A stretch of 64,000 nt of DNA. Origin: Jatrophihabitans sp. GTDB taxonomy: Bacteria > Actinomycetota > Actinomycetes > Mycobacteriales > Jatrophihabitantaceae. The stretch is from positions 1,228 through 65,227 of the forward strand of contig JAICIE010000004.1 in NCBI GenBank assembly GCA_025924515.1. Reading direction: 5' to 3'. The notes under the pieces are model-generated. The model was not told where the DNA came from. It searched no databases and worked only from the letters and a program-made list of their open reading frames with translations. Each line of letters opens with the position of its first letter. Positions within the stretch are counted from its first letter, which is position 1. Shown piece after piece: positions 1 through 64,000 of this stretch. The translations under genes were made by a program, and so were the position numbers.

Positions 1-312
1 CCCGACGAGGGCATCATGTTCGGCGAGCGCGGTCGCGAGCTGACGCAGGTCGGTGAGCGTGTCGACCTCCCACGCGAGGTGGTACAGACCGACGGTGCTG
101 CGACCGGCCGGCGAGTCCCCCGCGTCGGCGCCGATCTGGAACAACCCGAGGTCGTGGTCGTTCGTCGACCCCGGCGCCCTGAGGAAGGCGGCGCCGCGCA
201 GGCCGCCGCTCCCGTCGATGGGCGTGAACCCGAGGACGTCGCGGTAGAACCCCACGCTGCGCGCGACATCGCGCACGAACAGCACGGCGTGGTTGAGGCG
301 GTGGATCGGCAT
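1..312 (-). CDS. VOC (glyoxalase/bleomycin-resistance/extradiol dioxygenase) superfamily protein, partial; C-terminus lies left of the window
   Basis: Absent from the ORF track because it runs off the window edge. Manual reverse translation from ATG at 312..310 gives 104 open codons: MPIHRLNHAVLFVRDVARSVGFYRDVLGFTPIDGSGG...STVGLYHLAWEVDTL...AEHDALVG. This is a typical VOC N-terminal module, with G/C-rich third positions. Confidence 0.7.
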   Translation of the reverse strand, partial: MPIHRLNHAVLFVRDVARSVGFYRDVLGFTPIDGSGGLRGAAFLRAPGSTNDHDLGLFQIGADAGDSPAGRSTVGLYHLAWEVDTLTDLRQLATALAEHDALVG

Positions 313-324
313 GGCTGTTGTCCT

Positions 325-352
325 CTCGTCCTGGGATCAAGTGTAGGACGAG
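325..352. promoter_or_regulatory. Inverted repeat CTCGTCCT-N12-AGGACGAG in the divergent VOC/MarR spacer (candidate MarR operator)
   Basis: Perfect 8-bp arms at 325..332 and 345..352, read directly. Located between divergent start codons 312 (-) and 357/399 (+). Confidence 0.3.
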
Positions 353-398
353 TTGATTGAGCTTTCAACCTTACGGCAAAGTCTCTATCCTGATCGCC

Positions 399-854
399 GT
401 GGCGACGAGGTGGCTCACCGGCGAGGAGCAGCGGGCGTGGCGCGCCTACCTCGAGGCGACGCTACTGCTGTTCGACGCGCTCGATCGCGAGCTGCAGCGC
501 GAGGCGAACATGCCGCACGCCTACTACGAGATCTTGGTGCGTCTGTCGGAGGCGCACGGCCGCAGCCTGCGGATGAGCGAGCTGGCCGAGCGGACCAGGT
601 CGTCGCGCAGCCGGCTGTCGCACGCGGTGGCCCGCCTGGAGGAGCGCGGCTGGGTGGTGCGGCGCGACTGCCCGGACGATCGGCGCGGCCAGGTCGCGGA
701 ACTCACCGACGACGGATTCGCCGTGTTGGCGGCCGCGGCGCCGAAGCACGTCGCGGCGGTCCGCGAGCACCTCATCGATCGGCTCAGTCCGCACCAGCTC
801 AGCGCGCTCGCCGAGATCGGCGATGCGGTAGTGGCCGGGCTGTCCGAACGCTGA
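399..854 (+). CDS. MarR-family transcriptional regulator
   Basis: ORF 357..854. Winged-helix core: LRMSELAERTRSSRSRLSHAVARLEERGWVVRRDCPDDRRG. GTG 399 (VATRWLTGEEQRAWRAYL) is preferred over TTG 357, but the start is uncertain. Confidence 0.8.
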   Translation: MATRWLTGEEQRAWRAYLEATLLLFDALDRELQREANMPHAYYEILVRLSEAHGRSLRMSELAERTRSSRSRLSHAVARLEERGWVVRRDCPDDRRGQVAELTDDGFAVLAAAAPKHVAAVREHLIDRLSPHQLSALAEIGDAVVAGLSER

Positions 855-1961
855 TCAGGCCAGGTCGACGACGGCGGCCACCGGGCCGCCACCGTCCGGG
901 CCCTGATGCGCGGCCGACACGGAGACGAAGACCGCGGGATCCCCGGTGACGGCAGCGGCGACGCCGCCGACGCAAGCCTTGATCTGCCGGTGCCAGTGGA
1001 CGTCGGAGTCGTCGAGCATGGCGTTGCGCCGGCCCCGCACCTCTCCGTCCTGGCTGGCCTCGCACTTGATGAAGACGTTGACCAGCCGCCCGGCGAGATC
1101 GCTTGGGTGGGGGCGGTCGGGCAGCGGAAGGCCCGCGTCGCGGATCGCCGCCCAGATCCCGTCCTGGTCGAGCGCGTCCTTCATGACGCCGTGCCCGATG
1201 CGGTAGCGGCCGCCGATACCCCGGGCGTTGCCGACGACGACGACCTGCGCCCGGTCGAGTTCGACGCCCGACGAGCAGGACGCGACCGACGAGTAGAGCT
1301 CGCGGTTGCGCAGCACGTCCTCGTCGCCGGGCATTTCGATCTCTCCGAGCGCCACCGCGATGCCCAGCGCGGTTCCGCCGTTCGAGACGTCCATCGACGT
1401 GAGCGTGTCCTCGGTGAAGACGGTCTTCCCGCGCCGCTTGGCGTCACGGATGGTGTCGATCGTCAGCAGCGGCGTCTTGGTCTGGACGTAATGCACGTCC
1501 GCCGGGTCGGTGATCCCGGCTCGCTCCATCGCGATCTTCACCGCATCGGCGACCTTGGTGATCATGGTTGTGCGGCCGATGTCCTCGGGCAGCAGCACGT
1601 CGCTCATGGCGAACCCCACGGTGAGGCGCGGCTCGTCGCTCGGCACCGCCTGGTCGGCGGGCACGGTCGCGAACACCGTCGCGTGCGGGCTGATGACTCC
1701 GTCCGTGCCGCCCGACCACACGATCGGGATCTGCTTGATGTCCTCTTCGCTCCTCGTCCCCTTGGCGAGGAGAACCTCGCGGAACGCCCGGTCGGCGATG
1801 ATCCGGGTGTAGTCGTTGACGCCGCCGTTGCCCTCGGTCTTGCCGATCACGGCGACGACCCGATCCGCGTCGATCACCCCCTCGTCGAGGAGCTTCGCCA
1901 GTTCGCTGGCGTCGGAGACGGAGTGCAGCGGCAGCTTGCGCACCTCGATCGGCTCAGGCAC
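855..1961 (-). CDS. Ring-opening amidohydrolase of the AtzD/TrzD cyanuric acid hydrolase / barbiturase family
   Basis: ORF 855..2069 trimmed to GTG 1961, which is preceded by GGAGG. Family-typical motifs: [60 protein letters not shown]. About 368 aa, as expected for the family. Confidence 0.85.
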
Positions 1962-1993
1962 TGAAAACCTCCGGAATCTCGGACGATCAATGG

Positions 1994-2923
1994 TCAGGAC
2001 GCCACGCGGGTGCCGACGCGGCCGGCGAGGGCGGCGGCGATCTGGTCGAGCGACGTGATCGCCGCCCACCGCCCGCTCGCGGCGACGCGACAGGCCGCCT
2101 CGACTTTCGGGCCCATGCTGCCCTCGGCGAACTCGCCGCTGTCGGCCAGCGCGCGAAGCTCCGCGGCGGAAACCTCGCCGAGCGGGCGCGCGGCCGCGCT
2201 ACCCCATCCCACGACCGCGGCGTCGACGTCCGTGGCGATCACCAAACCGTCCGCGTCGAGGGCCTCGGTCAAGAGCGCAGCCGTGAGGTCCTTGTCGATG
2301 ACTGCCTCGACGCCGTAGAGAGAGCCGTCGTCGTGGCGCACCACCGGAACGCCGCCACCGCCCGCGCACACCACCACGTATCCCGCGTCGACAAGGGTCC
2401 GTGCGGCCGCCGCGTCGAGGCACTGCCGGGGCTCGGGAGACGCGACGACCCGGCGCCAGCCACGCTCGCCGCGGTCCTGCCACACCTGCCCGTGCTGGAT
2501 CATCACCCGCGCCTCCTCGGCGGTGAGATACCGCCCGATCGGTTTGGAGGGTGCGGCGAAGTGCGGATCGTCGCGGTCGACGAGCGTGCGGCTGACCAGG
2601 GCCGCGGTGCGTTTGCCGACACCGCGCCGGGCGAGTGCCGCGTCGAGCGCGTCGAGAACCAGCACGCCGATCGTCCCCTGCGTCTGGGCGCCGCACCAGT
2701 CCAAGGGCACCGGCGGGACGACCCCGGCCGCGAGCTCGTTCTTGACCAGGAGGTTGCCGACCTGCGGTCCGTTGCCGTGGGTCAGGACGACCTCGGTGCC
2801 CGCGGCCACAAGATCGGCGACCGTCTCCATCGCGGCCGTGATGGCCCGCTGCTGGTCGTCCGGGCGCGCAGTGCCGTCGGGGGCGGTCATCGCGTTTCCG
2901 CCGAGCGCGATCACGACCCGCAC
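1994..2923 (-). CDS. arcC: Carbamate kinase
   Basis: [12 protein letters not shown]...[15 protein letters not shown]...[10 protein letters not shown]...VIDKD; full-length 309 aa. Starts 3 nt after the upstream gene's stop. Confidence 0.9.
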
Positions 2924-2926
2924 CGC

Positions 2927-4090
2927 TCAGCCGTCCTCGTCGAGCCAGGCCCGGATGGCCGCTCCGTGCTGGTCGAGGGTGGGCGGCGCGAGGTTCTCCT
3001 CCCGCGCGCCGCCGTACCCCGCGTCGTCCAGCCGCAGGGGTGGGCCAGGCAGGCTGATCCGCCCGAGCGCGGGGTGCGCGACGTCGATCAGGAGTCCTTG
3101 TGATCGCGTCTGGTCCCACTCGTAGACCTCGGCCAGGTTGCGTACCTTTCCGGCCGGGACGCCGAGATCGGCCAGGCGCTGCAGCAGATCAAGGCTCGGG
3201 TAACGGCTGAACGCCTCGTTCACGGCAGCGATCACCGCATCGCGGTCACGGACCCGCTGCGGATTGGTCGCCCACTCCTCGCGGTCGAGTCCGAACGGTG
3301 ACGCGAACCTGCGCCACAGGCCGTCGCTGCCCACCGAGATCTGCACCGGGCCGTCGGCCGCCGAGAACAGTCCGTACGGGCAGATCGACGGATGGTGCCC
3401 GCCCGTCGCCTGCGGGACCTCGCCGGCGACCGTGTACCGGGTGCCCTGGAAGGCGTGCACCCCCACGATCGCGGCGAGCAGGCTGGTGCGCACGACCCGG
3501 CCGCGTCCGGTGCGTGCGCGCTCGTGCAGCGCCGCAACCGCACCGTACGCGCCGTACATCCCGGCGAGCAGGTCGGCGATGGGCACGCCGACACGCGTGG
3601 GCTGCTCCTGCGACGGTCCGGTCAGCGACATCAACCCGCCTTCGCCCTGGGCGATCTGGTCGTATCCGGCGCGTCCGCCCTCCGGCCCGTCGTGCCCGAA
3701 GCCGCTGATCGACAGGATGACAAGGCCGGGATTCAGCCCATGCAGCCGGCGGACGCCGAAGCCGAGCCGGTCCAGCACCCCGGGACGGAAGTTTTCGACC
3801 AGGACGTCAGCCTTCCTGATCAGCCGGGCCAAAACGTCACGACCCTCTTCGCTCTTGAGGTCGAGTGCGATCGATTCCTTGTTGCGGTTGCAGGACAGGA
3901 AGTAGGTCGAGTGCTCGTTCCCGTCGCTGCCCGGCACGAACGGCGGCCCCCACCCGCGGGTGTCGTCGCCCCCGTCCGGCGACTCGACCTTGATGACGCG
4001 GGCGCCCAGGTCGCCCAGCATCATGGCGGCGTGCGGGCCGGCGAGCGCGCGCGACAGGTCCACCACCAGGACGTCCTCGAGCAGGCTCAC
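2927..4090 (-). CDS. Type III (CaiB/BaiF/Frc family) CoA-transferase
   Basis: ORF 2927..4297 trimmed to GTG 4090 (VSLLEDVLVVDLSRALAGPHAAMMLGDLGARVIKVESP...VLVENFRPGVLDRLGFG). The GTGA start overlaps the hyuB-like stop. Confidence 0.85.
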   Translation of the reverse strand: MSLLEDVLVVDLSRALAGPHAAMMLGDLGARVIKVESPDGGDDTRGWGPPFVPGSDGNEHSTYFLSCNRNKESIALDLKSEEGRDVLARLIRKADVLVENFRPGVLDRLGFGVRRLHGLNPGLVILSISGFGHDGPEGGRAGYDQIAQGEGGLMSLTGPSQEQPTRVGVPIADLLAGMYGAYGAVAALHERARTGRGRVVRTSLLAAIVGVHAFQGTRYTVAGEVPQATGGHHPSICPYGLFSAADGPVQISVGSDGLWRRFASPFGLDREEWATNPQRVRDRDAVIAAVNEAFSRYPSLDLLQRLADLGVPAGKVRNLAEVYEWDQTRSQGLLIDVAHPALGRISLPGPPLRLDDAGYGGAREENLAPPTLDQHGAAIRAWLDEDG

Positions 4091-5943
4091 CGGTAGTCGA
4101 CCTCCGCGGCAGGGCGGCCGCCGGAGAGCCGGGCGTACCCCGGTCCGCGGTCGAAGAATGCCTCGCCGCCGCGCGCCGCACGCATCTCGCGCCGCAACTG
4201 CTCGGTGGCCGGCAGGTGCACGCCCGGGTCGTCGTCGGGTCCGTCGACCACGACCCCGTACTCGTCCCGGGCCGCCGCTCGCGACACCTTGCGCCACAGG
4301 ACGTCCCGGGCCACCAGGGCTGGATCCCGCTCGAGCGGGTCGCCCCAGCCGCCCCCGCCGGTCGTCCGGATGCGGATGGTGGTGCCCGCCGGGACGAACT
4401 CGGCGTCGACCAGAGCGGCGACGTCGCGCTCGGTCGGGCCGCCGGGATCGACAGTGACTTGGAACGGGCGGCCGGCCCGTCCGCCCTTGACGCCCCAGCA
4501 GGACAAGATGGAGCGGTCGGCGATGGACATGAAGTGCGCGTCGCGGAGCATGCGCAGATGCTTCTCGTAGCCGAGACCGCCGCGGAACCTGCCTGCGCCG
4601 CCGGAATCGACCGCGAGACCGAGCCGCTCGACGACGAACGGAAACCGCGCCTCGGTGAACTCCGTCGGCAGGTTCCGCGAGTCGGGCACGACGTGGATGG
4701 TGTCCTCGCCGTCGGCGTAATGACGGCCGCCGGATCCGCCGCCGAGGACCTCGCGCATCAGGTACGGCGCACCGGAGCGGTCGGTGCCGTAGACGCCGGT
4801 GTAGCGGATCGTCTCCTGATCGGCGGGCATACGCCCGTCCACGGCTTTGGCCAGCACTCCGGCCAGCACACCGAGCAGGCGGAGGATCACGAACGTCCTC
4901 GCGTTGGTGGGCGCCGGGAACACCGGGGTGAGCAGGGTTCCCGGCGGTGGGAAACGCATCTCGATCAGCGCTACCACGCCCTCATTCACGTCCAACTCGG
5001 CCATCCGCTCGGGGGAGTCCGCGAGGTTGCGGAGGATCGGCGCGAGCCACTTCTTGAGGAAGTTGCCGTCGGCGTAGTCGCCGCAGTGGTTGATCGGACC
5101 CTTGGCCTGCGGGGAGGTCCCGGCGAAGTCGAGAACGATGTTGTCCGCCGTGCGCGTCAGCGTGATCCGCTGCCGGTGCAGCATCGGCGGGTCGACCCCG
5201 TCGTGCTCGGCGTAGTCCTCCCACGTCCACGTCCCTTCCGGGATCTTGGCCAGGATCTCGCGGCGGAATGTCTCGGTGGTGTTGGCGACGATTGCGTCGA
5301 AGGAGGACTCGATCGTGTCCCGTCCGTACCGGTCGAACAGTTCGGCCAGCCGGCGCGAGCCCATCAGGCAGGCCGAACACTCGGCGTCGAGATCGGCGGC
5401 CAGCGAGTCCGGCATGCGGGAATTGCGCGTCATGATGGCGAGCGCGGCGCGGTTCGGCACCCCGCGATCCCACAACTTGATCGGCGGGACCATCAGTCCT
5501 TCCTCGAAGACGCTGCGCGCAGAGCTGGGCATGGAGCCCGGGACCGAGCCGCCGATGTCGTCGTGATGCCCGAAAGCCTGCACGAAGGCGACCACCTCAC
5601 CGCCGTGGAACACCGGCACGGTCACGCACAGGTCCGGAAGGTGGCCGATCCCGCCCTCGGAGAGGTAGACGTCGTTGTGGAAGAACACATCGCCGGGGCG
5701 CATCGTGTCGATCGGGAAGTCGCGGGCGACGGGGTGCACCAGAGCGCTGTACGACCGCCCGGTCAGCTTGCGCAGAATGCGGTCGTGTATCCCGGCCCGA
5801 TAATCGTGCGCATCCCTGATCATCGGCGAGCGGGACGTGCGTCCGATGGCGGTCTCGACCTCCTTCTCTATCGACGCGAGGCTGCCCTGCACGATCTCGA
5901 GGACGACCGGATCGACCGCCGAGTTGCCGGTGAGGGTCTTCAT
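4087..5943 (-). CDS. Hydantoinase B / oxoprolinase family protein (HyuB-like)
   Basis: ORF 4087..6129 trimmed to ATG 5943 (MKTLTGNSAVDPVVLEIVQGSLASIEKEVETAIGRTSRSPMIRDAHDYRAGI...). ATGA overlap with the hyuA-like stop. Confidence 0.85.
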   Translation of the reverse strand: MKTLTGNSAVDPVVLEIVQGSLASIEKEVETAIGRTSRSPMIRDAHDYRAGIHDRILRKLTGRSYSALVHPVARDFPIDTMRPGDVFFHNDVYLSEGGIGHLPDLCVTVPVFHGGEVVAFVQAFGHHDDIGGSVPGSMPSSARSVFEEGLMVPPIKLWDRGVPNRAALAIMTRNSRMPDSLAADLDAECSACLMGSRRLAELFDRYGRDTIESSFDAIVANTTETFRREILAKIPEGTWTWEDYAEHDGVDPPMLHRQRITLTRTADNIVLDFAGTSPQAKGPINHCGDYADGNFLKKWLAPILRNLADSPERMAELDVNEGVVALIEMRFPPPGTLLTPVFPAPTNARTFVILRLLGVLAGVLAKAVDGRMPADQETIRYTGVYGTDRSGAPYLMREVLGGGSGGRHYADGEDTIHVVPDSRNLPTEFTEARFPFVVERLGLAVDSGGAGRFRGGLGYEKHLRMLRDAHFMSIADRSILSCWGVKGGRAGRPFQVTVDPGGPTERDVAALVDAEFVPAGTTIRIRTTGGGGWGDPLERDPALVARDVLWRKVSRAAARDEYGVVVDGPDDDPGVHLPATEQLRREMRAARGGEAFFDRGPGYARLSGGRPAAEVDYR

Positions 5944-8042
5944 CGCGCCGCCCGTGCGGTTATGATCAGGCTTCCGTACTTGTCGACACGGGCGGTGAAC
6001 CCCGGGTGCAGCGGGACGGTCGAGCCGTATTCCTCGATGACGGCAGGCCCGTGGACGACCGCGCCCGCCGACAGGTCGCCGCGCCGGAAGAGAGGCGTCA
6101 CTTGGTAGCCGCCCGCGGGATCGAAGCACACGGACCGCGCACCGGTCGGCAGGTCGGTGCCGCCACCGGCGAGCGGGCGCAGCTCAGGACGGCTGATCGG
6201 TCCCACGCCGGTCACGCGGAGGTTCACCCATTCGACCTGCTGTCTGGCGTCGTCGCGGAAGTCGTATCCGTAGAGGGCGCGGTGCGCGTCGTGGAACGCG
6301 GCGGCGACGAGCTGCGGGTAAAGCTCGCCGTCCGCAACCGGCACCCGCACCTCGAACGCCTGGCCGAAGTAGCGCAGGTCGGCCGACCGCAGGAAGCGCT
6401 GCTCCTCGGGGTGGAAGCCCTCGACCGCCAGCGCGTCGGCGGCGTCGCGCTGCAGGTCGGCGAACACGTCCTCGACCGCCGCCGGATCGAGATCGGCGTG
6501 CCGCGATACGGCCGTCCGCACGTAGTCGTTCTTGACATCGACGGTCAGCAGGCCGAACGCGCTGACGTTGCCGGGGTTCGGCGGCACGAGGACGGAGTGC
6601 AGACCGAGAATGTCGACCAATCGGCACAGCAGCAGCGGTCCCGACCCACCGAACGTGACCAAGGTGAAGTCGCGGACGTCCAGCCCGCGCTTCACGGTCG
6701 TCTGTCGGAGCGCGTTCGCCTGGTTCCACGCCGAGATCTCCAGGATGCCCGCCGCGCAGGCTGCGGTGTCGAGTCCGAGCCGGCCGGCGAGCTGTTCGAT
6801 GCCGTCTTCCGCGGCCGCGAACTCGAGCGGGACTTCACCGCCGAGAAGGGACGGCGGAATCCGCCCCATGACGAGGTGGGCGTCGGTAACGGTCACGTCC
6901 CGGCCGCCGCGCGAATAGCACAGCGGGCCCGGGTCGGCTCCTGCGGATGCGGGGCCGACCTTCAGGGTTCCTTCCGGTGACAACCAGGCGATCGAGCCGC
7001 CTCCGGCGCCGACGGTGACCACGTCGAGCATCGGAATCTTCGACGGGTAGCTGCCGATCGACCCCTCGGTGGTGAGCGTCGGCTCGCCGTCGAGAACGAC
7101 GGCCACGTCGGTGGAGGTGCCGCCGCCGTCGCAGGTCAGCACCCGGTCGAACCCGGCGGTACGGGCGATGAGGGCAGCGCCGAGCGCTCCGGCGGCAGGT
7201 CCGCTGAGGACCGTCGTGATCGGTTGGTGCACGACCTCGTCGGCCGACAGCACGCCGCCGTTCGACTTCATGACGTAGAACGGGAGCGGTCGGTCGCTCA
7301 ACTGCTCGAGCCGCGAGCTGATCGATCGGACGTAGCGGGCCACCCGCGGCTTGACCGCCGCGTCGACGAGCGTGGTCATCGACCGTTCGTATTCGCGGTA
7401 TTCCCGCAACACCTCGCTGGAGATCGAGACGACGGCGTCCGGGTGCTCACGCGCCAACACGTCCTGCATGCGGCGCTCGTGGTGCGGGTTGGCGTAGGAG
7501 TGCAGGAAGCAGACGCCGAGGGTATTCACCCCCCGGGCCCGGAACCACCGGGCGACCGCGACCGCGCCGTCCTCGTCGAACGGCCGGATCTCGGCGCCGG
7601 TGAAGTCCAGCCGTCCGCCGACCGTCTTCACCAGGTGGGCGGGAACGATGCGGTCGGGCTTCACCCAGAAATACGAGTTCCCGTAACCGTCCGGCACCGA
7701 TTGCCGCGCGATCTCCAGAATGAACTCATACCCCTCGGTGGTGATGAATCCGAGCGTGCCCAGCTTGCCCTCGAGCAGCTGGTTCGTCGCCACCGTCGTG
7801 CCGTGGCTCACCGAGTGGAGCTGGTCGCCGGCCGCGCCCAGCTGCTCCAGGATCTTCGTCAGACCGGCGAGGAAGGCATCGGCCGGATCTTCCGGCGTGG
7901 ACGGAGTCTTGGTGCTGGTGAGCAGGCCGGTCGACTCGTCGAAGGCAACCACGTCGGTGAACGTGCCGCCGGTGTCGATGCCGATCCGCAGCCGCCCGGT
8001 GGCGGTCGCCGGCCGACTGTCCGGCCTCGTCACGGGTGGCAT
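5940..8042 (-). CDS. Hydantoinase A / oxoprolinase family protein (HyuA-like, ASKHA ATPase fold)
   Basis: RIGIDTGGTFTDVVAF N-terminal motif and a later CDGGGTSTDV motif; 700 aa. Confidence 0.85.
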   Translation of the reverse strand: MPPVTRPDSRPATATGRLRIGIDTGGTFTDVVAFDESTGLLTSTKTPSTPEDPADAFLAGLTKILEQLGAAGDQLHSVSHGTTVATNQLLEGKLGTLGFITTEGYEFILEIARQSVPDGYGNSYFWVKPDRIVPAHLVKTVGGRLDFTGAEIRPFDEDGAVAVARWFRARGVNTLGVCFLHSYANPHHERRMQDVLAREHPDAVVSISSEVLREYREYERSMTTLVDAAVKPRVARYVRSISSRLEQLSDRPLPFYVMKSNGGVLSADEVVHQPITTVLSGPAAGALGAALIARTAGFDRVLTCDGGGTSTDVAVVLDGEPTLTTEGSIGSYPSKIPMLDVVTVGAGGGSIAWLSPEGTLKVGPASAGADPGPLCYSRGGRDVTVTDAHLVMGRIPPSLLGGEVPLEFAAAEDGIEQLAGRLGLDTAACAAGILEISAWNQANALRQTTVKRGLDVRDFTLVTFGGSGPLLLCRLVDILGLHSVLVPPNPGNVSAFGLLTVDVKNDYVRTAVSRHADLDPAAVEDVFADLQRDAADALAVEGFHPEEQRFLRSADLRYFGQAFEVRVPVADGELYPQLVAAAFHDAHRALYGYDFRDDARQQVEWVNLRVTGVGPISRPELRPLAGGGTDLPTGARSVCFDPAGGYQVTPLFRRGDLSAGAVVHGPAVIEEYGSTVPLHPGFTARVDKYGSLIITARAAR

Positions 8043-8662
8043 CAGCAGCGCCTGCCGATGCGTCCCACCGCGGTCCCGACGAGCACGCCGGCCAGCGCGA
8101 CCACTGCACCGACGAGCACGCCGCGGAGAAAGGTGTCCTGGCCGGCGGCAACCGGGGCGGGCGCCGAGAAGACACCGGCGGGCGGTGCCGGCGCCGCGGC
8201 CGTCTCGGCCGGTACCGCCTCCTTGCCGGATAGGACGTCGTCGACCGCGGCGAAGAACTCTGCGGCCATCCGCCTGCCGACCGCGGCGAGCATCCGCTGT
8301 CCGACGCCGGCGACCATGCCGCCGACGACGGCGTCGGCGTCATACCGCACGAGGGTCTGCGAGTCGCCGGCCGGATCGAGAAGGACGCGGACGTCGGTGC
8401 GAACGGTGCCCGGCGCGCCCGCTCCCGAGGCCGTCATGACGAACGAGTGCGGTTCCTTCTTGTCCGACAGCGCCACCTCGCCGGTGTACGTGCCCTTGAC
8501 CGCCGCAACGCCCGCGGTGACGGTCATGGAATAGGCATCCGCTCCCGTCGTCTCGAGCCGTTCGCAGCCGGGGATGGTCCGCACCAAGACCGCCGGGTCG
8601 TTCAACGCCCGCCAGACCCGGTCGACCGGCGCGTGCAGGGTCGCCTCACCGCTGACCTTCAT
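8042..8662 (-). CDS. CoxG-like SRPBCC protein with C-terminal membrane anchor
   Basis: MKVSGEATLHAPVDRVWRALNDPAVLVRTIPGCERLE... (CoxG/SRPBCC). Hydrophobic C-terminal segment FLRGVLVGAVVALAGVLVGTAVG. ATGA overlap with the large-subunit stop. Confidence 0.8.
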   Translation of the reverse strand: MKVSGEATLHAPVDRVWRALNDPAVLVRTIPGCERLETTGADAYSMTVTAGVAAVKGTYTGEVALSDKKEPHSFVMTASGAGAPGTVRTDVRVLLDPAGDSQTLVRYDADAVVGGMVAGVGQRMLAAVGRRMAAEFFAAVDDVLSGKEAVPAETAAAPAPPAGVFSAPAPVAAGQDTFLRGVLVGAVVALAGVLVGTAVGRIGRRC

Positions 8663-11037
8663 CCGGTTTCCTTCGAACGACGCAGCTCCCAGAGTTCGCT
8701 GGGAGAAATCGGCATGCTCGTGAGCACAATGCCTTCCGCGTCCTCGATCGCCGACGCGATCGCGGCGGCACCCGGAATCACTCCCGCCTCCCCGGCTCCC
8801 TTGATGCCGAGCGGATTCATGGGGGAGGGAGTTTCGAGGTGGTCGATCTCGACGGAGGACGGAACCTCACTGGCATAGGGCATCAAAAAGTCCATGAATG
8901 ACGCATTCTGCAGCTGACCGGCATCGTCATAAGCCATCCGCTCGTACAAGGCACCGGCCACGCCCTGGGCGACGCCGCCGTGTATCTGTCCCTCGACGAT
9001 GCGCGGGTTGATCAGCGTGCCGCAGTCGTGCACCACGCAATAGCGCAGGATTTTAACCTCGGCGGTGTCAGGATCGGTCTCGACCACCACCGCATGCATA
9101 CCGTTGGCGAAGGTCGACTGCATCGGCGAGAAATAGTCCCGGCCCTCGAGCCCGGGCTCGTCGTCCTCGGGCACCGGCGGTTTCGCCGGGTCACCGCTCG
9201 CGAACTGCGTGGCTGCCTGCGCGGCGGTGTCGAACGCGTAGCGAAGCGGGTTGGAGAGCACGGCGACGGTGCCGAGCGAGATCTCAGCGCCGGGCGCGCC
9301 GACGACGCGAACGACCCCGTCGACGATCTCGAGGTCGTCGGGGTTCGCCTCGAGAGCGTCGCCGGCCACCCGGAGCGCCTTCTCCTTCGCGGCCCGGGCG
9401 GCGAGAGCGATCGCCGAGCCGCTCATCACCGCGGCTCGGGAGGCGAACGTGCCGACCGCGTAACCGAATCGGCGGGTGTCACCGGTGACCACCTCGACGT
9501 CGTCGAGCGGAACGCCGAGTTCGTCGGCCACGATCTGCGCGAAGACGGTCTGGTGACCTTGTCCTTGCGACGTCAGTCCCGTGGCAACCTTCACCTTCCC
9601 GGACGTTTCGATGACGACGTGGCCGCCCTCGTAGGGGCCCACCCCGGTGCCCTCGACATAACAGGCCAACCCGATCCCGATTCGACGGCCCTCGGCCCGG
9701 GCCGTCTCGCGCGCCTGCTCGAAATCATCCCAGCCGACGAGCTGCTTCAGCTTCGCCAAGGACGCGGGGAAGTCCCCGGAGTCGTAGATCAGCGGCCGGC
9801 CGTCCTGGAACACGAGGCCGTGGTCGTAGGGCATTTCGTGTGGTTCGATGAAGTTGCGTTCCCGCACGGTGGTGCGGTCGAGGCCGAGCTCGCGGGCGAT
9901 GGCGTCCATGACGCGCTCCATCACGAACACGCCCTGAGGACGGCCGGCCCCGCGGTAGGGGGTGACGATCACCGTGTTCGTGTAGAGCGAGTCGAAGGTG
10001 ACTCGGTATGCGCCCGGCTTGTACGGGCCGAGCAGCTGCGTCGACGTGATGATCGGCACGATCAGTCCGTACGGGATGAAGGCGCCGTGGTCGTGCCAGA
10101 AACGCACATCGAGCCCGAGCAGTCGCCCGTCGTCGTCGAAACCGACCCGCACCGAGTGCAGCTGGCCGCGTTCGTGGGCGCTGGCGACGAAGTGCTCCCG
10201 GCGATCTTCGACGAACTTGACGGGGCGGGCGAGCAGGCGTGCCGCCCAGGGCACGAGCACCTCCTCCGGCCACGGATGCATGATCTTGACTCCGAACCCG
10301 CCGCCGACGTCGGGGGTGATCACGTCGACGTCGACCAATGGGAGGTCGAGCTTGGCCGCGACCGCAGCGCGCACCCCGGTCGACGTCTGCGTCGACGACC
10401 AGATCCGCATGCGGCGCGCTTCGGCGTCCCAGCGCGCCAGCACGCCGCGTCCCTCCAACGGGGTCGACGCGGAGCGCTCGATGGCCAGGTCGAGGGACAG
10501 GACGTGCGGCGCGGCGGCCAGCGCCGCGTCGACGTCACCTGTCGATTGCGTCATCCGGGCGGCCAGATTGCCCGGAACGTCCTCGTGCACCAAGTGCGCG
10601 GCGGCACGCGCCGCGGCGATGCCGACGACGGCCGGCAGCGGCTCGTACCGGACGGCGATGCGTTCGGCGGCGTCCTCGGCGAGGTAGCGGTCCTCGGCGA
10701 CGACCATGGCGACCGGCGCGCCGACGTGGTGCACCTTGTCCCGGGCGAGCGCGTACGGGGTGCGCCCGTGCGTCAGGGTGGGGTGCGGGATGAGCAGTGG
10801 CAACGGCTCGGCGAGCCGGTCCGGGAGGTCGTCGTAGGTGTAGATGGCCACCAAGCCTTCGACGTCGAGCGCCGCGCTGACGTCGACGTCGGTGATCCGC
10901 GCGTGGGCGTGCGGGCTGCGGACGAACGCCGCTGCGAGCGCGTCGTGACCGAGGTCGTCGAGGTAGGCACCGGCACCGCGCAGCAGCCGCTCGTCCTCGA
11001 CTCGGGGGATCGGCTGGCCGAACCAGCGGGTGCTCAT
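8659..11037 (-). CDS. Molybdopterin-binding large subunit of a xanthine dehydrogenase/CoxL-family hydroxylase (form-II type, AYRGAGR-like active-site loop)
   Basis: ORF 8659..11385 trimmed to ATG 11037 (MSTRWFGQPIPRVEDERLLRGAGAYLDDL). Contains VTPYRGAGRPQG rather than the CO-dehydrogenase AYXCSFR signature. About 792 aa. Confidence 0.85.
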   Translation of the reverse strand: MSTRWFGQPIPRVEDERLLRGAGAYLDDLGHDALAAAFVRSPHAHARITDVDVSAALDVEGLVAIYTYDDLPDRLAEPLPLLIPHPTLTHGRTPYALARDKVHHVGAPVAMVVAEDRYLAEDAAERIAVRYEPLPAVVGIAAARAAAHLVHEDVPGNLAARMTQSTGDVDAALAAAPHVLSLDLAIERSASTPLEGRGVLARWDAEARRMRIWSSTQTSTGVRAAVAAKLDLPLVDVDVITPDVGGGFGVKIMHPWPEEVLVPWAARLLARPVKFVEDRREHFVASAHERGQLHSVRVGFDDDGRLLGLDVRFWHDHGAFIPYGLIVPIITSTQLLGPYKPGAYRVTFDSLYTNTVIVTPYRGAGRPQGVFVMERVMDAIARELGLDRTTVRERNFIEPHEMPYDHGLVFQDGRPLIYDSGDFPASLAKLKQLVGWDDFEQARETARAEGRRIGIGLACYVEGTGVGPYEGGHVVIETSGKVKVATGLTSQGQGHQTVFAQIVADELGVPLDDVEVVTGDTRRFGYAVGTFASRAAVMSGSAIALAARAAKEKALRVAGDALEANPDDLEIVDGVVRVVGAPGAEISLGTVAVLSNPLRYAFDTAAQAATQFASGDPAKPPVPEDDEPGLEGRDYFSPMQSTFANGMHAVVVETDPDTAEVKILRYCVVHDCGTLINPRIVEGQIHGGVAQGVAGALYERMAYDDAGQLQNASFMDFLMPYASEVPSSVEIDHLETPSPMNPLGIKGAGEAGVIPGAAAIASAIEDAEGIVLTSMPISPSELWELRRSKETG

Positions 11038-11510
11038 CGCGCCAACTCGGCGGCGCGCAGCACGGCGCGCACGATGTTCTGATAGCCGGTGCAGCGGCAG
11101 AGGTTCCCGCCGATCATGTCCCGCGCCTGCTGCTCGTCGGGATCGGGGTTGTCGCGCAGCCCCGCGGTCACGGTCGTCAGGAATCCTGGGGTACAGAAGC
11201 CGCACTGCAGGCCGTGGCAGTCGCGGAAAGCCTGCTGGACGGCAGACAGCGCGCCGTCGGGCTCGGCGAGGCCTTCGACGGTGGTGATGTCGTTGCCCTC
11301 GACCGACACCGCCAACAGCAGGCAGGACCGCATCGGGAGCCCGTCGACCAGGACCGTGCACGCCCCGCACACCCCGTGTTCGCAACCGACGTGGGTGCCG
11401 GTCAGCCGCAGGTCGTGGCGCAGGCAGTCGCTGAGCAGCCGCCGGGCGGGGATGGACAACGGGCGGGGCACGCCGTTCACGGTCAGCACCACGTCGATCA
11501 GTTCGCTCAT
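11034..11510 (-). CDS. [2Fe-2S]-binding small subunit (CoxS-like) of the hydroxylase
   Basis: ORF 11034..11786 trimmed to ATG 11510. Cys clusters: GCEHGVCGACTV and CGFCTPGF...CRCTGY. 158 aa. ATGA overlaps on both sides. Confidence 0.9.
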   Translation of the reverse strand: MSELIDVVLTVNGVPRPLSIPARRLLSDCLRHDLRLTGTHVGCEHGVCGACTVLVDGLPMRSCLLLAVSVEGNDITTVEGLAEPDGALSAVQQAFRDCHGLQCGFCTPGFLTTVTAGLRDNPDPDEQQARDMIGGNLCRCTGYQNIVRAVLRAAELAR

Positions 11511-12370
11511 GCAGCCGCCGCCCCCGAGGCCCTGGCCGCCGCGAGAGCCTGCGTGAGCGCCCGCTCGGTGAGCACTCCGGCCAGAGCGCGTCGATAGTCG
11601 GCGCTTGCGTGCAGGTCCGCCTCCGGCTGCACCTGCGCCCGCGCCGCCTCGCCGGCGGCGCGCGGGTCTGCGGCCTGGTCGGTCAGTTCGAGAACGAGCG
11701 GGGTCGGGGCGACGGAGAGGTAGGCGCAGCGCGCGGCCGCCACCGCGCCGTCGTCCTTCAGTCGGACGAAAGCGGCCACGCCGCAAACCGCGTAGTCCCC
11801 GGCACGGCGTGACACCTCGACGAACGCGGTACCGCTGGAAGGCGGGAGAACCGGCAGCGCCGCCTCCACCGCAAGCTCGTCATCGCGAACGTCCGACTCC
11901 AGCGGGCCGAGGAAGAGCTCCCCGGCGGTCACGTTGCGTTCGCCTCGCGAGGACCGGACGCGCAGGCTGCCGCCGAGCAGCGCCAGCACCGCGGTCATCT
12001 CGCCCGCGGGGTCGGCGTGGACGATGCTGCCGACCGTGGTGCCGCGATTCCGGATCGTCGCGTGGGCCACCAGGCGCAACGCCTGCCGCAGCAGCGGCTG
12101 CGCCGCGCCGGCGGCCGGGTCGGCCAGCACGCGGGCGTGCCGGGCCAACGCGCCGATCCGCACGACGTCGCCGTCGACGCGCACGTAGTCGAGCTCGCGC
12201 AGCCGGTTGATGTCGACCAGCGCGGACGGATGCGCCAACCGCATGGACACGAGCGGGATGAGGGACTGGCCGCCCGCGAGAACTTTCGCCCCGCTGCCCA
12301 GCGTCCCGAGCACCTCGACCGCGCTGTCGACCTGCTCGGGACGCCGGTAGTCGAACGGGGCCGGCTTCAC
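11507..12370 (-). CDS. FAD-binding medium subunit (CoxM-like) of the hydroxylase
   Basis: MKPAPFDYRRPEQVDSAVEVL...AKVLAGGQSLIPLVSMRL; 287 aa. The GTGA start overlaps the permease stop. Confidence 0.85.
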   Translation of the reverse strand: MKPAPFDYRRPEQVDSAVEVLGTLGSGAKVLAGGQSLIPLVSMRLAHPSALVDINRLRELDYVRVDGDVVRIGALARHARVLADPAAGAAQPLLRQALRLVAHATIRNRGTTVGSIVHADPAGEMTAVLALLGGSLRVRSSRGERNVTAGELFLGPLESDVRDDELAVEAALPVLPPSSGTAFVEVSRRAGDYAVCGVAAFVRLKDDGAVAAARCAYLSVAPTPLVLELTDQAADPRAAGEAARAQVQPEADLHASADYRRALAGVLTERALTQALAAARASGAAAA

Positions 12371-13860
12371 AGGCGTCTCGTCGTCTCTGGGGGCGTCGTC
12401 TCGGCGAACGGCGACACCTCGCCGTCGGGGGTCTCGACGTTACCGGTCGAGAGCATCGTGCCGCCCTCGTACGCGCGGCCACGGATCTGCGGTTCCCGTA
12501 GCTCCGGCGGGGCAAGCCAACGCATCGCGTGATAGGCGATAAGGACGACGATCGTGCCGAGGGCGATGCCGCCGATGGAGAAGTTGTCCGTGAACTTCAA
12601 GGTCACGCCGCCGATGCCTGCGATGATCCCGGCCGCCAGCGGCACGAGGTTCACCGGGTTGGCGAAGTCGACGCGGTTCTCCACCCAGATCTTCACACCG
12701 AGCAGCCCGATCATCCCGTAGAGGATCACAGTGATGCCGCCGAGTACGCCGCCCGGAGTGCCGTCGACGATGGCGCCGAACTTCGGGCAGAACCCGAGCA
12801 GGATGGCGACGAGCGCGGCAACGTAGTAGGCCGCCGTCGAGTAGATGCGGGTGGCCGCCATGACCCCGATGTTCTCGGCGTAGGTGGTAGTCGGGGATCC
12901 GCCCACGACCGATGCGATCACCGTGCCCACGCCGTCGCCGATGAATGCCCGGCCGAGGGAGGGGTTGAGGTCCTCCCCGGTCATCTCGGAGACCGCTTTC
13001 ACGTGGCCGGCATTCTCCGCCAGCAGCGCGATGACGCTGGGCAGCACCAGCAGGATGAATGCGCCGGAGAAGCTTGGCAGGTGCCAGCCCACGACGGCGT
13101 CCTTGCCGGCATGGGAAAAGGTCGATCGGGCAGGGAAGCCGATCCAGTCCGCCGCTCGGACGCCCGACCAGTTCACCCGGTCGTGCAGCACCGGTTTCGG
13201 CCCGGTGGGCAGCACCGAGTTGATCTTCCCGAAGATGTGGTCGAACGCCCACGAGATCAGGTAGCCGAAGAGAAGTCCCAGGAAGATGGCGATCCGTGAC
13301 CAGAAGCCGCGGAACAGCACCGCTGCGCAGATGACGAACGCCATCGTGAGCAGCGCTACCCACTGGTCCTGCGGCCAATAGGTGTTGGCAACGACCGGCG
13401 CGAGGTTGAAACCGATCAGCAGCACCACGGCGCCGGTGACGGCTGGCGGCAGAACCTTCTGGACAATCTCGCCCCCGAGGAAATGCACGACGACGCCGAC
13501 AACTGCGAGGACCAGACCGGCAATGAGGATGGCGCCGGTGACGTCCTTCGAGTTGCCGCCCTGAGCCCGGATGGCGGTCACCGCCGCGACGAACGACGCC
13601 GATGTGCCGAGATAGGACGGGATCCTGCCGTTGACGATCAGCAGGAAGAGGATCGTCGCCACCCCGGACATCATCACCGCGAGGTTGGGGTTGAGGCCCA
13701 TGATGACCGGGAACACGAACGTCGCGCCGAACATGGCGACGACGTGCTGGGCGCCCAGGCCGATCGTCTTTCCCCAGGACAACCGTTCGCCCGGACCGAC
13801 GACCTCTCCCGGTGGGGGCGTCCTGCCTCCGTACACCAACCTCCAGCCGAATGCCGACAT
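12367..13860 (-). CDS. NCS2-family nucleobase:cation symporter (uracil/xanthine permease-like)
   Basis: ORF 12367..13956 trimmed to ATG 13860. GLGAQHVVAMFGATFVFPVIMG and ENIGVMAATRIYS motifs, with multiple TM segments. Confidence 0.85.
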   Translation of the reverse strand: MSAFGWRLVYGGRTPPPGEVVGPGERLSWGKTIGLGAQHVVAMFGATFVFPVIMGLNPNLAVMMSGVATILFLLIVNGRIPSYLGTSASFVAAVTAIRAQGGNSKDVTGAILIAGLVLAVVGVVVHFLGGEIVQKVLPPAVTGAVVLLIGFNLAPVVANTYWPQDQWVALLTMAFVICAAVLFRGFWSRIAIFLGLLFGYLISWAFDHIFGKINSVLPTGPKPVLHDRVNWSGVRAADWIGFPARSTFSHAGKDAVVGWHLPSFSGAFILLVLPSVIALLAENAGHVKAVSEMTGEDLNPSLGRAFIGDGVGTVIASVVGGSPTTTYAENIGVMAATRIYSTAAYYVAALVAILLGFCPKFGAIVDGTPGGVLGGITVILYGMIGLLGVKIWVENRVDFANPVNLVPLAAGIIAGIGGVTLKFTDNFSIGGIALGTIVVLIAYHAMRWLAPPELREPQIRGRAYEGGTMLSTGNVETPDGEVSPFAETTPPETTRRL

Positions 13861-14002
13861 CGTCTGCCGCTCCCTTCGCCGCGAGGACGGGCCGTGCCCG
13901 TCAGCGCAGGAGTGTCCGCCGCGCGCGGGATAGAGAACGGTAGGACCGCCGATCAAGCGGGTTCATTGTGGAGTTTTGACGAAGGACCGCCGCGTCCTTC
14001 GG

Positions 14003-15697
14003 TCACAAACCGCGCATTTGCAGCACCCGGAGCGCGAGAGCGATGTCCAGGCGCAGGTCGGGGTTCGTCATGAACTGCCCGACGATCGACTCGAGTTTGC
14101 CGATGCGGTAGCGCAGCGTGTTGTAGTGGAAGTGCAGGATCCGGGCCGTCTCGGCGACATTGCAGTTCGTGTCGATCAGCACCTGCAGCGTGCGCCGGAG
14201 ATCGGTCGACTCAGGCCGATCGGTCCCGAGCGACCCGAGCACCTCGGCGGCGAACGAGCGCAGCTCCTCGCTGTCGGTGACCAGGGACAGCAGCCGATGG
14301 ACGCCGAGGCTGTCGAAGTGCGCGATGGCTCCGCGCCCACGCGTCCGCCGGCCCACGACGAGCGCTTTGCGGGCCTGGTCGTACGCGGCCGGCAGGCCGT
14401 CCGGTGATCGGACGACCCGGCTGACTCCGGCGGAGAAGGAACGCCGGCCGCCGCCGCGATCTCCGGTCACCGCGGCGACAAGCTCTGCCACCGTGGCCTG
14501 GGCGGCCGCCTCGGTGGCAGGAACCACCGCCACGATCTCCTGGCTGATCCCCACCACCGGAACAGCCCGGTCGCGGGCCGCGACCACCTGCTGCCACGCC
14601 GAGGTGAGCCGATCGTGGGGCGTGCGTCCGGTGAGCGGAGAGCCGTCGTCGAGATCGTCGAGTTGCGCGACCAGGACGACCAGAGGCCGGCGGATGTCCC
14701 AACCAAGCGCCGCGCAGTGGGCGGCGACCTGGTCGGGGGGTCCGGCCGTCTCGGTGAGCGCGTCGCGCAGGAAGTCGCCGCGGAACTTCGACTCGACGGC
14801 GGCGACGGCCAACTCCTTGGTGATCGCCAGCGCCGCGACGGTGCCGGCGCGGTCAAGTGACTGCACGGCGGCCGTGCCGAGTCCGCCGACGGGGGCGTAG
14901 GCGACGATGCGGCCGTGCTCGGTGCGTCCGGCGCCGATGTCCACGACGAGCAACTGTCCGTCGGCGCCCGGGATCGACTGCACCCCCGGCCGGACGCGCT
15001 CCACCAAGAACCGCCCGGAGGGGTCGAACAACTGCAGGGCGTCGAACGCCGCCAGGTCGTCGGAGGCACCCGCGGTCGCCCTGACCCGCCCGTCCGGGGT
15101 ACAGACGAGGACGGCCGCGGCGAGCGCCCGGGCGACCTCGTCGGCGATCTGCGGCAGCCCACCACCGTCGAGCACGACCGTCGTGAGGGCGCGGTGCAGC
15201 CGGTCGGCGGCGTCGAGCGCGACCGCCTGCCGGTCGGCGAGCGCGGTGAAAACCTCGCTCATGACCTCGCCGAAGCCGACGTCGGCCGGAAGGCAGAGCA
15301 CCGGGAAGCCGAGCTCGTCGGCCGCGGCGAGCATGGCGAACGGGAGCGTGTCGAGATAGCGGCCCGGTTTCACGCCGAGCGCGGCAACCCCGCGGGCCAC
15401 GAGGGCCCGGACGAACCCGACCAGATCGTCCTCGTCGAAGGGGCGTCCGGTGTCCGGATGGCGCAGCAGGTAACCGGCAACCAGCAGCAACTCGTCCGGC
15501 TCGACCTCCGGCAGCTCGTCCGGAACCTCGATGAGGTTCACCCGAGAGATCGATCCGTCGAGCCCGGCCCGGCCCGCGGCGACCTCCGCGCTCCGCATGC
15601 TCGGCAGCCCGACGAGGTCGCGAACGGTGATGCGGTATTCCCCCGACGCTGGCAAGTCCTGACGGCGCGCGCGGCGAGCGTTGGCAACACCTTCCAT
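14003..15697 (-). CDS. PucR/CdaR-family transcriptional regulator (purine catabolism regulator-like)
   Basis: ORF 14003..16048. The N-terminal 117 codons are Arg/Pro-rich junk, so I trimmed to ATG 15697 (MEGVANARR...ITVRDLVGLPSM...). C-terminal PucR HTH: CNVAETARILHFHYNTLRYRIGKLE. The exact start is uncertain. Confidence 0.75.
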   Translation of the reverse strand: MEGVANARRARRQDLPASGEYRITVRDLVGLPSMRSAEVAAGRAGLDGSISRVNLIEVPDELPEVEPDELLLVAGYLLRHPDTGRPFDEDDLVGFVRALVARGVAALGVKPGRYLDTLPFAMLAAADELGFPVLCLPADVGFGEVMSEVFTALADRQAVALDAADRLHRALTTVVLDGGGLPQIADEVARALAAAVLVCTPDGRVRATAGASDDLAAFDALQLFDPSGRFLVERVRPGVQSIPGADGQLLVVDIGAGRTEHGRIVAYAPVGGLGTAAVQSLDRAGTVAALAITKELAVAAVESKFRGDFLRDALTETAGPPDQVAAHCAALGWDIRRPLVVLVAQLDDLDDGSPLTGRTPHDRLTSAWQQVVAARDRAVPVVGISQEIVAVVPATEAAAQATVAELVAAVTGDRGGGRRSFSAGVSRVVRSPDGLPAAYDQARKALVVGRRTRGRGAIAHFDSLGVHRLLSLVTDSEELRSFAAEVLGSLGTDRPESTDLRRTLQVLIDTNCNVAETARILHFHYNTLRYRIGKLESIVGQFMTNPDLRLDIALALRVLQMRGL

Positions 15698-15735
15698 GCG
15701 AGGACGGTACGCGGGATCGGGTACGGTCCGGGATC

Positions 15736-16455
15736 GTGGAGCTGGACGCGTCCTGCAGCGTCCTCGCCGCCCCGCTTCTCGACGGTCCGGTGCGGCAACT
15801 GCCCGTGCTCGGCGCTGGGCCCGCGGCGCTGTATCTCGACGCCGGCGCCAGCGTGGTGGCCGTCCTCTCGGATCACGCGGTGCAACTCCCCCGTTCGGTG
15901 CGCGTCGCGACCGCCTCGCTGACCGGACTCCGGCCGGACGCGTCGGTGCGCGTCGGCGACGGCGCACTCTCCTGGCTCTCGGGGGGCCGAGCGGTCCGGG
16001 TGCGGGTGGTGCGGCGCTGGTTGCCCGGGCGCGTGCCCTCGGTGGCACCCCGGGGCGAGCGGGTGCGCGAACTGACGGCGGCCGTGGCCGTTCCCGCGGT
16101 CGAGGTCGCCGAGCTACTCGGGCGCGGCCCGGGGCTGACGCCGAGCGGTGACGACGTCCTGGCCGGACACCTGCTCGGCTGCCGAGCGTTCGGGATCGCC
16201 GGCGAGCCGCTGCGCCGCTCGGTCCTCGCGCTGGCCACCACCCGCACGACGGCGTTGTCCGCGGACCTGCTGCGGCTGGCGGCTGAGGGCTGGTGCATTC
16301 CCCAAGCCGCCGCGATCATCGCGGCACTCGGCCGGGAGCGTCCGGATCCGACGGCCCTGCAGGCGTTGATCGGCGTCGGGTCGTCCTCGGGCTCCGCCCT
16401 GGCCGCGGGGATAGCTGCCGCTGCCGCGCAGGTCGTTCTGGGCGCGGCCGCATGA
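15736..16455 (+). CDS. DUF2877 protein (E. coli YlbF/AllH-like)
   Basis: 239 aa with the family-typical GRGPGLTPSGDDVLAG motif. ATGA overlap with the fdrA-like start. Confidence 0.7.
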   Translation: MELDASCSVLAAPLLDGPVRQLPVLGAGPAALYLDAGASVVAVLSDHAVQLPRSVRVATASLTGLRPDASVRVGDGALSWLSGGRAVRVRVVRRWLPGRVPSVAPRGERVRELTAAVAVPAVEVAELLGRGPGLTPSGDDVLAGHLLGCRAFGIAGEPLRRSVLALATTRTTALSADLLRLAAEGWCIPQAAAIIAALGRERPDPTALQALIGVGSSSGSALAAGIAAAAAQVVLGAAA

Positions 16456-17939
16456 GCGCGGCCGGCGGTCCGGACGTCGAGTACGTCGAGGCGCGCCGCG
16501 GCGCCTACGCGGACTCGGTCACTCTGCTGCAGGTGACCCGGCGGGTGGCGGACACCCCCGGAGTGCGCGGCGCGCTGGTGGCCATGGCAACCGACCTCAA
16601 CCTCGACCTGGCGCGCGGGATGGGTTTCTCCGTTCCGGAGTCCGCGGGACCCAACGACCTTCTCATCGCGGTTCGAGCGGAGGACGAGGCGGCGCTGGCA
16701 GCGGCGAAGGACGCGGTACTCGCGGCGCTCACCGCGCCCGCCGGCGCGACGGCGGCCCCGACGGATGTCCCGCCCGCGACGACGGCATCCGCGCTGCGCC
16801 GCGAACCGGCCGACCTCGTCCTGGTGTCGGTCCCGGGCCCCTCCGCGTTCGCGGAAGCGGCCGACGCACTCGACGCCGGCTGCGACGTCATGATCTTCAG
16901 CGACAACGTCCCGGTGGAACAGGAGGTCGCGCTCAAGCGCCGTGCGCTGTCCGAGGGACGGCTGGTCATGGGTCCGGACTGCGGCACCGCGGTCGTCGGC
17001 GGGATCGGCCTGGGTTTCGCCAACGCGGTCGGCCCGGGCCCGGTGGGGCTGGTGGCCGCGTCCGGAACGGGCGCTCAGCAACTGATGTCCCTGCTCGACG
17101 AGGCGGGCGTCGGGATCAGCGCGTGTCTCGGCGTCGGCGGACGCGACCTCTCCGCGGCGGTCGGCGGGTTGGCGACGGTGTCCGCCCTCGATCTCCTCGA
17201 CGCCGACCCGGCCACCGAGCTGGTCGTGGTGGTGTCGAAGCCGCCGGCGCAAGAGGTCGCCGACCGGGTGCGCGAGCATGCGGACCGGTTGCGGACGCCG
17301 GTCGTCCTGGGGTTGCTCGGCGAGGGGCAGCCCGACCTCACCGCGCTCGCCGCGTCGGTGCTGCAGCGCCTCGATCGGCCCGCGCCGGAGTGGCCGCGGT
17401 GGACGCCGCGGTCGGTCGCTGACCCGCGCCCGGGCTCGCTGCGCGGCCTCTACTCCGGGGGCACGCTCTGTGACGAGGCGATGCTGCTGGCCGCCGGGTC
17501 GCTCGGCCGCGTCCTCTCGAACATCCCGCTGCGTCCCGACTGGCGGTTGGACCGCACCCTGCGTTCGCCAGGTAACCTGATGATCGACTTCGGAGACGAC
17601 GACCTCACCCGGGGGCGCCCGCACCCGATGATCGACGGGTCCCTGCGCGCCGAGCGCCTCCTGGCCGAGGCCGACGACCCCACCGCGGCGGTGGCTCTAC
17701 TGGACGTCGTCCTGGGGTACGGCGCCGCCGCCGATCCGGCCGCCGACGTGGCCGCTGCGATCGCGAAGGCATGCGCGGCCGGGCTTCGGGTGCTCGTTGC
17801 GCTGGTCGGCACGGCCGGCGATCCGCAGAACCGGGAGGAGCAGGCCGGGCGGCTCGTCGACGCGGGGGCGGAGGTTTTCGCGTCGAACGCGCAGGCTGCC
17901 CGCGCGGCCGTCAGCCTCGTCGCGGGAGCCCGGGAATGA
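16452..17939 (+). CDS. FdrA-family protein (acyl-CoA synthetase/succinyl-CoA synthetase-alpha-like; E. coli FdrA/AllF-like)
   Basis: ORF 16293..17939 trimmed to ATG 16452. Strong resemblance to FdrA as I recall it: DSVTLLQV, VMIFSDNVPVEQEVALK, LVMGPDCGTAV, ASGTGAQQL, GVGGRDLS, VSKPP, GRPHPMID. Confidence 0.8.
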   Translation: MSAAGGPDVEYVEARRGAYADSVTLLQVTRRVADTPGVRGALVAMATDLNLDLARGMGFSVPESAGPNDLLIAVRAEDEAALAAAKDAVLAALTAPAGATAAPTDVPPATTASALRREPADLVLVSVPGPSAFAEAADALDAGCDVMIFSDNVPVEQEVALKRRALSEGRLVMGPDCGTAVVGGIGLGFANAVGPGPVGLVAASGTGAQQLMSLLDEAGVGISACLGVGGRDLSAAVGGLATVSALDLLDADPATELVVVVSKPPAQEVADRVREHADRLRTPVVLGLLGEGQPDLTALAASVLQRLDRPAPEWPRWTPRSVADPRPGSLRGLYSGGTLCDEAMLLAAGSLGRVLSNIPLRPDWRLDRTLRSPGNLMIDFGDDDLTRGRPHPMIDGSLRAERLLAEADDPTAAVALLDVVLGYGAAADPAADVAAAIAKACAAGLRVLVALVGTAGDPQNREEQAGRLVDAGAEVFASNAQAARAAVSLVAGARE

Positions 17940-19336
17940 GTTTGCTGGCCGGCGATCCTCGCGTGTTGAGCGTGGGTGCGGAGCTGTTCGCCGACTCGGT
18001 GCGGGCGCAGGCGGTGACCGTCCGGACTGTCGACTGGCGTCCGCCGATGGCGGGGTCGGAGAACGACCTCGCCCGCGTGCTGGCCGACCCCCGGCGCAGC
18101 GCCGCGAACAGCACGGCCGTGGATCGGATGCTGGCGGTGTCGGCGCGGCTGGTCGACGTCGTGCCGGCCGGCGATCTGCTGGGGCTCGGGCCCTCCGACT
18201 ACCTGCACGCCGGCCCGCCGATCGACTGGGACCGGGCATCGGGACCGCTTCGCGGCGCGCTGATCGGGGCGGCGCTGTTCGAGGGTGTGGCAGCGAGCCC
18301 CGACGACGCCGAGCGGGTGCTGGCCGCGGGCTCGTCGATCAGCCTGGCGCCGTGCCACTCGCGCTCGGCTGTGGGACCGATGGCCGGGGTCGTCTCGCGC
18401 TCGATGTGGATGTTCGTGATCGAGGACGAGGCCACGGGGCGCCGCACCTACTGCTCGCTCAACGAGGGGCTGGGGAAGGTGCTGCGCTACGGCGCGTACG
18501 GGCCCGAGGTGCTCGACCGGTTGCGCTGGATGTCAGCCGTGTTGGGGCCACTGCTGCAGACCGCGCTCCGGGCACGCGGGCCGGTCGACGTCACCGCCCT
18601 TCTCGCGCAGATGGTGCAGATGGGAGATGAGGCGCACAACCGCAACCGCGCAGGAACCCTGATGTTCCTGCGTGAGCTCCTCCCGGCGCTGATCGGCAGC
18701 GGCGCCCCGGCGGGCGACGTGGCCGAGGCGGTCCGGTTCGTCGCGGGCAACGACCACTTCTTCCTCAACCTCGCCATGCCGGCATGCAAACTGGCCCTCG
18801 ACGCTGCACGGGATGTGCCGGGGTCGTCGATGGTCGTGGCCATGGCGCGCAACGGCACCGACTTCGGGATCCAGGTGTCCGGAACCGGCGATCGGTGGTT
18901 TACCGGCCCCGCCCAGGTGCCGGACGGGCTGTTCCTCGGCAACTACGGCCCCGCAGACGCCAACCCGGACATCGGTGATTCAGCGATCACCGAGACGGCG
19001 GGGCTGGGCGGGTTCGCCATGGCGGCGGCGCCCGCGATCGTCCGGTTCGTCGGGGGCGCGGTCGCCGACGCGCTCGCCACCACGTCACGGATGTACGAGA
19101 TCACGCTGGCCGAGCACCCGACGTTCAGCATTCCTGTGTTGGAGTTCCGGGGGACGCCGTGCGGGATCGACGTGACGAAGGTCGTCCGCACCGGGATCCT
19201 GCCGCAGATCAACACCGGAATGGCCGGGCGGGCTGCCGGCACCGGTCAGGTCGGGGCGGGACTGGTCACGCCGCCCGGCTCGGTGTTCGCGGACGCGCTG
19301 CGGGCCTTGGCAGCGGCCGCGCCCGCGGTCTGCTGA
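17936..19336 (+). CDS. DUF1116 protein (E. coli YlbE/AllG-like)
   Basis: ORF 17771..19336 trimmed to ATG 17936 (ATGA overlap with the fdrA-like stop). Assigned from size, position after FdrA and overall similarity as recalled. No single diagnostic motif was verified. Confidence 0.6.
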   Translation: MSLLAGDPRVLSVGAELFADSVRAQAVTVRTVDWRPPMAGSENDLARVLADPRRSAANSTAVDRMLAVSARLVDVVPAGDLLGLGPSDYLHAGPPIDWDRASGPLRGALIGAALFEGVAASPDDAERVLAAGSSISLAPCHSRSAVGPMAGVVSRSMWMFVIEDEATGRRTYCSLNEGLGKVLRYGAYGPEVLDRLRWMSAVLGPLLQTALRARGPVDVTALLAQMVQMGDEAHNRNRAGTLMFLRELLPALIGSGAPAGDVAEAVRFVAGNDHFFLNLAMPACKLALDAARDVPGSSMVVAMARNGTDFGIQVSGTGDRWFTGPAQVPDGLFLGNYGPADANPDIGDSAITETAGLGGFAMAAAPAIVRFVGGAVADALATTSRMYEITLAEHPTFSIPVLEFRGTPCGIDVTKVVRTGILPQINTGMAGRAAGTGQVGAGLVTPPGSVFADALRALAAAAPAVC

Positions 19337-19369
19337 GTCACCGGAACAGGCACGCCACCGTCGCGGCGA

Positions 19370-19981
19370 TCAGGTGGACGAAGGCGACAGCAGCGTCGGC
19401 TGCGGTAGGTCGAACCACTCCGGCTCACCGACCGCCAGCTTCATCGCCTCGTCCATCGCGGCCTGCATCTCCTGCGGCGGCTGCTTCTTCTCGTTGCGAC
19501 GCGCTTCCGCCTCCGAGGTGAAGTAGAGGACTGCGATCAACTCGTCGCCGCTGACGAGCGTCAGGTCGCCTAGGATGTCGGGCCGGAAAGACGCGAAGTC
19601 CTCCGGAGTCGATCCCATCAACTCCTTCATCCTCGCCGGATCTGAAGAGCGGCCGCGGATGATTTGCACGAAACCGGCATCATCAGGATCTCCGGCCATG
19701 CGGACGGTGACGTCGGTGCTCTCCACGACCCTGGGCTGGCCCTCGAGGTGCGCCATGAGATCCGACCACCACGCCCCCTGCTCGGGACGGTCGCTGTTGC
19801 GGCGGGCGTCCTCCTCCGTCGCGAAGCGCGCCAGCGAGATGGCGCGGCCGTCCGCGGTAACCCCGGCAGTGCCACCGAGCCATCCCGTGGCGCCGGGCGC
19901 GAGATCGCGCAGCCATCGCTCGAGTCCCTCTCGCAAGGCATCCGGCTGCGCCGTCCTGCCATCGATCACTTGGACGAACAT
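19370..19981 (-). CDS. Hypothetical protein built from two tandem ~100-aa repeats (possibly ABM/ferredoxin-like fold)
   Basis: Good RBS (GGGAGG) before ATG 19981. The halves align: FVQVIDGRT...ISLARFATEEDARRNSDRPEQ versus FVQIIRGRS...IAVLYFTSEAEARRNEKKQPPQE. Confidence 0.6.
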   Translation of the reverse strand: MFVQVIDGRTAQPDALREGLERWLRDLAPGATGWLGGTAGVTADGRAISLARFATEEDARRNSDRPEQGAWWSDLMAHLEGQPRVVESTDVTVRMAGDPDDAGFVQIIRGRSSDPARMKELMGSTPEDFASFRPDILGDLTLVSGDELIAVLYFTSEAEARRNEKKQPPQEMQAAMDEAMKLAVGEPEWFDLPQPTLLSPSST

Positions 19982-20049
19982 TGCGGACCTCCCGTCCTGT
20001 CGACCGGTGATAGCAGGAAGCTACGACCGGACGGGAGAGCCGTCCAGCG

Positions 20050-21363
20050 TCACACCGCCGGGAAGGCCGCCAGCTTCGGACGCTTGTAGGTCTTGCCGCC
20101 GCTCCACACCTGGCTGAAGACACCGCCGGCCCACAGGACTCCGTCCGAGGTGACCTCGAGGCTCCAGACGCCGTAGTAGTAGGGCGCATTGCTGGGATTC
20201 ATCGCCGGCGTGAAATCCGGGTCGACGGCGCCGGTGCCCAGGTCGACCGCCGCGATGTGCACCCGGGTCACGCCGCCGGTTGTGTAGCAGCTCGCCGGTG
20301 CCGTAGCGACGCAGCGGAAATGCCCGCCGAAGTACGCGGTGCCACGGGAGAGGGCGACGGCCTGCATGTCGCCGTCCGGGGTGAGGAACCAGATGCGCTT
20401 GCCGGTGGCGTCGAACCGGTATCCGCGGTTGGTGTGCCCTGCCTGGGCCACGACGATCCCCGGACTGCCGCCCTGGGATCCGTCGACCCATGCGATCCCG
20501 TCGGCCGCCTGCAGCGGGTCGTTGGCGGTAAAGTCGATCTTGGGCGCAAAGGCGGCGTCGAGCGCGCCGGTGCGGGGGTTCACGCGGAGCACGGACATGT
20601 GCGCGGCGCCGTCGGCCGTGTCGAAGTGCCCGCCCACATACAGCGCCGGCGCTGCGCCGGCATCCTGACCGAGCGCCAGCGTGCGGACGTCCGGTCGGTT
20701 GGTGCCGGACCACGCGATCGCCGGCGGGGTGAACGTCGTCACGAGAGCGCCCGTCGCAGGATCGACGGCAGCGAGGGTGGTACGTGGCGTCGCGGCGACG
20801 GACGTGAACTGGCCGCCGACGTAGAGCATGCCCTCGGCCAACAGGAGCGCGTCGACCTGATCGTTGGCTCGCATGTTGAAGGAGAGGAGCGCGCCGGTGG
20901 CGCCGTCGAATGCCGCAGCGTGCTGCGCGTGCGTCCCCGAGCCGTCGATCTTCGTGAACGCGCCGCCCACGTACACCCGATGGGTTGTCGGATCGACCGC
21001 GACCGCGTTGATGCGCCCGTTGAACTTGTGCGCCGAGAAGGACGGCACCACGTCGCCGGTCGACTCGTCGATGGCGACGAGGTCGTTGTAGGCCATCGAC
21101 GGGGAACCGGCGTGATCTATCGCCTGGGTGAAGTCGCCGACGGCGTAGAGCATGCCGGCATTCGGGTCCTCCGCCGTGGCACGCACCTGGGCGCAGTTCT
21201 GGGTGGGGTATTGGGTGCCGCAGTCCTTCCAGACCCCCCAGTTCGGCAGCGACGGGATCCCGCTGTTGACGGCCGCGCCGGCCGGTTCGGCCGCGGACAG
21301 GATCGCGATGCCGGCCGTCGCGGCCGCCATAACGCGCCGCAGCCGACCTTGCCATGAGTGCAT
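20050..21363 (-). CDS. Secreted beta-propeller repeat protein
   Basis: ORF 20050..21486 trimmed to ATG 21363. Signal-like N-terminus: RLRRVMAAATAGIAILSAAEPAGA. Repeated blades carry Y-[VF]-GG-x-F motifs: YVGGAFTKIDG, YVGGQFTSVAA, YVGGHFDTADG, YFGGHFRCVAT, WAGGVFSQVWS. Confidence 0.7.
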   Translation of the reverse strand: MHSWQGRLRRVMAAATAGIAILSAAEPAGAAVNSGIPSLPNWGVWKDCGTQYPTQNCAQVRATAEDPNAGMLYAVGDFTQAIDHAGSPSMAYNDLVAIDESTGDVVPSFSAHKFNGRINAVAVDPTTHRVYVGGAFTKIDGSGTHAQHAAAFDGATGALLSFNMRANDQVDALLLAEGMLYVGGQFTSVAATPRTTLAAVDPATGALVTTFTPPAIAWSGTNRPDVRTLALGQDAGAAPALYVGGHFDTADGAAHMSVLRVNPRTGALDAAFAPKIDFTANDPLQAADGIAWVDGSQGGSPGIVVAQAGHTNRGYRFDATGKRIWFLTPDGDMQAVALSRGTAYFGGHFRCVATAPASCYTTGGVTRVHIAAVDLGTGAVDPDFTPAMNPSNAPYYYGVWSLEVTSDGVLWAGGVFSQVWSGGKTYKRPKLAAFPAV

Positions 21364-21548
21364 CACGAGAACTTTCCCCTTCGCGCGGTTGGTGGCCGTT
21401 CGGGCTCTTTCGCGGCTAACAGTGTCCTCGTCAACGTTCGGTGACGCCAATTGAAAGAGGGACCGGAGCTCACGCCGCCGTGACACAGGACGTCGGACCC
21501 GGCTGTCGGCCCCTGCGGGATCGGTCAGGACGGCCCACCGGGCGGGCG

Positions 21549-21619
21549 AGCGGGTGACGGGAATCGAACCCGCACTGTCAGCTTGGGAAGCTGATGTTCT
21601 GCCATTGAACTACACCCGC
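21549..21619 (-). tRNA. tRNA-Gly (anticodon CCC)
   Basis: Manual fold of the reverse complement: GCGGGTG TA GTTC AATGGCA GAAC A TCAGC TTCCCAA GCTGA CAGT GCGGG TTCGATT CCCGT CACCCGC T. Cloverleaf with TTCGA T-loop; CCA is not encoded. Confidence 0.9.
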
Positions 21620-21732
21620 GGACGGTTCGGAGCCTACACGCAGGCCATGACCGGGCGGCGCCGCGGGAAGGGGTTGGCGTTGACGCTGCCAACCCGTGCG
21701 GTGGAGACTTGAGCCCTCGGAAGGAGCCGCGG

Positions 21733-22335
21733 ATGTCGTGGAACCTGCGCGGAAGTTACGTCGAGACCTGCTCCTGCGAACTGATGTGCCCCTGCAATCT
21801 GTCATTCGACCACGGGGCCACTTACGACTTCTGCCGGGTCACGCTGGTGTTCAACATACGGGATGGGCAAATAGACGGCGTCGACATCAGCGGGCGAAAG
21901 GTGGCGGCGATCGCCGACACTCCCAAAGTGATGACCGAGGGAAACTGGCGGCTCGGAGTTTTCGTCGACGATCGAGCCGATGACGATCAATTCGACAAGC
22001 TGTTGCAACTTTTTTCCGGGCAGCTCGGAGGGCCGATGGCTGCGCTGGCCCCGTTGGTCGGTGAGATGCTCGGGGCGAAGCGGGCGACGATCGAGGTTCA
22101 GGACGACGGATTGCGGCATAGCGTCCGAGTCGGTGACGACATCGAGTTCGAGATCGAGGACATCGTGCCGTTCGGCATTGAGACCGGGGAGCCCGTCCGG
22201 TTTTCCGGGATGTTCCACCCGGTCGCCTCGAATCTGACGATGGCCGAGGCCCGGCGTTCCCGCATCAACGCCTTCGGGATCCAGTACGAAGGCAAGACAG
22301 GGTTGTCCACCTCGGAATTCTCCTGGGCCGCCTGA
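21733..22335 (+). CDS. DUF1326 domain protein
   Basis: ATG 21733 is preceded by GGAAGGAG. N-terminal MSWNLRGSYVETCSCELMCPCN Cys motif, typical of DUF1326 as I recall it. Confidence 0.75.
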   Translation: MSWNLRGSYVETCSCELMCPCNLSFDHGATYDFCRVTLVFNIRDGQIDGVDISGRKVAAIADTPKVMTEGNWRLGVFVDDRADDDQFDKLLQLFSGQLGGPMAALAPLVGEMLGAKRATIEVQDDGLRHSVRVGDDIEFEIEDIVPFGIETGEPVRFSGMFHPVASNLTMAEARRSRINAFGIQYEGKTGLSTSEFSWAA

Positions 22336-22339
22336 CACG

Positions 22340-23167
22340 ATGACGGTCTTCGCGCAACGAGCCGAGGGCCGCGACGGACTCGGCCCTGCGTGGGCGGCGG
22401 TGCGCGTCCGGCTCGGGCTCGTTGTCGCGCTCTTCGTTCTGGCCGCTGCGGGCTGGTGGTGGATGAGCGACGTCATGCCGGGCATGGACGACGGGCCGTG
22501 GACCAGCCTCGGTCCGGTCGGCTGGTTCCTCGGCGTCTGGGTCGTGATGATGGCCGCGATGATGCTGCCGTCGCTCGCTCCCACGGTCGCCCTCTATTCG
22601 CGCAGGACACGGCAGCGCTCACCGCTGTACCCGCTGGCCTTCACGGTCGGCTACCTGCTGATCTGGTCCGCTGCGGGCCTGTCTGCCTTCCTGGTAGGTC
22701 ACCTCACGTCCTCCCTCGCAGGCAACTCGCTCTCATGGCAGTCCGCGGGCAGGCCCATTACGGCCGCGACGCTGGTCGTTGCGGGCGCGTACGAAGTGAC
22801 GCCGCTGAAGGCGGTGTGCCTGCGCCGATGTCACAGCCCGCTGGGGTCCCTTCTCGGCTACTGGCGCGACCGTTGGAGCGGCGCACTCAGAATGGGCGTG
22901 CGGATCGGCGTCTGGTGCCTCGGCTGCTGCTGGGCCCTCATGGCATCGCTGTTCGCGCTCGGCGTCATGTCGATCACGTGGATGGCGCTGGTCGCCGCAA
23001 TCATCTCTGCGGAGAAGACCGTGCCGTGGCGCCGAGCGGCGCCCTGCGGGGCCGCACTGCTGCTCTGCGCCCTGGCCATCCTGGTCCTGGTTGCGCCCAG
23101 CTGGGTCCCGGGCCTGACGCTTCCGCACGGCGCGGGCGGCCCGCCGATGGGCCCGATGAACTCCTGA
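22340..23167 (+). CDS. DUF2182 (predicted metal-binding integral membrane protein)
   Basis: Starts 4 nt after the DUF1326 stop. Multi-TM, with VVMMAAMMLPS, CLRRCHSP and WCLGCCW motifs. Confidence 0.75.
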   Translation: MTVFAQRAEGRDGLGPAWAAVRVRLGLVVALFVLAAAGWWWMSDVMPGMDDGPWTSLGPVGWFLGVWVVMMAAMMLPSLAPTVALYSRRTRQRSPLYPLAFTVGYLLIWSAAGLSAFLVGHLTSSLAGNSLSWQSAGRPITAATLVVAGAYEVTPLKAVCLRRCHSPLGSLLGYWRDRWSGALRMGVRIGVWCLGCCWALMASLFALGVMSITWMALVAAIISAEKTVPWRRAAPCGAALLLCALAILVLVAPSWVPGLTLPHGAGGPPMGPMNS

Positions 23168-23261
23168 GCTCCCGGGCCCAGCACGGCGAGAGCCGCGGAT
23201 AGAAATCAGCAGGAACTGGGCAATCTGCTTTCCGCACGTTGGTCGGGATGGACCCCCAAGG

Positions 23262-24806
23262 ATGCGGGGACGTCCCCCGGTCCCAGGGCAGCCAGTGACT
23301 GAACAGCATCCGAACCACCCGCACCCGCACCTGCGCCGGCGTATCGGCGTCGTGCAGGCCACGGCTATCAATATGTCGCAGATGTGCGGCATCGGGCCGT
23401 TCATCACCATCCCGGCCATGGTCGTCGTCTTCGGCGGTCCCCAAGCCATCCTCGGATGGGTGTTCGGTGCGCTGCTCGCGCTGTGCGACGGTCTGGTCTG
23501 GGCGGAGCTCGGCGCGGCGATGCCCGGATCGGGCGGCACCTACGTGTATCTGCGGGAGGCCTTCCAATACCGGACCGGCCGATTGATGCCGTTCCTCTTC
23601 GTCTGGACGGCCATCCTGTTCATTCCGCTGATCATGTCAACCGGCGTGTACGGCTTCGTGTCGTATTTGCGCTATCTCTGGCCGTCGATGACGACCGCGG
23701 AGAGCTACGTGGTCGGACTCGTCGCCGTCGTCCTCATCGTCGCTCTGCTATGGCGGCGCATCGACTCGATCGGGAAGATGACCGAGATCCTCTGGGCGAT
23801 CATGATCGGGACATTGCTCACTGTCATCGCGGCGTCGTACACCCATTTCAACGCCTCTCAGGTGTTCACCTTCCCGGCACACGCATTCGACCTGACGCGG
23901 GGCGGGTTCTGGATCGGTTTCGCAGGCGGGCTGACTATCGGCATCTACGACTATCTCGGCTACAACACCACCGCGTACCTGGGCGCGGAGGTCAAGCGTC
24001 CGGGCGTGACGCTGCCCCGCTCGATCGTGTACGCGGTGCTCGCCATGATGGTCGTCTACCTCGCGATGCAGATCGGCGTGCTGGGTGTCGTCAACTGGCA
24101 CCAGATGCTGAACTCCAATTCAGAGGCGTACACCTCGGTGGCGTCTCTCGTATTGCAGCGCACCGTTGGGTCGACGGCGGCGAAAATCGTGACGGTCTTC
24201 ATCCTGATCACCGCGTTCACGTCCATACTCGCCGGCCTCCTGGCGGGATCGCGCGTGCCCTATGACGCCGCACGGGACGGGGTGTTCTTCCGCTCGTTCG
24301 CCAAACTCCATCCCAAGCACGAGTTCCCCGTCATTGGGCTGCTCACCATGGGTGTGATCACCGCCGCCGGATTCGTCATCGGCGAGCTCACCTCGTTGAG
24401 CGTCCTCATCCAGCTTTTGACCGTGGTGATGGTGCTGGTGCAGGCACTGGCGCAGATTGCCGCACTGTTCGTCCTGCGGCGCCGGCAGCCGCAGCTTCGG
24501 CGCCCGTATCGGATGGCGCTGTACCCCCTGCCCGCTCTGATTGCGGGCCTCGGCTGGGTCGTCATCTACGCTTACTCCGACAAGAACGCTCCCGGCTTGC
24601 ATCCGATCGAGCTGTCACTGCTGTGGGTCGTGGTCGGTATCGCCGCATTCCTGCTGTGGGCGCGGTCGAAGCGCCAGTGGCCGTTCGGACCGAAGGTCGT
24701 CGAGGAGCAATACCTGAACGCCGACCCCAAGCTGCTCGAGTTCGACGAGGAGGATCTCAGCACCGCGGTCGCCGCGGGCGACGGGCGCTCCGATACCCGG
24801 CCATGA
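23262..24806 (+). CDS. APC-superfamily amino acid/amine permease
   Basis: GIGPFITIPA...GLVWAELGAAMPGSGGTYVYLREAF, about 12 TM. The start is uncertain (ATG 23262 or GTG 23295). Confidence 0.8.
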   Translation: MRGRPPVPGQPVTEQHPNHPHPHLRRRIGVVQATAINMSQMCGIGPFITIPAMVVVFGGPQAILGWVFGALLALCDGLVWAELGAAMPGSGGTYVYLREAFQYRTGRLMPFLFVWTAILFIPLIMSTGVYGFVSYLRYLWPSMTTAESYVVGLVAVVLIVALLWRRIDSIGKMTEILWAIMIGTLLTVIAASYTHFNASQVFTFPAHAFDLTRGGFWIGFAGGLTIGIYDYLGYNTTAYLGAEVKRPGVTLPRSIVYAVLAMMVVYLAMQIGVLGVVNWHQMLNSNSEAYTSVASLVLQRTVGSTAAKIVTVFILITAFTSILAGLLAGSRVPYDAARDGVFFRSFAKLHPKHEFPVIGLLTMGVITAAGFVIGELTSLSVLIQLLTVVMVLVQALAQIAALFVLRRRQPQLRRPYRMALYPLPALIAGLGWVVIYAYSDKNAPGLHPIELSLLWVVVGIAAFLLWARSKRQWPFGPKVVEEQYLNADPKLLEFDEEDLSTAVAAGDGRSDTRP

Positions 24807-25816
24807 CCCGATCCGCCGTACTGGGCATCGACGTCGGCGGCACCAAGATCTCGTTGTGCGTCACGGACGGCTCCGGAAACGTCCTCGCCTCCCGCCGGAT
24901 CCCGACCCGGTCGGACGACGGGGCCTCCGCAGTCGTCGAACGGTTCACCCGCGAAGCTCGACGCCTGCTGGACGACGTGCAGACGGACGGCTCTGTCGCG
25001 GTCCGCGGGATCGGGATCGTGACGCCGGGCGTGGTGCATCCCGACGGCGTCAAATTGGCGCCGAACAATCTCGGCTGGGACGAGGTCGCCCTCGTGGCGC
25101 GGGTGCAGGACGGCGTCGGCCTGCACGCAGTCGAGGCCGACAACGACGCCAAAGGCGCCGCGGCGGCGGAGGCACGGTGGGGCGCGCTGGCCGGGGTCAG
25201 TGACGGGATCATGCTGAACCTCGGCACCGGGTTCTCCGCAGCGGCGGTTGCCGGCGGGACCCTGCTGCGAGGCGCTCACGGGGCAGCGCTCGAGATCGCC
25301 TACCAGGTCGCCTGGGACGGGCCGCCCGCGGGATTCGGCGACGGGCGCGCACCACTGGAGGAGGTCTTCTCCGGCGCCGGGTTGCAACGAGCGGCATCCG
25401 CGCTGCTGCACCGTGCCACGGAGACGGCAGAGGTCTTCGACGCGCTCGCTGCCGTCCGGACCGATGGTGGCCGACCTCCCGGCGACGACGTCACGCGGCT
25501 CGCTGCTCTCGGTGAGCGGGCCTTGCAGACCGCAGCGCACGCCGTGGCCAACCTGGCGATCGCTCTCGACCCGGAGGTGATAGCCGTGTCCGGCGGCATG
25601 CTCAGATCCGCCGACGTCATCATGCCGGCGCTGCAGGAAGCGCTGGACCGGCTGGTGCCGTTCCCGCCCCGGCTGGTCACGACACACTTCGGCGACCGAG
25701 CGCCGCTCGCGGGGGCGTGCCTGCTCGGCTACCGCGCGGCGGCCGTTCCACCGCCGACCGACCTCAAGATCCGGGATCCCGCGGCGGCGGGCACCGGACT
25801 CGAAGGAGACCGATGA
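24803..25816 (+). CDS. ROK-like/ASKHA-fold sugar kinase (lacks the canonical CxCGxxGC zinc motif)
   Basis: ORF 24623..25816 trimmed to ATG 24803 (ATGA overlap with the permease stop). Contains LGIDVGGTKISL, GIGIVTPGVV and LGTGFSAA. No Cys-rich ROK signature is visible. Confidence 0.7.
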   Translation: MTRSAVLGIDVGGTKISLCVTDGSGNVLASRRIPTRSDDGASAVVERFTREARRLLDDVQTDGSVAVRGIGIVTPGVVHPDGVKLAPNNLGWDEVALVARVQDGVGLHAVEADNDAKGAAAAEARWGALAGVSDGIMLNLGTGFSAAAVAGGTLLRGAHGAALEIAYQVAWDGPPAGFGDGRAPLEEVFSGAGLQRAASALLHRATETAEVFDALAAVRTDGGRPPGDDVTRLAALGERALQTAAHAVANLAIALDPEVIAVSGGMLRSADVIMPALQEALDRLVPFPPRLVTTHFGDRAPLAGACLLGYRAAAVPPPTDLKIRDPAAAGTGLEGDR

Positions 25817-26853
25817 CCAACGACCCAGCAGTCGCAGCGCTGATGAAGCAGGAGATCGACGAACAGCCGGAAGTATGGCGGCGCCTTCTCGCCTCGGATC
25901 AGTTCGACGCCGCGGCCCAGAGAATTGCCGCGCAACGACCGCGGATGGTGTTGTTGGCCGCACGCGGCACGTCCGACCATGCGGCCTTGTACGCCAAGTA
26001 CCTCGTCGAGGTGATCCTGCGACTGCCTGCCGGTCTGGCCTCGCCGTCGACGATAAGCGCGTACGGCGCCGAGCCGGACCTGCGCGACGTCCTCGTCTTC
26101 GGCATCAGCCAGTCGGGTGGGTCGCCGGACCTCATCCGATATCTGCAGGTCGCCAGGGCCCAGGGCGCGCTTACGATCGCGGTCACCAACAACGAGGGCT
26201 CCCAGCTCGCGCAGGAAGCGGAGGTCCACCTCGACGTCATGGCCGGACCGGAGCGCGCGGTCGCGGCCACGAAGACCTACACCGCTGAACTGCTCGCACT
26301 CTATTTGCTTCTCGACAAGATTAGGGGCGGTAGCGCCAACGCCGAGCCGCTTCCGGAGCTCGGTGACGGGGTGCTGGGTCAAGAGCCCCACATCGTGGAG
26401 CAGGCACAGCGCTACCGCTTCGCCCAGCGCTTGGTGACAACGGCGCGCGGATATTCCTACCCGACGGCGCGCGAGGCCGCGCTCAAATTGATGGAAACCT
26501 CGTACCTGTCGGCCCAAGCCTTCTCCGGCGCCGACTTGATGCACGGGCCGTTGGCGGTCATCGACACGCAGGTTCCCGTCCTCGCCGTGGTCGCGGACGG
26601 TCCGGGCGGCAATGCGATGGGCCCGGTTCTAGAGCGGCTCATCGACGTCGGCGCGGATGTATTCACGGTCGGAACTCAGGCTGCCGTATCGAAATCCACC
26701 AGTGGGCTCGTTCTCCCGGCGAATGTCCCGGAAGAGATCTCGCCGATTCTCGAAATTTTGCCGTTCCAGCAATTGGCGATGCATCTCGCGGTTGCCAGAG
26801 GCGGCAACCCGGACGCACCCCGGGGGCTACGGAAGGTCACGGAAACTCTCTGA
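25813..26853 (+). CDS. Double-SIS-domain sugar-phosphate isomerase/deaminase/deglycase (GlmS C-terminal-like; AgaS/FrlB/NagB-II type)
   Basis: ORF 25717..26853 trimmed to ATG 25813 (ATGA overlap with the kinase stop). Contains LLAARGTSDHAALY, FGISQSGGSPD and AVAATKTYT. Confidence 0.8.
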   Translation: MTNDPAVAALMKQEIDEQPEVWRRLLASDQFDAAAQRIAAQRPRMVLLAARGTSDHAALYAKYLVEVILRLPAGLASPSTISAYGAEPDLRDVLVFGISQSGGSPDLIRYLQVARAQGALTIAVTNNEGSQLAQEAEVHLDVMAGPERAVAATKTYTAELLALYLLLDKIRGGSANAEPLPELGDGVLGQEPHIVEQAQRYRFAQRLVTTARGYSYPTAREAALKLMETSYLSAQAFSGADLMHGPLAVIDTQVPVLAVVADGPGGNAMGPVLERLIDVGADVFTVGTQAAVSKSTSGLVLPANVPEEISPILEILPFQQLAMHLAVARGGNPDAPRGLRKVTETL

Positions 26854-27140
26854 CTCCTGGTCCTCCCCGCGATTCCTCCAAGGTGCGGGCCCTGCGACGT
26901 CATCTGCGGCGCCGAACCCGGTTTGCAGCGAAGGCAGACTTCGGCCTCACGATCGGTCCAAGAGCAGGCTCCCTTAGCGACAGACATTTGCGGCGCCGGC
27001 TCAGGACGATGTGGCCCAACGAGCGCGGCCGCTCGGATTCGTCCTCCATCCTGTGATCTGTCTGATTGGGCGCTACGAGCCACGCCACATCTGGGCCCGT
27101 CGGCCTAAAGGTCGGTCGGAAACGGCCGACAAGTGGCGGC

Positions 27141-28901
27141 ATGAAATCACAGTCACCTTTCCGGGGCGGAAGGCCTCGGCTATTCAGCCGGATGCGATTG
27201 GCCGCTTGCGCCGGCATAGCCGCAGCAGCATTCGCGCCGGCCATGCACACCACAGCCGCCGTGGCGGCGACGACATCGCCGTTCACACTCGCGTTTTCGG
27301 ACGATTTCAGCGGTACCAGCGTGAACAAGGCCAACTGGGCGGTCTACGACAACCCCAGCGGCGACGCCGCCCACTCCGCGAAGCAAGCCGTCGTGCATGA
27401 CGGCATGCTCACGCTCAAGACCGCGTATGACAGCACCTTGGGCCAGTGGACGACCGGTGGGATCTGCGCCTGCAACAACAAGGCGCTGTACCAAACCTAT
27501 GGCGACTGGGAGGTCCGCGCCCGAGCCAGCGCCGGCGACAGTCGCGTCCTCGCCCTTCTGTGGCCGCAGGTCGGATGGCCGCCGGAGATCGACTTCTTGG
27601 AGATGGGCGGCCAGGGCGACCAGGGCGCTCGGCAACTCAACACTCAGACGGTGCACTACGACTCCGACAACAAGATGATCCACACGAGCCAGGGCGCCGA
27701 CTACACCCAGTGGCACACGGTCGGGGTGCAGTGGAGTCCCGGCGTGGTGCGGTACCTCCTCGACGGCACGGTCGTCAACACGGTGATCAACACCGGCGTG
27801 CCTAGCTCGCCGATGCGACTCGATCTGTTCACACACGCGATGACCGGCGTCGACCCCACCGTGCCGGTGACCTACGACATCGACTGGGTGAAGCAGTACG
27901 CCTACACCGGCGGCACCGGCACGGCGCCCGCCGCGCCGGGCAACGTTCTCGCCACTCCCGGAGATACCAGTGCCGCTGTGTCATGGACGGCGCCGAGCGA
28001 CGGAAACAGCGCGATCACCGGCTACACCGTCACCGCGCAGCCAGGCGGCGCCACCGTCAGCGTGCCGCGGACGAACAACAACAACACCGATCCGGTGACC
28101 ACGGCGAACTTCACCGGTCTGACACCCGGCACCGCGTACACCTTCACGGTGACGGCGTCGAACGTCTTCGGCACCAGCGCCAGCTCGATCGCCAGCGCAC
28201 CGGCGACGGTCACCGGAACCCCACCGTCCGTCACCGCGCCGTCGGCCGCCTTCGTGCCGCAGTCGGCCGTGGGCTCCACTCCGGCGAACACCGACGTCTC
28301 GGTGCAGGTCGGCTGGACGGCCACCGCGGGCAGCGCCGACATCTGCGACGAGGACCTGTACCGGGCGACCCCCGACGGCGCCTCCACCTCGCTGAAGCTC
28401 TCCCCCGCCACGGCAACCGCTTTCACCGACCGGCTGTCCGGCACCGGCGCGGTCGCCGCCTACCAGGCGCAGGCCGACGGCTGCAACGGCCTGAGCAGTC
28501 CGCTCACCGCCGGACCGACCTACTCCTACCAACTCCTGCAGGACAACAGCGCCGCCGACACCTACTCCGGCACCTGGTCGATCGCCTCTTGCACGAACTG
28601 CTCCGGCGGCTCGACGGCGCAGACCAAGACCACGGGGAGCTCGGTGACCTACAGCGTGCACAACGCGTACGCGGTGGGACTGATCGGCCAGCAGGGTCCG
28701 GCGCAAGGCGCCATGACCATCTCGGTCGACGGGACCAACGTCGGAACCTTCTCCAACACCGCCAGCACTGCGAAGTACCGCCGGCTGCTCTACACCGCGA
28801 ACTGGAACACCGCCGGCGACCACACCATCACCGTCACGAGCGCGACGACCAGCGCCACGCCGTACCTCAACCTCGACGGCTTGGTGACGCTGAACGGCTG
28901 A
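27141..28901 (+). CDS. Secreted glycoside hydrolase family 16 enzyme with FN3 domain(s) and a C-terminal beta-sandwich (CBM-like) domain
   Basis: Signal peptide (LAACAGIAAAAFAPA). GH16 catalytic motif WPPEIDFLE (ExDxxE). FN3 segment: APGNVLATPGDTSAAVSWTAPSDGNSAITGYTV...GTAYTFTVTASN. The start could be ATG 27141 or ATG 27192. Confidence 0.8.
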   Translation: MKSQSPFRGGRPRLFSRMRLAACAGIAAAAFAPAMHTTAAVAATTSPFTLAFSDDFSGTSVNKANWAVYDNPSGDAAHSAKQAVVHDGMLTLKTAYDSTLGQWTTGGICACNNKALYQTYGDWEVRARASAGDSRVLALLWPQVGWPPEIDFLEMGGQGDQGARQLNTQTVHYDSDNKMIHTSQGADYTQWHTVGVQWSPGVVRYLLDGTVVNTVINTGVPSSPMRLDLFTHAMTGVDPTVPVTYDIDWVKQYAYTGGTGTAPAAPGNVLATPGDTSAAVSWTAPSDGNSAITGYTVTAQPGGATVSVPRTNNNNTDPVTTANFTGLTPGTAYTFTVTASNVFGTSASSIASAPATVTGTPPSVTAPSAAFVPQSAVGSTPANTDVSVQVGWTATAGSADICDEDLYRATPDGASTSLKLSPATATAFTDRLSGTGAVAAYQAQADGCNGLSSPLTAGPTYSYQLLQDNSAADTYSGTWSIASCTNCSGGSTAQTKTTGSSVTYSVHNAYAVGLIGQQGPAQGAMTISVDGTNVGTFSNTASTAKYRRLLYTANWNTAGDHTITVTSATTSATPYLNLDGLVTLNG

Positions 28902-28919
28902 TCACCGCCGCGCCCACAA

Positions 28920-28958
28920 GGCTCCGCCCGCCCCTCAGACCGAGGAGCGGGCGGAGCC
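28920..28958. terminator. Strong GC hairpin between convergent GH16 and sigma-factor genes (putative bidirectional intrinsic terminator)
   Basis: GGCTCCGCCCGC (28920..28931) pairs perfectly with GCGGGCGGAGCC (28947..28958). There is an inner CCTC/GAGG pairing and no clear U-tract. Confidence 0.5.
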
Positions 28959-28998
28959 CTTCGCGTGCGAACCAGCGGCCGGACCGCAGGGCCGGGTT

Positions 28999-29901
28999 TC
29001 AGAGAGCGAGCGCAGCAAAGGGCCGCGGCTCGCCCAGCAGGGTCGTGGCCTCAAGCCGGGTGGTCAGGGACGACCGCGTGACAACCGCGGCGGTGTACTT
29101 CCGCTGCCGCGCCGGCGCTTCCGTCGGCCGGCCACCGTCCAGGTCGCTGACATCGGCATTCATGGCGATCATCGCCGCACGCATGAGGACCAGGGCCTCG
29201 GACCGCAGCTGGGAGATGCGGGACTCGGTCACACCGAGCTCCTCGGCGATTTCGGTCATCTTGCGGTTCTCGAAGAAATAGCGCTGCACGACGAGTCGCA
29301 GCCGGTCCGGAAGCTCGGCAATGGCGTCGTGCAAGTAGCCGATCTGCTCACGCTTGAGGAGCAGGGACTCCGGTCCGTCGCCGGTGAGCGGAAGGCGCTC
29401 GTCGACACCCTCCGGGTTCAGCGACTGCAGGCTCACCACGGACGCGCGGTCGACGTCGGCCTCGACCGCATCCAGGTCGGTCACCGCCACGCCCATCGCC
29501 TGTGCCGTCTCGTCGCGGGAGGGCGTCCGGCCGAGCGCGGCGGCGAGGTCGTTGCGGACCGCCTCGACCTGACGTGCCTTGCTCCGAACCGCCCTGCTCG
29601 CCCAGTCCATTGACCGCAGTGCGTCGGTGAGGGCGCCGCGGATCCGGATGGCCGCGAATCCGCTGAACGGCACGCCCCGCGCCTCGTCGAATGACCGGGC
29701 AGCCAGCACGAGCGCCAGCATTCCGGCTGACACGAGGTCGTCCTGGTTGACGTGCGTAGGAACCCGCATCACCACGGTGCGGACGAGGTGCCCGACCAGC
29801 GGCAGGTGCTCCCGCACCAACGTGTCGACATCGGCGGCGAGGGCGGTCGGCGCGGCAACGTCAGCGGGCTGGGCCTGTGCGGGGGCGGCGACGACCGTCA
29901 C
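28999..29901 (-). CDS. Sigma-70 family RNA polymerase sigma factor, FliA/WhiG (sigma-28) type, with C-terminal extension
   Basis: GTG 29901 is preceded by GGAG. Region 2: DLVSAGMLALVLAARSFDEARGVPFSGFAAIRIRGALTDALRSMDW. Region 4.2: MTEIAEELGVTESRISQLRSEAL. About 55 residues follow region 4.2. Confidence 0.85.
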   Translation of the reverse strand: MTVVAAPAQAQPADVAAPTALAADVDTLVREHLPLVGHLVRTVVMRVPTHVNQDDLVSAGMLALVLAARSFDEARGVPFSGFAAIRIRGALTDALRSMDWASRAVRSKARQVEAVRNDLAAALGRTPSRDETAQAMGVAVTDLDAVEADVDRASVVSLQSLNPEGVDERLPLTGDGPESLLLKREQIGYLHDAIAELPDRLRLVVQRYFFENRKMTEIAEELGVTESRISQLRSEALVLMRAAMIAMNADVSDLDGGRPTEAPARQRKYTAAVVTRSSLTTRLEATTLLGEPRPFAALAL

Positions 29902-30079
29902 GGCGGGCTCCTTCGAGCGTAGGGAGGAGGTTCTCCGGCCCCTGGGCGACTTGGGCGACGTTCTAGTGCCAGCGTGCTTAAGGGCTTCAAGCTTTGTTGT
30001 GACTGGAACTTTATTTGGCTTTTACTGCCTGACGGACCCGCGTAGGTCCCTATGTCTCGGGACCAAGGTCCTGGAAATC

Positions 30080-30868
30080 TTACGCGGACCTTACATCCGG
30101 ACGGGACGAGTCGCCGGCTCGTGCGTGCACGGTGAGGCGGACGTAGTCGACTTCAGGTCGCGGCAGCCTGGCGGCGACTGCTAGGACGACCCTCCGGCGC
30201 TCGGTCGATGGCAGCGGGTCGAGCACGGTGCCGAGGACGACCACGGCGAGGAACGCCTCGAGCTGATCACGCTCAGTGAACACAGCGGGGTCCGGCCGCA
30301 GGTCGACATCCACGTCCGTGAACCCCGCCGCGGCCAGCGCGGCTCGCGTGGATTCGGCGGTGGCGAAGGTGAGTTGGCCGTTCACCGACGGCAGGCCGAG
30401 ATCGGTGAGCGCTGCGTCGACGGCGGCGAGATTCCCGTGGCCACCGAACTCGGCGGCCAGCCGGCCTCCGGCGCGCAGGGCCGACCGCAGGCGCGCAAAG
30501 ACGGACCTGTGGTCCGGCAGCCAGTGCAGCGTGGCAACGGAGAAGACCGCGTCGACCGGGCGGTCCAACGGGAGGCGCTCGCGGAGGTCGGCGTGCAGCA
30601 CTGTAAGCCGGTCGGAAGGAACGCCGGCCAGCCGCTCGCGAAGCCGGGACAGCATGGCCTGCGACCCGTCGACTGCGATCACCCGTCCATGCGGTAGCCG
30701 GCGCAGCAGCGCCTCGGTGTCGCGTCCGGTGCCGGCGCCGGCGTCGAGCACGACCTCGTCGCCGTCAAGCGGAAGGGTTGCCAGCAGCCGGGCTCCCCAG
30801 CGCTTGTGCGGCAGCGGCAGCGAGTCGTAGGACGCAGCGTCCCACTCGCGCGGAGGGCCCGTCACCAT
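30080..30868 (-). CDS. Class I SAM-dependent methyltransferase (Tam/trans-aconitate methyltransferase-like)
   Basis: Motif I VLDAGAGTGRDT and RVIAVDGSQAM; 262 aa. Confidence 0.8.
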   Translation of the reverse strand: MVTGPPREWDAASYDSLPLPHKRWGARLLATLPLDGDEVVLDAGAGTGRDTEALLRRLPHGRVIAVDGSQAMLSRLRERLAGVPSDRLTVLHADLRERLPLDRPVDAVFSVATLHWLPDHRSVFARLRSALRAGGRLAAEFGGHGNLAAVDAALTDLGLPSVNGQLTFATAESTRAALAAAGFTDVDVDLRPDPAVFTERDQLEAFLAVVVLGTVLDPLPSTERRRVVLAVAARLPRPEVDYVRLTVHARAGDSSRPDVRSA

Positions 30869-30978
30869 CCGTGGACCCTAGCCGCGGCCGGTCGAGGCTC
30901 AGGGTGCGCTCGACGCCGACGCGGTAGCGGCTTCGATCGCACCGACGCGGTAGCGGTGCGAATCGGCCTGCCAGAGTC

Positions 30979-30998
30979 ACTATGACAGCTGTCATAGT
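30979..30998. promoter_or_regulatory. Perfect 20-bp palindrome ACTATGACAGCTGTCATAGT (operator-like)
   Basis: Read directly and self-complementary over 20 nt. It sits in the methyltransferase-upstream spacer, immediately before an AGGAGAG RBS-like element. Confidence 0.45.
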
Positions 30999-31073
30999 AG
31001 GAGAGAGGCCGCCCGTGACCGAGAGCCTCCAGCGTGCGGACGAGCGCCTCCCGATGGCGCGCCGCTGCCTGCG

Positions 31074-31364
31074 ATGCCGCGCAGATATTTGGCCGATGCC
31101 GTCGCCGGACGTCATGGACATCTGGCTCTGGTGGCGGAGTTGCCCCGGCACGGCGTCGTGGCACTGGAAAGTGCGATCGCGTCTTCGTCCGGCGACTGGG
31201 AGTTGGTCGTGCTCGTCGAGGACGGCCACCAGCGGCGCGGCGTCGGATGGAGGATGGTCGTCGAGTTGGTTGTCGACATTCGTGCGCGAGGCGGCGTGCG
31301 CGTGATTGCGCAGGTCGGTCATGATCGTCGGACCGTGCTCGCCCGTCTGTGCGAGTTCGCGTAG
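31074..31364 (+). pseudogene. Possible GNAT acetyltransferase fragment
   Basis: A 96-aa ORF with a motif-A-like LVVLVEDGHQRRGVGWRMV. Too short for a complete GNAT domain, and an upstream reading frame (GTG 31015) is out of frame. Weak call. Confidence 0.3.
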
Positions 31365-31421
31365 ATCGTGACGGCATCACCGGGGTGCTGGACTTGGCAG
31401 TCGGCGAGGACGGGGGACGCG

Positions 31422-31583
31422 GTGGTTCACACAGAGCGCGGCCCGCGTGAGCGGATGGTCGTGTCGGCGGCAGCGCTGATCCGCCGCGGCGGCGTCACCG
31501 GCACCGGCCTGCGAGACGTCGTCGAGCATGCGACGGCGCCGCGGGGATCGCTGCAGCACTACTTTCCCGACGGAAAGGACCAG
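31422..31583 (+). pseudogene. TetR-family regulator remnant (N-terminal HTH only)
   Basis: RERMVVSAAALIRRGGVTGTGLRDVVEHATAPRGSLQHYFPDGKDQ matches the TetR N-terminal DNA-binding domain. The ligand-binding domain is missing, and the downstream sequence changes composition. Confidence 0.55.
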
Positions 31584-31670
31584 AGATCGCACCCGTCCTC
31601 GACGCTGCGGTGTCCGAAGCGGCGGAGTCTGACAGACGGGCGACACTCAGCTCACATGAGGAGGCAGGAA

Positions 31671-32084
31671 ATGAATATTGAGTTCGTCGCAAGCGTGAGC
31701 GTCATAACCTTAGACCCGCCGCGCAGCAGAGCGCTTTACCTTGAGGCGCTAGGACTTCCTCTGGAGGCTGCAGAGGGCGACGACTACTTCCACAGCGAGG
31801 ACATCGAGGGCAGCAAGCACTTCGGGATCTGGCCATTGCGGCAAGCAGCGCAGTCCTGTTTCGGAGTGCCCGATTGGCCCGCCGACCGTACCCTTCCGCA
31901 GGCCAGCATAGAGTTCGAGGTCGCAGACGCCGAGGCCGTGCGATCAGCCGCTGAGGAGCTGCATCGGGCCGGCTTCGATCTTCTGCACGACGCGAAAACT
32001 GAGCCGTGGGGTCAGACCGTCGCTCGGCTGCAATCCTCGGAAGGACTGATCATCGGGATTTCGTACGCCCCGTCGCTGCACTGA
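31671..32084 (+). CDS. VOC/glyoxalase-family protein in a low-GC patch
   Basis: ATG 31671 is preceded by GAGGAGG. MNIEFVASVSVITLDPPRSRALYLEALGLPLE...EPWGQTVARLQSSEGLIIGISY. Visibly lower GC than the surroundings. Confidence 0.7.
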   Translation: MNIEFVASVSVITLDPPRSRALYLEALGLPLEAAEGDDYFHSEDIEGSKHFGIWPLRQAAQSCFGVPDWPADRTLPQASIEFEVADAEAVRSAAEELHRAGFDLLHDAKTEPWGQTVARLQSSEGLIIGISYAPSLH

Positions 32085-32203
32085 AATACCCCGAGGGCGG
32101 CGCACCGGGCAGCAGTGGCCCCCGGCCTCCAACATCGGGGTGCGGCTCGGACAAGACCACGTGCCCGTACCGCCCGAATCGTCGGATCGGCTAGCCTCCG
32201 GAC

Positions 32204-32782
32204 ATGCTGCTCAGCGACCGGGACATCCTCGAGGCCGTGGCCGGCGAGCGACTCCGCCTGCAGCCGTGGGAGCCCGACCTGCTGCAACCGTCGAGCATCG
32301 ACGTCCGACTCGACCGCTATTTCCGGGTCTTCAACAACTCGCAATACACCCACATCGACCCGTCGGCGCAGCAGGACGATCTGACGACGTTGGTCGAGCC
32401 GAAGGACGACGAGCCGTTCGTATTGCACCCCGGCGAGTTCGTGCTGGGCTCAACACTCGAGATAGTCACCATTCCTGATGACCTGGCGGGGCGGTTGGAG
32501 GGCAAATCGAGCCTGGGCCGGCTCGGCCTGCTGACTCACTCGACCGCCGGGTTCATCGACCCCGGGTTCAGCGGCCACATCACGCTGGAACTGTCCAACG
32601 TCGCGAACCTGCCGATCACCCTGTGGCCGGGTATGAAGATCGGTCAGCTGTGCCTGTTCCGGCTCACCAGCCCGGCCGAGCATCCCTACGGCTCGGTGCA
32701 GTACGGCTCGCGCTACCAGGGGCAGCGCGGCCCGACGCCGAGCCGATCCTACGTGAATTTCCGCAGGTGGCCCACCCGATAA
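32204..32782 (+). CDS. dcd: dCTP deaminase (likely bifunctional dUMP-forming type, as in mycobacteria)
   Basis: [12 protein letters not shown]...SSIDVRLD...[17 protein letters not shown]; 192 aa. Confidence 0.9.
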
Positions 32783-32784
32783 AT

Positions 32785-33819
32785 TCAGATGGAGCCGTCC
32801 TCAATCGCCTGCTTGATCCACGGGATCACCTCGTCGAGCATCTCCGACAGCGACGTGGTGGCCTCGTAGCCGAGCACCCGTCGTGCCTTCTCGACGCTCG
32901 GAACCCGCTTTGCGACGTCGAACTCGAAGGCCGGGTCGCTGACATACCGGAACGGAACCTCCGGACCGTTGATCTTCGCCCAGATCATGTGCGCGAGATC
33001 GAGAACGGTCGTCGATTCGGCGGTGGACAGGTTGAAGTCGTTGTTCGTCGCAGCCTCGCTCTGCACCGCGTCGACGATGCCGCGCGCCAGGTCAGCTCCG
33101 TAGGTGTAGTGCCGCACCTGCTCGCCCTTGCCGAGGATGTGCAACGGGTCCTGCCCCTTGAGCACCTTCTGCACGAGGTCCGGCACCACATGGCTCATCG
33201 CGAGCTTGACGTTGCCCGACTCGATCTCGACGTCACCGACGGCCCGGCTCTCGCCGATACCGACGCAGTTGAACGGTCGCAGGATGGTGTAGGGCAGTCG
33301 GTACTGGTCCCAGGCGGCGCGCGCGAAGTATTCGACGGCCAATTTTTGGAAGCCGTATGACGAGAGCGGCGGCGGCACCTTGCGCTCGTCACCCTCGGCC
33401 GAAGGCCAGTGCGTCGTGGACTCGAAGACCATCGACGAGCTGAGATACGTGACCTTCTGCAGCCTTCCGTTGGCGTGCGCGTTGATGGCGGCGTCGCAGG
33501 AGGATGCGATGATCCGCTCGTTCGCCGCCAAGAGGTCGTAGGCGTAGGTGTGGAAGTACGAGATGCCGCCGATGAGCGCCGCGCCCGCGATGAAGTGGTC
33601 GCAGTCGGCGAGCAGCTCGTTCATCAGCTTCGTGTCGCGGACGTCGCCCTCGACGAAGTGGTAACGCGGGTGGTCGTCGTAGGACTTCACGACCTTGCCG
33701 TATTTCGAGTAGTTGTCGATACCGACGACCTCGTGGCCGCGGTTGAGCAACTCCTCCACGACATAACCGCCGATGAAACCGGCCGAGCCGCTCACGAGCG
33801 TCTTCAGCGACTTGGTCAC
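32785..33819 (-). CDS. NAD-dependent nucleotide-sugar epimerase/dehydratase (extended SDR)
   Basis: LVSGSAGFIGGYVVEELLNRGHEVVGIDN Rossmann motif; 344 aa. The GTGA start overlaps the GT2 stop. Confidence 0.85.
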   Translation of the reverse strand: MTKSLKTLVSGSAGFIGGYVVEELLNRGHEVVGIDNYSKYGKVVKSYDDHPRYHFVEGDVRDTKLMNELLADCDHFIAGAALIGGISYFHTYAYDLLAANERIIASSCDAAINAHANGRLQKVTYLSSSMVFESTTHWPSAEGDERKVPPPLSSYGFQKLAVEYFARAAWDQYRLPYTILRPFNCVGIGESRAVGDVEIESGNVKLAMSHVVPDLVQKVLKGQDPLHILGKGEQVRHYTYGADLARGIVDAVQSEAATNNDFNLSTAESTTVLDLAHMIWAKINGPEVPFRYVSDPAFEFDVAKRVPSVEKARRVLGYEATTSLSEMLDEVIPWIKQAIEDGSI

Positions 33820-34598
33820 TTGCTGACTCCAGACTGTCGGTTTTCCGGGTGATCAGTGCGGTCGACGCGTCCGCCGAACGTGTGGCCTCGGCGGCGTGCC
33901 AAGGCCGGGCCGAATGCGTACCAGTACCAGTGCAGGTACTTCGGCGCCCACTGCGAGAGCTTGAAGTTCGACTCATCCTCGGCGCGGTCGAGCCAGACGG
34001 TCGGCATCTCCGCGACCGGGAGCCGGAATCGGCGCGCCTTCGCGGTCAGTTCCAGGCCTATTTCGAAGCCGTCGCGACTCTCGATCCCCACACGATCGAC
34101 GAACGCGTGGTCATAGGCCTTGAACGAGTTGGTCGCATCGCGGGTGCCCACCCGGGCCAACAGGTACAGCGTTCGCCCGGCCAACCGCGACAGGGTGCGC
34201 TTGAAGAACGGGCCGCCCACCTGCATTCCGCCCGGCATGTAGCGGGAGGCGGCGGCGATCACGACGCCTCGCTCGACCAATCTCGTCAGTTCGTCGATCT
34301 GCCGCGGATCATCGGACCCGTCCGCCATGGTGACGACGACGACGGGCGCACTGGCGTGATCGAAGCCGTACCGGATGGCGTTGGCGGGGCCACGGCCGTA
34401 GTCATTGAGCAATACCCGCACCTGAGGGCCGTAGCGCGACGCGTACGGGATCGTTGAGTCGTCCGGCAGGTCGACGACCACCAAGATCTCACACGGCAGG
34501 GTCACCGATTCCAGCAACCGGTCGAGCACCGGAATGACCGAGCTGCCCTCCTGGTAGGCGGGAATGACCACGCTCACCCGGGGGGCACCGGAGCTCAC
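33816..34598 (-). CDS. GT2 glycosyltransferase, polyprenol-phosphate sugar synthase type (Dpm1/Ppm1/ArnC/GtrB-like)
   Basis: ORF 33816..34628 trimmed to GTG 34598 (GTGA overlap with the dehydrogenase stop). Contains VSVVIPAYQE, VVVDLPDDST and VVTMADGSDDP. Confidence 0.8.
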   Translation of the reverse strand: MSSGAPRVSVVIPAYQEGSSVIPVLDRLLESVTLPCEILVVVDLPDDSTIPYASRYGPQVRVLLNDYGRGPANAIRYGFDHASAPVVVVTMADGSDDPRQIDELTRLVERGVVIAAASRYMPGGMQVGGPFFKRTLSRLAGRTLYLLARVGTRDATNSFKAYDHAFVDRVGIESRDGFEIGLELTAKARRFRLPVAEMPTVWLDRAEDESNFKLSQWAPKYLHWYWYAFGPALARRRGHTFGGRVDRTDHPENRQSGVSK

Positions 34599-35806
34599 GC
34601 CCCCACCTCCGAACCCAGAACGTTCCACACGTCCGCCACGGGCTTGTCTGTGTGGATCGCCCGGTATTCAGGGTGTGGAGTCGCGACGACGAGGACGTCT
34701 GCCTCATCGAGGACCTGCTCCAGCGGGACGAGGGAGGTGTCGATCGTGACGTAGGGGTCCGTCATGAGCACGCGGCGTGCTTTGAAGGACAGGATCCTCT
34801 TCAGTTTGTAGGCCAGGCTCGACCGGATGTCGTCGGAGCCGGCCTTGAAAGACGCGCCGAGAATCCCCACGGTGGCCTCGCTCAGGTCGCACCGCTCGGC
34901 GAGCCGGCTGATGACGTACATCGGAAGACCCTCGTTCACCAGCATCGCCGCGTGCCCGAGGGCGAAGTTGTTGTCATTGAAAGCGGCGAGTTGCATCGTG
35001 TCCTTGAACAGGCAGGGTCCAGCGGCGAATCCGGCCGAGGGCATGTCCGCTGCCCGCGGATAGTCGTGAGCGAGCGCGCAACGGATGCGTTCGAAGTCCA
35101 AGCCCCGGCTGTCCGCGATCATGTAAAACTGGTTCACTGCGGCGAACTTCAGATATCGCCAGGTGTTGGTGAAGAGTTTGGCGAGCTCCGCCTCCTCCGG
35201 CTCCAGCTCGACGATCGTGTCGGTCAGCCTGCGGAACAGCGCCGCCGCCCGCTGCCGGGCGCGCTCATCACGCCCGGACACGATCTGCGGCAACGAGTAC
35301 AGCTCGGTCATCGCCCGGCCTTCGGCGATCCGCTCGGGGCAGAAGGCGACGTGGACGTCCAGCCCACTATCGCGGATGAGCCGCTCGACCAGCGCGGTCA
35401 CCCCCGGGAACACGGTGCTCCGCAGGACGAGCAGCTGGCCGTCGCGCAAGTGTGGCAAGCAGTGTTCGAGCGCCCGCGGAATTGCCTGCGGGTCCGGGCT
35501 GAGATGCTCGTCCACCGGGGTTCCGATGACGACGATCACATTCTCGGCGCTTCCGACCACTGAGACGTCCGTGGTGGCGGCAAGGCGCCCGGCGTGCACG
35601 GCGGCCTTCAGCTTGTCCTCCGCGCCGGGTTCGTCGAACGGCAACCCGGCGTCATTGACCAGCGCGACGGCCTCTTCGCTGACGTCAAAGATCCGTACGG
35701 ATGCGCCTTCGTCGGCGAGAGCGATCGCGAGCGGAAGGCCGACGTGACCGCAGCCACCGATGACGACAACGTCGTTCGGAAACTCGCTATTCGCCCTTGC
35801 GGACAT
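34595..35806 (-). CDS. Nucleotide-sugar 6-dehydrogenase (UDP-glucose/GDP-mannose dehydrogenase family)
   Basis: VVVIGGCGHVGLPLAIALA Rossmann motif and catalytic Cys motif AAGPCLFKDT; 403 aa. Confidence 0.85.
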   Translation of the reverse strand: MSARANSEFPNDVVVIGGCGHVGLPLAIALADEGASVRIFDVSEEAVALVNDAGLPFDEPGAEDKLKAAVHAGRLAATTDVSVVGSAENVIVVIGTPVDEHLSPDPQAIPRALEHCLPHLRDGQLLVLRSTVFPGVTALVERLIRDSGLDVHVAFCPERIAEGRAMTELYSLPQIVSGRDERARQRAAALFRRLTDTIVELEPEEAELAKLFTNTWRYLKFAAVNQFYMIADSRGLDFERIRCALAHDYPRAADMPSAGFAAGPCLFKDTMQLAAFNDNNFALGHAAMLVNEGLPMYVISRLAERCDLSEATVGILGASFKAGSDDIRSSLAYKLKRILSFKARRVLMTDPYVTIDTSLVPLEQVLDEADVLVVATPHPEYRAIHTDKPVADVWNVLGSEVGA

Positions 35807-35879
35807 CGGGCCTCACACTTCTCTCGGCGAGCGCGGCTCTCGCTGGACGCGTAACACCGCTTCGCGACGATACCGGCTC

Positions 35880-37481
35880 TCAGGCTGCTCCTGTGGTCGT
35901 GGCGCAGTCGGCGGACTCAGGTCCCGTCGCGGAGCTGAGGTGAGGCTGAGCCCCGGTTGTGGCGTGGGCCCGGAGTAGCGCAGCCGCGGTGGGTGACAGC
36001 AGGACCCACTCGCCCACCATCTGGTGGCCCGTGTATCCATGCGACTTGAGCAGATGGGCCATCCGATAACGCGAATCGCTGGTCCACCCGTACAGCGAAA
36101 TGACGGCGGGATTGCTCGCGAGGACCTGCCGGGCCCAGCCGCGGATCCCGCCCTTCGTGTGACTGATCTTCCACGCCGAATTGCGCGAGTCGACCCAGAT
36201 GAACGGATCCGGATTCGTGCGGCCCGACAGCACGAGCGGGGTGGGGTCGCCGAGGGCGAACAGCGTGTTGCCCGGAGGGACGAGCCGCGTCATTGCGCAC
36301 GTCCTGAGGAGCTCTCGCTTCAGCAGCTCGTCGCTGCCGTCCCGGAACCAGATCCCCGAAAAGGCCACGAGGACGGCGACCGCCGCCAACGACGCCGCGA
36401 GGACGGCCGGACGTGCCCGGGCCCGCACCCGCGCAGCGGCACCCGCGAGCAGCACCGCGAGCCCGGCGACCCCGAGCGCTCCGTACGCGAGGAAGGGGTA
36501 CACGTCCGGGTAGCCCTGGAAGTCGGTCAGTGCGTAGGCGATCTCGAAGATCATGCTCGGCAACAGGACCGCGACGACGGGGTGCCGCCAGCGGCGCCCG
36601 CTGCGCCGAGCCGCGACGACCGCGGCCGCAACGAGCACCACGGCCATGCCCACTATCAGGACGATCCCGCTGACGCCGTAGTAGCGGACGATCACCTGGC
36701 GAATCAGGTCGGCCCGGGTGATGACCGACTGGGTCTTGTGCTCGGCGCCGTTGAGCGGGAACAGGATGGCGTCAGTGACGAACGGGCCGAGCGCGCCGGT
36801 GATCGCGAAGTAGATGACGCAGGCCGCCACCGGAATGGCGCCCCCTAGCAGCCCGGCCGCGCCCGAGCGCAGGCGCTGCCCGCGTTCGGCTTGGAACAGT
36901 GGCAGCACGACCGCCAGGACGGCGTAGATCCCGAACGGCTGCCAGACCAGAAAAGCCAGCGCGGCCGTGACACCCGCCCAGAACCATCTGCGCCCAGCCA
37001 GCAGCCACATGGACACCCCGCACATCAACACGCCGGGTGTCTTGGCATCGGGACCGGACAGCGCGTCCTCGGCAAAGCCGGTGAAGCAGGAGAAGACGAG
37101 CGCGGTCACCACGCCGGCGGCGCGGGAGCGCCACACCCGCTGCCCCAGCAGGTACATCGCCACCGCGGTCAGGCACGCGCTCACGTAGAACAGCACTCGG
37201 ATGGCCCGCAGCTGGTCCCCGCCGTACAGCGATGCCACTGCGATACCCGCGGCCGCGAGGAAGTGGGCGAGCGGCGTCTTGGGGTCGAAGATGCTCACAT
37301 ACGGCGCGACGCCGTGGGTGAGCTGCTGACCCCCGTATACATAGATCGACTCGTCGCGGCTGAGCCGCCCCTCGATGCCGTACAGCGCGAACAGGACTCC
37401 GGCGACGACCAGGCACACCAGCGGCGCCCCGACCGCGAGCGCTCGGTCCCGCGTCAGCCCGGGCATTGACGGGAGCTTCAC
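35880..37481 (-). CDS. Polytopic GT-C-fold glycosyltransferase (ArnT/PMT/lipid-carrier-dependent type)
   Basis: 533 aa and multi-TM, with an acidic first-loop motif (RLSRDESIYVYGG) and a soluble C-terminal domain. Assignment is by architecture and context. Confidence 0.6.
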   Translation of the reverse strand: MKLPSMPGLTRDRALAVGAPLVCLVVAGVLFALYGIEGRLSRDESIYVYGGQQLTHGVAPYVSIFDPKTPLAHFLAAAGIAVASLYGGDQLRAIRVLFYVSACLTAVAMYLLGQRVWRSRAAGVVTALVFSCFTGFAEDALSGPDAKTPGVLMCGVSMWLLAGRRWFWAGVTAALAFLVWQPFGIYAVLAVVLPLFQAERGQRLRSGAAGLLGGAIPVAACVIYFAITGALGPFVTDAILFPLNGAEHKTQSVITRADLIRQVIVRYYGVSGIVLIVGMAVVLVAAAVVAARRSGRRWRHPVVAVLLPSMIFEIAYALTDFQGYPDVYPFLAYGALGVAGLAVLLAGAAARVRARARPAVLAASLAAVAVLVAFSGIWFRDGSDELLKRELLRTCAMTRLVPPGNTLFALGDPTPLVLSGRTNPDPFIWVDSRNSAWKISHTKGGIRGWARQVLASNPAVISLYGWTSDSRYRMAHLLKSHGYTGHQMVGEWVLLSPTAAALLRAHATTGAQPHLSSATGPESADCATTTGAA

Positions 37482-37575
37482 GCCGCGATGGTAGGGGGCT
37501 CGGGAAGGTTCTCAGGAGGCCTGCTCAGCGGCCCAACGGCGAGCGGCTGGGGTCGGAGGAGCGCTCGGCCGACGA

Positions 37576-38667
37576 TCAGACCAGCCGGTGCATCCACCCG
37601 CGGTCGTCGGGCGCGGTGCCCGTCTGGATCCCCAGAAGGTGCTGGCGAAGCTGCATCGACACCGGACCCGGCCGGCCGTCGCCGACGGTCCACGACCCGG
37701 CGGAGCTGCGCACCGAACCGACCGGCGTGATGACCGCCGCGGTGCCGCAGGCGAAGACCTCGGTGATCTCGCCGGACTCGTTGGCCTCTCGCCATTCCTC
37801 CGTCGAGATCTTGCCTTCCTCGGCGCCGAAACCCAGGTCCTGCGCCAGCTGCAGCAAGGAGTCGCGGGTCACCCCCGGCAGCAGCGTGCCGGTGAGCGCG
37901 GGCGTGACGATGCGGGCCGAACGACCGGACCCGTACACGAAGTACAGGTTCATGCCGCCCATCTCCTCGACCCACCGGTGCTCGACGGCGTCGAGCCAGA
38001 CGACCTGATCACAGCCCTGTTCCGCGGCGTGGGCCTGTGCGACCAAGGACGCGGCATAATTGCCCGCGCACTTGGCCTCTCCGGTGCCGCCGGGCGCGGC
38101 GCGGGTGTATTCCGTGGACAGCCAGACCGACACCGGCTGCACACCCCCCGGGAAGTACGACCCGGCCGGCGAGGCGATCAGCAGGTAGGCGTATCGCCGA
38201 GCCGGACGCACACCGAGGCCGACCTCGGTCGAGATCATGAACGGGCGCAGGTAGAGCGAATGGTCGGCGGTCTTGGGCACCCACGCTCGATCGACGTCGA
38301 CCAGTGCCCGCAGGGACTCGACGAACAGCTCCTCCGGCAGCTCGGCCATCGCCAGACGCCGCGCCGAGCGCTGGAAGCGGCGGGCGTTCGCGTCCGGACG
38401 GAAGGTCGCGATGCCGCCATCCGGCTGCCGGTACGCCTTCAAGCCCTCGAAGATCTCCTGCCCGTAGTGCAGCGCCATGGTCGCCGGGTCGAGCTGCAGC
38501 GGGCCGTAGGGCAGCACCTGCCCCTCGCTCCAACCGGCGTCGGCCGCCCAGTCGATGCGGACCATGTGGTCGGTGAACGAGAGACCGAATCCGGGATTGG
38601 CAAGAATCGCCGCCCGCTCCTCCTCACTGCGCGGGGACGGGCTGCGCGTGACGGAAAAGGTCGCCAT
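37576..38667 (-). CDS. ilvE: Branched-chain amino acid aminotransferase
   Basis: ORF 37576..39402 trimmed to ATG 38667 ([10 protein letters not shown]...). Contains [34 protein letters not shown] and [11 protein letters not shown]. Confidence 0.9.
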
Positions 38668-38773
38668 GCCCGTGGATCCTAGTTCCGTCGCCCGGACGTG
38701 AGGCCGGATCCGCCGGCCGGCCCGGCAGCGGCGCAGAGCCAAGGAGGCGGCCCTGATGCGTCCCGTCCGGCGC

Positions 38774-38792
38774 ATGTATCGTCGTGATACAT
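38774..38792. promoter_or_regulatory. Inverted repeat ATGTATC-N5-GATACAT upstream of the PadR gene (candidate PadR operator)
   Basis: Perfect 7-bp arms, read directly, 25 nt upstream of the PadR start. The ATGT...ACAT half-sites resemble reported PadR operators, but the spacing differs. Confidence 0.4.
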
Positions 38793-38817
38793 CGCGCCGA
38801 GATAGGGGTCGCCGATC

Positions 38818-39435
38818 GTGCTCGACTTCGCCGTGCTGGGGCTGCTCAACGAGAGCCCGATGCACGGCTATGAGCTGCGCAAACGGCTGGCGGCGCTGCT
38901 CGGGGCGTTCCGGGCGTTCTCCTACGGCTCGCTCTACCCGACCCTGCGCCGCCTCGCCGAGGCAGGCTGGATCACCGAGGACGCGCCGCTCGACGCGCCC
39001 GGCCCACGGGCCCGCCGTGGCAAGCGGGTGTACCGGATAACGGCAGAGGGCAAGGAGCACCTCGCCGAGCTGCTCGCCGAGGTCGGGCCCGACGCGTTCG
39101 ACGAGGATGGCTTCGGCGCCCGGTTGGCCTTCTTCGCCTCCACCCGTTCGGACGTGCGGCTGCAGATCCTCGAAGGACGCCGCCGGCGGGTCGAGGAGCA
39201 GCGTGACGGCCTGCGCAGCGCCCTGAGCCGGGCGGGGGAACGGCTCGACCGGTACACCCGGGAACTGCACGAGCACGGCCTCGACTCGGTGGACCGAGAG
39301 GTCCGCTGGCTCACCGAGTTGATCGAGTCGGAGCGGTCCGAGCGGCCGCAGACGAGACCTCGATCGGGTTCCGAGCGGGCTGCGGTCCGCCCGGACGAGC
39401 ACGTGACCTATCCAGAATCACGAGAGGAGCCCTGA
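38818..39435 (+). CDS. PadR-family transcriptional regulator
   Basis: [18 protein letters not shown]...[19 protein letters not shown]. Positioned directly upstream of ino1, as in other actinobacteria. Confidence 0.85.
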
Positions 39436-40544
39436 TGGGTTCGACCACCACCACCGGTTCGGGGGGACCCATCCGGGTCGCCATCGTCGGAGTCGGCAAC
39501 TGTGCAACCTCGCTGATACAAGGGGTGCACTACTACCGCGACGCCGATCCTGACACCAAGGTCCCCGGTCTGATGCACGTGCAGTTCGGGCCGTATCACG
39601 TCCGCGACATCGAGTTCGTCGCCGCGTTCGATGTGGATGCCAAGAAGGTCGGCACCGACCTGTCCCAGGCCATCGGCGCCAGCGAGAACAACACCATCAA
39701 GATCTGCGACGTGCCGGAGCTCGGCGTTGCCGTGCAGCGCGGGCACACCTTCGACGGGCTGGGCAAGTACTACCGCGAGACCATCGAAGAGTCGCAGGAC
39801 GAGCCGGTCGACGTCGTGCAGGCGCTCAAGGACACACAGGCCGACGTCCTGATCAGTTACCTGCCGGTGGGCTCGGAAGAGGCCGACCGGTTCTACGCCC
39901 AGTGCGCCCTCGACGCCAAGGTCGCGTTCGTCAACGCCCTGCCGGTCTTCATCGCCGGCACCCCCGAGTGGGCGAAGAAGTTCCAGGACGCCGGTGTGCC
40001 GATCGTCGGCGACGACATCAAGAGCCAGGTCGGTGCGACCATCACCCACCGCGTCCTCGCGAAGCTGTTCGAGGACCGCGGGGTCGAGTTGCAGCGCACC
40101 ATGCAGCTCAACGTGGGCGGCAACATGGACTTCAAGAACATGCTCGAGCGCGAGCGGCTGGAGTCCAAGAAGATCAGCAAGACGCAGGCCGTGACCTCGC
40201 AGATCCCCGACCGCGACCTCGGGGCGCGCAACGTGCACATCGGCCCGTCCGACTACGTGCCGTGGCTCGACGACCGCAAATGGGCCTACGTCCGGCTCGA
40301 GGGCAAGGCGTTCGGCGACGTACCGCTGAACCTGGAGTACAAGCTCGAGGTCTGGGACTCGCCGAACTCGGCGGGAATCATCATCGACGCACTGCGCGCG
40401 GCCAAGATCGCCAAGGATCGCGGCATCGGCGGGCCGATCCTGTCGGCGTCGAGCTACTTCATGAAGTCGCCGCCGGTGCAGCACTCCGACGAGGACGCCC
40501 GCGAGTTGGTCGAGAAATTCATCCGCGGGGAGGTCGACCGCTGA
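39435..40544 (+). CDS. ino1: myo-Inositol-1-phosphate synthase
   Basis: [22 protein letters not shown]...; 369 aa. One-nt overlap (TGATG) with the PadR stop. Confidence 0.9.
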
Positions 40545-40562
40545 CCCGGATCACAGCCGCGG

Positions 40563-41141
40563 TCAGTTGAGCAGCGGGTCGGCCGGATAGGTCGACAGCA
40601 GGTTCAGCGGCGGACGCTGGCGGCGCAGCACGGTGCGCCACAGCGTCCGCGGCGAGGAGCTGAACAGGTCGTCGGCCGAGCCGGCCACCACCCACCAGCC
40701 GCCCGCCTCGATCTCGTCGTCGAGCTGCCCGGGTGCCCAGCCCGAGTGCCCGGCGAAGATCCGCAGCCGGGACGTCAGGGCGGTCACCACCGGAACGTCG
40801 GCGTCCAGGTCGACCGTGCCCACCCGGCCGACGACCGGTTTCACGCCGGGCCCCTCGGATGCCAACTGGCCGAGGCACAGTGCGCCGTCCGGTTGCACCG
40901 GCCCGCCACCGAACACCACGGCGGGGTCGGTGACCACGTGGTGCCAATCGGGTAGCACCTGACCGACCGGCGTGTGGCTCGGCCGGTTCACGACCACGCC
41001 GACCGTGCCCCCGCCGTCGTGCTCGAGCAGGTAGACGACGGTCCGCGCGAAGGACGGGTCGCTCAGCAGCGGGGTCGCGACCAGCAGCCTGCCGCCCGCC
41101 GGCCGGATGCTGCCAATCTCGGCCCAGCTCGATCGCGCCAC
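40563..41141 (-). CDS. YqgE/AlgH-family (UPF0301) protein
   Basis: LLVATPLLSDPSFARTVVYLLEHDGGGTVGVVVNRP...GHSGWAPGQLDDEI; 192 aa. Confidence 0.85.
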   Translation of the reverse strand: MARSSWAEIGSIRPAGGRLLVATPLLSDPSFARTVVYLLEHDGGGTVGVVVNRPSHTPVGQVLPDWHHVVTDPAVVFGGGPVQPDGALCLGQLASEGPGVKPVVGRVGTVDLDADVPVVTALTSRLRIFAGHSGWAPGQLDDEIEAGGWWVVAGSADDLFSSSPRTLWRTVLRRQRPPLNLLSTYPADPLLN

Positions 41142-41213
41142 GCGGTTATCTTTGCGCGCGGCCCTGTTCCAGGGCAGCTCTAGGAGACGCCGAGCCGGAC
41201 GGAAGGGGCGGAC

Positions 41214-42527
41214 GTGCAGCTACGCAGGCGCCTTCCGTCGGTCCTCGGGCGGCCCGGGTTCAGGCGGTTGTTCGCGGTGCGGCTGAGCGCTCAGTTCGCC
41301 GACGGCGTCTTCCAGGCCGGGCTGGCCGGAAGCGTCCTGTTCAACCCGCAGCGGCAGGCGTCCGCCGCCGATGTCGCCGCGGGCTTCGCCGTCCTTCTGC
41401 TGCCGTACTCGTTCGTCGGTCCGTTCGCCGGCGTGCTGCTCGACCGCTGGGACCGCACCCGGGTGTTGGCGCTCGGCAGCGTCGCGCGCGCTGTCCTCGT
41501 GCTCACGGTGGCCGGCGAGATCGCCGCCGGCGTCTCCGGACTGCCGTTCTACGCCAGCGCACTGGTCGTCCTGTCGGCCGGCCGGTTCGTGCTGTCCGCT
41601 CTTTCGGCGTCGCTCCCGCACGTCGTCGATGCCGACGAGCTGGCCGGCGCGAACGCGCTCAGCACGACCGTCGGCGGACTGGCCACCACGCTCGGCGCTG
41701 CCGCCGCCACGCTGGGCCGGCTGCTGACCGGCGCGGACTCCGTCGGCTACGCGATCCTCGCGGCCGCCGCCGCCCTGCCCTACGTCCTCTCCGCCGCCTT
41801 CGCGCACACGATCGGCGCGGCGTCGCTGGGCCCGGACCGCACCGAACGCACCGAGCGAGAGCGCGTCGGCGATGTCGTGCGTGGGCTGCGCGCCGGCGTC
41901 GCGCAGTTGCGGTCCCGGCCGTCCGCGGCCGCCGCGCTCTCGGCGCTGGCGCTGCACCGCTTGTGCTACGGGATCTGGGCGGTCTGCACGGTGCTGCTGT
42001 ACCGCAACTGGTTCTCCGGCGACGGCATGCTCCGGACGGGGTTGGCCGGACTGGCCCAGTTCGTGGTCGCGACCGCCGTCGGCGGCGCGCTGGCCGCCCT
42101 CGTCACCCCGGGCAGGATCCGCCGCGCCGGTTCGGTCCGGTGGACGTCGCTGCTTCTTGCTGCGGCCGGGGTGGTCGTCCTCGGCTGCGCGCTGCCGTTC
42201 CGGCTGCCGCTGCACCTGCTCGCCGGTGGGCTGCTCGGCTTCTGCGCGCAAGGAGTCAAGATCAGCGTCGACACGCTGCTGCAGAAGGAGATCCCCGACG
42301 ACTTCCGCGGTCGCGTGTTCACGCTCTACGACATGCTGTTCAACGTCGCTCTGGTCCTCGCCGCCGGGCTGACGGCCGCCGCGCTGCCGGAGAACGGCCG
42401 TTCGCCGGGCGCTCTGGCGGTCGTCGGGATCGTGTACCTCGGGACCGCGGTCGCCTACCTGCGCTCCGGCGGACTCACTCCGTGGTCGCGCCGGGCTGCT
42501 GATCCCACCAGCGCCGCAACTCCGTGA
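41214..42527 (+). CDS. MFS transporter
   Basis: 437 aa, about 12 TM, with an MFS-like loop motif (GVLLDRWDRTRV). Confidence 0.75.
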   Translation: MQLRRRLPSVLGRPGFRRLFAVRLSAQFADGVFQAGLAGSVLFNPQRQASAADVAAGFAVLLLPYSFVGPFAGVLLDRWDRTRVLALGSVARAVLVLTVAGEIAAGVSGLPFYASALVVLSAGRFVLSALSASLPHVVDADELAGANALSTTVGGLATTLGAAAATLGRLLTGADSVGYAILAAAAALPYVLSAAFAHTIGAASLGPDRTERTERERVGDVVRGLRAGVAQLRSRPSAAAALSALALHRLCYGIWAVCTVLLYRNWFSGDGMLRTGLAGLAQFVVATAVGGALAALVTPGRIRRAGSVRWTSLLLAAAGVVVLGCALPFRLPLHLLAGGLLGFCAQGVKISVDTLLQKEIPDDFRGRVFTLYDMLFNVALVLAAGLTAAALPENGRSPGALAVVGIVYLGTAVAYLRSGGLTPWSRRAADPTSAATP

Positions 42528-43899
42528 TCGCCTCGTTCCGGTCGAGCGGGCCGCGTTCCATCCGGAGCTGCTTGAGGAGCTGCCAGGCCCGTCCGACCTG
42601 CGGGCCCGGCGGGATACCGAGCACCGCCATGATCTCGTTGCCGTCGAGATCCGGACGGATCGCGTCCAGCTGCTCGCGCTCCCGCAGCTCGGCGATGCGG
42701 CGCTCGAGCTCGTCGTAGGCATGCTGCAGGGCCGCGGCCTTGCGTCGGTTTCGGGTCGTGCAGTCCGAGCGCACCAACTTGTGCAGCCGGGGCAGCAGCG
42801 CTCCCGCGTCCGTGACGTAGCGGCGCACGGCCGAGTCGGTCCAGTCGCTGTCCTGGTAGCCATAGAAGCGCAGGTGCAGGAACACCAGGGCCGACACGTC
42901 CTCGATGAGCTGCTTGCTGTACCGCAGCTCCTTCAGCCGCGCCCGAGCGAGCCGCTTGCCGACGACCTCGTGGTGATGGAACGACACCCGGCCCCCGGAG
43001 AGGAATTCCCGGGTCGCCGGCTTGCCGATGTCGTGCAGCAGAGCCGCCCATCGCAGCACGAGGTCGGGACCGCCGTCCTCCAGGGCGATCGCCTGGTCGA
43101 GCACCTGCAGCGTGTGCGCGTACACGTCCTTGTGCTGGCCGTGCTCGTCAGCCGCCATCCTCAAGGCCGACACCTCGGGCAGGACGACGTCGGCCAGGCC
43201 GGCGTCGACGAGCACCTCGACGCCGCGGCGCGGCTGCGCGCCGAGAAGCAGTTTGGTCAGCTCTGCCTGCACCCGCTCCGCCGTGATCCGCTGCAGTTGC
43301 TCGGCCATCTCGCGCATCGCCTGGTCGACGTCCGCCGAGATCGACACGCCGAGCGTCGAGACGAAGCGCGCGGCCCGCAGCATCCGCAGCGGATCGTCCG
43401 CGAACGACTCCTCCGGAGCGGCAGGCGTGCGCAGCACGCCGCGGGCGAGATCGGCGATGCCGCCGAACGGGTCGGCGAATGCGCGGTCCCCGGTCACCGA
43501 GAGCGCCATCGCGTTCATGGTGAAGTCCCGGCGCCGCAGGTCGTCGACCAGCGAGTCGCCGTAGACGACGTCGGGGTTGCGGGTGATCCGGTCGTAGCGG
43601 TCCGCGCGGAACGTGGTGATCTCGCAGGCCCGGTCGCCGATCCGCGCGCCGACGGTGCCGAACGCCATCCCCGTGGTCCAGGTTCCCGTGGCCAGCGGCT
43701 TGACGAGGGCGAGGATGTCGTCCGGGCGGGCGTCGGTGGCGAAGTCGAGGTCGGCGCCGTCGCCGTCGGTCAACCGGCCCCGCAGCGCGTCGCGGACGGT
43801 GCCCCCTACCAGGTGCAGCTCGTGCCCGGCCGTCGCGAACGCCCCGCCCAGCTGCAAGGCGGTCTTCGGGACGTCGATGAGGTCTGCTGGTGAGGTCAT
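42475..43899 (-). CDS. cca: CCA-adding tRNA nucleotidyltransferase / poly(A) polymerase family with HD domain
   Basis: [22 protein letters not shown] and RADRYD motifs; HD region LHDIGKP. 474 aa. Confidence 0.9.
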
Positions 43900-43996
43900 G
43901 AGCGCCGGAGGAACACCGCCGAGCGCGGGCCGGGAGCGGCGAGGACGGGCAGTGTCACGGGCCGCCAGCGTACCGCCCGGCGGCTACCCTGAAGCC

Positions 43997-44500
43997 ATGT
44001 CCCAGGGCGCGAGACCGCAGCCCGGGCGCGCGAAGTCCCCGCAGCGCAGGCGCCGCGCCCGGTGGCTGCGCCAAGTCAACGAGTACAGCGCCGGCGGGCT
44101 CGTCGTCGACCTCGACAGTGACATCCCGCGCGGCGCGTTGATCGGCCGGACCGACCGGCACGGGCGGCTGCTGTGGTCGCTACCGAAGGGGCACATCGAG
44201 GCTGGCGAGACGGCCGAGCAGGCCGCCGTCCGCGAGGTCGAGGAGGAGACCGGGATCAGCGGGACCATTCTCGGTGAGCTCGGAACGATCGACTTCTGGT
44301 TCGTGGCCGAGGGCCGGCGGGTGCACAAGACGGTTCGGCACTATTTGATGCGGGCCGTGGGCGGAGAGTTGTCCGACGCCGACGTGGAGGTCGCCGAGGT
44401 GGCCTGGGTTCCGCTGCCGGAGATCGCGGCGCAACTGGCCTATCCCGACGAGCGCGGGCTGGTCACCACCGCCGGACGGCTGCTCGCGGAGACCGCGTGA
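43997..44500 (+). CDS. NUDIX hydrolase
   Basis: ORF 43613..44500 trimmed to ATG 43997. Nudix box: [23 protein letters not shown]. Confidence 0.85.
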
Positions 44501-44525
44501 GCGCCGCGGTGTCCAGCACCCCGTC

Positions 44526-46757
44526 ATGAGAGCGGCGCGACGGCCGCGCCTGCAGGGTCCGCGCCGCCTGCGGGCGGCGATCCCGGCACAGTTCAACCTT
44601 GGTAGCGCGGCCCTGCCGTCCGGAGCCGTCGGCTCCGCGCCCGCCGCCGCGGCGGCGCCGCCGGCCGGCCGGGGCAGCGTCGCAGTCACGGTGACCGACG
44701 TCCGGCCGCTCACTCCCGTCCGCACGAACGCGCCGACGCCCGTGACGTTCACCCTGACCCTGCACAACAAGACCGACCAGCCACTCACGGACGTCACCCT
44801 CATGGCGGCCCGCGGGGATCCGATCGGGTCGCCGGCGCGGCTGCAGGACGTCATGGCCCACCCGGCGCGGGCGCAGGCCGGCCTGCTGCCGGTGCCGACG
44901 GCGTCGGGGCGTCCCGTCACCGCGACACTCGGTCCGGGCCGAGACGCGCAGGTCGTCTTCCGCACCGCGGCCGGGATCGCGAAAGGCGCCCCGCTCTGCG
45001 AGTGCGCCGACGCCATCTACCCGATCCTCTTCACGGCGACTTCTGCGTCGGCGACAACGCTCGGCACCGCCCGGACCTACCTGCCGGTCTTCGGGTTGAC
45101 CGCGCCGGCGAAGGTCCGGGTCAGCTGGCTGTGGCCGCTGCTCGACCGCCCGCACCGGGCGTTGTCCAGCAGCGGGGGGGACAACGTGTTCACCGACGAC
45201 GTCCTGGCCGCGGAACTGGCTCCCGGGGGACGGCTCGACCGGGCGCTGCGCGTGGTCGAGAACGTGAGCCGCACCGTGGCGATGACGCTCGTCGTCGACC
45301 CCGACCTGCTCGACGAAGTGCAGGTCATGAGCACCGGACGCTATCTGGTCCGTGCGTCCCCGACGGCCAAGGCCGTGCCGGGAACCGGCGCCCTCGAAGC
45401 GGCGAGCTGGCTGGATCGCCTTCGCGCCGTCCTCTCCGACCATCCAGACGTGGAGGTCGCGCTCACCGCCCCCGGCGATCCGGACGTCGAGTCGCTGACC
45501 CGGAACAATCTGCAGTGGACGGCGACCCCGACGCCGACGGTCGACCAGCGGGTGGAGACGGCGCTCGGCGGGTTCCCGACCCGCAGTGACATCACCTGGC
45601 CGGCGGGAGCCACGCTCAGCCGCGAGACGCTGGGCATCCTGGGCAGCACGGGAACCTCCACCGTCGTCCTCAGGGCGGGCGACCTGCGCGGGTCCGCCGC
45701 CACCACCGACGTCGCCCTGTCCCCACTGCGAACCCGCGGGTTCTCCGGCCTGGCGGCGGTCGTCGATCCGCTGACCCAGTCCCTCGCCGCGAAGGCGCTT
45801 CAGCGCACGGGACTCGGCATGGCCGCCGTCCCCTCGCTGGCGGCCCGGGTGGCCGCGCACGCGGTCGAGGCGCCGGGAGCGACCCACTACGTCGTCATCG
45901 CCGCCCCCCGGTTCCTGGACCCGGACGTCCAGGCGGCCACCCGCGCCATCCAGGCCACCGCACACAGCTTCTGGTCGACGGCGCTTCCGCTGGGAACGGC
46001 CACCAGCAGTATCGCGCCGACCAACCGCGGGACCCTGCATCAGCTGCACCCCCCGGCCGAGCTGCCGGGCATCGTCCTGAGAACCGCGGCGCTGGTGGAC
46101 GAGCGGCTGCCCGACCTGGAAGCGTTGTTCGAGATCGAGCGCAACGGCACCGTCAGCAGTGCGGCGGCGACGCGGCTGCTCGGACCGGTTCCTCCGGCGG
46201 TGCAACGCACCGAGTCGTCGTCCTGGCGGTATGTGGCCGGTCACGGCATCGGGGCCGCGCAGGAGATCTCCGACCAGGTCGAGCGGTGGATCCGCGGCGT
46301 GCGCGTGGTGCGACCCGCGACCGGCACGTACACGCTGACGTCGACGTCCGCACCGTTGCCGGTGACGATCGCCAACACGCTCGGTGTCCCGGTTTCGGTG
46401 GAGCTCGACGTGCACACCGAGGACGGCCTGCCCGGTCTGAGCACCGACCCGCCGCGCACGATCGTCGTCGGGGCGCGCAGCACCGTGCAGGTGAAGGTCA
46501 CCATGCACCTGGAGCGCACCGGCCGGCTTCCGGTCGAGGTCGTGCTCCGGACCCCGACCGGCATGGTGCTCGGCTCGTCGCTACCGCCGCTCACCATTCA
46601 CGGGACCGCCATCGGGACCATCGGCGCGGTGATCACCGACGTCGCCGCCGGGATCCTGCTGCTTGCGCTCGTGCTGCGGGTGGTGCGGCGGGTGCGGGCG
46701 CGGCGCAGAACGGTCCCGGAGCCGGTCGCGCCGCCGGCCCCGGTGGGGATCTCGTGA
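44526..46757 (+). CDS. Large conserved actinobacterial protein upstream of murJ (DUF6049-like), C-terminal TM anchor
   Basis: 743 aa. Its position between NUDIX and murJ matches conserved actinobacterial synteny. C-terminal TM segment: IGAVITDVAAGILLLALVLRVV. The family name is from recollection and is not verifiable here. Confidence 0.65.
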   Translation: MRAARRPRLQGPRRLRAAIPAQFNLGSAALPSGAVGSAPAAAAAPPAGRGSVAVTVTDVRPLTPVRTNAPTPVTFTLTLHNKTDQPLTDVTLMAARGDPIGSPARLQDVMAHPARAQAGLLPVPTASGRPVTATLGPGRDAQVVFRTAAGIAKGAPLCECADAIYPILFTATSASATTLGTARTYLPVFGLTAPAKVRVSWLWPLLDRPHRALSSSGGDNVFTDDVLAAELAPGGRLDRALRVVENVSRTVAMTLVVDPDLLDEVQVMSTGRYLVRASPTAKAVPGTGALEAASWLDRLRAVLSDHPDVEVALTAPGDPDVESLTRNNLQWTATPTPTVDQRVETALGGFPTRSDITWPAGATLSRETLGILGSTGTSTVVLRAGDLRGSAATTDVALSPLRTRGFSGLAAVVDPLTQSLAAKALQRTGLGMAAVPSLAARVAAHAVEAPGATHYVVIAAPRFLDPDVQAATRAIQATAHSFWSTALPLGTATSSIAPTNRGTLHQLHPPAELPGIVLRTAALVDERLPDLEALFEIERNGTVSSAAATRLLGPVPPAVQRTESSSWRYVAGHGIGAAQEISDQVERWIRGVRVVRPATGTYTLTSTSAPLPVTIANTLGVPVSVELDVHTEDGLPGLSTDPPRTIVVGARSTVQVKVTMHLERTGRLPVEVVLRTPTGMVLGSSLPPLTIHGTAIGTIGAVITDVAAGILLLALVLRVVRRVRARRRTVPEPVAPPAPVGIS

Positions 46758-46788
46758 CCGCACCGCGGCGAGCGGCCGTCAGCGCGCC

Positions 46789-48699
46789 ATGAACAGCCGC
46801 ACCGGGGGCGACACGAACGACGGCTGGAGCACACCGGCTCTGTACTCCAGCCGCGGGGCGGTCCAGCCGCGCACCTTCACCGAAGCCGATCCGCTCGCCA
46901 ACTGGATGCTCCCCGGGCTCGATGACGGTGCGGACGGGTGGAGCCCGACCACCTACGTCGGCGGAGCGCCGCGCAGGGCGAGGGGGGACGGGCCCGAGCT
47001 CCCGCAGGAGGCGATCCCGCTCGACGACTCGCCGGCCGGGTTCGGTCCGGAAGGCACCGTCGCGGTCGAAGCAGCCGAGCGGAACCGGTCGGCACCGGCC
47101 AGCGCCGACCGGTCCACCAGCGGCCTGCTCGCGCACAGCCGCACGATGGCGGTGGCGAGCCTCATCAGCCGGATCACCGGGTTCCTGCGCAGCAGCATGC
47201 TGGCAGCCGCCATCGGGACCGGCCTGGTCGGTGACGCGTACAACGTCGCCAACAATTTCCCGAACATGGTCTACGAGCTGCTGCTGGGGGGCGTGCTGTC
47301 GAGCGTGCTCATCCCGCTGCTCGTCCACGCGCAGGAAAGGGACGAGGACGACGGCGTCGCGTACATGCAGCGGCTGTTGTCGCTGGCGACGGCTGCGCTC
47401 GGCGTGGTCACGGTGCTCGCCGTTGCCGCCGCGCCGCTGATCGCCGGGGCGTTCGTGCACGTGCCGCAGCAGCGCAGCCTCGCGACGGTCCTCGCCTCAC
47501 TGTTGCTGCCCGAGATCTTCTTCTACGGCCTCGGCGCGATGTTCATGGCCGTGCTCAACATCCGCAACAGCTACGGGCCGGGCGCGTGGTCGTCGGTGCT
47601 GAACAACGTGGTGATGATGACGACCATCGCGGTCTTCTGGGTGCTCCCTGGACCCAAGGTGCTGACGCCGGGCACCATCACGACGACACAGGTCCTGGTC
47701 CTCGGCATCGGCACCACGCTCGGCATCGCGGCGCAGGCGCTGGTTCTCGTGCCGTACCTGCGCCGAACGGGGTTCCGGTGGCGGTGGCGCTTCCGGGCTC
47801 GTCCGCACGAGGTCGGCCGCATGCGCGAGGTCGCCGCGCTCGCCGGGTGGGTGTTCGGCTACGTCGTGGCCAGCCAGGTCGGCGTCACGGTCATCGCGAA
47901 GGTCGGCGTCGCCCATCAGGCGTTCACCGTCTTCACCTTCGCCGACCTGTTGCTGCAGATGCCCTACGGCATCCTCGTGGTGTCCCTGCTCACCGCGCTC
48001 ATGCCGCGGTTGTCGCGCGCCGCTGCTCGAGGTCACCAGGGCGACGTGATCGACGACCTCAACCTGGGCGCCCGGCTGTCGGCGCTGGCGCTGGTCCCGG
48101 TGACCGCCGGGCTCGTCGTCCTCGGCCCCGTCCTGACCGTCGTCCTCTTCGGCTACGGGCAGACGTCCGTGACCGATGCCCGGCTCATCGGCACGGCCCT
48201 GGCCGCCTCCGCGTTCGGGTTGTTCCCGTTCGCGCTGGTGATGCTCCAGTTGCGGGTGTTCTACGCCATGCGGGACGGCCGCACCCCGACGCTGATCAAC
48301 CTGTTCATGGTCGCGACAAAGGTGGCGGCCGTCCTGATCTGCTCTCGGCTGTTCTCCGGCTCGCACGACATCGCGATCGCGCTGACCACGTCCACGTCTG
48401 CGTCCTATGTCGTCGGCGCCGTCGCCGGGCACGTCCTGCTGGCCCGTCGGCTCGGCCGGCTCCGGTTCCGCAGCGTGGCCCGGACTGTCGGGCAGATCGG
48501 GCTGGCCTCCGTCCTGGGCGCAGCCGCGGCCTTCGCGATCGTGCGGGGTTGCACCGGCGCGCTGGGCACGGCGCACGTCGGGTCGATGACCGCGCTGGTC
48601 GCCGGGGCGCTCGGCGGGCTGGTCGTTCTCGCGCTCGTCGCCTGGCGGCTGCGGATGCCGGAGGTGGCGCACGTAAGCGGGTTGCTCCGGCGCGGCTGA
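46789..48699 (+). CDS. murJ: Lipid II flippase MurJ (MviN) with ~100-aa non-membrane N-terminal extension
   Basis: ORF 46663..48699 trimmed to ATG 46789. MurJ signature: MAVASLISRITGFLRSSMLAAAIGTGLVGDAYNVANNFPNMVYELLLGGVLSSVLIP. Multiple TM segments. Confidence 0.85.
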   Translation: MNSRTGGDTNDGWSTPALYSSRGAVQPRTFTEADPLANWMLPGLDDGADGWSPTTYVGGAPRRARGDGPELPQEAIPLDDSPAGFGPEGTVAVEAAERNRSAPASADRSTSGLLAHSRTMAVASLISRITGFLRSSMLAAAIGTGLVGDAYNVANNFPNMVYELLLGGVLSSVLIPLLVHAQERDEDDGVAYMQRLLSLATAALGVVTVLAVAAAPLIAGAFVHVPQQRSLATVLASLLLPEIFFYGLGAMFMAVLNIRNSYGPGAWSSVLNNVVMMTTIAVFWVLPGPKVLTPGTITTTQVLVLGIGTTLGIAAQALVLVPYLRRTGFRWRWRFRARPHEVGRMREVAALAGWVFGYVVASQVGVTVIAKVGVAHQAFTVFTFADLLLQMPYGILVVSLLTALMPRLSRAAARGHQGDVIDDLNLGARLSALALVPVTAGLVVLGPVLTVVLFGYGQTSVTDARLIGTALAASAFGLFPFALVMLQLRVFYAMRDGRTPTLINLFMVATKVAAVLICSRLFSGSHDIAIALTTSTSASYVVGAVAGHVLLARRLGRLRFRSVARTVGQIGLASVLGAAAAFAIVRGCTGALGTAHVGSMTALVAGALGGLVVLALVAWRLRMPEVAHVSGLLRRG

Positions 48700-48756
48700 C
48701 GGAATGCGGCACGCCGCGCAATGGTTGACTGCGGCGGACCACGACAGGGAGAGCCA

Positions 48757-49716
48757 GTGACCAACCACCGCGAAGTGATCATCATCGGCTCCGGGCCGGC
48801 CGGTTACACCGCCGCCCTGTACAGCGCGCGCGCCCAGCTGCAACCGCTGGTGTTCGAAGGTGCTCAATACGGCGGCGCGCTGATGAACACCACCGACGTC
48901 GAGAACTACCCCGGCTTCCCCGAAGGCATCCTCGGTCCCAACCTGATGAACGAGATCCGCACCCAGGCCGAGCGATTCGGTGCCGAACTCGTCCCAGACG
49001 ACGTCATTTCGGTGGACCTGACCGCGCGCACGAAGGCGGTGCGGACCCTCACCGAGGAGTACACGGCCGAGGCCGTCATCCTGGCCATGGGTTCGGCCTA
49101 CCGGAAGTTGGGCCTGCCGAACGAGGAAGAGCTCTCCGGTCACGGGGTCTCCTGGTGCGCCACCTGCGACGGGTTCTTCTTCCGCGGACAGGACATCGCC
49201 GTCGTCGGCGGTGGCGACACGGCGATGGAGGAAGCCACCTTCCTCACTCGCTTCGCGGAGTCGGTCACCGTGGTGCACCGTCGCGGGCAACTGCGGGCGA
49301 GCAAGATCATGGGGGATCGCGCCCGAGCCAACCCGAAGATCCGTTTCGCTTTCAACAGCGAGATCGAGGAGATCCGCGGCACGGGCACGGTCGAAGGCGT
49401 CACCCTCCGCGACGCCGGCACGGGCGAGACCCGCGAACTTCCGGTGACCGGACTGTTCATCGCGATCGGTCACGAGCCGCGCAGCGATCTGGTCAAGGGA
49501 CAGGTCGAGCTCGACGAGGACGGATACGTCCTGACGACGACCGGAACCCGGACCAACCTCGACGGGGTGTTCGCCGCGGGCGACCTCGTCGACCACACCT
49601 ACCGCCAGGCCATCACCGCGGCCGGCTCCGGCTGCCAGGCCGCCTTGGACGCCGAGCGTTATCTGGCCGCGCTCGGTGACATCCCCGACGAGCCGATCAC
49701 CGAACGCTGGGACTGA
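48757..49716 (+). CDS. trxB: Thioredoxin-disulfide reductase
   Basis: GTG 48757 follows [22 protein letters not shown], redox-active CATCDG and [10 protein letters not shown] motifs. Confidence 0.9.
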
Positions 49717-49789
49717 CCGGGAAGAATCCCGGCCGGGGCGCGGTTGCACCGACGGACCCCGAAACCCTTCCCGGCACTGGAGAAACCAC

Positions 49790-50119
49790 ATGGGTGCGAA
49801 CACCAAGACCGTCACCGACGCCAGCTTCTCGCAGGACGTTCTGCAGTCCGACAGGCCCGTCGTCGTCGACTTCTGGGCCGAGTGGTGCGGACCGTGCCGC
49901 ATGGTCGCTCCGGTGCTGGAGGAGATCGCCGGTGAGCACGCCGACAAGATCACCGTCGCGAAGCTCAACATCGACGAGAACCCGCAGACCGCCCGCGGCT
50001 ACCAGGTGATGTCCATCCCTACGATGGCCGTGTTCGAGAAGGGCAAGCTCGTCAAGACGATCGTCGGCGCCCGCCCGAAGGCGGCGATCCTCAAGGAGCT
50101 CAGCGAGTTCGTCGGCTGA
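49790..50119 (+). CDS. trxA: Thioredoxin
   Basis: VVVDFWAEWCGPCRMVAP active site; 109 aa. Confidence 0.95.
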   Translation: MGANTKTVTDASFSQDVLQSDRPVVVDFWAEWCGPCRMVAPVLEEIAGEHADKITVAKLNIDENPQTARGYQVMSIPTMAVFEKGKLVKTIVGARPKAAILKELSEFVG

Positions 50120-50134
50120 GAAGGGCCGGGAATC

Positions 50135-50167
50135 GAGGCCGCCGCACCTTGCCGGTGCGGCGGCCTC
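50135..50167 (+). terminator. Hairpin after trxA (putative intrinsic terminator)
   Basis: GAGGCCGCCGCACC (50135..50148) pairs perfectly with GGTGCGGCGGCCTC (50154..50167), with a 5-nt loop. It lies 16 nt after the stop codon and has no strong U-tract. Confidence 0.5.
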
Positions 50168-50306
50168 GTCGATTCGCCGGGTCCGGGGATGGGTTGTGCG
50201 GCGGTGCGGCCACGGTCCGCCGCCCCGGCTGCGGCAGAATGTCCACGGCACCAGCCCGAGAACCCGCCCCGCTGGGGCCTGATCCGACCGGACGAAGGTT
50301 TCCCGC

Positions 50307-51422
50307 ATGCAGCTCCTCCGCCGTGGCGTCACCGGTGAGGCGGTCGCCGAGGTCCGCCGGATGCTCGCCACGCTGGGTCTGCTGGACAACACGACCCCGC
50401 GGTCGGCGGCGTGCTTCGACGAGGCCACGGAGCTGGCTGTACGGCACTTCCAGCAGCGGCGCGGCATGTCGGTCGACGGCATGGTCGGTCCCGAGACCTA
50501 CGCGGCGCTCACCGGGGCGCACTGGCGGCTCGGCGATCGGGTGCTGGCGCACCAGGCCGGCGCGCCGCTGAGCGGCGACGACGTGGCGGCGCTGCAGACC
50601 CAACTTCTGGAGCTGGGCTACGACGTCGTCCGTGTCGACGGGCTGTTCGCCGCGACCACGGCCGAGGGGCTGCGGGCCTTCCAGCGCGATTACGGCCTCG
50701 TGCCCGACGGCGTGTGCGGTCCGGCCACACTCCGTGCGCTGCGCCAGCTCGGGCGGCGGGTCGTCGGTGGGCGGCCGCAGCTGCTGCGCGAACTCGTCCG
50801 GGTCGCCGATGCCGGACCGAATCTGCTCGGCAAGAGCATCGTCGTCGACGCCGGGCACGGCGGCCCCGACCGTGGGGTCCAGTACGCCGGGGTCGACGAG
50901 GCAGCCCTGACCTGGGACCTCGCGTCGCGCCTGGAAGGTCGCCTGACCGCACTCGGCGTGCGCACGTGGCTCACCCGCGGACCCGCCAACGGGCGCAGTG
51001 ACGTCGAACGGGCCCAGCTGGCCAACGAGGTCGGCGCGGATCTGGTGGTGTCGCTGCACTGCGACGGGTCCAAGTCGCCCCGCGCGCACGGCCTGGCGAC
51101 GTACTACTTCGGTGCCGGCGAAACGGCGTCGACCATCGGCGAACGCCTGGCCGATCTCGCCCAACGGGAGCTTGTCGCCCGCACAGGCCTGCTGGACTGC
51201 CGCATCCACGGCAAGTCGTGGACCCTGCTCCGATCGACCCGCATGCCGACCGTCCGGGTCGAGGTCGGCTATCTGACCTCGCCGGTCGACCGGCCGCAGC
51301 TACTGGACCCGCTGTTCCGGGACACCGTGGCCGAAGGCCTGCTGGTGGCGGTCCAGCGGCTGTACCTCCCCGTCGCCGACGACCCGCCGACAGGCGTGCT
51401 GCGGATCCCGGCGTCGGCCTGA
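50307..51422 (+). CDS. cwlM: N-acetylmuramoyl-L-alanine amidase-fold protein with two peptidoglycan-binding domains (CwlM-like)
   Basis: Two PG_binding_1-like repeats (AVRHFQQRRGMSVDGMVGPETYAAL and GLRAFQRDYGLVPDGVCGPATLRAL) plus amidase_3 (IVVDAGHGGPDRG). The position after trxA matches actinobacterial synteny. Confidence 0.85.
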   Translation: MQLLRRGVTGEAVAEVRRMLATLGLLDNTTPRSAACFDEATELAVRHFQQRRGMSVDGMVGPETYAALTGAHWRLGDRVLAHQAGAPLSGDDVAALQTQLLELGYDVVRVDGLFAATTAEGLRAFQRDYGLVPDGVCGPATLRALRQLGRRVVGGRPQLLRELVRVADAGPNLLGKSIVVDAGHGGPDRGVQYAGVDEAALTWDLASRLEGRLTALGVRTWLTRGPANGRSDVERAQLANEVGADLVVSLHCDGSKSPRAHGLATYYFGAGETASTIGERLADLAQRELVARTGLLDCRIHGKSWTLLRSTRMPTVRVEVGYLTSPVDRPQLLDPLFRDTVAEGLLVAVQRLYLPVADDPPTGVLRIPASA

Positions 51423-51438
51423 GCCTGCGCCCCCGCGG

Positions 51439-52074
51439 TCAGCGCGCCAGCGCCGGCGTCTGAATGGTCGTGAGCAGCCGCTCGAGCGCCGATTCCGCCT
51501 CCTCCCGCCAGGAAACGGCGCTCTTCACGTCCAGGCGCAGCCGCGGGACCCGCGGATGCGGACGGACGGTCTTGAACCCGACGGCCAGCAGGTACTCGAC
51601 CGGCAGCAGACACGTCCCGTCCGCCGCGGTGCGGTCCATGTGCTCCGGCCTCCGGCCGTCGCCGAACGCCTCCAGCGCGCGCACTCCGCGGCGGCTGAGG
51701 TCGCGCACCACCGACTGCAGCAGCACCCGTCCCAGACCGCCTCCGCGGTAGTCCTCCCGCACCGTCGCGCTGATCAGCAGCACGGCGTCAGAACTCACCG
51801 GCGACGTCGGGAAGGCAAGCGACCTCGGAACGTACGCGGCCGGCGCGTAGAGGACGTGGCCGGCCGGAGTGCCGTCGACATAAACGATCTGGCCGCAGCT
51901 GCCCCACTGCAGCAGGGTGTCCGAGACCCACGCCTCCTTCTCGAGAGGCGCCGTCCCCGCCCGACACGCTCGTTCGGCAGCGACCGGGTCGAGCTCCCAC
52001 ACAACACAGGACCGGCAGGACGACGCGAGATCGTCGAGATTGTCGAGGGTCAGGTTCGCCACCCGTCGCGCCAC
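51439..52074 (-). CDS. GNAT-family N-acetyltransferase
   Basis: Motif A: VREDYRGGGLGRVLLQSVVRDLSRRG. 211 aa. Confidence 0.75.
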   Translation of the reverse strand: MARRVANLTLDNLDDLASSCRSCVVWELDPVAAERACRAGTAPLEKEAWVSDTLLQWGSCGQIVYVDGTPAGHVLYAPAAYVPRSLAFPTSPVSSDAVLLISATVREDYRGGGLGRVLLQSVVRDLSRRGVRALEAFGDGRRPEHMDRTAADGTCLLPVEYLLAVGFKTVRPHPRVPRLRLDVKSAVSWREEAESALERLLTTIQTPALAR

Positions 52075-52134
52075 TCGCGTCTCCCGCTGCTGTCGTCCCG
52101 GCTCCAGCCAGGCTAACCCCGCGAAGGCCGTAGG

Positions 52135-53352
52135 TCAGCAGCCTCCGTCGTAATCCGCCAGGAACTCAGCCAGCCGTCCGATCGCGTCGGTGAGGTCGTC
52201 GGCGCGGGGCAGGGTGACGATCCGCAGATGGTCCGGGGTCGGCCAGTTGAATCCCGTGCCCTGCACCACGAGAACGTGCTTCGTGCGCAGGAACTCGAGG
52301 ACGAACTGTTGGTCGTCCTTGATCGGATACAGCTCCGGATCAAGCCGGGGAAAGACGTACATCGCACCCTGCGGACGCGCACAGGTGACGCCGGGTATCC
52401 GGGCGAGAGCGGCCAGCGCCGCATCGCGCTGCTGAAGGAGTCGCCCACCCGGAAGGACGAGGTCACGGACGCTCTGTCGGCCTCCCAAGGCCACCTGCAC
52501 GGCGTGTTGCGCGGGGACGTTGGCACATAAACGCATGTTGGCGAGGATCGTCAGACCTTCTAAGTAATCCTGAGCATGATGCTTAGGACCACTGACAATC
52601 AGCCATCCTGATCGAAATCCTGCGACCCGGTAGGCCTTCGACAGTCCACTGAACGTGAGGACGAACAGATCTGGCGCTACGGTCGCGAACGGAACATGGA
52701 CAGCGTCGTCGTAGAGCACCTTGTCGTAGATCTCGTCGGTCATGACGACGAGCCGGTGCCTGCGGGCTATCTCGGCGATCTGTTCCAACACCGGCTGCGG
52801 ATACACGGCGCCGGTCGGGTTGTTCGGGTTTATCAGGACGAGCGCCTTGGTGCGCTCGGTGACCTTGGCGCGCAGGTCGTCGAGGTCGGGCAGCCATCCG
52901 CTGGCCTCGTCGCACAGGTAGTGCACCGGACGCCCACCGGACAGGCAGGTCGCCGCGGTCCACAACGGGTAGTCCGGCGCCGGCAGCAGCACCTCGTCGC
53001 CGTTGTCCAGCATGGCCTGAAGCGCCATCGTGATGAGCTCGCTGACCCCGTTGCCGAGCCAGACATCGTCGACGTCGACGCTGTCGACGCCGCGGCCCTG
53101 ATAGTGCTGCACGACCGCGGTGCGCGCAGACAGCAGGCCCTGGCTGTCGCTGTAGCCCTGTGCCGAGGGCAGGTTCCGGATGACGTCGACGAGGATCTCC
53201 TCGGGCGCCTCGAAGCCGAAGGGTGCGGGGTTGCCGATGTTCAACTTGAGAATCCGGCGCCCCTCCTCCTCCAGACGCTTGGCCTCCTCCAGTACCGGTC
53301 CCCGGATGTCGTAACAGACGTCCTCGAGCTTGCGTGACTGCCGCAGATCCAC
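52135..53352 (-). CDS. PLP-dependent class I aminotransferase (AlaA/alanine aminotransferase-like)
   Basis: ORF 52135..53556 trimmed to GTG 53352. KLEDVCYDIRGPVLEEAKRLEEEGRRILKLNIGNPAPFGF closely parallels E. coli AlaA as recalled. Also INPNNPTGAVY and SGLSKAYRVAGFR. Confidence 0.85.
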   Translation of the reverse strand: MDLRQSRKLEDVCYDIRGPVLEEAKRLEEEGRRILKLNIGNPAPFGFEAPEEILVDVIRNLPSAQGYSDSQGLLSARTAVVQHYQGRGVDSVDVDDVWLGNGVSELITMALQAMLDNGDEVLLPAPDYPLWTAATCLSGGRPVHYLCDEASGWLPDLDDLRAKVTERTKALVLINPNNPTGAVYPQPVLEQIAEIARRHRLVVMTDEIYDKVLYDDAVHVPFATVAPDLFVLTFSGLSKAYRVAGFRSGWLIVSGPKHHAQDYLEGLTILANMRLCANVPAQHAVQVALGGRQSVRDLVLPGGRLLQQRDAALAALARIPGVTCARPQGAMYVFPRLDPELYPIKDDQQFVLEFLRTKHVLVVQGTGFNWPTPDHLRIVTLPRADDLTDAIGRLAEFLADYDGGC

Positions 53353-53390
53353 GTCGACACCTTCGCACACCGGCTGGCAGGGTCGGCCGC

Positions 53391-54005
53391 ATGGAGTTCG
53401 CCGAGGCGGTGCGGCGCCGCCGGATGATCCGCTCTTACCGCACGGATCGCGACGTTCCGGACATATGCGTGACAACCTGTCTGGAGTTGGCGGTCCGGGC
53501 GCCGTCCGCCGGCCACACCCAGGGTCGGGAATTTCTCGTGCTGCGCGACATAACATCGCGCTCGCAGTTCTGGGCGGCGACCGCTGACGACGCCGACCCC
53601 GATCCGTGGCTGTTGCGGATGCGCACCGCCCCAGTTTTGATCATCTGCCTGTCGGACAAGCAGGCATACCTGGACCGCTACGCAGAACCCGACAAGGGAT
53701 GGACCGACCGGGACGAGGCGCGCTGGCCGATCTCGTACTGGGACGTCGACACCGGCATGGCGGCTCTGGTCATCCTGTTGGCGGCCCAGGACCTCGGCCT
53801 GGGCGCCTGCTTCTTCGGCGTGCCCGGGAAGCGGTGGGAACCGCTTCGGGCGGCGTTCGATATCCCGGCGCGGCTGCGCCCGGTGGGGGTCGTGAGCCTG
53901 GGCTATCCCGCGCCGGACCACCGGTCGCCGTCGCTGCGCCGCGGCCGGCGGCCGCTGGGCGAGCTGGTCCACCGCGAGCGCTACGGCGAGCCCGGGCCGT
54001 CCTGA
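53391..54005 (+). CDS. Nitroreductase-family protein
   Basis: ORF 53334..54005 trimmed to ATG 53391. Contains [22 protein letters not shown] and [10 protein letters not shown]. Confidence 0.8.
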
Positions 54006-54961
54006 TCGGCGGGTGCCGGTGCCATGAGGCTGACGATTCGTTCCAGGTCGTCCTGGGAGGCGAACTCGATGGTGATCTTCCCCTTGCGGCGGCCCAGATC
54101 CACGCGGACCCGAGTGTCCAGCACGTCGGAGAGCCGCTCGCCGAGCTCCGCGACCCCCGGCGCCGGAGTACGCGGGGCGTTGCGCCGCGACGGGCGCTTT
54201 CGGTCGCCGTGCCCTGCCGCCGCCAGCGTCACGAGCTCCTCGGTGGCACGCACGGAGAGTCCCTCCGCCACGATGCGGCCCGCCAGCTCCTCCTGTGCCT
54301 CCGCGTCCTCGAGCCCCAGCAGCGCCCGGGCGTGGCCCGCTGTCAGAACACCGGCCGCGACCCGGCGCTGCACCGGGATGGGGAGGTTCAGCAGCCGGAT
54401 GGTGTTGCTGATCTGCGGCCGGCTGCGGCCCAGCCGGCCGGCGAGCTCGTTCTGAGTGACGCCGAACTCCTCGAGCAGCTGCTGATAGGCCGCCGCCTCC
54501 TCCAGCGGGTTCAGCTGCGCGCGGTGCACGTTCTCGAGCAGCGCGTCGCGCAGCAGAGCGTCGTCCGCGGTGTCACGAACCACGGCTGGAAGAGTGGCGA
54601 GTCCGGCGGCCTGCGCGGCCCGCAGCCGGCGTTCGCCCATGACCAGCTCGTATCCGCCGTCGGCTTCGCGGACAACGACCGGTTGCAACACGCCGAATTC
54701 TTGAACGGAGTGGGCCAGCTCCGCGAGCGCGTCCTCGTCGAAGACCTGCCGGGGCTGCCGCGGGTTCGGACGGATCTCGTCGACGGGGAGTTCGAGAAAT
54801 CGCGCGCCGGCGACCGGAACGAGGTCCGGCGCGGGTGGCTGCGGGGTTCCCGAGCCGGGGTGGGCGCGGACCAGGTCCGACGCATCCGGCGCGACCGCCG
54901 GACCGGACGGGATGAGCGCGCCGAGACCCCGGCCCAGGCCGCCGCGCGGCACGCCGGTCAC
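53981..54961 (-). CDS. parB: Chromosome partitioning protein ParB
   Basis: ORF 53981..55291 trimmed to GTG 54961 (GTGA overlap with the parA stop). Contains [29 protein letters not shown] and [22 protein letters not shown]. Confidence 0.9.
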
Positions 54962-55875
54962 GCCGGTTTCTCCTCGGCTCCCTTGCGGGCCAGTTCTTCC
55001 GCCGCCTGGACGTAGCTCACAGCGCCGCGCGAGCCCGGATCGTAGGTGATCACGGTCTGTCCGAACCCGGGCGCCTCGGAGACGCGAACGTTGCGTGGGA
55101 TTGTCGGGGCGAGGACGACATCGCCGAAGTGGGCGCGGACCTCGGCGGCGACCTGGTCGGCCAGGCGCGTGCGGCTGTCGTACATGGTCAGCAGCACGGT
55201 GGAGACGTGCAGACGCGGATTGAGCGCGTTCTTCACGAGCTCGACCGTGTTCAGCAGCTGGGCGAGCCCCTCGAGCGCGTAGTACTCGCATTGGATCGGG
55301 ATCAGAACCTCGCGGGCTGCGACGAGGGCGTTCACCGTGAGCAGACCCAGTGACGGCGGACAGTCGACAAGTACGTAATCGGGAGCGTCCGGTTCCGCGA
55401 GGCGCGTCTCGATCGCCGCGGCAAGGCGGTGCTCCCGGTGGGCCAGCGAGGTCAGCTCGATGTCAGCGCCCGCGAGGTCGAGGGTCGCTGGGACGCACTC
55501 GAGCGAGTCCGCGAGATCGACGCGCCTGGCAACCTCGCTCATCCGACGGTCCGACAGCAGCACCTCATAGCTCGACGGCGTACCGACCGGATGATCTACC
55601 CCGAGCGCAGTGCTGGCGTTACCTTGCGGATCGATGTCGACGACCAGGACCCGGAGCCCGTGTAATGCCAACGCGGCAGCCAGATTGACCGTGGTGGTGG
55701 TCTTCCCGACGCCGCCCTTCTGGTTGGCCACCGTCATCACCCGGGTAGCGGCCGGCCGGGGCCAGGCGTCCTGCCGGACGTTCAGAGCCCGCAGCGCGCG
55801 AGCCACCTCAACGGCGATCGGTGTATCGGCGAGCGTTTCACGTGAAACGGCATCCTCGATCGACAGGACGATCAC
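54958..55875 (-). CDS. parA: Chromosome partitioning ATPase ParA (Soj)
   Basis: Deviant Walker A: [18 protein letters not shown]. 305 aa. The GTGA start overlaps the rsmG stop. Confidence 0.9.
55834..55849. promoter_or_regulatory. parS centromere-like site (CGTTTCACGTGAAACG)
   Basis: Perfect 16-bp palindrome matching the inner 14 positions of the consensus tGTTTCACGTGAAACa. Embedded in the parA N-terminal coding region (encodes AVSRET). Confidence 0.8.
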
Positions 55876-56546
55876 CTTCCTCCGCGGCTTGTGACGATCA
55901 CGACCTGGGTGGGGACCGTCAGTTCGCGGCCGCAGGAAACGACGTCGACGGCACCGATTCGCCGTCGGGTCGCGCTGCTCAAGGCCGCCACCTCACTCGC
56001 TGCGCGGTCGCCCTTCAGCGCGAGAAGCCGCCCACCGGATCCGAGCAGCGGCAAGGTCCATCGGACGAGTCTGTCAAGAGAAGCGACCGCGCGCGCGACA
56101 ATCACCGGCGCGCCGCCGACAACTGCACGAACGGCCGGGTCCTCGGCTCTGCCACGGATCACCCGAAATCGTCCCACAACCGACAAATCCGCCAGGACGT
56201 CCTCGAGAAACCCGACTCGACGCTGCAGCGGCTCGACGAGATCGACCCGAAGGGCGGGGCAGGTGATCGCGAGCGGGATCCCGGGAAGCCCTGCACCGGC
56301 ACCGACATCGACGATGCGATCGATGCTGCCGAGGAGTTCGGCGACGGCCGCGCAGTTCAAGAGATGCCGCTCCCAGAGGCGCGGCACCTCCCGCGGTCCG
56401 ATCAGGCCGCGTTGTACGCCCGGGCCGGCAAGCCAGTCGGCGTAGCGACGCGCCAGCGCGCCTCGTCCGTCCTCGTCCGGGAAGTAGCGCTGCGCGACCG
56501 GAGGGGGCGCCGGCACAGCGAGCGCGGCCCGAGCCGGGTCGGTCAC
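55872..56546 (-). CDS. rsmG: 16S rRNA (guanine527-N7)-methyltransferase
   Basis: VVDVGAGAGLPGIPLA SAM motif. Conserved position between jag and parA. 224 aa. Confidence 0.9.
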   Translation of the reverse strand: MTDPARAALAVPAPPPVAQRYFPDEDGRGALARRYADWLAGPGVQRGLIGPREVPRLWERHLLNCAAVAELLGSIDRIVDVGAGAGLPGIPLAITCPALRVDLVEPLQRRVGFLEDVLADLSVVGRFRVIRGRAEDPAVRAVVGGAPVIVARAVASLDRLVRWTLPLLGSGGRLLALKGDRAASEVAALSSATRRRIGAVDVVSCGRELTVPTQVVIVTSRGGR

Positions 56547-57160
56547 TGCGCGAGCAGGACCACAACCCGTCGGTTCGGCTCCTCACCCTCCGATTCGCTC
56601 CGAACGCCGTCGATGCCGGTGATGGTGTCGTGGACGACCTTGCGTTCGAATGGGTTCATCGGGGCCAGTCGCGCCGGCTCCTGAGCGTCAATGACCCGCT
56701 CGGCGGTGGCGCGCGCGAGAGCGGCCAGTTCCTGCCGGCGGTTGTTGCGGTGGCCGCTGATGTCCAGCATCAATCGGCTGCGGACGCCGGTCTTCTGTTG
56801 CACCGCCAACCGGGTCAGCTCCTGCAGCGCGTCGAGAGTCTCTCCCCGGGGCCCGATCAGCGATTGTAGGCGGGTGCCGACGACGGCGACGACTGCGCGG
56901 TCGTTCTCCACATCCAGATCGATGTCGCCGTCGTAGTCGACGATGTCGAGCAGCCGCTCGAGATAGTCGGCGGCGATGTCGCCCTCGCGCACCAGCAGGT
57001 CGCTACCGCGATCCTCCTCGGCAGCCCGATCCTGCTCGGCACCGCGATCCTCCTCGGCACCGCGATCCAGGTCCGCACCGCGATCATCCTCGGCACCGCG
57101 ATCCAGGTCCGCACCGCCGGCATCGTCGGCAGGTCCCGCAGCAACGTCGGCGTCACTCAC
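56543..57160 (-). CDS. jag: Jag/KhpB-type R3H + KH RNA-binding protein with acidic hexapeptide-repeat N-terminus
   Basis: C-terminal R3H region: NPFERKVVHDTITGIDGVRSESEGEEPNRRVVV. Conserved position after yidC. The N-terminus carries (A/G)(E/D)xDRG repeats. Confidence 0.85.
   Translation of the reverse strand: MSDADVAAGPADDAGGADLDRGAEDDRGADLDRGAEEDRGAEQDRAAEEDRGSDLLVREGDIAADYLERLLDIVDYDGDIDLDVENDRAVVAVVGTRLQSLIGPRGETLDALQELTRLAVQQKTGVRSRLMLDISGHRNNRRQELAALARATAERVIDAQEPARLAPMNPFERKVVHDTITGIDGVRSESEGEEPNRRVVVLLAQ
57005..57130. repeat. Seven imperfect in-frame tandem copies of an 18-bp unit (ACCGCGATCCTCCTCGGC-like) inside jag
   Basis: Units read directly at 57005, 57023, 57041, 57059, 57077, 57095 and 57113. 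They encode AEEDRG/ADLDRG hexapeptides on the minus strand. Confidence 0.85.
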
Positions 57161-57236
57161 GGCAGCGTCGTCCTTTCCTTAGTCTCATTCAGAAGATCTG
57201 CGGCCGGCGGTCTGTGCGACCGCGCGCGCCGAGAGC

Positions 57237-58301
57237 TCAGCGGCGCTTCTTGGCCTGGCTCGGTCGGTTGCCCGGCGGGCGCTTGCCGGCCGGCCGGGCC
57301 GGGCGCTGACCGGGGCGGGGGGCATTGCGGGACAGCGGTGCGGCGCCGGTAGCGGCCGGGGCGGTGTCCTCGGTTGCGGTCGGCGCGGCGGCCGGGAACT
57401 TGGTCAGCGAGGTGGCGCCACGAGGTCCGCGCACCGGCTTCGCGCCGGGCGGCGGCTTGAGCGCCTCGTTGCCCAACGGCCGCTCCGCGCTGGCCTCGGC
57501 GGGCTTCTGCGGGTGGTACTTGTTGATGTAGAGCTGCTGGAACATGGTCCAGGTGTTGCTGGCGAACCAATAGATCAGCACACCGAGCGGGAAAAACAGG
57601 CCGGAGCCCAGCGTGAACAGCGGGATCGCGTAGAGCATCAGCCGCTGCACGGTGGCGGCCGTGCCCTCGGGCTGGGTCATCATGCCGGCGCGGGCGAGCC
57701 GCTGGGTGGTGAAGGTAGCCCCCGCGCTGATCAGAACGAGGACGAGGATGGTCGCGGACAGCGTCGCGCGGGTGCCGCCGAGCTGCTGAAGAAGAAGATT
57801 GCTGTCGAGCAGCCGGCCTGCCAACGGCGCGCCGCCGAACAGGCGCGCGGACGCAGCATCGTGAGTCTGCTCCGCGGTGAAGCTGTACAGGGTCAGGATC
57901 CGGTCGCTCGGGTGCTCCACCAGACCGGTGTTCGCGATGTGCCGCAGCACGTGGTACAGCGCAATGAAGATCGGGAACTGCAGGAACAGCGGGAGACACC
58001 CGGACAGCGGGTTGAAGCCTTCCTCCTGCTGCAAGGCCATCATCTCGCGCTGCATCGCGGCGCGGTCGTCCTTGTACTTCTCGCGGATCTTCTGCAGCCG
58101 CGGCTGCATCATCTGCATGTGGCGCTGGTACTTGACCTGCTTGACAAAGAGCCGGAACAGAAGCAGCCGCGCAGTGATCACCAGGAAGATGATCGACAGC
58201 GCCCAGTTGAGCCCGCCGGCCTTGTCCAGCCCGATAGCCGTGAACAACTGGTGCCAGCGCAGCAGCACCCACGAGACGGCGGTGTAGAGGACGTCGAGCA
58301 C
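57237..58301 (-). CDS. yidC: Membrane protein insertase YidC
   Basis: ORF 57237..58424 trimmed to GTG 58301, which is preceded by AGGAG. Contains MQPRLQKIREKYKDDRAAMQREMMALQQEEGFNPLSGCLPLFLQFPIF. Basic C-terminal tail. Confidence 0.9.
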   Translation of the reverse strand: MLDVLYTAVSWVLLRWHQLFTAIGLDKAGGLNWALSIIFLVITARLLLFRLFVKQVKYQRHMQMMQPRLQKIREKYKDDRAAMQREMMALQQEEGFNPLSGCLPLFLQFPIFIALYHVLRHIANTGLVEHPSDRILTLYSFTAEQTHDAASARLFGGAPLAGRLLDSNLLLQQLGGTRATLSATILVLVLISAGATFTTQRLARAGMMTQPEGTAATVQRLMLYAIPLFTLGSGLFFPLGVLIYWFASNTWTMFQQLYINKYHPQKPAEASAERPLGNEALKPPPGAKPVRGPRGATSLTKFPAAAPTATEDTAPAATGAAPLSRNAPRPGQRPARPAGKRPPGNRPSQAKKRR

Positions 58302-58311
58302 GAAAGATCTC

Positions 58312-58623
58312 CTAGGCGGCCGGCCGCGCCGACCGGATCGAACGCGCAGCCGGTCGACCGGCAGGCGCGGCTGTGCCAACTGCAGGCTCAACGGCGAGCG
58401 GCACGGGATCGTGCCCGCCCGCATGGAACGGGTGACACCGCAACAGCCGCCGGATGGCCAGCCAGCCGCCCCGGACCAGGCCGAACCGGTCGATCGCCTC
58501 GGCGGCGTAAGCGCTGCAGGTGGGTCGGTAGCGACAGGTGGGCAGACGTAGCGGGCTGATCCCCGTCCGGTAGACCTCGATCAGCGCTACCGCGATCCGC
58601 CGCGGTTGCCAGCCGGAGGTCAT
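58312..58623 (-). CDS. yidD: Membrane protein insertion efficiency factor YidD
   Basis: ORF 58312..58896 trimmed to ATG 58623. Contains [35 protein letters not shown] overlap with the rnpA stop. Confidence 0.85.
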
Positions 58624-58976
58624 CGCCGACGGTCCGCTCTGCGGCCCAGCGCCGCCGGCAGGGCTGCGTCGAGATCCGCGCCGAGCACCGCCGACGACGC
58701 GGTCGCGGCCTCCGGGAGGGCGCGCACGACGATGCCGGTGCCCGGCGGGAGCGCTGCGAGCCGCGCGGCGAGCTGGGCCCGCAACCGGCGGGTGACCCGG
58801 TGCCGGGTGACACTGTTGCCCACGGAGCGGGCGACGATCAGACCGAGGTGCGGCTGCGACCCGGTCAGCCCGGAGCGGGCGTGCACCACCAGGCATCCGC
58901 GGCGGCTCCGGGCGCCCCAGCGCAGCACCGCGGCGAACTCACCGGATCGCCGCATGCGATACGCCGGCGACAGCAC
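58620..58976 (-). CDS. rnpA: Ribonuclease P protein component
   Basis: ORF 58620..59375 trimmed to GTG 58976 ([17 protein letters not shown]...[23 protein letters not shown]). Conserved position after rpmH. Confidence 0.85.
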
Positions 58977-58996
58977 GGACGGCGAGGCGACGGCGC

Positions 58997-59134
58997 TCAG
59001 GCGGAAAGCTCGCGACGACCCTTGCGGCGCCGCGCGGAGACGATGGCCCGCCCGGCACGGGTGCGCATGCGCAGCCGGAAACCGTGCGTCTTCGCACGCC
59101 GTCGGTTGTTCGGCTGGAAGGTGCGCTTGCTCAC
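58997..59134 (-). CDS. rpmH: 50S ribosomal protein L34
   Basis: Below the ORF-track size cutoff. Manual translation: [45 protein letters not shown] (45 aa). GGAG lies upstream of GTG 59134. Confidence 0.95.
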
Positions 59135-59616
59135 GGTGGAACTCCATCACTCGAAATCGTCGGGCCTGCGCCGACACCGCGCGCCGGATGCGGCCGCGCC
59201 GGGACAGGCGAGGAGGCGCTGCGCGTCCAGGAGCGGACGCGCAGCCGCACACGTCCTCCCGAGGGTACGGATTCGCGTCCAGGCGGGTCAAACCACTCCC
59301 GTCCTGCGGGCCGGCGCTTCGTCGGCGCAACGGAGGTTGTTTCCGGCGAAGACAGCTCTTCAGCGGGCCCGACACCAGCCGTCCGCAGGCTTCCGGCCGA
59401 CACGCCGCCCCCTATTGTCGGAGCGGCGCAGACGCTGTTAGGTTCGCCGACCGTGCCCGTCGCCGTCGTCGGCCGGCGTCGACAGTCGACGGTGACAGCG
59501 GCCGTCTTCGCCGAGCAGGCCTGCCGGGTCCGTGGTGCCGCCACGCATGCACAGCCTGTGCAGAACTCTGTGGGAATCGCGAACCGCACTGACCATGTCC
59601 TGGCGAGGACCGCGGG

Positions 59617-61149
59617 ATGACGACCGACTTCGGGAGTGATCGCACGATGGATGACAGCCGGGACGAGGCTCTGCTCGACCTCCCGATCGTGTGGGAACGG
59701 GTCAAGACCCACTTCGACGACGCGGGGATCCGTCCGCAACACCGTGCCTGGCTGAGCCTCACCCGGCCCCTCGGACTGGTGGCCGACACCGCGCTGCTGG
59801 CGGCTCCGAACGAGTTCGCCCGGGAGTACCTCGACAGCCGGCTGCGAGCGGACCTCGCGAACACGCTGAGTGCGGAGTTCGGCCGAGAGATCCAGGTGGC
59901 CTTCACGGTGCGCACGGGCGAGGACCAGGGGGACGGCGATCCGGGCGGTCCGTCCGCCCCGCCCGGCGACGTGTTCGACGCGGACCCGTACGCGAGCCCC
60001 GGCTACTCCGGCAACGGCTACAACCCGGCCGGCTATGCGGCGTCGACCTGGTCGCCGCGCCCCGCCGAGGCGCCGGCGGGATCGGTGAACGAGCGCCGAC
60101 CTGCCGCGAACGACCGCGACGCCCGGCTGAACCCCAAGTACACCTTCGACACCTTCGTCATCGGATCGAGCAACCGCTTCACGCACGCGGCCGCGGTGGC
60201 CGTGGCCGAAGCTCCGGCGAAGGCGTACAACCCGTTGTTCATCTACGGCGACTCGGGTCTGGGCAAGACGCACCTGCTGCACGCCATCGGGCACTACGCG
60301 CAGCGGCTACAGCCAGGGCTGCGGACCCGCTACGTGTCCAGCGAGGAGTTCACCAACGACTTCATCAACTCCGTGCGTGACGACAAGATGCACACGTTCC
60401 AGTCGCGCTACCGCTCCGTCGACGTCCTGCTGATCGACGACATCCAGTTCCTCGAGCGCGCCGAGCGCACGCAGGAGGAGTTCTTCCACACCTTCAACAC
60501 CCTGCACAACGCGAACAAGCAGATCGTGATCAGCTCGGACAAGGCGCCGCGGCAGCTGTCCAGCCTCGAGGATCGGCTGCGCACGCGGTTCGAGTGGGGC
60601 TTGATCAGCGACGTGCAGGCGCCGGACCTCGAGACCCGGATCGCCATCCTGCGGAAGAAGGCAGCCCAGGAAGGGATGAACCTGCCTCCGGAGGTCCTGG
60701 AGTTCATCGCGTCGCGGATCCAGAGCAACATCCGCGAGCTCGAGGGCGCGCTCATCCGCGTGACCGCCTTCGCCAGCCTGAACCGGCAGAACGTCGACCT
60801 GGCGCTGACCGAGACGGTCCTCAAGGACCTGGTCGGTGAGTCGGACGCGCCCGAGATCAGCGCGGCCACGATCATGGCGGTGACCGCCGAGTACTTCGCG
60901 ATCTCCATGGACGAGCTGACCGGGACCTCGCGCAGCCGAGTGCTGGTGCAAGCGCGGCAGATCGCGATGTATCTCTGCCGCGAGCTCACCGACCTGTCCC
61001 TGCCCCGGATCGGCGACAAGTTCGGCCGCGACCACACCACCGTTCTGCACGCCGAGCGCAAGATCAAGGATCAGATGGCGGAGAAGCGGGCGGTCTACAA
61101 CCAGATCACCGAGCTCACCAGCAGGATCAAGGTGCGGTCACGTACGTGA
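59617..61149 (+). CDS. dnaA: Chromosomal replication initiator DnaA
   Basis: AAA+ Walker A (GDSGLGKTHLLHAIG), box VII, and the domain IV signature RDHTTVLHAERKI. Low-complexity domain II. The start could be ATG 59617 or ATG 59647. Confidence 0.95.
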   Translation: MTTDFGSDRTMDDSRDEALLDLPIVWERVKTHFDDAGIRPQHRAWLSLTRPLGLVADTALLAAPNEFAREYLDSRLRADLANTLSAEFGREIQVAFTVRTGEDQGDGDPGGPSAPPGDVFDADPYASPGYSGNGYNPAGYAASTWSPRPAEAPAGSVNERRPAANDRDARLNPKYTFDTFVIGSSNRFTHAAAVAVAEAPAKAYNPLFIYGDSGLGKTHLLHAIGHYAQRLQPGLRTRYVSSEEFTNDFINSVRDDKMHTFQSRYRSVDVLLIDDIQFLERAERTQEEFFHTFNTLHNANKQIVISSDKAPRQLSSLEDRLRTRFEWGLISDVQAPDLETRIAILRKKAAQEGMNLPPEVLEFIASRIQSNIRELEGALIRVTAFASLNRQNVDLALTETVLKDLVGESDAPEISAATIMAVTAEYFAISMDELTGTSRSRVLVQARQIAMYLCRELTDLSLPRIGDKFGRDHTTVLHAERKIKDQMAEKRAVYNQITELTSRIKVRSRT

Positions 61150-61450
61150 GGACCGGGCTGTGGACCTCGACACGGGTTCTGCGGGCCGAGCTGTGCACAA
61201 CCTTTCCGGCACCTCGCTCGTGCACCGCCGCGGCTCTCGAACGGTCCGGCCGTCCCCGTCCTCGTCCACAACGTCGTCGCCCGCACCAGCTAGCCTTCGC
61301 GGGGTTGTACACAACTTCCACAGCCCCGAAGACGAAGGACGAACAGTTCTTCTCCTTCGATGAACAACCACGACAACTGCAGGCCGGTGGATCCTGGGGA
61401 TCCGGGACGCGACACCGTACGAGAAGGTTCATCGGCGGAGGAGGACGACT
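61150..61450. other. Probable oriC (dnaA-dnaN intergenic region) with DnaA-box-like 9-mers
   Basis: Boxes relative to actinobacterial TTGTCCACA: TTGTGCACA (61192..61200, reverse), TCGTCCACA (61262..61270), TTGTACACA (61305..61313) and AGGTCCACA (61159..61167, reverse). A comparatively AT-rich stretch at about 61331..61375 may be the unwinding element. Confidence 0.6.
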
Positions 61451-62593
61451 ATGAAGTTCCGCGTCGAACGTGACGCGCTGGCCGACGCGGTGGCCTGGGC
61501 CGCCCGCAGCCTGTCCACCCGTCCCACCATTCCCGTCCTCGCCGGCCTGCTGCTCACGGTCAAGGCCGAACAGCTGTCGATCTCCGGCTTCGACCTGGAG
61601 GCCTCGACCGAGGTCGACCTCGAGGTCAGTGCCGGCGCCGACGGACAGGCCCTCGTCTCCGGACGCCTGCTCGCCGACATCACCAAGGCGCTCCCCCCGC
61701 ACCCGGTCGACGTCACCGTCGACGGCGCCCGCCTGACCATCAGCTGCGGCTCCGCGCGATTCACGCTGCCGACGATGCCGGTCGAGGACTACCCCTCCCT
61801 GCCGGCGATGCCGTCGACGGCAGGCACCGTGTCGAGCCCCGAGTTCGCGGCCGCGGTGGCCCAGGTGGCGATCGCCGCCGGCCGAGATGACACCCTCCCG
61901 ATGCTGACCGGTGTCCGGCTCGAGATCGACGGCAGCCGGCTCACCCTGGCGGCCACCGACCGGTACCGGTTAGCGGTACGCGAGCTGACCTGGACGCCCG
62001 AAGATCCGGCCGCCGACGCGCAGGTGCTGGTGCCGGCGCGCACGCTCGCCGACGCCGCGCGCAGCCTGTCGCACAGCGAGACGATGACCATCTCGCTGGC
62101 GCGCAACGTGGCCGGCGGCGGCGAGGGGATCATCGGCTTCACCGGAACCACCAACGGCCGGGCCAGCCGGGCGACGACCCGCCTGCTCGACGCCACCTTC
62201 CCCGCCTACCGCTCGCTGTTGCCGGCCGATTGGTCCTCCCGCGCCGACGTCGAGGTCGAGAGCCTGGTCGCGGCCGTGCGCCGCGTTGCCCTGGTCGCCG
62301 ACCGCAACGCCCCCGTCCGGCTCGAGTTCGCGGAGCGCACCTTGTCGCTCAGCGCCGGCGGCGAGGACGAAGGCCGCGCGGAGGAGCAGTTGCAGGTCGA
62401 GTACGAAGGCGAAACGATCACGACCGCCTTCAATCCGCAGTTCCTGCTCGACGGTCTCGGCGCGCTGCCCACGCCGACGGCGCGGCTGCAGTTCACGTCG
62501 GCGAACAAGCCGGTGGTGCTGCGCCCGGAGCAGTCCGCGAACGAGCAGTCGGACTATACCTACCTGATCATGCCGGTGCGGCTGCCCGGCTGA
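61451..62593 (+). CDS. dnaN: DNA polymerase III beta sliding clamp
   Basis: MKFRVERDALADAVAWAARSL...PVLAGLLL...ATDRYRLA...YLIMPVRL. Strong RBS (GGAGGAGG). Confidence 0.95.
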   Translation: MKFRVERDALADAVAWAARSLSTRPTIPVLAGLLLTVKAEQLSISGFDLEASTEVDLEVSAGADGQALVSGRLLADITKALPPHPVDVTVDGARLTISCGSARFTLPTMPVEDYPSLPAMPSTAGTVSSPEFAAAVAQVAIAAGRDDTLPMLTGVRLEIDGSRLTLAATDRYRLAVRELTWTPEDPAADAQVLVPARTLADAARSLSHSETMTISLARNVAGGGEGIIGFTGTTNGRASRATTRLLDATFPAYRSLLPADWSSRADVEVESLVAAVRRVALVADRNAPVRLEFAERTLSLSAGGEDEGRAEEQLQVEYEGETITTAFNPQFLLDGLGALPTPTARLQFTSANKPVVLRPEQSANEQSDYTYLIMPVRLPG

Positions 62594-62611
62594 TCGGGCC
62601 GCCCTTCGCCG

Positions 62612-63763
62612 ATGTACGTGCGCGCTCTGGATGTGACCGACTTCCGCAGCTGGTCGGCCGCCGAGCTACCCCTGGTGCCGGGACCCTGCGTCCTGGTGGG
62701 GGCCAACGGCCAGGGCAAGACCAACCTGGTCGAGGCTCTGGGGTATGTCGCGACGCTGAGCAGCCACCGGGTCGCCACCGACGCCCCGCTGATCCGCGCC
62801 GGCGCGGAGCGGGCGGTCGTGCGGTGCGCGGTCGTCTCAGAGGACCGCGAGCTGCGCATCGAGCTCGAGATCACCGCCGGCCGCAGCAACCGCGCCCGCC
62901 TCAACGGCGCGCCGGTCCCGCGGCCGCGCGAGATTCTCGGCGCCCTGCGGGTCGTGCAGTTCGCGCCGGAGGATCTCGCCATCGTGCGCGGAGATCCCGG
63001 GGAGCGGCGCCGCTTCCTCGACGAGCTGGTCGTGGCCCGGTCGCCCCGCATGGCGGGGGTGCGCAGCGACCTTGACCGCATCCTGCGCCAGCGGGCCGCG
63101 CTGTTGAAGTCCGCCGGCCCGGCCCGGCGCAACGCGGGATCCCTCCCGACCCTCGACGTCTGGGACGCGCAGCTCGCGGCGACCGGCGCGGCGCTGACGG
63201 TCGCCCGCCTGGCGGCCCTTCGGACCCTGCGCCCGCACGCCGGTGCCGCCTACGCGGCACTGGCACCCACCGGCGGAGAGCTGGCCCTGGGCTACTCGAG
63301 CTCACTCAGCGCCGCGCTGCCGGAGTTGGCGGCGCCCGACGCCGACCCGGACGAGGCGGCGCTGGAAAGCGCGCTGCTCGCCGAGCTGGGACGAGTGCGC
63401 ACGCAGGAGCTGGACCGCGGCGTCAACCTCGTCGGTCCCCAGCGGGACGATCTCGAGCTCTCGCTGCGGGGGCTGCCGCTGCGCGGCTACGCCAGCCACG
63501 GGGAGGGGTGGTCGGCCGCGCTGGCGCTGCGGCTCGCCACTTTCGAGCTGCTGCGCGACGAACATCCGTCCGGCTCGGACCCGGTCCTCGTCCTCGACGA
63601 CGTGTTCGCGGAACTGGACAGCGCGCGTCGTGACCATCTGGCGCTGGTCGCCAGCAAGGCCGAGCAGGCGGTCGTGACCGCCGCGGTGGCGGCGGACGTG
63701 CCGGAGCAGCTTCAGGGGGCCCAGTACGAGATTGCGGGGGGAACGGTGCGCCGTGTCCGCTGA
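62612..63763 (+). CDS. recF: DNA replication and repair protein RecF
   Basis: [14 protein letters not shown]...[16 protein letters not shown] (Walker A)...[11 protein letters not shown] (Walker B). Confidence 0.95.
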
Positions 63764-63839
63764 CGGAATTCCCGGAGAGAAGGGGCGCGTGTCAACACCG
63801 CGTGAGGTCCCGGGCACCTCCGAGCGCTCTTCCGGGCCG

Positions 63840-63907
63840 TCATCCACAACTTTCGGTGGAAAACGTATTGTTTCTGTGGATAACATTTCGGGTGAGCTTG
63901 TGGATAA
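63840..63907. promoter_or_regulatory. Cluster of three DnaA boxes in an AT-rich island downstream of recF
   Basis: TCATCCACA (63840..63848, forward). Two perfect TTATCCACA boxes lie on the reverse strand, read as TGTGGATAA at 63875..63883 and 63899..63907. My manual count gives about 43% GC for 63851..63910. Confidence 0.65.
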
Positions 63908-64000
63908 CCCCGTCGACCCGGTGAAGGACGCGCTGGCCGCGGCGCGCGAGGTGTCACAGCGCACCGGGCGCCGGATGCCCGGATTGCGGCGCCGGCGCAC
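63900..64000 (+). CDS. DUF721/DciA-like protein (Rv0004 position), N-terminal fragment; runs off the window
   Basis: The frame is open to the window end. G/C third positions resume at GTG 63900 (VDNPVDPVKDALAAAREVSQRTGRRMPGLRRRR), and a basic Arg-rich segment typically follows the first helix in this family. The start is uncertain. Confidence 0.45.
   Translation, partial: MDNPVDPVKDALAAAREVSQRTGRRMPGLRRRR

Follow-up and report, generated by a model that had tools for sequence, protein, structure and literature searches.

Fourteen genes, most of them translationally coupled, lie together in the 64-kb window, that is, the whole stretch of DNA analysed here (Table 1). A preliminary description of this DNA had proposed their layout and families, and both are borne out by Pfam and NCBIfam profile searches, which agree with it for each protein, and by the start codons and junctions read from the sequence. 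Within the minus-strand string, seven of the nine junctions are ATGA, GTGA or TGATG overlaps; coxS shares ATGA overlaps with both of its neighbours, as does hyuA with hyuB. The CoA-transferase and carbamate kinase genes are separated by 3 nt, and 32 nt lie between the latter and bar, whose GTG start codon is preceded by GGAGG. The allH/allF and allF/allG junctions of the divergent operon are both ATGA overlaps. No terminator-like site was found at any gene junction. The PucR gene is oriented with the minus-strand operon and divergently from allHFG, and the locus is probably induced via PucR. Across the entire window, searches turned up no enzyme of the amidase, CN-hydrolase or M20 types; genes for purine or allantoin catabolism, among them the allB, allC, allD and allE types, were likewise not found.

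Table 1. Genes of the locus, with positions in the window and supporting Pfam families.
Product	Position	Strand	Pfam and remarks
Barbiturase (bar), AtzD/TrzD ring-opening amidohydrolase family	855..1961	-	PF09663; last gene of the operon
Carbamate kinase (arcC/allK-like)	1994..2923	-	PF00696
Family III CoA-transferase, dicarboxylate type	2927..4090	-	PF02515, E 2e-113
HyuB, beta subunit, ATP-dependent hydantoinase/oxoprolinase-type enzyme	4087..5943	-	PF02538, E 5e-139
HyuA, alpha subunit of the same ATP-dependent enzyme	5940..8042	-	PF05378, PF01968, PF19278
CoxG-like SRPBCC protein	8042..8662	-	PF06240, E 1e-23
CoxL, molybdopterin subunit, XDH/CoxL-family hydroxylase	8659..11037	-	PF01315, PF02738, PF20256
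CoxS-type 2x[2Fe-2S] subunit	11034..11510	-	PF01799, PF00111
CoxM-type FAD subunit	11507..12370	-	PF00941, PF03450
NCS2 nucleobase permease, pyrimidine-like	12367..13860	-	PF00860; first gene of the structural operon
PucR-family regulator	14003..15697	-	PF07905, PF17853, PF13556
AllH-like subunit (DUF2877)	15736..16455	+	PF11392, E 4e-22
AllF/FdrA-like subunit, succinyl-CoA-synthetase-alpha-like	16452..17939	+	PF00549
AllG-like subunit (DUF1116)	17936..19336	+	PF06545, E 2e-96

Judged by its sequence, the AtzD-family protein is a genuine orthologue of barbiturase, in keeping with the barbiturase-type enzyme suspected earlier. PF09663 is matched over its full length (E 6e-148), and the best structural match is PDB 5HWE, 'Barbiturase' (E 9e-204, whereas the best-scoring cyanuric acid hydrolase reaches 1e-98); the alignment with this crystallised Rhodococcus enzyme is gap-free at 84% identity. 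The protein shares its fold and family with AtzD/TrzD of the cyanuric acid pathway but belongs to the barbiturase subgroup, and the window lacks atzE, atzF, atzG, atzH and biuH. Barbiturase is specific for barbiturate and does not hydrolyse cyanuric acid (PMC3758960, PMC4051656).

The active-site loop of CoxL reads YRGAGR in translation, and the nearest solved relatives of the protein are 6-hydroxypseudooxynicotine dehydrogenase and quinoline 2-oxidoreductase. The corresponding loop of form I CO dehydrogenase, AYRCSFR, carries the Cu-binding cysteine. From its context, the CoxM/S/L enzyme would act on uracil and thymine, as a uracil/thymine dehydrogenase. The CoxG-like protein ends in a hydrophobic C-terminal tail, VLVGAVVALAGVLVGTAVG, and probably anchors or assists the hydroxylase. 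Against NCBIfam models, the NCS2 permease scores 343 bits for RutG, 271 for UraA and 155 for PbuX, each below the equivalog cut-off, and it shares 63% identity with each of the two permeases in the Rhodococcus cluster discussed below. The best NCBIfam matches of the CoA-transferase are to the succinate-glutarate, oxalate and mesaconate enzymes, none of which reaches its cut-off; the context suggests that it converts malonate to malonyl-CoA. In Rhodococcus and in loci L001, L090, L136 and L166 it has an AccD/AccA-like carboxyltransferase as its partner.

HyuA and HyuB share the two-subunit domain architecture of the ATP-dependent N-methylhydantoinases, 5-oxoprolinases and caprolactamases, N-methylhydantoinase 7HK5 being the nearest solved relative of HyuA (E 6e-137). 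However, they score far below the equivalog cut-offs (494 against 1000 for HyuA, 191 against 1000 for HyuB), and the window has no carbamoylase partner. The pair is a conserved enzyme of the ATP-dependent cyclic-amide hydrolase type, for which neither reading in the preliminary description accounts. It could act as an additional ring-opening enzyme, on the 5-methylbarbiturate formed from thymine or on another cyclic ureide.

Orthologous clusters occur in Nocardioides, Terrabacter, Pedococcus, Phycicoccus, Embleya and Jatrophihabitans, as well as in Streptosporangiaceae, Jiangellaceae, Angustibacter and Saxibacter. Among the orthologous CoxL loci, 54 show 9 kb or more of upstream sequence and 58 show as much downstream. 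AllF/AllG lie divergently upstream in 52 of the former; HyuA/B lie downstream, HyuA after CoxG, in 51 of the latter. Because of these two counts, the grouping is no chance juxtaposition. Of 57 metagenomic bar loci, 38 have carbamate kinase immediately upstream of bar and 19 have no adjacent ArcC. PucR holds the same position in most loci. The neighbourhood search suggested in the preliminary description has thus revealed co-conservation across actinobacterial orders. HyuA also follows CoxG in Rhodococcus, Prescottella and Saccharopolyspora, and HyuAB accompanies the hydroxylase in every cluster variant, those without AllFGH included. Reductases (NmrA, SDR, AKR) recur in the clusters and have no place in the scheme proposed below.

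AllFGH and ArcC, which sit at opposite cluster ends, are both present in 11 of the 14 loci with both ends visible and both missing from the Rhodococcus cluster; two loci (L009, L012) have AllFGH and no ArcC within 22 kb. In one ORF call (P0203) the C-terminus of ArcC is fused in frame to Bar. An amidase follows CoxG in 23 relatives' clusters that also hold AllFGH, all of NCBIfam subfamily NF005686, as is the bar-adjacent amidase of Rhodococcus, and a CN-hydrolase takes its place in at least 19 other loci. Hydrolysis may therefore operate alongside AllFGH, which could serve another ureide. Since relatives usually carry an amidase or CN-hydrolase alongside it, AllFGH is no simple replacement for a hydrolase.

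As the preliminary description had correctly stated, the AllFGH complex of E. coli, an oxamate carbamoyltransferase, converts oxalurate and phosphate to carbamoyl phosphate and oxamate and is co-operonic with a catabolic carbamate kinase; its assays used only oxamate and carbamoyl phosphate (PMC11326118). The three subunits encoded in the window fall into the same Pfam families and are likewise linked to a carbamate kinase. The predicted chemistry, in which an N-acylurea is phosphorolysed to give carbamoyl phosphate and thence ATP, would be common to both. The carbamate kinase is 42% identical to E. coli AllK/YbcF and exceeds the cut-off of NCBIfam subfamily NF009007 (284 bits, cut-off 266). 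However, AllF and AllG are only 39% and 47% identical to their counterparts, AllH aligns at 32% with the C-terminal half of E. coli AllH, and AllF falls short of the NCBIfam FdrA cut-off (386 bits, cut-off 433). The gene order is also different (allH-allF-allG), the kinase gene lies 13 kb away beside bar in the other operon, and the neighbours are pyrimidine rather than allantoin genes; the predicted substrate would be ureidomalonate instead of oxalurate. In comammox Nitrospira and ammonia-oxidising archaea, AllFGHK adjoins biuret/triuret genes and has been read as degrading oxalurate (PMC12625717). There, as in the window, the module is attached to non-allantoin ureide genes, but in other phyla, with BiuH, TrtA and AtzF as partners, and without barbiturase or Mo-hydroxylase.

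The preliminary description held that the locus departs from the published oxidative pyrimidine route. That pathway (uracil/thymine dehydrogenase, barbiturase and ureidomalonase) was reportedly described in Rhodococcus erythropolis JCM 3132 by Soong et al. in 2001 and 2002. The conversion of uracil via barbiturate and ureidomalonate to urea and malonate has been biochemically demonstrated in the R. erythropolis group; barbiturase and ureidomalonase are described in JCM3132 (PMC3758960), which is CCM2595 (PMC3961730). The cluster of this group comprises a leftward UPRTase gene and bar-amidase-aminotransferase-permease-CoxMSL-CoxG-HyuAB-NmrA, together with a CoA-transferase and a carboxyltransferase. 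It holds in common with the window bar, CoxMSL-CoxG, HyuAB, PucR, the NCS2 permease and the CoA-transferase, at identities of 49/67/64% for CoxM/S/L, 66/76% for HyuA/HyuB and 65% for the CoA-transferase, so that the claimed departure is confined to the ureide-cleavage step. In Rhodococcus, an amidase-signature amidase, a candidate ureidomalonase, comes straight after bar, whereas the window has no amidase; conversely, the window carries AllHFG and ArcC, neither of which was found in the visible region of the Rhodococcus cluster. The aminotransferase, UPRTase, NmrA-like reductase and carboxyltransferase are further Rhodococcus additions. In the searchable literature outside subscription journals, only bar has been assigned to a gene; we found no gene assignment for uracil dehydrogenase or ureidomalonase, and no paper linking barbiturase with carbamate kinase or AllFGH.

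We lean, somewhat beyond even confidence, towards oxidative catabolism of uracil and thymine via barbiturate, with AllHFG phosphorolysing ureidomalonate and carbamate kinase recovering ATP. Ureidomalonate is the CH2-homologue of oxalurate and, by this analogy, a plausible substrate of AllFGH. Uracil, and probably thymine, would enter via the NCS2 permease. The Mo-Fe/S-flavin enzyme, helped by membrane-tailed CoxG, would hydroxylate C6 to yield barbiturate, which would make it the long-orphan uracil/thymine dehydrogenase. Barbiturase would open the ring to ureidomalonate, an N-acylurea that the AllH-AllF-AllG complex may split with phosphate into carbamoyl phosphate and malonamate; carbamate kinase would then convert carbamoyl phosphate and ADP to ATP, NH3 and CO2. 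The C3 remainder, as malonate, would pass to the family III CoA-transferase; relatives add the AccD/AccA-like carboxyltransferase, and their amidase or CN-hydrolase could deamidate malonamate. In favour of this pathway we count the barbiturase orthology, the tight operon, its conservation and taxonomic spread, the Rhodococcus core, the joint presence or absence of AllFGH and ArcC, the E. coli chemistry, the ArcC-Bar fusion, and the absence of another candidate ureide-cleaving enzyme from the window's cluster. Against it stand the 32-47% identity to E. coli AllFGH, the two AllFGH loci and 19 bar loci without ArcC, the amidases and CN-hydrolases beside AllFGH, and the position of HyuAB and the reductases outside the scheme.

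Alternatively, an amidase encoded elsewhere in the genome may hydrolyse ureidomalonate to urea and malonate, as happens in Rhodococcus, leaving AllFGH and carbamate kinase to process a ureide that the HyuAB branch generates, such as the ureido-methylmalonate expected when 5-methylbarbiturate is opened at the expense of ATP, or the N-carbamoyl product of another cyclic ureide. This is unlikely, though it has points in its favour: no cluster variant separates HyuAB from the hydroxylase, the nearest solved relative of HyuA opens cyclic ureides, an amidase, CN-hydrolase or M20 enzyme beside HyuAB resembles a hydantoinase-carbamoylase pairing, and the amidases alongside AllFGH form a single subfamily. 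However, the HyuAB-bearing clusters of Rhodococcus, Prescottella and Saccharopolyspora lack AllFGH and ArcC, which HyuAB therefore does not need; ArcC adjoins, and is once fused to, bar rather than HyuAB partners; and no amidase occurs in the window. Rather improbable, in our estimation, is an AllHFG that is an ordinary oxalurate-specific oxamate carbamoyltransferase for a purine/allantoin pathway elsewhere, a neighbour through a common PucR nucleobase-nitrogen regulon. Its synteny with the hydroxylase across several orders, its joint loss with ArcC from Rhodococcus-type clusters, the modest identity to the E. coli subunits and the missing allB, allC, allD and allE types (E. coli allFGHK abuts allECD) all speak against this, despite the family-level matches (to AllH and AllG in Pfam, and to FdrA), the classical role of PucR regulators in purine catabolism, and the nitrifier AllFGHK beside unrelated biuret/triuret genes (PMC12625717).

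A two-ring or other N-heterocycle (purine-like or caffeine-like), with HyuAB and the AtzD-family enzyme opening different rings, had also been raised in the preliminary description and now seems very improbable. The cluster does encode two types of ring-opening enzyme, and in some database entries the CoxL orthologue bears the name of a caffeine or a xanthine dehydrogenase. Nevertheless, Bar is close to a barbiturate-specific enzyme, the permease is nearest to pyrimidine transporters (RutG/UraA, not PbuX), purine and allantoin genes were not found in the window, the Rhodococcus cluster includes a linked UPRTase, and the same core occurs in the organism group with demonstrated conversion of uracil to barbiturate. 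We give almost no credence to the literal automatic annotation, an aerobic CO dehydrogenase with a cyanuric acid hydrolase, which follows from scores of 1507 bits for CoxL against NF040766 ('aerobic CO dehydrogenase large subunit') and 477 bits for Bar against NF052395 ('cyanuric acid amidohydrolase', cut-off 360), and which the public names of homologues repeat. The CoxL loop lacks the Cu-binding cysteine, its solved relatives hydroxylate N-heterocycles, Bar resembles barbiturase twice as closely as it does any cyanuric acid hydrolase, and the gene context is one of nucleobase catabolism.

In its upper part the pathway is the oxidative pyrimidine route already known, while the AllFGH/carbamate-kinase branch is plausibly a phosphorolytic variant that we did not find described in the searchable literature. 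The locus may thus represent a widespread actinobacterial version of a little-studied oxidative route, in which the urea-releasing step would be replaced or supplemented by a predicted recovery of ATP.

The last gene of the ten-gene minus-strand string encodes a protein of the AtzD/TrzD family (Bar), which covers PF09663 at full length (positions 1-358 of 358, 493 bits) and scores 600 bits on TIGR02714. Its match to the crystallised Rhodococcus barbiturase 5HWE, of which Rhodococcus qingshengii carries a 99% identical copy, extends over 365 residues with 84% identity and no gaps (679 bits, E 9e-204), as against at most 334 bits (best E 1e-98) for the cyanuric acid hydrolases. The preliminary description had called this protein barbiturase-like, and it does lie nearer to the characterised barbiturase than to any of the characterised cyanuric acid hydrolases. 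The segment SRGASALG of the hydrolase 5T13, a cyanuric acid hydrolase, reads SNGGTALG in both Bar and 5HWE; the published Arg188 position may fall in this segment. Barbiturases as a subgroup have lost an active-site arginine that is conserved in cyanuric acid hydrolases (Arg188 to Gln; PMC4051656); their substrate is barbiturate, and cyanuric acid inhibits them without being hydrolysed (PMC3758960; PMC4051656). Because of the orthology of Bar and this published specificity, the pathway that the cluster is predicted to encode almost certainly runs through barbiturate. Bar also scores above threshold on the NCBIfam equivalog 'cyanuric acid amidohydrolase' (477 bits, cut-off 360), and the public names of its homologues above 85% identity (P0002-P0221) vary between cyanuric acid amidohydrolase, barbiturase and ring-opening amidohydrolase.

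Profile assignment with Pfam and NCBIfam reproduced exactly the families first proposed for the 14 genes between 855 and 19336. From 13860 down to 855 the minus strand encodes an NCS2 permease, CoxM, CoxS, CoxL, CoxG, HyuA, HyuB, a family III CoA-transferase (CoAT), a carbamate kinase (ArcC) and Bar. Seven of the nine junctions in this string are ATGA, GTGA or TGATG overlaps; the remaining gaps measure 3 nt and 32 nt, with a GGAGG preceding Bar within the latter. Window G+C is about 70%. No terminator-like site occurs at any gene junction of the cluster, intergenic promoter, terminator and repeat scans gave nothing usable (one promoter-like site was placed beyond the cluster), and the repeat scan returned no convincing PucR operator in the intergenic regions. 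The divergent PucR and allH starts are, as called, about 36-38 bp apart (15697-15736 in the window, 5299-5335 in the related locus L170), which points to divergent promoters that overlap or are leaderless, or else to starts that were miscalled. The dnaA-region genes at the far end put some 40 kb between the catabolic cluster and the replication-origin region of the chromosome. A DUF1326 gene, a PpoB2 copper-chaperone-family membrane protein gene and an adjoining amino-acid permease gene apparently have no relation to the cluster.

Coordinates of cluster features, flanking genes and HyuAB-adjacent reductases in related loci
Feature	Sequence	Coordinates	Strand	Remarks
MarR-like gene	window	357-854		flanks cluster at bar end
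bar	window	855-1961	-	barbiturase
arcC	window	1994-2923	-	carbamate kinase
coxL	window	8659-11037	-	Mo subunit of hydroxylase
PucR-family regulator	window	14003-15697	-	upstream of ten-gene string, co-directional
allH-allF-allG	window	15736-19336	+	divergent from PucR; ATGA overlaps; PF11392, PF00549, PF06545
203-aa ORF and unrelated genes	window			no family assigned to ORF; flank cluster on other side
DUF1326 gene, then PpoB2 gene	window	21709-23167
Amino-acid permease	window	23262-24806
parA, yidC, dnaA, dnaN, recF	window	54958-63763		dnaA at 59617-61149; far end of window
Reductase (AKR, SDR or NmrA-like)	L005	13449-14486		beside HyuAB
Reductase (AKR, SDR or NmrA-like)	L009	13910-14782		beside HyuAB
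Reductase (AKR, SDR or NmrA-like)	L013	17672-18526		beside HyuAB
Reductase (AKR, SDR or NmrA-like)	L076	18770-19477		beside HyuAB
Reductase (AKR, SDR or NmrA-like)	L084	4901-5851		beside HyuAB
Reductase (AKR, SDR or NmrA-like)	L085	17529-18362		beside HyuAB

The cluster recurs widely. A CoxL scan of one genome per species gave at least 592 orthologous stretches, the best 80 of which (73-85% identity) belong to Pseudonocardiales, Mycobacteriales, Propionibacteriales, Streptosporangiaceae, Jatrophihabitans, Terrabacter, Pedococcus, Phycicoccus, Intrasporangium, Nocardioides, Embleya, Jiangellaceae and others; the nearest relatives of the source organism are Pseudonocardiales and Mycobacteriales MAGs. 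In tblastn searches with all window proteins the recurrent architecture is AllG-AllF-AllH <-> PucR-permease-CoxM-CoxS-CoxL-CoxG-(X)-HyuA-HyuB-(Y)-ArcC-Bar. The co-occurrence across Actinobacteria that had been proposed as a check is evident, with AllF/AllG in 52 of the 54 CoxL loci that have enough upstream sequence and HyuA/B in 51 of the 58 with enough downstream sequence. Slot Y holds a CoAT, an SDR, an NmrA-like protein or another gene. Slot X holds an amidase-signature amidase in 23 loci and a CN-hydrolase in at least 19, and is empty in the window and its nearest relatives; the count of loci with neither hydrolase (25/67) is an overestimate, because tblastn missed the divergent CN-hydrolase of L009. 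The clusters of Saxibacter and Angustibacter are of the AllFGH type. In Nocardioides anomalus (L084), a PEP-mutase-family protein, a CDA-type deaminase and a two-component system are encoded between HyuB and ArcC.

The two halves of the cluster, All/PucR/permease/Cox and HyuAB/CoAT/ArcC/Bar, are separable. Three loci (L014, L032, L074) have the first half only, with HyuAB, ArcC and Bar not found downstream in the locus, and a fourth (L069) has the first half with bar on the opposite strand. In L001 the order is HyuAB-CoAT-carboxyltransferase-ArcC-Bar-amidase-M20, and Cox and All genes are absent within 10 kb. Among 80 barbiturase-centred metagenomic loci, 57 show the upstream kilobase, and in 38 of these carbamate kinase lies immediately upstream of bar. 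On one 14-kb ENA contig a 490-aa ORF call (P0203) runs in frame from the C-terminal ~120 residues of a carbamate kinase into a complete barbiturase; this single case may be either a real fusion or the product of a lost stop codon or sequencing error.

Comparison with the Rhodococcus erythropolis group (L083/L085) revises one claim of the preliminary description, namely that the gene combination is not the published oxidative pyrimidine route. The cluster of that group reads XdhC-PucR-permease-(carboxyltransferase<-CoAT<-)-PucR<-UPRTase<- followed by Bar-amidase-aminotransferase-permease-CoxM-CoxS-CoxL-CoxG-HyuA-HyuB-NmrA. Since the window shares this core, its core is the gene set of the known pathway. 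The group includes JCM3132 (= CCM2595), the strain used for describing barbiturase and ureidomalonase (PMC3961730). The aminotransferase of the group's cluster is of class III. What distinguishes the window type is the pair AllFGH and ArcC, neither of which is in view at the R. erythropolis-group cluster. Although encoded at opposite cluster ends, the two are gained and lost together. Two loci that do not fit this, L009 and L012, have AllFGH with no ArcC found nearby. Prescottella equi (L087) and Saccharopolyspora indica (L168) carry amidase-(XdhC)-PucR-(permease)-CoxMSL-CoxG-HyuAB-NmrA, with AllFGH absent and barbiturase not found in the surrounding 10 kb; HyuAB could serve as the ring opener in these genomes if they lack bar altogether. 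The exclusion of the Rut pathway stands: a RutG-like permease is the one member present, and no RutA-F family is among the cluster's Pfam assignments. This permease scores best on the RutG and UraA models, with PbuX much lower, and its 343 bits on RutG fall below the cut-off of 759.

Public records name the CoxL orthologues (P0222-P0341) 'aerobic carbon-monoxide dehydrogenase large subunit', and CoxL itself scores 1507 bits on the NCBIfam exception model NF040766 ('CODH_aero_grp5'). Form I aerobic CO dehydrogenases have an AYRCSFR loop with a Cu-ligating cysteine. The active-site loop in the window is T-P-Y-R-G-A-G-R-P, and we rejected the form I assignment on account of this YRGAGR loop, which has no Cu-ligating cysteine, and of CO dehydrogenases not being the nearest relatives. 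The best structure matches are 7DQX (463 bits) and 1T3Q (436 bits), followed by the CO dehydrogenases 8UEM (402 bits) and 1N5W (365 bits); of the solved relatives, 6-hydroxypseudooxynicotine dehydrogenase and quinoline 2-oxidoreductase stand nearest. Given the loop, these N-heterocycle-hydroxylase relatives and the pyrimidine-catabolism context, the public name is probably a systematic misannotation. Besides the window, 17 genome loci and the R. erythropolis group have CoxMSL orthologues linked to bar.

AllFGH belongs to a three-subunit transcarbamylase family identified in 2024. The E. coli counterpart and the window encode three subunits of the same families together, with a carbamate kinase linked to both; identities are 39% for AllF, 47% for AllG, 32% for AllH and 42% for ArcC against AllK, and AllF reaches 386 bits on the NCBIfam FdrA model, below its cut-off of 433. 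In the window ArcC belongs to another operon than allHFG within the same supercluster. Unlike in E. coli, where allECD abut allF, allHFG has no such neighbours, and Pfam scans of the window's ORFs found none of the allantoin/ureidoglycolate genes allB, allC, allD and allE. In E. coli, AllFGH cleaves the N-acylurea oxalurate with phosphate into oxamate and carbamoyl phosphate, and from the latter carbamate kinase harvests ATP; according to the authors of the E. coli work, urease-negative enterics rely on this oxamate carbamoyltransferase and carbamate kinase (PMC11326118). In nitrifiers AllFGHK adjoins biuret/triuret genes, which was read as oxalurate degradation (PMC12625717).

In the pathway that we propose, uracil or thymine would be taken up and oxidised by the Mo-hydroxylase to (5-methyl)barbiturate, a step suggested by the linkage to barbiturase, by the type of permease and by the precedent in Rhodococcus. 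Barbiturase, given its strong orthology, would then open the ring to ureidomalonate, which is oxalurate with one more CH2. AllHFG would phosphorolyse ureidomalonate to carbamoyl phosphate and malonamate. The carbon of malonate would reach acetyl-CoA through the CoAT, a dicarboxylate-type enzyme that has a fused AccD/AccA-like carboxyltransferase as its partner elsewhere. Phosphorolysis seems the likeliest fate of ureidomalonate, at about an even chance, on account of the E. coli chemistry, the homology to oxalurate and the lack of another cleavage candidate in the window cluster. By analogy with the urease-negative enterics, this would be a urea-free route, as opposed to the Rhodococcus route, which forms urea.

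The hydrolases of the relatives bear on this step. Our candidate for ureidomalonase, the urea-forming hydrolase, is the amidase next to Rhodococcus bar. It belongs to the NF005686 subfamily, whose cut-off of 465 is exceeded by the Rhodococcus (716 bits), L001 (533 bits) and Nocardioides (477 bits) amidases alike. In tblastn searches with the Rhodococcus, L001 and Pedococcus hydrolases, the 64-kb window gave no homologue of amidase, CN-hydrolase or M20 type, and Pfam scans of its other ORFs likewise found none of these families. We considered AllFGH/ArcC and the amidase as mutually exclusive variants and rejected this, 23 AllFGH-bearing loci having an NF005686-subfamily amidase and at least 19 a CN-hydrolase. 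If the Rhodococcus amidase is the ureidomalonase, the Nocardioides clusters may be capable of hydrolysis as well as phosphorolysis; alternatively, the role of the amidase or CN-hydrolase may be to deamidate malonamate or to process the product of HyuAB. The nearest solved relative of HyuAB is N-methylhydantoinase; its assignment as caprolactamase (494 and 191 bits, each against an NCBIfam equivalog cut-off of 1000) or acetophenone carboxylase (258 against 1500) was rejected. HyuAB accompanies the hydroxylase in both AllFGH-type and Rhodococcus-type variants, often flanked by a C-N hydrolase and a reductase of varying family. These changing reductases and C-N hydrolases (amidase, CN-hydrolase, M20) suggest an unrecognised branch centred on HyuAB, which together with the hydrolase resembles a hydantoinase/carbamoylase pair and may provide a second ring-opening route, perhaps for 5-methylbarbiturate derived from thymine. 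A parallel reductive-like branch of reductase, HyuAB, carbamoylase and aminotransferase is a further possibility. The window lacks the reductase that recurs next to HyuAB in its relatives.

Taken jointly, we would read AllHFG as a ureidomalonate:phosphate carbamoyltransferase with ATP recovery by the bar-adjacent carbamate kinase, HyuAB as an ATP-driven opener of a barbiturate analogue that Bar cannot take (e.g. 5-methylbarbiturate from thymine), CoxMSL as the uracil/thymine dehydrogenase and the Rhodococcus NF005686 amidase as ureidomalonase. As a whole we hold this reading tentatively, at somewhat below an even chance.

Biochemical knowledge of the oxidative pyrimidine pathway goes back to the 1950s, and its first two steps are not new. 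Barbiturase is the only one of its enzymes with an assigned gene in the openly searchable literature, and Soong 2001 is still cited for the pathway in a 2025 paper. Full-text searches of openly accessible papers found no report linking barbiturase, uracil dehydrogenase or ureidomalonase to the cluster genes, carbamate kinase or AllFGH; earlier remarks on barbiturase gene neighbourhoods are possible. As far as we have seen, the gene cluster, the two orphan-enzyme candidates and the carbamoyl-phosphate branch are apparently undescribed.

The cluster is common, given at least 592 CoxL stretches in species-representative genomes, though barbiturase was earlier described as rare; barbiturase matches at E <= 1e-150 form at least 4321 clusters (at 90% identity), and in soil metagenomes barbiturase clusters at about 85% identity number in the thousands. 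Naming the hydroxylase an aerobic CO dehydrogenase could lead soil surveys to overcount CO oxidisers, and naming barbiturase 'cyanuric acid amidohydrolase' is a second systematic misannotation. The cluster makes testable the uracil/thymine dehydrogenase gene, the ureidomalonase gene, a new AllFGH substrate and an energy-conserving, urease-independent extraction of pyrimidine nitrogen. If our reading is true, two long-orphan enzymes, uracil/thymine dehydrogenase and ureidomalonase, would receive gene identities, the AllFGH transcarbamylase family would have a second substrate class, and many soil Actinomycetota would use the ureido group of uracil and thymine for substrate-level ATP formation, bypassing urea and urease.

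Follow-up and report, generated by a model that had tools for sequence, protein, structure and literature searches.

A barbiturase-linked CoxLMS-type molybdenum hydroxylase as a candidate uracil/thymine dehydrogenase in Jatrophihabitans sp.

The three-subunit CoxLMS-type hydroxylase encoded behind a nucleobase permease in Jatrophihabitans sp., together with its CoxG partner, is very probably a uracil/thymine dehydrogenase (EC 1.17.99.4) of the oxidative pyrimidine pathway. This assignment draws on sequence comparison, from which we infer substrate, product and electron acceptor alike. The window, which is the whole 64,000-nucleotide stretch of DNA that we analyzed, carries the permease and the three enzyme subunits at positions 8659-13860, a span bounded by the CoxL stop codon and the permease ATG. 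CoxM, CoxS, CoxL and CoxG would together form a molybdenum-cofactor/FAD/2x[2Fe-2S] hydroxylase supplied by the UraA-like permease, which would import uracil and probably thymine too. The Mo center would hydroxylate C6 with oxygen derived from water to give barbiturate (or 5-methylbarbiturate), and the two Fe-S clusters would relay the electrons to FAD, from which tail-anchored CoxG would probably lead them on to menaquinone, while the barbiturase encoded at the operon end would open the ring to yield ureidomalonate. Read this way, the genes of the window belong to a known enzyme family with a known reaction, and the kind of system is unchanged.

Layout of the operon and its surroundings

The operon lies on the minus strand and starts with the gene for an NCS2 nucleobase:cation symporter of the uracil type (12367..13860, 497 aa). 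This gene is followed by those for a CoxM-like medium FAD-binding subunit (11507..12370, 287 aa, with a GTG start), a CoxS-like small iron-sulfur subunit (11034..11510, 158 aa), and a CoxL-like large molybdopterin subunit with the loop VTPYRGAGRPQG (8659..11037, 792 aa), which is the candidate catalytic subunit of the uracil/thymine dehydrogenase. Past CoxL, the chain continues on the same strand with a CoxG-like SRPBCC protein (8042..8662, 206 aa), HyuA (5940-8042; Pfam Hydantoinase_A with its N- and C-terminal domains), HyuB (4087-5943; Pfam Hydantoinase_B), a family III CoA-transferase (2927-4090; Pfam CoA_transf_3), a carbamate kinase (1994-2923; Pfam AA_kinase) and an AtzD-family gene (855-1961). 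The permease stop codon overlaps the start of the FAD-subunit gene, as the original prediction had stated, in a GTGA junction, and the CoxM-CoxS, CoxS-CoxL and CoxL-CoxG junctions each read ATGA, with the same stop/start coupling carrying on through HyuA, HyuB and the CoA-transferase. The predicted gene content was likewise borne out by Pfam domains in all four proteins: Xan_ur_permease in the permease (251 bits), FAD_binding_5 (140 bits) and CO_deh_flav_C (54 bits) in CoxM, Fer2_2 (103 bits) plus Fer2 in CoxS, and Ald_Xan_dh_C (93 bits), MoCoBD_1 (272 bits) and MoCoBD_2 (284 bits) in CoxL. The domain matches are long and score highly, and the reading frame shows GC3 bias, which leaves no room for chance in the operon genes.

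Upstream of the operon lies the gene for a PucR-family regulator (14003..15697, minus strand; Pfam PucR, GGDEF_2 and HTH_30), whose start codon is uncertain and whose stop codon has a hairpin on its 3' side. A regulator of this family adjoins the permease in most of the 12 CoxL-centred loci that we compared. Divergently oriented on the plus strand is an AllH/FdrA(AllF)/AllG trio of the oxamate-carbamoyltransferase type (15736..19336, starts approximate), for which AllH and AllG scored 79 and 322 bits in Pfam, with Ligase_CoA also matched, and FdrA scored 386 bits in NCBIfam. All 12 CoxL-centred loci have FdrA and AllG beside the permease-CoxMSL unit, and the carbamate kinase of the window exceeded the cut-off of its subfamily, NF009007 (284 vs. 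266 bits). A promoter scan of the sequence returned no sigma-70-like site and fewer terminator-like sites than expected by chance, such a scan being uninformative at the 70% GC of this actinobacterium.

Homologues of PucR, AllFGH and carbamate kinase function in purine and allantoin catabolism in E. coli and Bacillus, and NCS2 transporters also carry xanthine, so we considered whether the enzyme could be a xanthine or hypoxanthine dehydrogenase in a PucR-controlled purine catabolic island. This appears very unlikely, however, given that the XdhA and PucD models scored only 260-400 bits against cut-offs of ~780, that the permease is UraA-like rather than UapA- or PbuX-like, and that no uricase, allantoinase or allantoicase is found among the annotated genes in the first 27 kb of the window. 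The co-occurrence of the CoxL orthogroup with barbiturase, described below, also argues against a purine substrate.

Family and active site of CoxMSL

CoxMSL is assigned by its sequence to the xanthine oxidase/dehydrogenase family of molybdenum hydroxylases, within the three-subunit CoxLMS type, and PDB sequence matches of 400-460 bits settle the fold. Both [2Fe-2S] motifs are present in the CoxS translation (C-x4-C-x2-C-x11-C and C-x2-C-x31-C-x-C), with all eight cysteines in place. The structures closest to CoxL are 6-hydroxypseudooxynicotine dehydrogenase (7DQX, 463 bits) and quinoline 2-oxidoreductase (1T3Q, 437 bits), two N-heterocycle hydroxylases of the CoxL-like branch that hydroxylate the carbon adjoining a ring nitrogen and that, like CoxL, have a YRxxG-type loop without Cys. 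Their alignments to CoxL are full-length but far weaker than those within the CoxL orthogroup, and their substrates and gene contexts are unrelated.

Databases give this protein a different name. NCBI, JGI and UniRef, as well as the NCBIfam model NF040766 ('CODH_aero_grp5'), which CoxL matches at 1507 bits (cut-off 950), call the orthogroup 'aerobic carbon-monoxide dehydrogenase large subunit', and the operon resembles cox operons in its coxMSL gene order and in having coxG. Form I Mo-Cu CO dehydrogenases (O. carboxidovorans 1N5W; M. smegmatis 8UEM, with CoxG 8UDS) have the same three-subunit architecture, belong to the same family branch (365-402 bits), and share with the window enzyme the Mo-site Gln, the catalytic Glu and a CoxG partner. 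CoxL retains the Gln in SSTQ and the Glu in GAGE when aligned to 1N5W_B; we take these to correspond to Gln240 and Glu763 of CO dehydrogenase. In contrast, the loop differs: VAYRCSFR of 1N5W_B is aligned with VTPYRGAGR in CoxL, such that the copper-ligating Cys388 is replaced by Gly and YRGAGR stands for YRCSFR. The original prediction that the loop would not be of the AYXCSFR form thus agrees with the translation, which contains ...NTVIVTPYRGAGRPQGVFV..., and since the loop has no Cys, there is no copper site.

The original prediction had also held that CO dehydrogenase maturation genes are missing, and this proved right for coxE and coxF: no VWA_CoxE (coxE) or XdhC-type (coxF-like) gene is present in the window, and in the assembly these types occur only on contigs C89 and C19, in a search that covered these two gene types. 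Because Gly takes the place of the copper-binding Cys and the window has no coxE- or coxF-type gene, CoxL is not, as judged from these features, a Mo-Cu CO dehydrogenase. A 'form II' aerobic CO dehydrogenase, as the database names and NF040766 would have it, is extremely improbable, since CoxL also scored well under the cut-off of the true CO dehydrogenase equivalog TIGR02416 (452 vs. 991 bits), the operon is nucleobase-catabolic in content, extending from a nucleobase permease to a barbiturase, and the orthogroup tracks barbiturase across genomes.

The second-best NCBIfam matches of all three subunits were the Sulfolobus glyceraldehyde dehydrogenase subunits (637, 212 and 183 bits), which would be in keeping with an aldehyde oxidoreductase whose substrate is an aldehyde formed along the pathway. 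We attach hardly any probability to this explanation: all three scores are under their cut-offs (790, 350 and 290, respectively), no aldehyde is expected along the route of uracil, barbiturate, ureidomalonate and malonate/malonamate, and the location at the front of the operon, behind the transporter, suits the first step of the pathway.

Permease, barbiturase and their co-occurrence with CoxL

The original prediction placed the transporter in the uracil/xanthine-permease family, and our comparisons narrow this to a UraA/RutG-like rather than a xanthine-like protein. Its top NCBIfam matches were RutG (343 bits, cut-off 759) and the uracil permease UraA (271 bits, cut-off 477), with the xanthine permease model at 155 bits. 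The permease fell under the equivalog cut-offs of all three models and, since these include RutG and UraA, it is classed as a relative of these transporters, not as an equivalog. Among solved structures, E. coli UraA entries ranked highest (189-193 bits), while UapA scored 55 bits. We take Glu241, His245 and Glu290 of UraA to be its uracil-binding residues. All three are kept in the permease, as AENAGH and YAENIGV, in the alignment to 3QE7, 5XLS and 8OMZ, whereas UraA Phe73 and Gly289, which make main-chain contacts, are both Ala. The permease also differs from UraA in length (497 vs. 429 aa), having N- and C-terminal extensions.

The barbiturase-family neighbor that had been noted at the other end of the operon turned out to match a bona fide barbiturase. 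The AtzD-family protein aligned over its full length with the crystallized barbiturase 5HWE (684.7 bits, ~83-84% identity), compared to at most 334 bits for cyanuric acid hydrolases, and tblastn gave 84-85% identity to Rhodococcus barbiturases. In addition, the domain-B 'SRG' Arg of cyanuric acid hydrolases is changed to 'SNG' both in this protein and in 5HWE. On these sequence criteria, the gene at 855-1961 encodes a true barbiturase (EC 3.5.2.1), distinct from the cyanuric acid hydrolases.

CoxL and its orthologues form one tight orthogroup (65-85% identity, with the next paralogue at 47%), the distribution of which closely follows that of barbiturase. Among 401 sampled genomes of the class, which include related genomes and are therefore not independent, 85 carried both the orthologue and barbiturase, 4 the orthologue only, 5 barbiturase only, and 307 neither. 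The four genomes with the orthologue only are all 75-86% complete. Barbiturase without the orthologue was found in 5 of 90 barbiturase-positive genomes, of which three have assemblies that are 95-97% complete; in one of the five, G188, assembled in 2 contigs, an unrelated XdhA/PucD-like three-subunit Mo enzyme directly follows bar. This apparent non-orthologous replacement suggests that the pathway needs a Mo hydroxylase. Exactly one CoxL orthologue was present in 41 of 42 barbiturase-carrying genomes, while six genomes with only cyanuric-acid-hydrolase-like AtzD homologues (39-44% identity) had none.

Presence and absence of the two genes agreed genome by genome within two families (f5 and f53). 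The distance between orthologue and bar was ~7-25 kb in the 15 genomes with a checkable contig match, and the presence of the two also matched in a further family (f19) at separations of 72-301 kb. The permease-CoxM-CoxS-CoxL(-CoxG) order is kept in 12 genomes from 8 families, with a UraA-like permease always preceding the CoxL orthologue in the 12 CoxL-centred loci. Possible in-frame TGA recoding in the orthologues of G423 and G297 was rejected, as the flagged TGA is a normal stop at the end of the gene. Together with the bar linkage in Rhodococcus erythropolis described below, this co-occurrence strongly supports the original proposal that the permease-linked form II CoxLMS enzyme is a candidate uracil/thymine dehydrogenase.

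The Rhodococcus locus and the partner proteins of the operon

The reaction that we predict for CoxMSL, the first step of the oxidative pyrimidine pathway, is that of the uracil-thymine dehydrogenase (EC 1.17.99.4) of R. erythropolis JCM 3132. This enzyme is reportedly a heteromer with three distinct subunits that passes electrons to dyes and quinones rather than to NAD(P), and a three-subunit, dye- or quinone-linked enzyme of this kind would fit the CoxMSL architecture. The pathway itself was worked out in R. erythropolis (PMC3758960; PMC3961730). Strain NBRC 15567 of this species has only three XDH-family large subunits, among which a unique best match to CoxL (65% identity) is the sole one linked to bar. 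This orthologue lies 5 kb downstream of bar, with an amidase, an aminotransferase and a second NCS2 permease in between, in a locus with the same permease-CoxM-CoxS-CoxL-CoxG-HyuA-HyuB order as the window. The two clusters differ in their accessory genes, in that the Rhodococcus cluster has an AS-family amidase (a candidate ureidomalonase), an aminotransferase and a fused carboxyltransferase with no AllFGH or carbamate kinase within 20 kb, whereas the window has AllH/FdrA/AllG and carbamate kinase and no amidase.

The recent study of uracil-thymine dehydrogenase from the Rhodococcus group, Soong et al. 2024 (J Biosci Bioeng 137:413-419, doi 10.1016/j.jbiosc.2024.02.004; cited in PMC12529397) has 'gene identification' in its title, and the genes concerned are presumably those of the bar-linked R. 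erythropolis locus. The view in the original prediction that the enzyme is poorly defined genetically therefore appears out of date. Our full-text literature search found no paper assigning genes to this enzyme beyond what the title of Soong et al. indicates, and none of the members listed for the R. erythropolis protein cluster bears the name 'uracil-thymine dehydrogenase'.

CoxG of the window matched Pfam COXG at 84 bits and the M. smegmatis CoxG-family protein 8UDS_D at 44 bits. Of 29 orthologues, 26 have a C-terminal hydrophobic helix and then an Arg-rich end, and CoxG follows CoxL in 11 of the 12 CoxL-centred loci, with no CoxG among the matches listed at the twelfth (L085). CoxG, with this hydrophobic tail anchor, is probably the membrane or quinone link of the dehydrogenase. 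The next two genes encode an ATP-dependent hydantoinase/oxoprolinase-family pair, whose best PDB match is N-methylhydantoinase 7HK5 (461 bits), and HyuAB is kept 3' of CoxG in other families and in R. erythropolis.

We know of no place for ATP-dependent HyuAB in the textbook three-enzyme oxidative pyrimidine pathway, which leaves room for a different substrate or sequence of steps. In one such scheme, uracil would not be the physiological substrate, and the enzyme would instead hydroxylate another pyrimidine-like N-heterocycle entering the same pathway, such as a pyrimidone, a 5-substituted uracil or an intermediate related to HyuAB. Sequence does not fix substrate specificity, the constant linkage of HyuAB and the sub-equivalog scores of the permease would be compatible with this scheme, and quinoline and a nicotine metabolite are the substrates of the closest relatives with solved structures. 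To our knowledge, however, barbiturate has no simple biological source other than C6 oxidation of uracil. A different physiological substrate is also made unlikely by the reported specificity of barbiturase for barbiturate (PMC4051656), by the use of uracil and thymine in defining the Rhodococcus pathway (PMC3758960) and by the uracil-binding Glu/His/Glu that the permease shares with UraA. Uracil and thymine remain our preferred substrates. Barbiturase reportedly does not handle 5-methylbarbiturate. As a speculative extension that we regard as possible but doubtful, CoxMSL would be, beyond the soluble enzyme of the textbooks, a membrane-coupled respiratory module to which tail-anchored CoxG delivers menaquinone, such that uracil oxidation feeds the electron-transport chain, and HyuAB would supply a missing pathway step, for instance the ring opening of 5-methylbarbiturate in the thymine branch.

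The useful outcome is an annotation correction, along with the recognition of HyuAB as an always-linked partner outside the textbook pathway. Since NF040766 matches the bar-linked R. erythropolis protein as well, annotation-based surveys of CoxL-like genes may score a pyrimidine enzyme as a CO oxidizer. The operon also offers a testable gene set for the electron acceptor, namely CoxG and menaquinone. The orthogroup and barbiturase occur in ~22% of the 401 genomes sampled from the class, and the oxidative pyrimidine route would thus be much more common among soil actinobacteria than is implied by its reputation for rarity.

Operon layout and the identity of CoxL

The window (GC ~70%), which derives from a fragmented assembly (3.7 Mb, 253 contigs, 83% complete), carries a minus-strand run of ten genes from 13860 down to 855. 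These encode an NCS2 permease (12367-13860), a CoxM-like FAD subunit (11507-12370), a CoxS-like 2x[2Fe-2S] subunit (11034-11510), a CoxL-like molybdopterin subunit (8659-11037), CoxG (8042-8662), HyuA (5940-8042), HyuB (4087-5943), a family III CoA-transferase (2927-4090), a carbamate kinase (1994-2923) and an AtzD-family amidohydrolase, the barbiturase (855-1961). From the permease downward, the junctions read GTGA, ATGA, ATGA, ATGA, TGATG, ATGA and GTGA; short gaps separate the genes at the remaining two. The span originally predicted for the permease-CoxMSL operon, 8659-13860, is bounded exactly by the stop codon of CoxL and the start codon of the permease, and the CoxL loop reported with it, VTPYRGAGRPQG, was found in the translation; domains, junctions, coordinates and loop thus all confirm that observation. 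A PucR-type regulator lies upstream of the operon, with an AllH/FdrA/AllG trio (15736-19336, +) divergent from it. Directly after the PucR stop and upstream of the permease is a perfect GC-rich hairpin (13975-14002, GACGAAGGACCGCCGCGTCCTTCGGTC on the + strand), which could be a terminator or operator.

When CoxL was aligned with the Oligotropha CO dehydrogenase (1N5W_B), the copper-binding loop VAYRCSFR corresponded to VTPYRGAGR, such that the copper-loop cysteine is replaced by glycine, while the Mo-site glutamine (STQ) and catalytic glutamate (GAGE) are retained. CoxL reached 452 bits with the curated CO dehydrogenase equivalog TIGR02416, whose cut-off is 991, and the coxE-type and xdhC/coxF-type genes of the assembly are found only on contigs other than that of the window. 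On these grounds, we rejected CO dehydrogenase as the identity of CoxL. The closest solved structures are N-heterocycle hydroxylases, namely 6-hydroxypseudooxynicotine dehydrogenase (7DQX, 463 bits) and quinoline 2-oxidoreductase (1T3Q, 437 bits). The NCBIfam model NF040766, "CODH_aero_grp5" (type "exception", cut-off 950 bits), nevertheless gave 1507 bits on the window CoxL and 1401 bits on its Rhodococcus erythropolis counterpart (locus L019, 17359-19881), and the public names of close relatives are all "aerobic carbon-monoxide dehydrogenase large subunit" or a generic equivalent. Applied to a barbiturase-linked orthogroup without the Cu-ligand cysteine, the NF040766 name is probably a systematic misannotation.

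Association with barbiturase

The terminal gene, originally described as barbiturase-family, exceeded that description, matching the crystallised barbiturase 5HWE over its full length at 685 bits compared to at most 334 bits for cyanuric acid hydrolases. Like 5HWE, it has SNG instead of SRG and has lost the domain-B arginine that cyanuric acid hydrolases use (PMC4051656). The best family matches of the permease are RutG and UraA; it scored 189-193 bits against UraA structures versus 55 bits against the xanthine/urate carrier UapA, and it keeps UraA Glu241, His245 and Glu290, which by sequence makes it a uracil-type permease. These two neighbouring genes indicate the probable pathway.

A barbiturase-query scan returned 80 actinobacterial loci, onto which the window proteins were mapped with 10-kb flanks. 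The common order was HyuA-HyuB-(CoA-transferase)-carbamate kinase-barbiturase, with CoxG and CoxL upstream wherever the flank was long enough. Exactly one CoxL at ≥65% identity was present in 41 of 42 whole genomes carrying barbiturase, ~7-25 kb away in the 15 with a checkable contig match. Across a class-wide sample of 401 genomes, a sharp gap separated the orthologue (72-85% identity) from the next best paralogue (47%). The orthologue occurred in 89 genomes and the barbiturase orthologue in 90; 85 had both, 307 neither, four the CoxL orthologue alone (completeness 75-86%) and five barbiturase alone. Three genomes within the counts (G002, G048, G077) are flagged unpublished, and no claim depends on these alone. 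The orthologue was absent from six genomes with only cyanuric-acid-hydrolase-like homologues, and the two gene sets coincided in families f5 (13/22) and f53. In family f19, dehydrogenase and barbiturase co-occur though 72-301 kb apart, indicating that the signal is not synteny alone. CoxL-centred loci from 12 genomes in eight families share an invariant core in which AllG and FdrA diverge from (PucR) and permease-CoxM-CoxS-CoxL-CoxG come next, except that one (L085) had no CoxG match among those listed. In genomes G017 (L030) and G267, two neighbouring open frames together make up the CoxL orthologue, a split that could reflect a frameshift or assembly error.

On search, the CoxL orthologue was genuinely absent from five barbiturase genomes. 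One of these, G188, encodes an unrelated XdhA/PucD-like three-subunit Mo enzyme directly after barbiturase (L093, 8242-13204), with FdrA and AllG close by; it is 29-31% identical to the window CoxL and scores 511 bits with NF043082. This apparent non-orthologous replacement of the dehydrogenase by another Mo hydroxylase supports the need for such an enzyme. Nothing comparable was found near the barbiturase gene in Pseudonocardia acaciae, G388 or G402. Taken together, barbiturase, the uracil-type permease and co-occurrence support the original reading, and sequence comparisons make it highly probable that the permease-linked CoxMSL is a uracil/thymine dehydrogenase feeding barbiturase.

Rhodococcus erythropolis and the proposed pathway

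The uracil-thymine dehydrogenase of R. erythropolis JCM 3132 described in 2024 is reportedly a heteromer of three different subunits, and its acceptors are said to be dyes and quinones, not NAD(P). Because that work, by its title, identifies the gene (Soong et al., J Biosci Bioeng), the original premise that the enzyme is poorly defined genetically is outdated, and what is predicted here is most probably an orthologue of a characterised enzyme. R. erythropolis is also where barbiturase and ureidomalonase were studied as enzymes (PMC3758960, PMC3961730). The NBRC 15567 locus runs from XdhC, PucR and a permease through a fused carboxyltransferase and a separate CoA-transferase, both on the opposite strand, to another PucR and an unknown gene. 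Then come Bar, an amidase of the AS family, an aminotransferase, another permease, CoxM, CoxS, CoxL (65% identity), CoxG, HyuA and HyuB. The whole genome encodes no more than three large subunits of the XDH family. The amidase directly after the barbiturase gene (L019 11233-12726, +; NF005686, 713 bits) is a candidate ureidomalonase gene. The fused AccD/AccA-like carboxyltransferase adjoining the CoA-transferase (L019 4340-5872, -) could serve malonyl-CoA decarboxylation.

In the proposed mechanism, the permease would import uracil or thymine and the Mo centre would, by family chemistry, hydroxylate C6 with oxygen from water. Electrons would pass through 2x[2Fe-2S] and FAD, consistent with the domains present, and may reach menaquinone through CoxG; barbiturase would then open the ring. 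At its C-terminus (8042-8140, -), CoxG has a tail anchor, made up of a hydrophobic helix and then an Arg-rich stretch, that is conserved in 26 of 29 orthologues. CoxG has a mycobacterial relative in the CoxG-family protein of entry 8UDS.

The fate of ureidomalonate would differ between the window, with AllH/FdrA/AllG and carbamate kinase, and Rhodococcus, with its amidase. This gene content and its arrangement suggest phosphorolytic cleavage to carbamoyl phosphate, replacing the Rhodococcus amidase route. AllH/FdrA/AllG (15736-19336, +) adjoin the dehydrogenase module and carbamate kinase (1994-2923, -) adjoins barbiturase, and both modules occur together in family f19 despite lying 72-301 kb apart.

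HyuA and HyuB form an ATP-dependent hydantoinase-family pair (window 4087-8042, -; L099 1636-5657; L082 656-4584; L086 14957-19011), nearest to N-methylhydantoinase 7HK5. HyuA or HyuA-HyuB follows CoxG in 8 of the 12 CoxL-centred loci, plus R. erythropolis. No reaction of the oxidative pyrimidine pathway as described accounts for the pair; placing it in the thymine (5-methylbarbiturate) branch is no more than a guess. In a variable insert between CoxG and HyuA, loci from two different families carry a CN_hydrolase (nitrilase-superfamily amidase; L082 4601-5524, -; L089 13120-14022, +) that may act as an amidase on malonamate or ureido compounds; the window operon has no such gene.

The main value of these findings is that a widespread CO-dehydrogenase label is corrected, and they single out CoxG and HyuAB as targets for experiment.

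What the first reader, a model, noticed from the sequence alone, without database searches (positions are those of the whole stretch)
15736..19336. AllH/AllF/AllG (DUF2877/FdrA/DUF1116) homologues with no ureidoglycolate dehydrogenase or allantoin genes nearby
In E. coli these three genes lie in the allantoin regulon beside allD and a carbamate kinase. Here the trio is divergently paired with a PucR regulator, and the only carbamate kinase sits in the opposing operon. No allantoinase, allantoate amidohydrolase or ureidoglycolate dehydrogenase is found in the window. That raises the possibility that the complex acts on a different N-carbamoyl-acyl substrate, such as ureidomalonate from barbiturate ring opening. 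The gene order (DUF2877 first) also differs from E. coli.
Basis: partly seen in the sequence, partly recalled or inferred. Interest (0 to 1): 0.6.

Follow-up and report, generated by a model that had tools for sequence, protein, structure and literature searches.

The report
Carbamoyl-transfer trio in uracil breakdown cluster
Three genes related to E. coli's oxalurate-splitting enzyme sit in a widely conserved actinobacterial cluster for oxidative uracil breakdown, where they most likely split the opened pyrimidine ring with phosphate to give carbamoyl phosphate (and ATP) instead of urea, a step I could not find described in print.

Summary
AllH (15736-16455), AllF (16452-17939) and AllG (17936-19336) are intact, translationally coupled genes, 32/39/47% identical to E. 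coli AllH/F/G. They lie divergent from a PucR regulator. No allantoin or oxalurate genes were found in the window or in the 83%-complete genome.

The opposing operon encodes a uracil-type permease, a Mo-hydroxylase, HyuAB, a CoA-transferase, the genome's only carbamate kinase, and a barbiturase 85% identical to the characterised Rhodococcus enzyme.

Across 191 genomes of the same order, 56 of 57 barbiturase-family carriers also carry AllG. Carbamate kinase lies within 3 kb of barbiturase in 44 of those 56. In another actinobacterial family, barbiturase, kinase, AllHFG and the hydroxylase lie co-directionally in one gene string. All hydroxylase-linked AllG form one clade apart from E. coli AllG.

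The best reading (about 0.6) is ureidomalonate + phosphate -> malonamate + carbamoyl phosphate, then ATP through the kinase. HyuAB's role is unexplained.

I found no paper describing this step. The scan has reached the same reading on at least eight other genomes, so this window is one more instance of a recurring, still untested prediction.

The parts
15736..16455 (+). allH-like gene (DUF2877), 239 aa, first gene of the trio
   Evidence: PF11392 at 79 bits. 32% identical to E. coli AllH over the C-terminal half. An alignment of 49 homologues shows an invariant G-x-G-x-G-L-T-P-x-x-D-D motif.
16452..17939 (+). allF/fdrA-like gene, 495 aa
   Evidence: Ligase_CoA domain. NCBIfam FdrA at 386 bits, below the 433 cut-off. 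39% identical to E. coli FdrA along its length but lacks the ~50-aa C-terminal tail. Scores 245 bits to PDB 3dmy. ATGA overlap with allH.
17936..19336 (+). allG-like gene (DUF1116), 466 aa
   Evidence: PF06545 at 322 bits. 47% identical to E. coli AllG. Scores 370 bits to PDB 3clq, an uncharacterised protein. ATGA overlap with allF.
15698..15735 (.). 38-bp divergent control region between pucR and allH
   Evidence: Read directly from the sequence. The consensus scan found no sigma-70-like promoter. Leaderless transcripts are an inference.
14003..15697 (-). PucR-family transcription regulator
   Evidence: PucR, GGDEF_2 and HTH_30 domains. A PucR gene lies divergent from allH in 56 of 80 related loci.
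12367..13956 (-). NCS2 nucleobase permease (RutG/uracil-permease-like); the true start may be nearer 13860
   Evidence: PF00860 at 251 bits. The best NCBIfam matches are RutG and uracil permease, both below their cut-offs.
11507..12370 (-). Mo-hydroxylase FAD subunit (CoxM-like)
   Evidence: FAD_binding_5 and CO_deh_flav_C domains.
11034..11510 (-). Mo-hydroxylase 2Fe-2S subunit (CoxS-like)
   Evidence: A 158-aa ORF, 56-82% identical to the small-subunit gene at the same position in related clusters. Pfam was not run on it.
8659..11037 (-). Mo-hydroxylase large subunit; candidate uracil/thymine dehydrogenase
   Evidence: MoCoBD_1, MoCoBD_2 and hammerhead domains. NCBIfam 'CODH_aero_grp5' at 1507 bits. 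The substrate is inferred from context only.
8042..8662 (-). CoxG-like protein
   Evidence: PF06240 at 84 bits.
5940..8042 (-). HyuA (ATP-dependent hydantoinase/oxoprolinase family, A subunit)
   Evidence: Hydantoinase_A at 291 bits. Nearest NCBIfam is caprolactamase alpha, below its cut-off.
4087..5943 (-). HyuB (B subunit)
   Evidence: Hydantoinase_B at 464 bits.
2927..4090 (-). Family III CoA-transferase
   Evidence: PF02515 at 380 bits. Nearest NCBIfam families are dicarboxylate CoA-transferases, all below their cut-offs.
1994..2923 (-). Carbamate kinase, the only one found in the genome
   Evidence: TIGR00746 at 332 bits; the PRK12352 carbamate-kinase subfamily is above its cut-off. 42% identical to E. 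coli AllK. Single copy.
855..1961 (-). Barbiturase
   Evidence: 685 bits and about 85% identity over 367 aa to Rhodococcus erythropolis barbiturase (PDB 5hwe), against about 330 bits to cyanuric acid hydrolases.

Best explanation
AllH-AllF-AllG here is most likely a three-subunit catabolic carbamoyltransferase of the E. coli oxamate-carbamoyltransferase type. I propose that its substrate is ureidomalonate (N-carbamoyl-malonamate), the one-carbon homologue of oxalurate (N-carbamoyl-oxamate).

Proposed route:
1. Uracil, and perhaps thymine, enters through the NCS2 permease.
2. The CoxLMS-type Mo-hydroxylase oxidises it to (5-methyl)barbiturate. This step is inferred.
3. Barbiturase opens the ring to ureidomalonate. 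This rests on 85% identity to the characterised enzyme.
4. AllHFG cleaves the acyl-urea bond with phosphate, giving malonamate plus carbamoyl phosphate. This is inferred and is the step in question.
5. Carbamate kinase converts carbamoyl phosphate + ADP to ATP, NH3 and CO2. This is the family-level function.
6. Malonamate is deamidated by a malonamidase-E2-like amidase. That amidase is in the cluster in other lineages; in this genome it lies on another contig. Malonate is then activated by the family III CoA-transferase. Both steps are inferred.

The PucR regulator between the two divergent operons would control both. HyuAB is an ATP-dependent lactam hydrolase. It probably offers a second ring-opening route, because it stands where barbiturase would be in lineages that lack barbiturase. 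Its exact role is open.
For: Family membership: significant Pfam matches for all three genes and full-length similarity to the E. coli proteins. E. coli AllFGH was shown to catalyse oxamate + carbamoyl-P <-> oxalurate + Pi (PMC11326118).

Context in the window: barbiturase, the genome's only carbamate kinase and a uracil-type permease lie in the operon divergent from the trio.

Conserved synteny: about 60 of 80 loci with the closest AllG show CoxG-MoL-FeS-FAD-permease-PucR divergent from AllH-AllF-AllG. In another family (labelled f17) and in G164, the genes lie co-directionally in the order Bar-permease-CK-AllH-AllF-AllG-FAD-FeS-MoL-CoxG-amidase-HyuA-HyuB-CoAT.

Co-distribution in 191 genomes of the window's order: 56 have both barbiturase and AllG, 1 has barbiturase only (a low-scoring AtzD paralogue), 9 have AllG only, 125 have neither. 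In the mixed genera g250, g252, g260, g263 and g272 exactly the same genomes carry both genes. In the window's own family the same 9 of 17 carry both.

Carbamate kinase lies within 3 kb of barbiturase in 44 of the 56. A kinase that needs carbamoyl phosphate, placed beside a ring-opening amidohydrolase, implies phosphorolysis of the ureide.

Phylogeny: all Mo-hydroxylase-linked AllG form one clade (SH-aLRT 96). This clade is separate from E. coli AllG and from AllG linked to isochorismatase-type hydrolases.

No oxalurate source: there is no Ldh_2/AllD, allantoicase or OHCU decarboxylase, and no allantoinase or AllC above cut-off, in this genome. Two complete relatives that carry the cluster (G097, G382) have no Ldh_2 gene at all.

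The in-cluster amidase of the f17 type scores 282 bits, full length, to malonamidase E2. That is about twice its next-best PDB match, so the pathway passes through malonyl-amides.

No urease alpha subunit was found in this genome. Urea from a hydrolytic route would therefore be a poor nitrogen outlet.
Against: No enzyme of this clade has been assayed.

The only biochemistry on the pathway that I know of (Rhodococcus erythropolis; Soong, Ogawa and Shimizu 2001-2002, from my own knowledge) reports a hydrolytic ureidomalonase that gives urea + malonate.

The malonamidase-like amidase could itself be that ureidomalonase. The trio would then be free for another substrate.

The trio is not tied to barbiturase as such. 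In the phylum sample, 34 of 52 AllG-bearing genomes lack barbiturase. In family f11, Mo-hydroxylase-HyuAB-AllF-AllG form one co-directional gene string, with AllH just downstream of AllG in three of five genomes, and no barbiturase was found in those genomes.

Five of the 56 barbiturase+AllG genomes have no carbamate kinase.

In this window the trio is on the opposite strand and about 13.8 kb from barbiturase. No amidase for malonamate lies in the cluster. HyuAB has no assigned step.

AllF falls below the NCBIfam FdrA cut-off.

The genome is only 82.6% complete, so missing allantoin genes are not proof of absence.
Confidence: 0.6

Rival explanations
1. It is a true oxamate carbamoyltransferase. 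Its oxalurate comes from an unrecognised source, for example oxidation and ATP-dependent opening of a five-membered ureide (hydantoin or parabanate type) by the Mo-hydroxylase and HyuAB.
For: The only characterised member acts on oxalurate (PMC11326118). HyuAB belongs to a hydantoinase/lactamase family. HyuAB is as constant a neighbour of AllFG as barbiturase, and it stands alone beside AllFGH in family f11.
Against: No AllD/Ldh_2 or allantoin genes were found in the genome or in two complete relatives. There is near-perfect co-distribution and adjacency with a bona fide barbiturase and a uracil-type permease. This AllG is in a different clade from E. coli's. The in-cluster amidase resembles malonamidase, not an oxamate amidase.
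Confidence: 0.12
2. The trio handles a different carbamoyl compound of the same pathway. Candidates are ureido-methylmalonate from thymine only, or a CoA-bound intermediate such as ureidomalonyl-CoA or malonamoyl-CoA. Free ureidomalonate would then be hydrolysed by the amidase.
For: A family III CoA-transferase follows AllG directly in some loci (L064). AllF has a CoA-ligase-type domain. A malonamidase-like amidase coexists with the trio in f17-type clusters. HyuAB and barbiturase coexist, which hints at two parallel substrates.
Against: E. coli AllFGH has no reported CoA requirement in the parts of PMC11326118 that I read (abstract and Discussion). The window's cluster has no amidase, so free ureidomalonate would have no other outlet there.
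Confidence: 0.12
3. AllF works as an acyl-CoA synthetase-like enzyme (the older annotation of FdrA), for example activating malonate. It would not be part of a carbamoyltransferase. Carbamate kinase would serve something else.
For: AllF is homologous to succinyl-CoA synthetase alpha. Malonate activation is needed somewhere in the pathway.
Against: AllF lacks the SCS-type GHAG phosphohistidine motif, as does E. coli FdrA. It stays coupled to AllG, and is fused to it in one lineage. Carbamate kinase is adjacent to barbiturase in 44 of 56 genomes. A dedicated CoA-transferase is already in the cluster.
Confidence: 0.05

Closest known systems
E. coli oxamic transcarbamylase AllF-AllG-AllH with catabolic carbamate kinase AllK (allFGHK operon; Kim & Kim 2024, PMC11326118; 2022, PMC9843812)
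   Same: The same three protein families (47/39/32% identity for G/F/H). They are encoded together and linked to a carbamate kinase, in a genome without a detected urease. The proposed chemistry is the same: phosphorolysis of an N-acyl-urea to an amide plus carbamoyl phosphate.
   Different: There is no allD or allantoin regulon. The gene order is H-F-G, and the kinase lies in the divergent operon. AllF lacks the ~50-aa C-terminal tail. This AllG falls in a separate, Mo-hydroxylase-linked clade. The predicted substrate is ureidomalonate, one carbon longer than oxalurate.
Oxidative pyrimidine pathway of Rhodococcus erythropolis JCM 3132: uracil/thymine dehydrogenase, barbiturase, ureidomalonase (Soong, Ogawa, Shimizu 2001-2002; barbiturase structure PDB 5hwe)
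   Same: Barbiturase is about 85% identical. A Mo-hydroxylase and a uracil-type permease fit the first step.
   Different: The described last step is hydrolytic (urea + malonate). Here carbamate kinase and AllHFG take that place. No in-cluster amidase and no urease were found in this genome.
allFGHK beside biuret/triuret hydrolase genes in nitrifiers (PMC12625717, 2025)
   Same: This is another case of the trio plus kinase outside an allantoin context and next to ureide hydrolases. I saw the same pattern in actinobacterial genomes G069 and G099 (isochorismatase-type hydrolase - AllF - AllG - CK).
   Different: Those AllG fall in a different clade from the window's. They are linked to biuret-type chemistry, not to barbiturase or a Mo-hydroxylase. 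The authors still read them as oxalurate enzymes.
Catabolic transcarbamylase + carbamate kinase modules (arginine deiminase and agmatine/putrescine pathways; YgeW)
   Same: The logic is the same: a ureido group leaves as carbamoyl phosphate and yields one ATP.
   Different: The protein fold is unrelated (ATCase/OTCase family), and the carbamoyl group sits on an amine rather than on an amide nitrogen.

Membership tests
AllFGH oxamate carbamoyltransferase family | AllG (DUF1116, PF06545) subunit | tested here: met
   322 bits against a cut-off of 27; 47% identical to E. coli AllG.
AllFGH oxamate carbamoyltransferase family | AllH (DUF2877, PF11392) subunit | tested here: met
   79 bits against a cut-off of 25; weak 32% identity to E. 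coli AllH over 117 aa.
AllFGH oxamate carbamoyltransferase family | AllF/FdrA subunit | tested here: inconclusive
   Full-length 39% identity to E. coli FdrA with shared motifs and 245 bits to PDB 3dmy. However, NCBIfam FdrA scores 386 bits, below its 433 cut-off.
AllFGH oxamate carbamoyltransferase family | Three genes encoded together and linked to a catabolic carbamate kinase | tested here: met
   ATGA-coupled operon. The kinase is in the divergent operon here and directly upstream of allH in f17-type clusters.
AllFGH oxamate carbamoyltransferase family | Genomic link to an oxalurate source (allD and allantoin genes) | tested here: not met
   None found in the window or the genome. None in complete relatives G097 and G382.
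AllFGH oxamate carbamoyltransferase family | Groups with E. coli AllG in a tree | tested here: not met
   It falls in a separate clade of 35 Mo-hydroxylase-linked sequences, SH-aLRT 96.
AllFGH oxamate carbamoyltransferase family | Oxamate + carbamoyl-P <-> oxalurate + Pi activity | not testable with these tools
   Needs an enzyme assay.
Oxidative pyrimidine (barbiturate) pathway | Barbiturase | tested here: met
   685 bits and about 85% identity to R. erythropolis barbiturase, twice the score to cyanuric acid hydrolases.
Oxidative pyrimidine (barbiturate) pathway | Uracil/thymine dehydrogenase | tested here: inconclusive
   A CoxLMS-type Mo-hydroxylase with a uracil-type permease is conserved in the cluster. 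I had no sequence of a characterised enzyme for comparison.
Oxidative pyrimidine (barbiturate) pathway | Hydrolytic ureidomalonase giving urea | tested here: not met
   The window's cluster has no amidase. No urease alpha subunit was found in the genome. A malonamidase-E2-like amidase lies on another contig beside glnA/glnE.

The most novel reading that the evidence does not exclude
AllHFG of this clade is a ureidomalonate:phosphate carbamoyltransferase ('malonamate transcarbamylase'). It would define an ATP-yielding, urea-free branch of the oxidative pyrimidine pathway. The neighbouring Mo-hydroxylase would be the long-orphan uracil/thymine dehydrogenase, and HyuAB an ATP-driven alternative to barbiturase.
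Probability: 0.5. Interest if true: 0.72.

Novelty: new variant of a known kind. Interest (0 to 1): 0.62.

Why it matters
The oxidative route of pyrimidine breakdown has been known from enzyme activities since the 1950s. To my knowledge only barbiturase has had a firmly assigned gene. This cluster supplies candidates for every other step. It also predicts a different last step, in which the ureido group leaves as carbamoyl phosphate, worth one ATP, and not as urea.

The AllFGH family was first given a function in 2024. It would then be a family of acyl-urea phosphorylases whose clades are matched to different ureides (oxalurate, biuret-type, ureidomalonate).

The cluster is common, present in about 30% of sampled genomes of this order. 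It occurs in cultured Nocardioides, Embleya, Streptomyces and Pseudonocardia strains, so the prediction can be tested directly.

Tried and rejected
Complex prediction for AllG with AllH, each with its own 49-row alignment, gave no verdict (score 0.00). I do not use it either way. Kim & Kim also got no heteromer from AlphaFold-multimer.

Urease depletion: I asked whether carriers of barbiturase+AllG lack urease more often than other genomes. They do not. Three of 18 carriers have urease, against about 65 of 401 in the phylum sample. The urease argument is therefore only permissive.

Context of the characterised R. erythropolis barbiturase: the 120 best homologues were all metagenomic or unnamed at 84-90% identity, so the reference protein could not be picked out. 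A plasmid search gave only distant AtzD genes plus two large actinobacterial replicons without annotation. Whether that strain also carries AllHFG remains unknown.

Six full-text searches did not find it.

The promoter and terminator consensus scan of 13800-19700 found nothing.

I suspected an AllG-CoA-transferase fusion from long open frames. In f82-type genomes the long frame is in fact AllF-AllG. In L033 it lies in a frameshifted MAG contig.


Full report
**What is in the window.** The window is about 70% G+C. I called genes by third-position GC and then by profile searches. At the reported coordinates there are three intact plus-strand genes.
- AllH/DUF2877: 15736-16455, PF11392, 79 bits.
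- AllF/FdrA-like: 16452-17939, CoA-ligase domain. NCBIfam FdrA scores 386 bits, under its 433 cut-off.
- AllG/DUF1116: 17936-19336, PF06545, 322 bits.

The junctions are ATGA overlaps. The operon ends 33 bp before a convergent gene. Against E. coli K-12 proteins taken from the annotated allD-fdrA-ylbE-ylbF-ybcF region, identities are 32% (AllH, C-terminal half), 39% (AllF, full length) and 47% (AllG).

**The surroundings.** A PucR-family regulator (14003-15697, minus strand) starts 38 bp from allH. Behind it runs one minus-strand string of genes:
- an NCS2 permease, whose best matches are RutG and uracil permease;
- a CoxM/CoxS/CoxL-type Mo-hydroxylase and CoxG;
- HyuA and HyuB;
- a family III CoA-transferase;
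- a carbamate kinase;
- an AtzD-family amidohydrolase.

The AtzD-family protein scores 685 bits and is about 85% identical over 367 residues to the crystallised barbiturase of Rhodococcus erythropolis. It scores about 330 bits to cyanuric acid hydrolases. I therefore treat it as a barbiturase. The carbamate kinase is the only one in the genome.

**Is there an oxalurate source?** The genome (G000; 3.7 Mb, 253 contigs, 82.6% complete) has:
- no Ldh_2/AllD, no allantoicase and no OHCU decarboxylase;
- no allantoinase or AllC above cut-off. The best AllC-like hit is a 31%-identical M20 paralogue.

Because the genome is incomplete, I also searched five complete relatives that carry the same cluster. 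Two of them (G097, G382) have no Ldh_2-family gene at all. In the other three, the Ldh_2 genes lie 0.35 Mb or more from allG. The trio therefore does not depend on an allantoin-to-oxalurate route.

**Related loci.** A scan of species-representative genomes returned 418 relatives of AllG. The 80 closest (65-81% identical) are all Actinomycetota: Nocardioides, Embleya, Streptomyces, Pseudonocardia and many MAGs. In about 60 of them the layout matches the window, with CoxG-MoL-FeS-FAD-permease-PucR divergent from AllH-AllF-AllG.

I then fetched 40 kb around allG in ten genomes that also hold a barbiturase. In family f17 and in G164 the genes lie co-directionally in the order Bar-permease-CK-AllH-AllF-AllG-FAD-FeS-MoL-CoxG-amidase-HyuA-HyuB-CoA-transferase, with PucR divergent from barbiturase. 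What is split over two strands in this window is thus a single gene string elsewhere.

**Co-distribution.**
- *Order sample, 191 genomes.* 56 have both barbiturase and AllG. One has barbiturase only (G083, a low-scoring AtzD paralogue). Nine have AllG only, and 125 have neither.
- *Mixed genera.* In genera g250, g252, g260, g263 and g272, exactly the same genomes carry both genes. In the window's own family the same 9 of 17 do.
- *Distance.* Where both genes are on one contig (40 genomes), the median distance is 19 kb, and 37 pairs lie within 50 kb.
- *Carbamate kinase.* It lies within 3 kb of barbiturase in 44 of the 56 genomes, elsewhere in 7, and was not found in 5. Those five are all genus g260.
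- *Caveats.* These counts include one unpublished genome, G538, which has all three genes. Without it the figures are 55 and 43 of 55. Another unpublished genome, G407, counts only in the kinase tally. Related genomes are not independent, so I give counts and no statistics.
- *Phylum sample, 401 genomes.* 18 have both, 3 have barbiturase only and 34 have AllG only.

**AllG subfamilies.** A tree of 52 AllG sequences puts all Mo-hydroxylase-linked ones, including the window's, in one clade (SH-aLRT 96). E. coli AllG, with an E. coli-like actinobacterial copy, is apart from it. Apart too is a group in which AllF-AllG-CK follow an isochorismatase-type hydrolase (G069, G099). That arrangement recalls the biuH/trtA-allFGHK clusters reported in nitrifiers (PMC12625717). 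Each clade thus has its own ureide context, which is what one expects if substrate specificity has diverged.

**A variant without barbiturase.** In family f11, CoxG-FAD-FeS-MoL-HyuA-HyuB-AllF-AllG form one co-directional gene string. AllH lies just downstream of AllG in three of the five genomes, upstream of the string in G291, and was not found in G358. The kinase lies elsewhere, and no barbiturase was found in those genomes. HyuAB's nearest curated family is the ATP-dependent caprolactamase. The simplest reading is that HyuAB can open the oxidised ring at the cost of ATP. Why the window has both HyuAB and barbiturase is unexplained. A split between barbiturate and 5-methylbarbiturate is only a guess.

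**Downstream chemistry.** The amidase between CoxG and HyuA in f17-type clusters scores 282 bits, full length, to malonamidase E2. That is twice its next-best solved relative. It is present in seven of the ten fetched clusters. This fits malonamate as an intermediate. The same enzyme could instead be the hydrolytic ureidomalonase. The window's cluster has no amidase. The genome's best malonamidase-like gene sits on contig C142 between glutamine synthetase and GlnE genes. The CoA-transferase resembles dicarboxylate CoA-transferases and follows AllG directly in some loci.

**Mechanism.** Oxalurate is N-carbamoyl-oxamate, and ureidomalonate is N-carbamoyl-malonamate. The E. coli enzyme catalyses oxamate + carbamoyl-P <-> oxalurate + Pi (PMC11326118). 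I propose the homologous reaction, ureidomalonate + Pi -> malonamate + carbamoyl-P, followed by the kinase.
- *Shown:* family membership, barbiturase orthology, synteny, co-distribution and clade separation.
- *Inferred:* the substrate, the role of the Mo-hydroxylase, and everything downstream.

Kim & Kim note that urease-negative enterobacteria keep AllFGHK. This genome has no detectable urease alpha subunit. However, carriers of the cluster are not depleted in urease compared with other actinobacteria.

**Literature and earlier notes.** Seven full-text searches found no paper that links barbiturase or ureidomalonate with carbamate kinase, FdrA, DUF1116 or DUF2877. The scan's own notes show the same reading reached independently on at least eight other genomes and on this window as a whole. 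This finding is therefore one more instance of a recurring, untested prediction. One note mentions a 2024 paper on uracil dehydrogenase genes, which I could not locate.

**Verdict.** I class it as a new variant of a known kind, with confidence about 0.6 in the ureidomalonate reading.

Noticed in passing
L135 (G572) 6006-8990; also L136 (G556) and L137 (G548): In one genus (g260), AllF and AllG lie in the same frame inside a single open frame of about 1095 codons, which looks like an AllF-AllG fusion. All five cluster-bearing genomes with no detectable carbamate kinase (G421, G491, G548, G556, G572) belong to this genus. Of the five, I inspected the fused frame only in G548, G556 and G572.
   Followed up: partly
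L110, L113, L115-L117 (family f11): CoxG-FAD-FeS-MoL-HyuA-HyuB-AllF-AllG lie co-directionally, with AllH just downstream in three of the five genomes. No barbiturase was found in these genomes, and the carbamate kinase is elsewhere. HyuAB may be an ATP-dependent substitute for barbiturase.
   Followed up: partly
L112 (G069) 8697-13281; L114 (G099) 5142-10996: An isochorismatase-family hydrolase is followed by AllF-AllG, with a carbamate kinase close by. This resembles the biuret/triuret-hydrolase + allFGHK clusters reported in nitrifiers. The AllG falls in a different clade from the window's.
   Followed up: partly
L089/L090 (G086): PucR and an AtzD-family gene only 44% identical to the window's barbiturase (probably a cyanuric acid hydrolase) lie next to AllF-AllG of the non-Mo clade. 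This looks like a second, independent pairing of a Toblerone-fold ring opener with the trio.
   Followed up: no
L145 (own genome contig C142) 6072-7625: A malonamidase-E2-like amidase lies between a glutamine synthetase gene and GATase/GlnE genes. It may be the malonamidase that the window's cluster lacks.
   Followed up: partly
L107 (G097) 15167-16468: An ISL3-family transposase and an unrelated exporter gene interrupt the cluster between CoxG and HyuA in a complete relative.
   Followed up: no
own genome contig C3, about 24600-27300 (L001, L007): An M20 AllC-like carbamoylase paralogue (31% identical to E. coli AllC) lies beside a cyclic amidohydrolase-like hit. This may be a hydantoinase/carbamoylase or reductive-pyrimidine pair.
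   Followed up: no
window 21709-23167: A DUF1326 gene is followed by a PpoB2 'copper chaperone' family membrane protein. The gene pair has no known function.
   Followed up: no
window 19370-19981: A 203-aa ORF convergent on allG has no Pfam match. It is not conserved next to allG in any of the 80 related loci.
   Followed up: partly
L097 18563-19906 (G007): A PAS-domain protein is inserted between AllG and the Mo-hydroxylase FAD subunit in an f17-type gene string.
   Followed up: no
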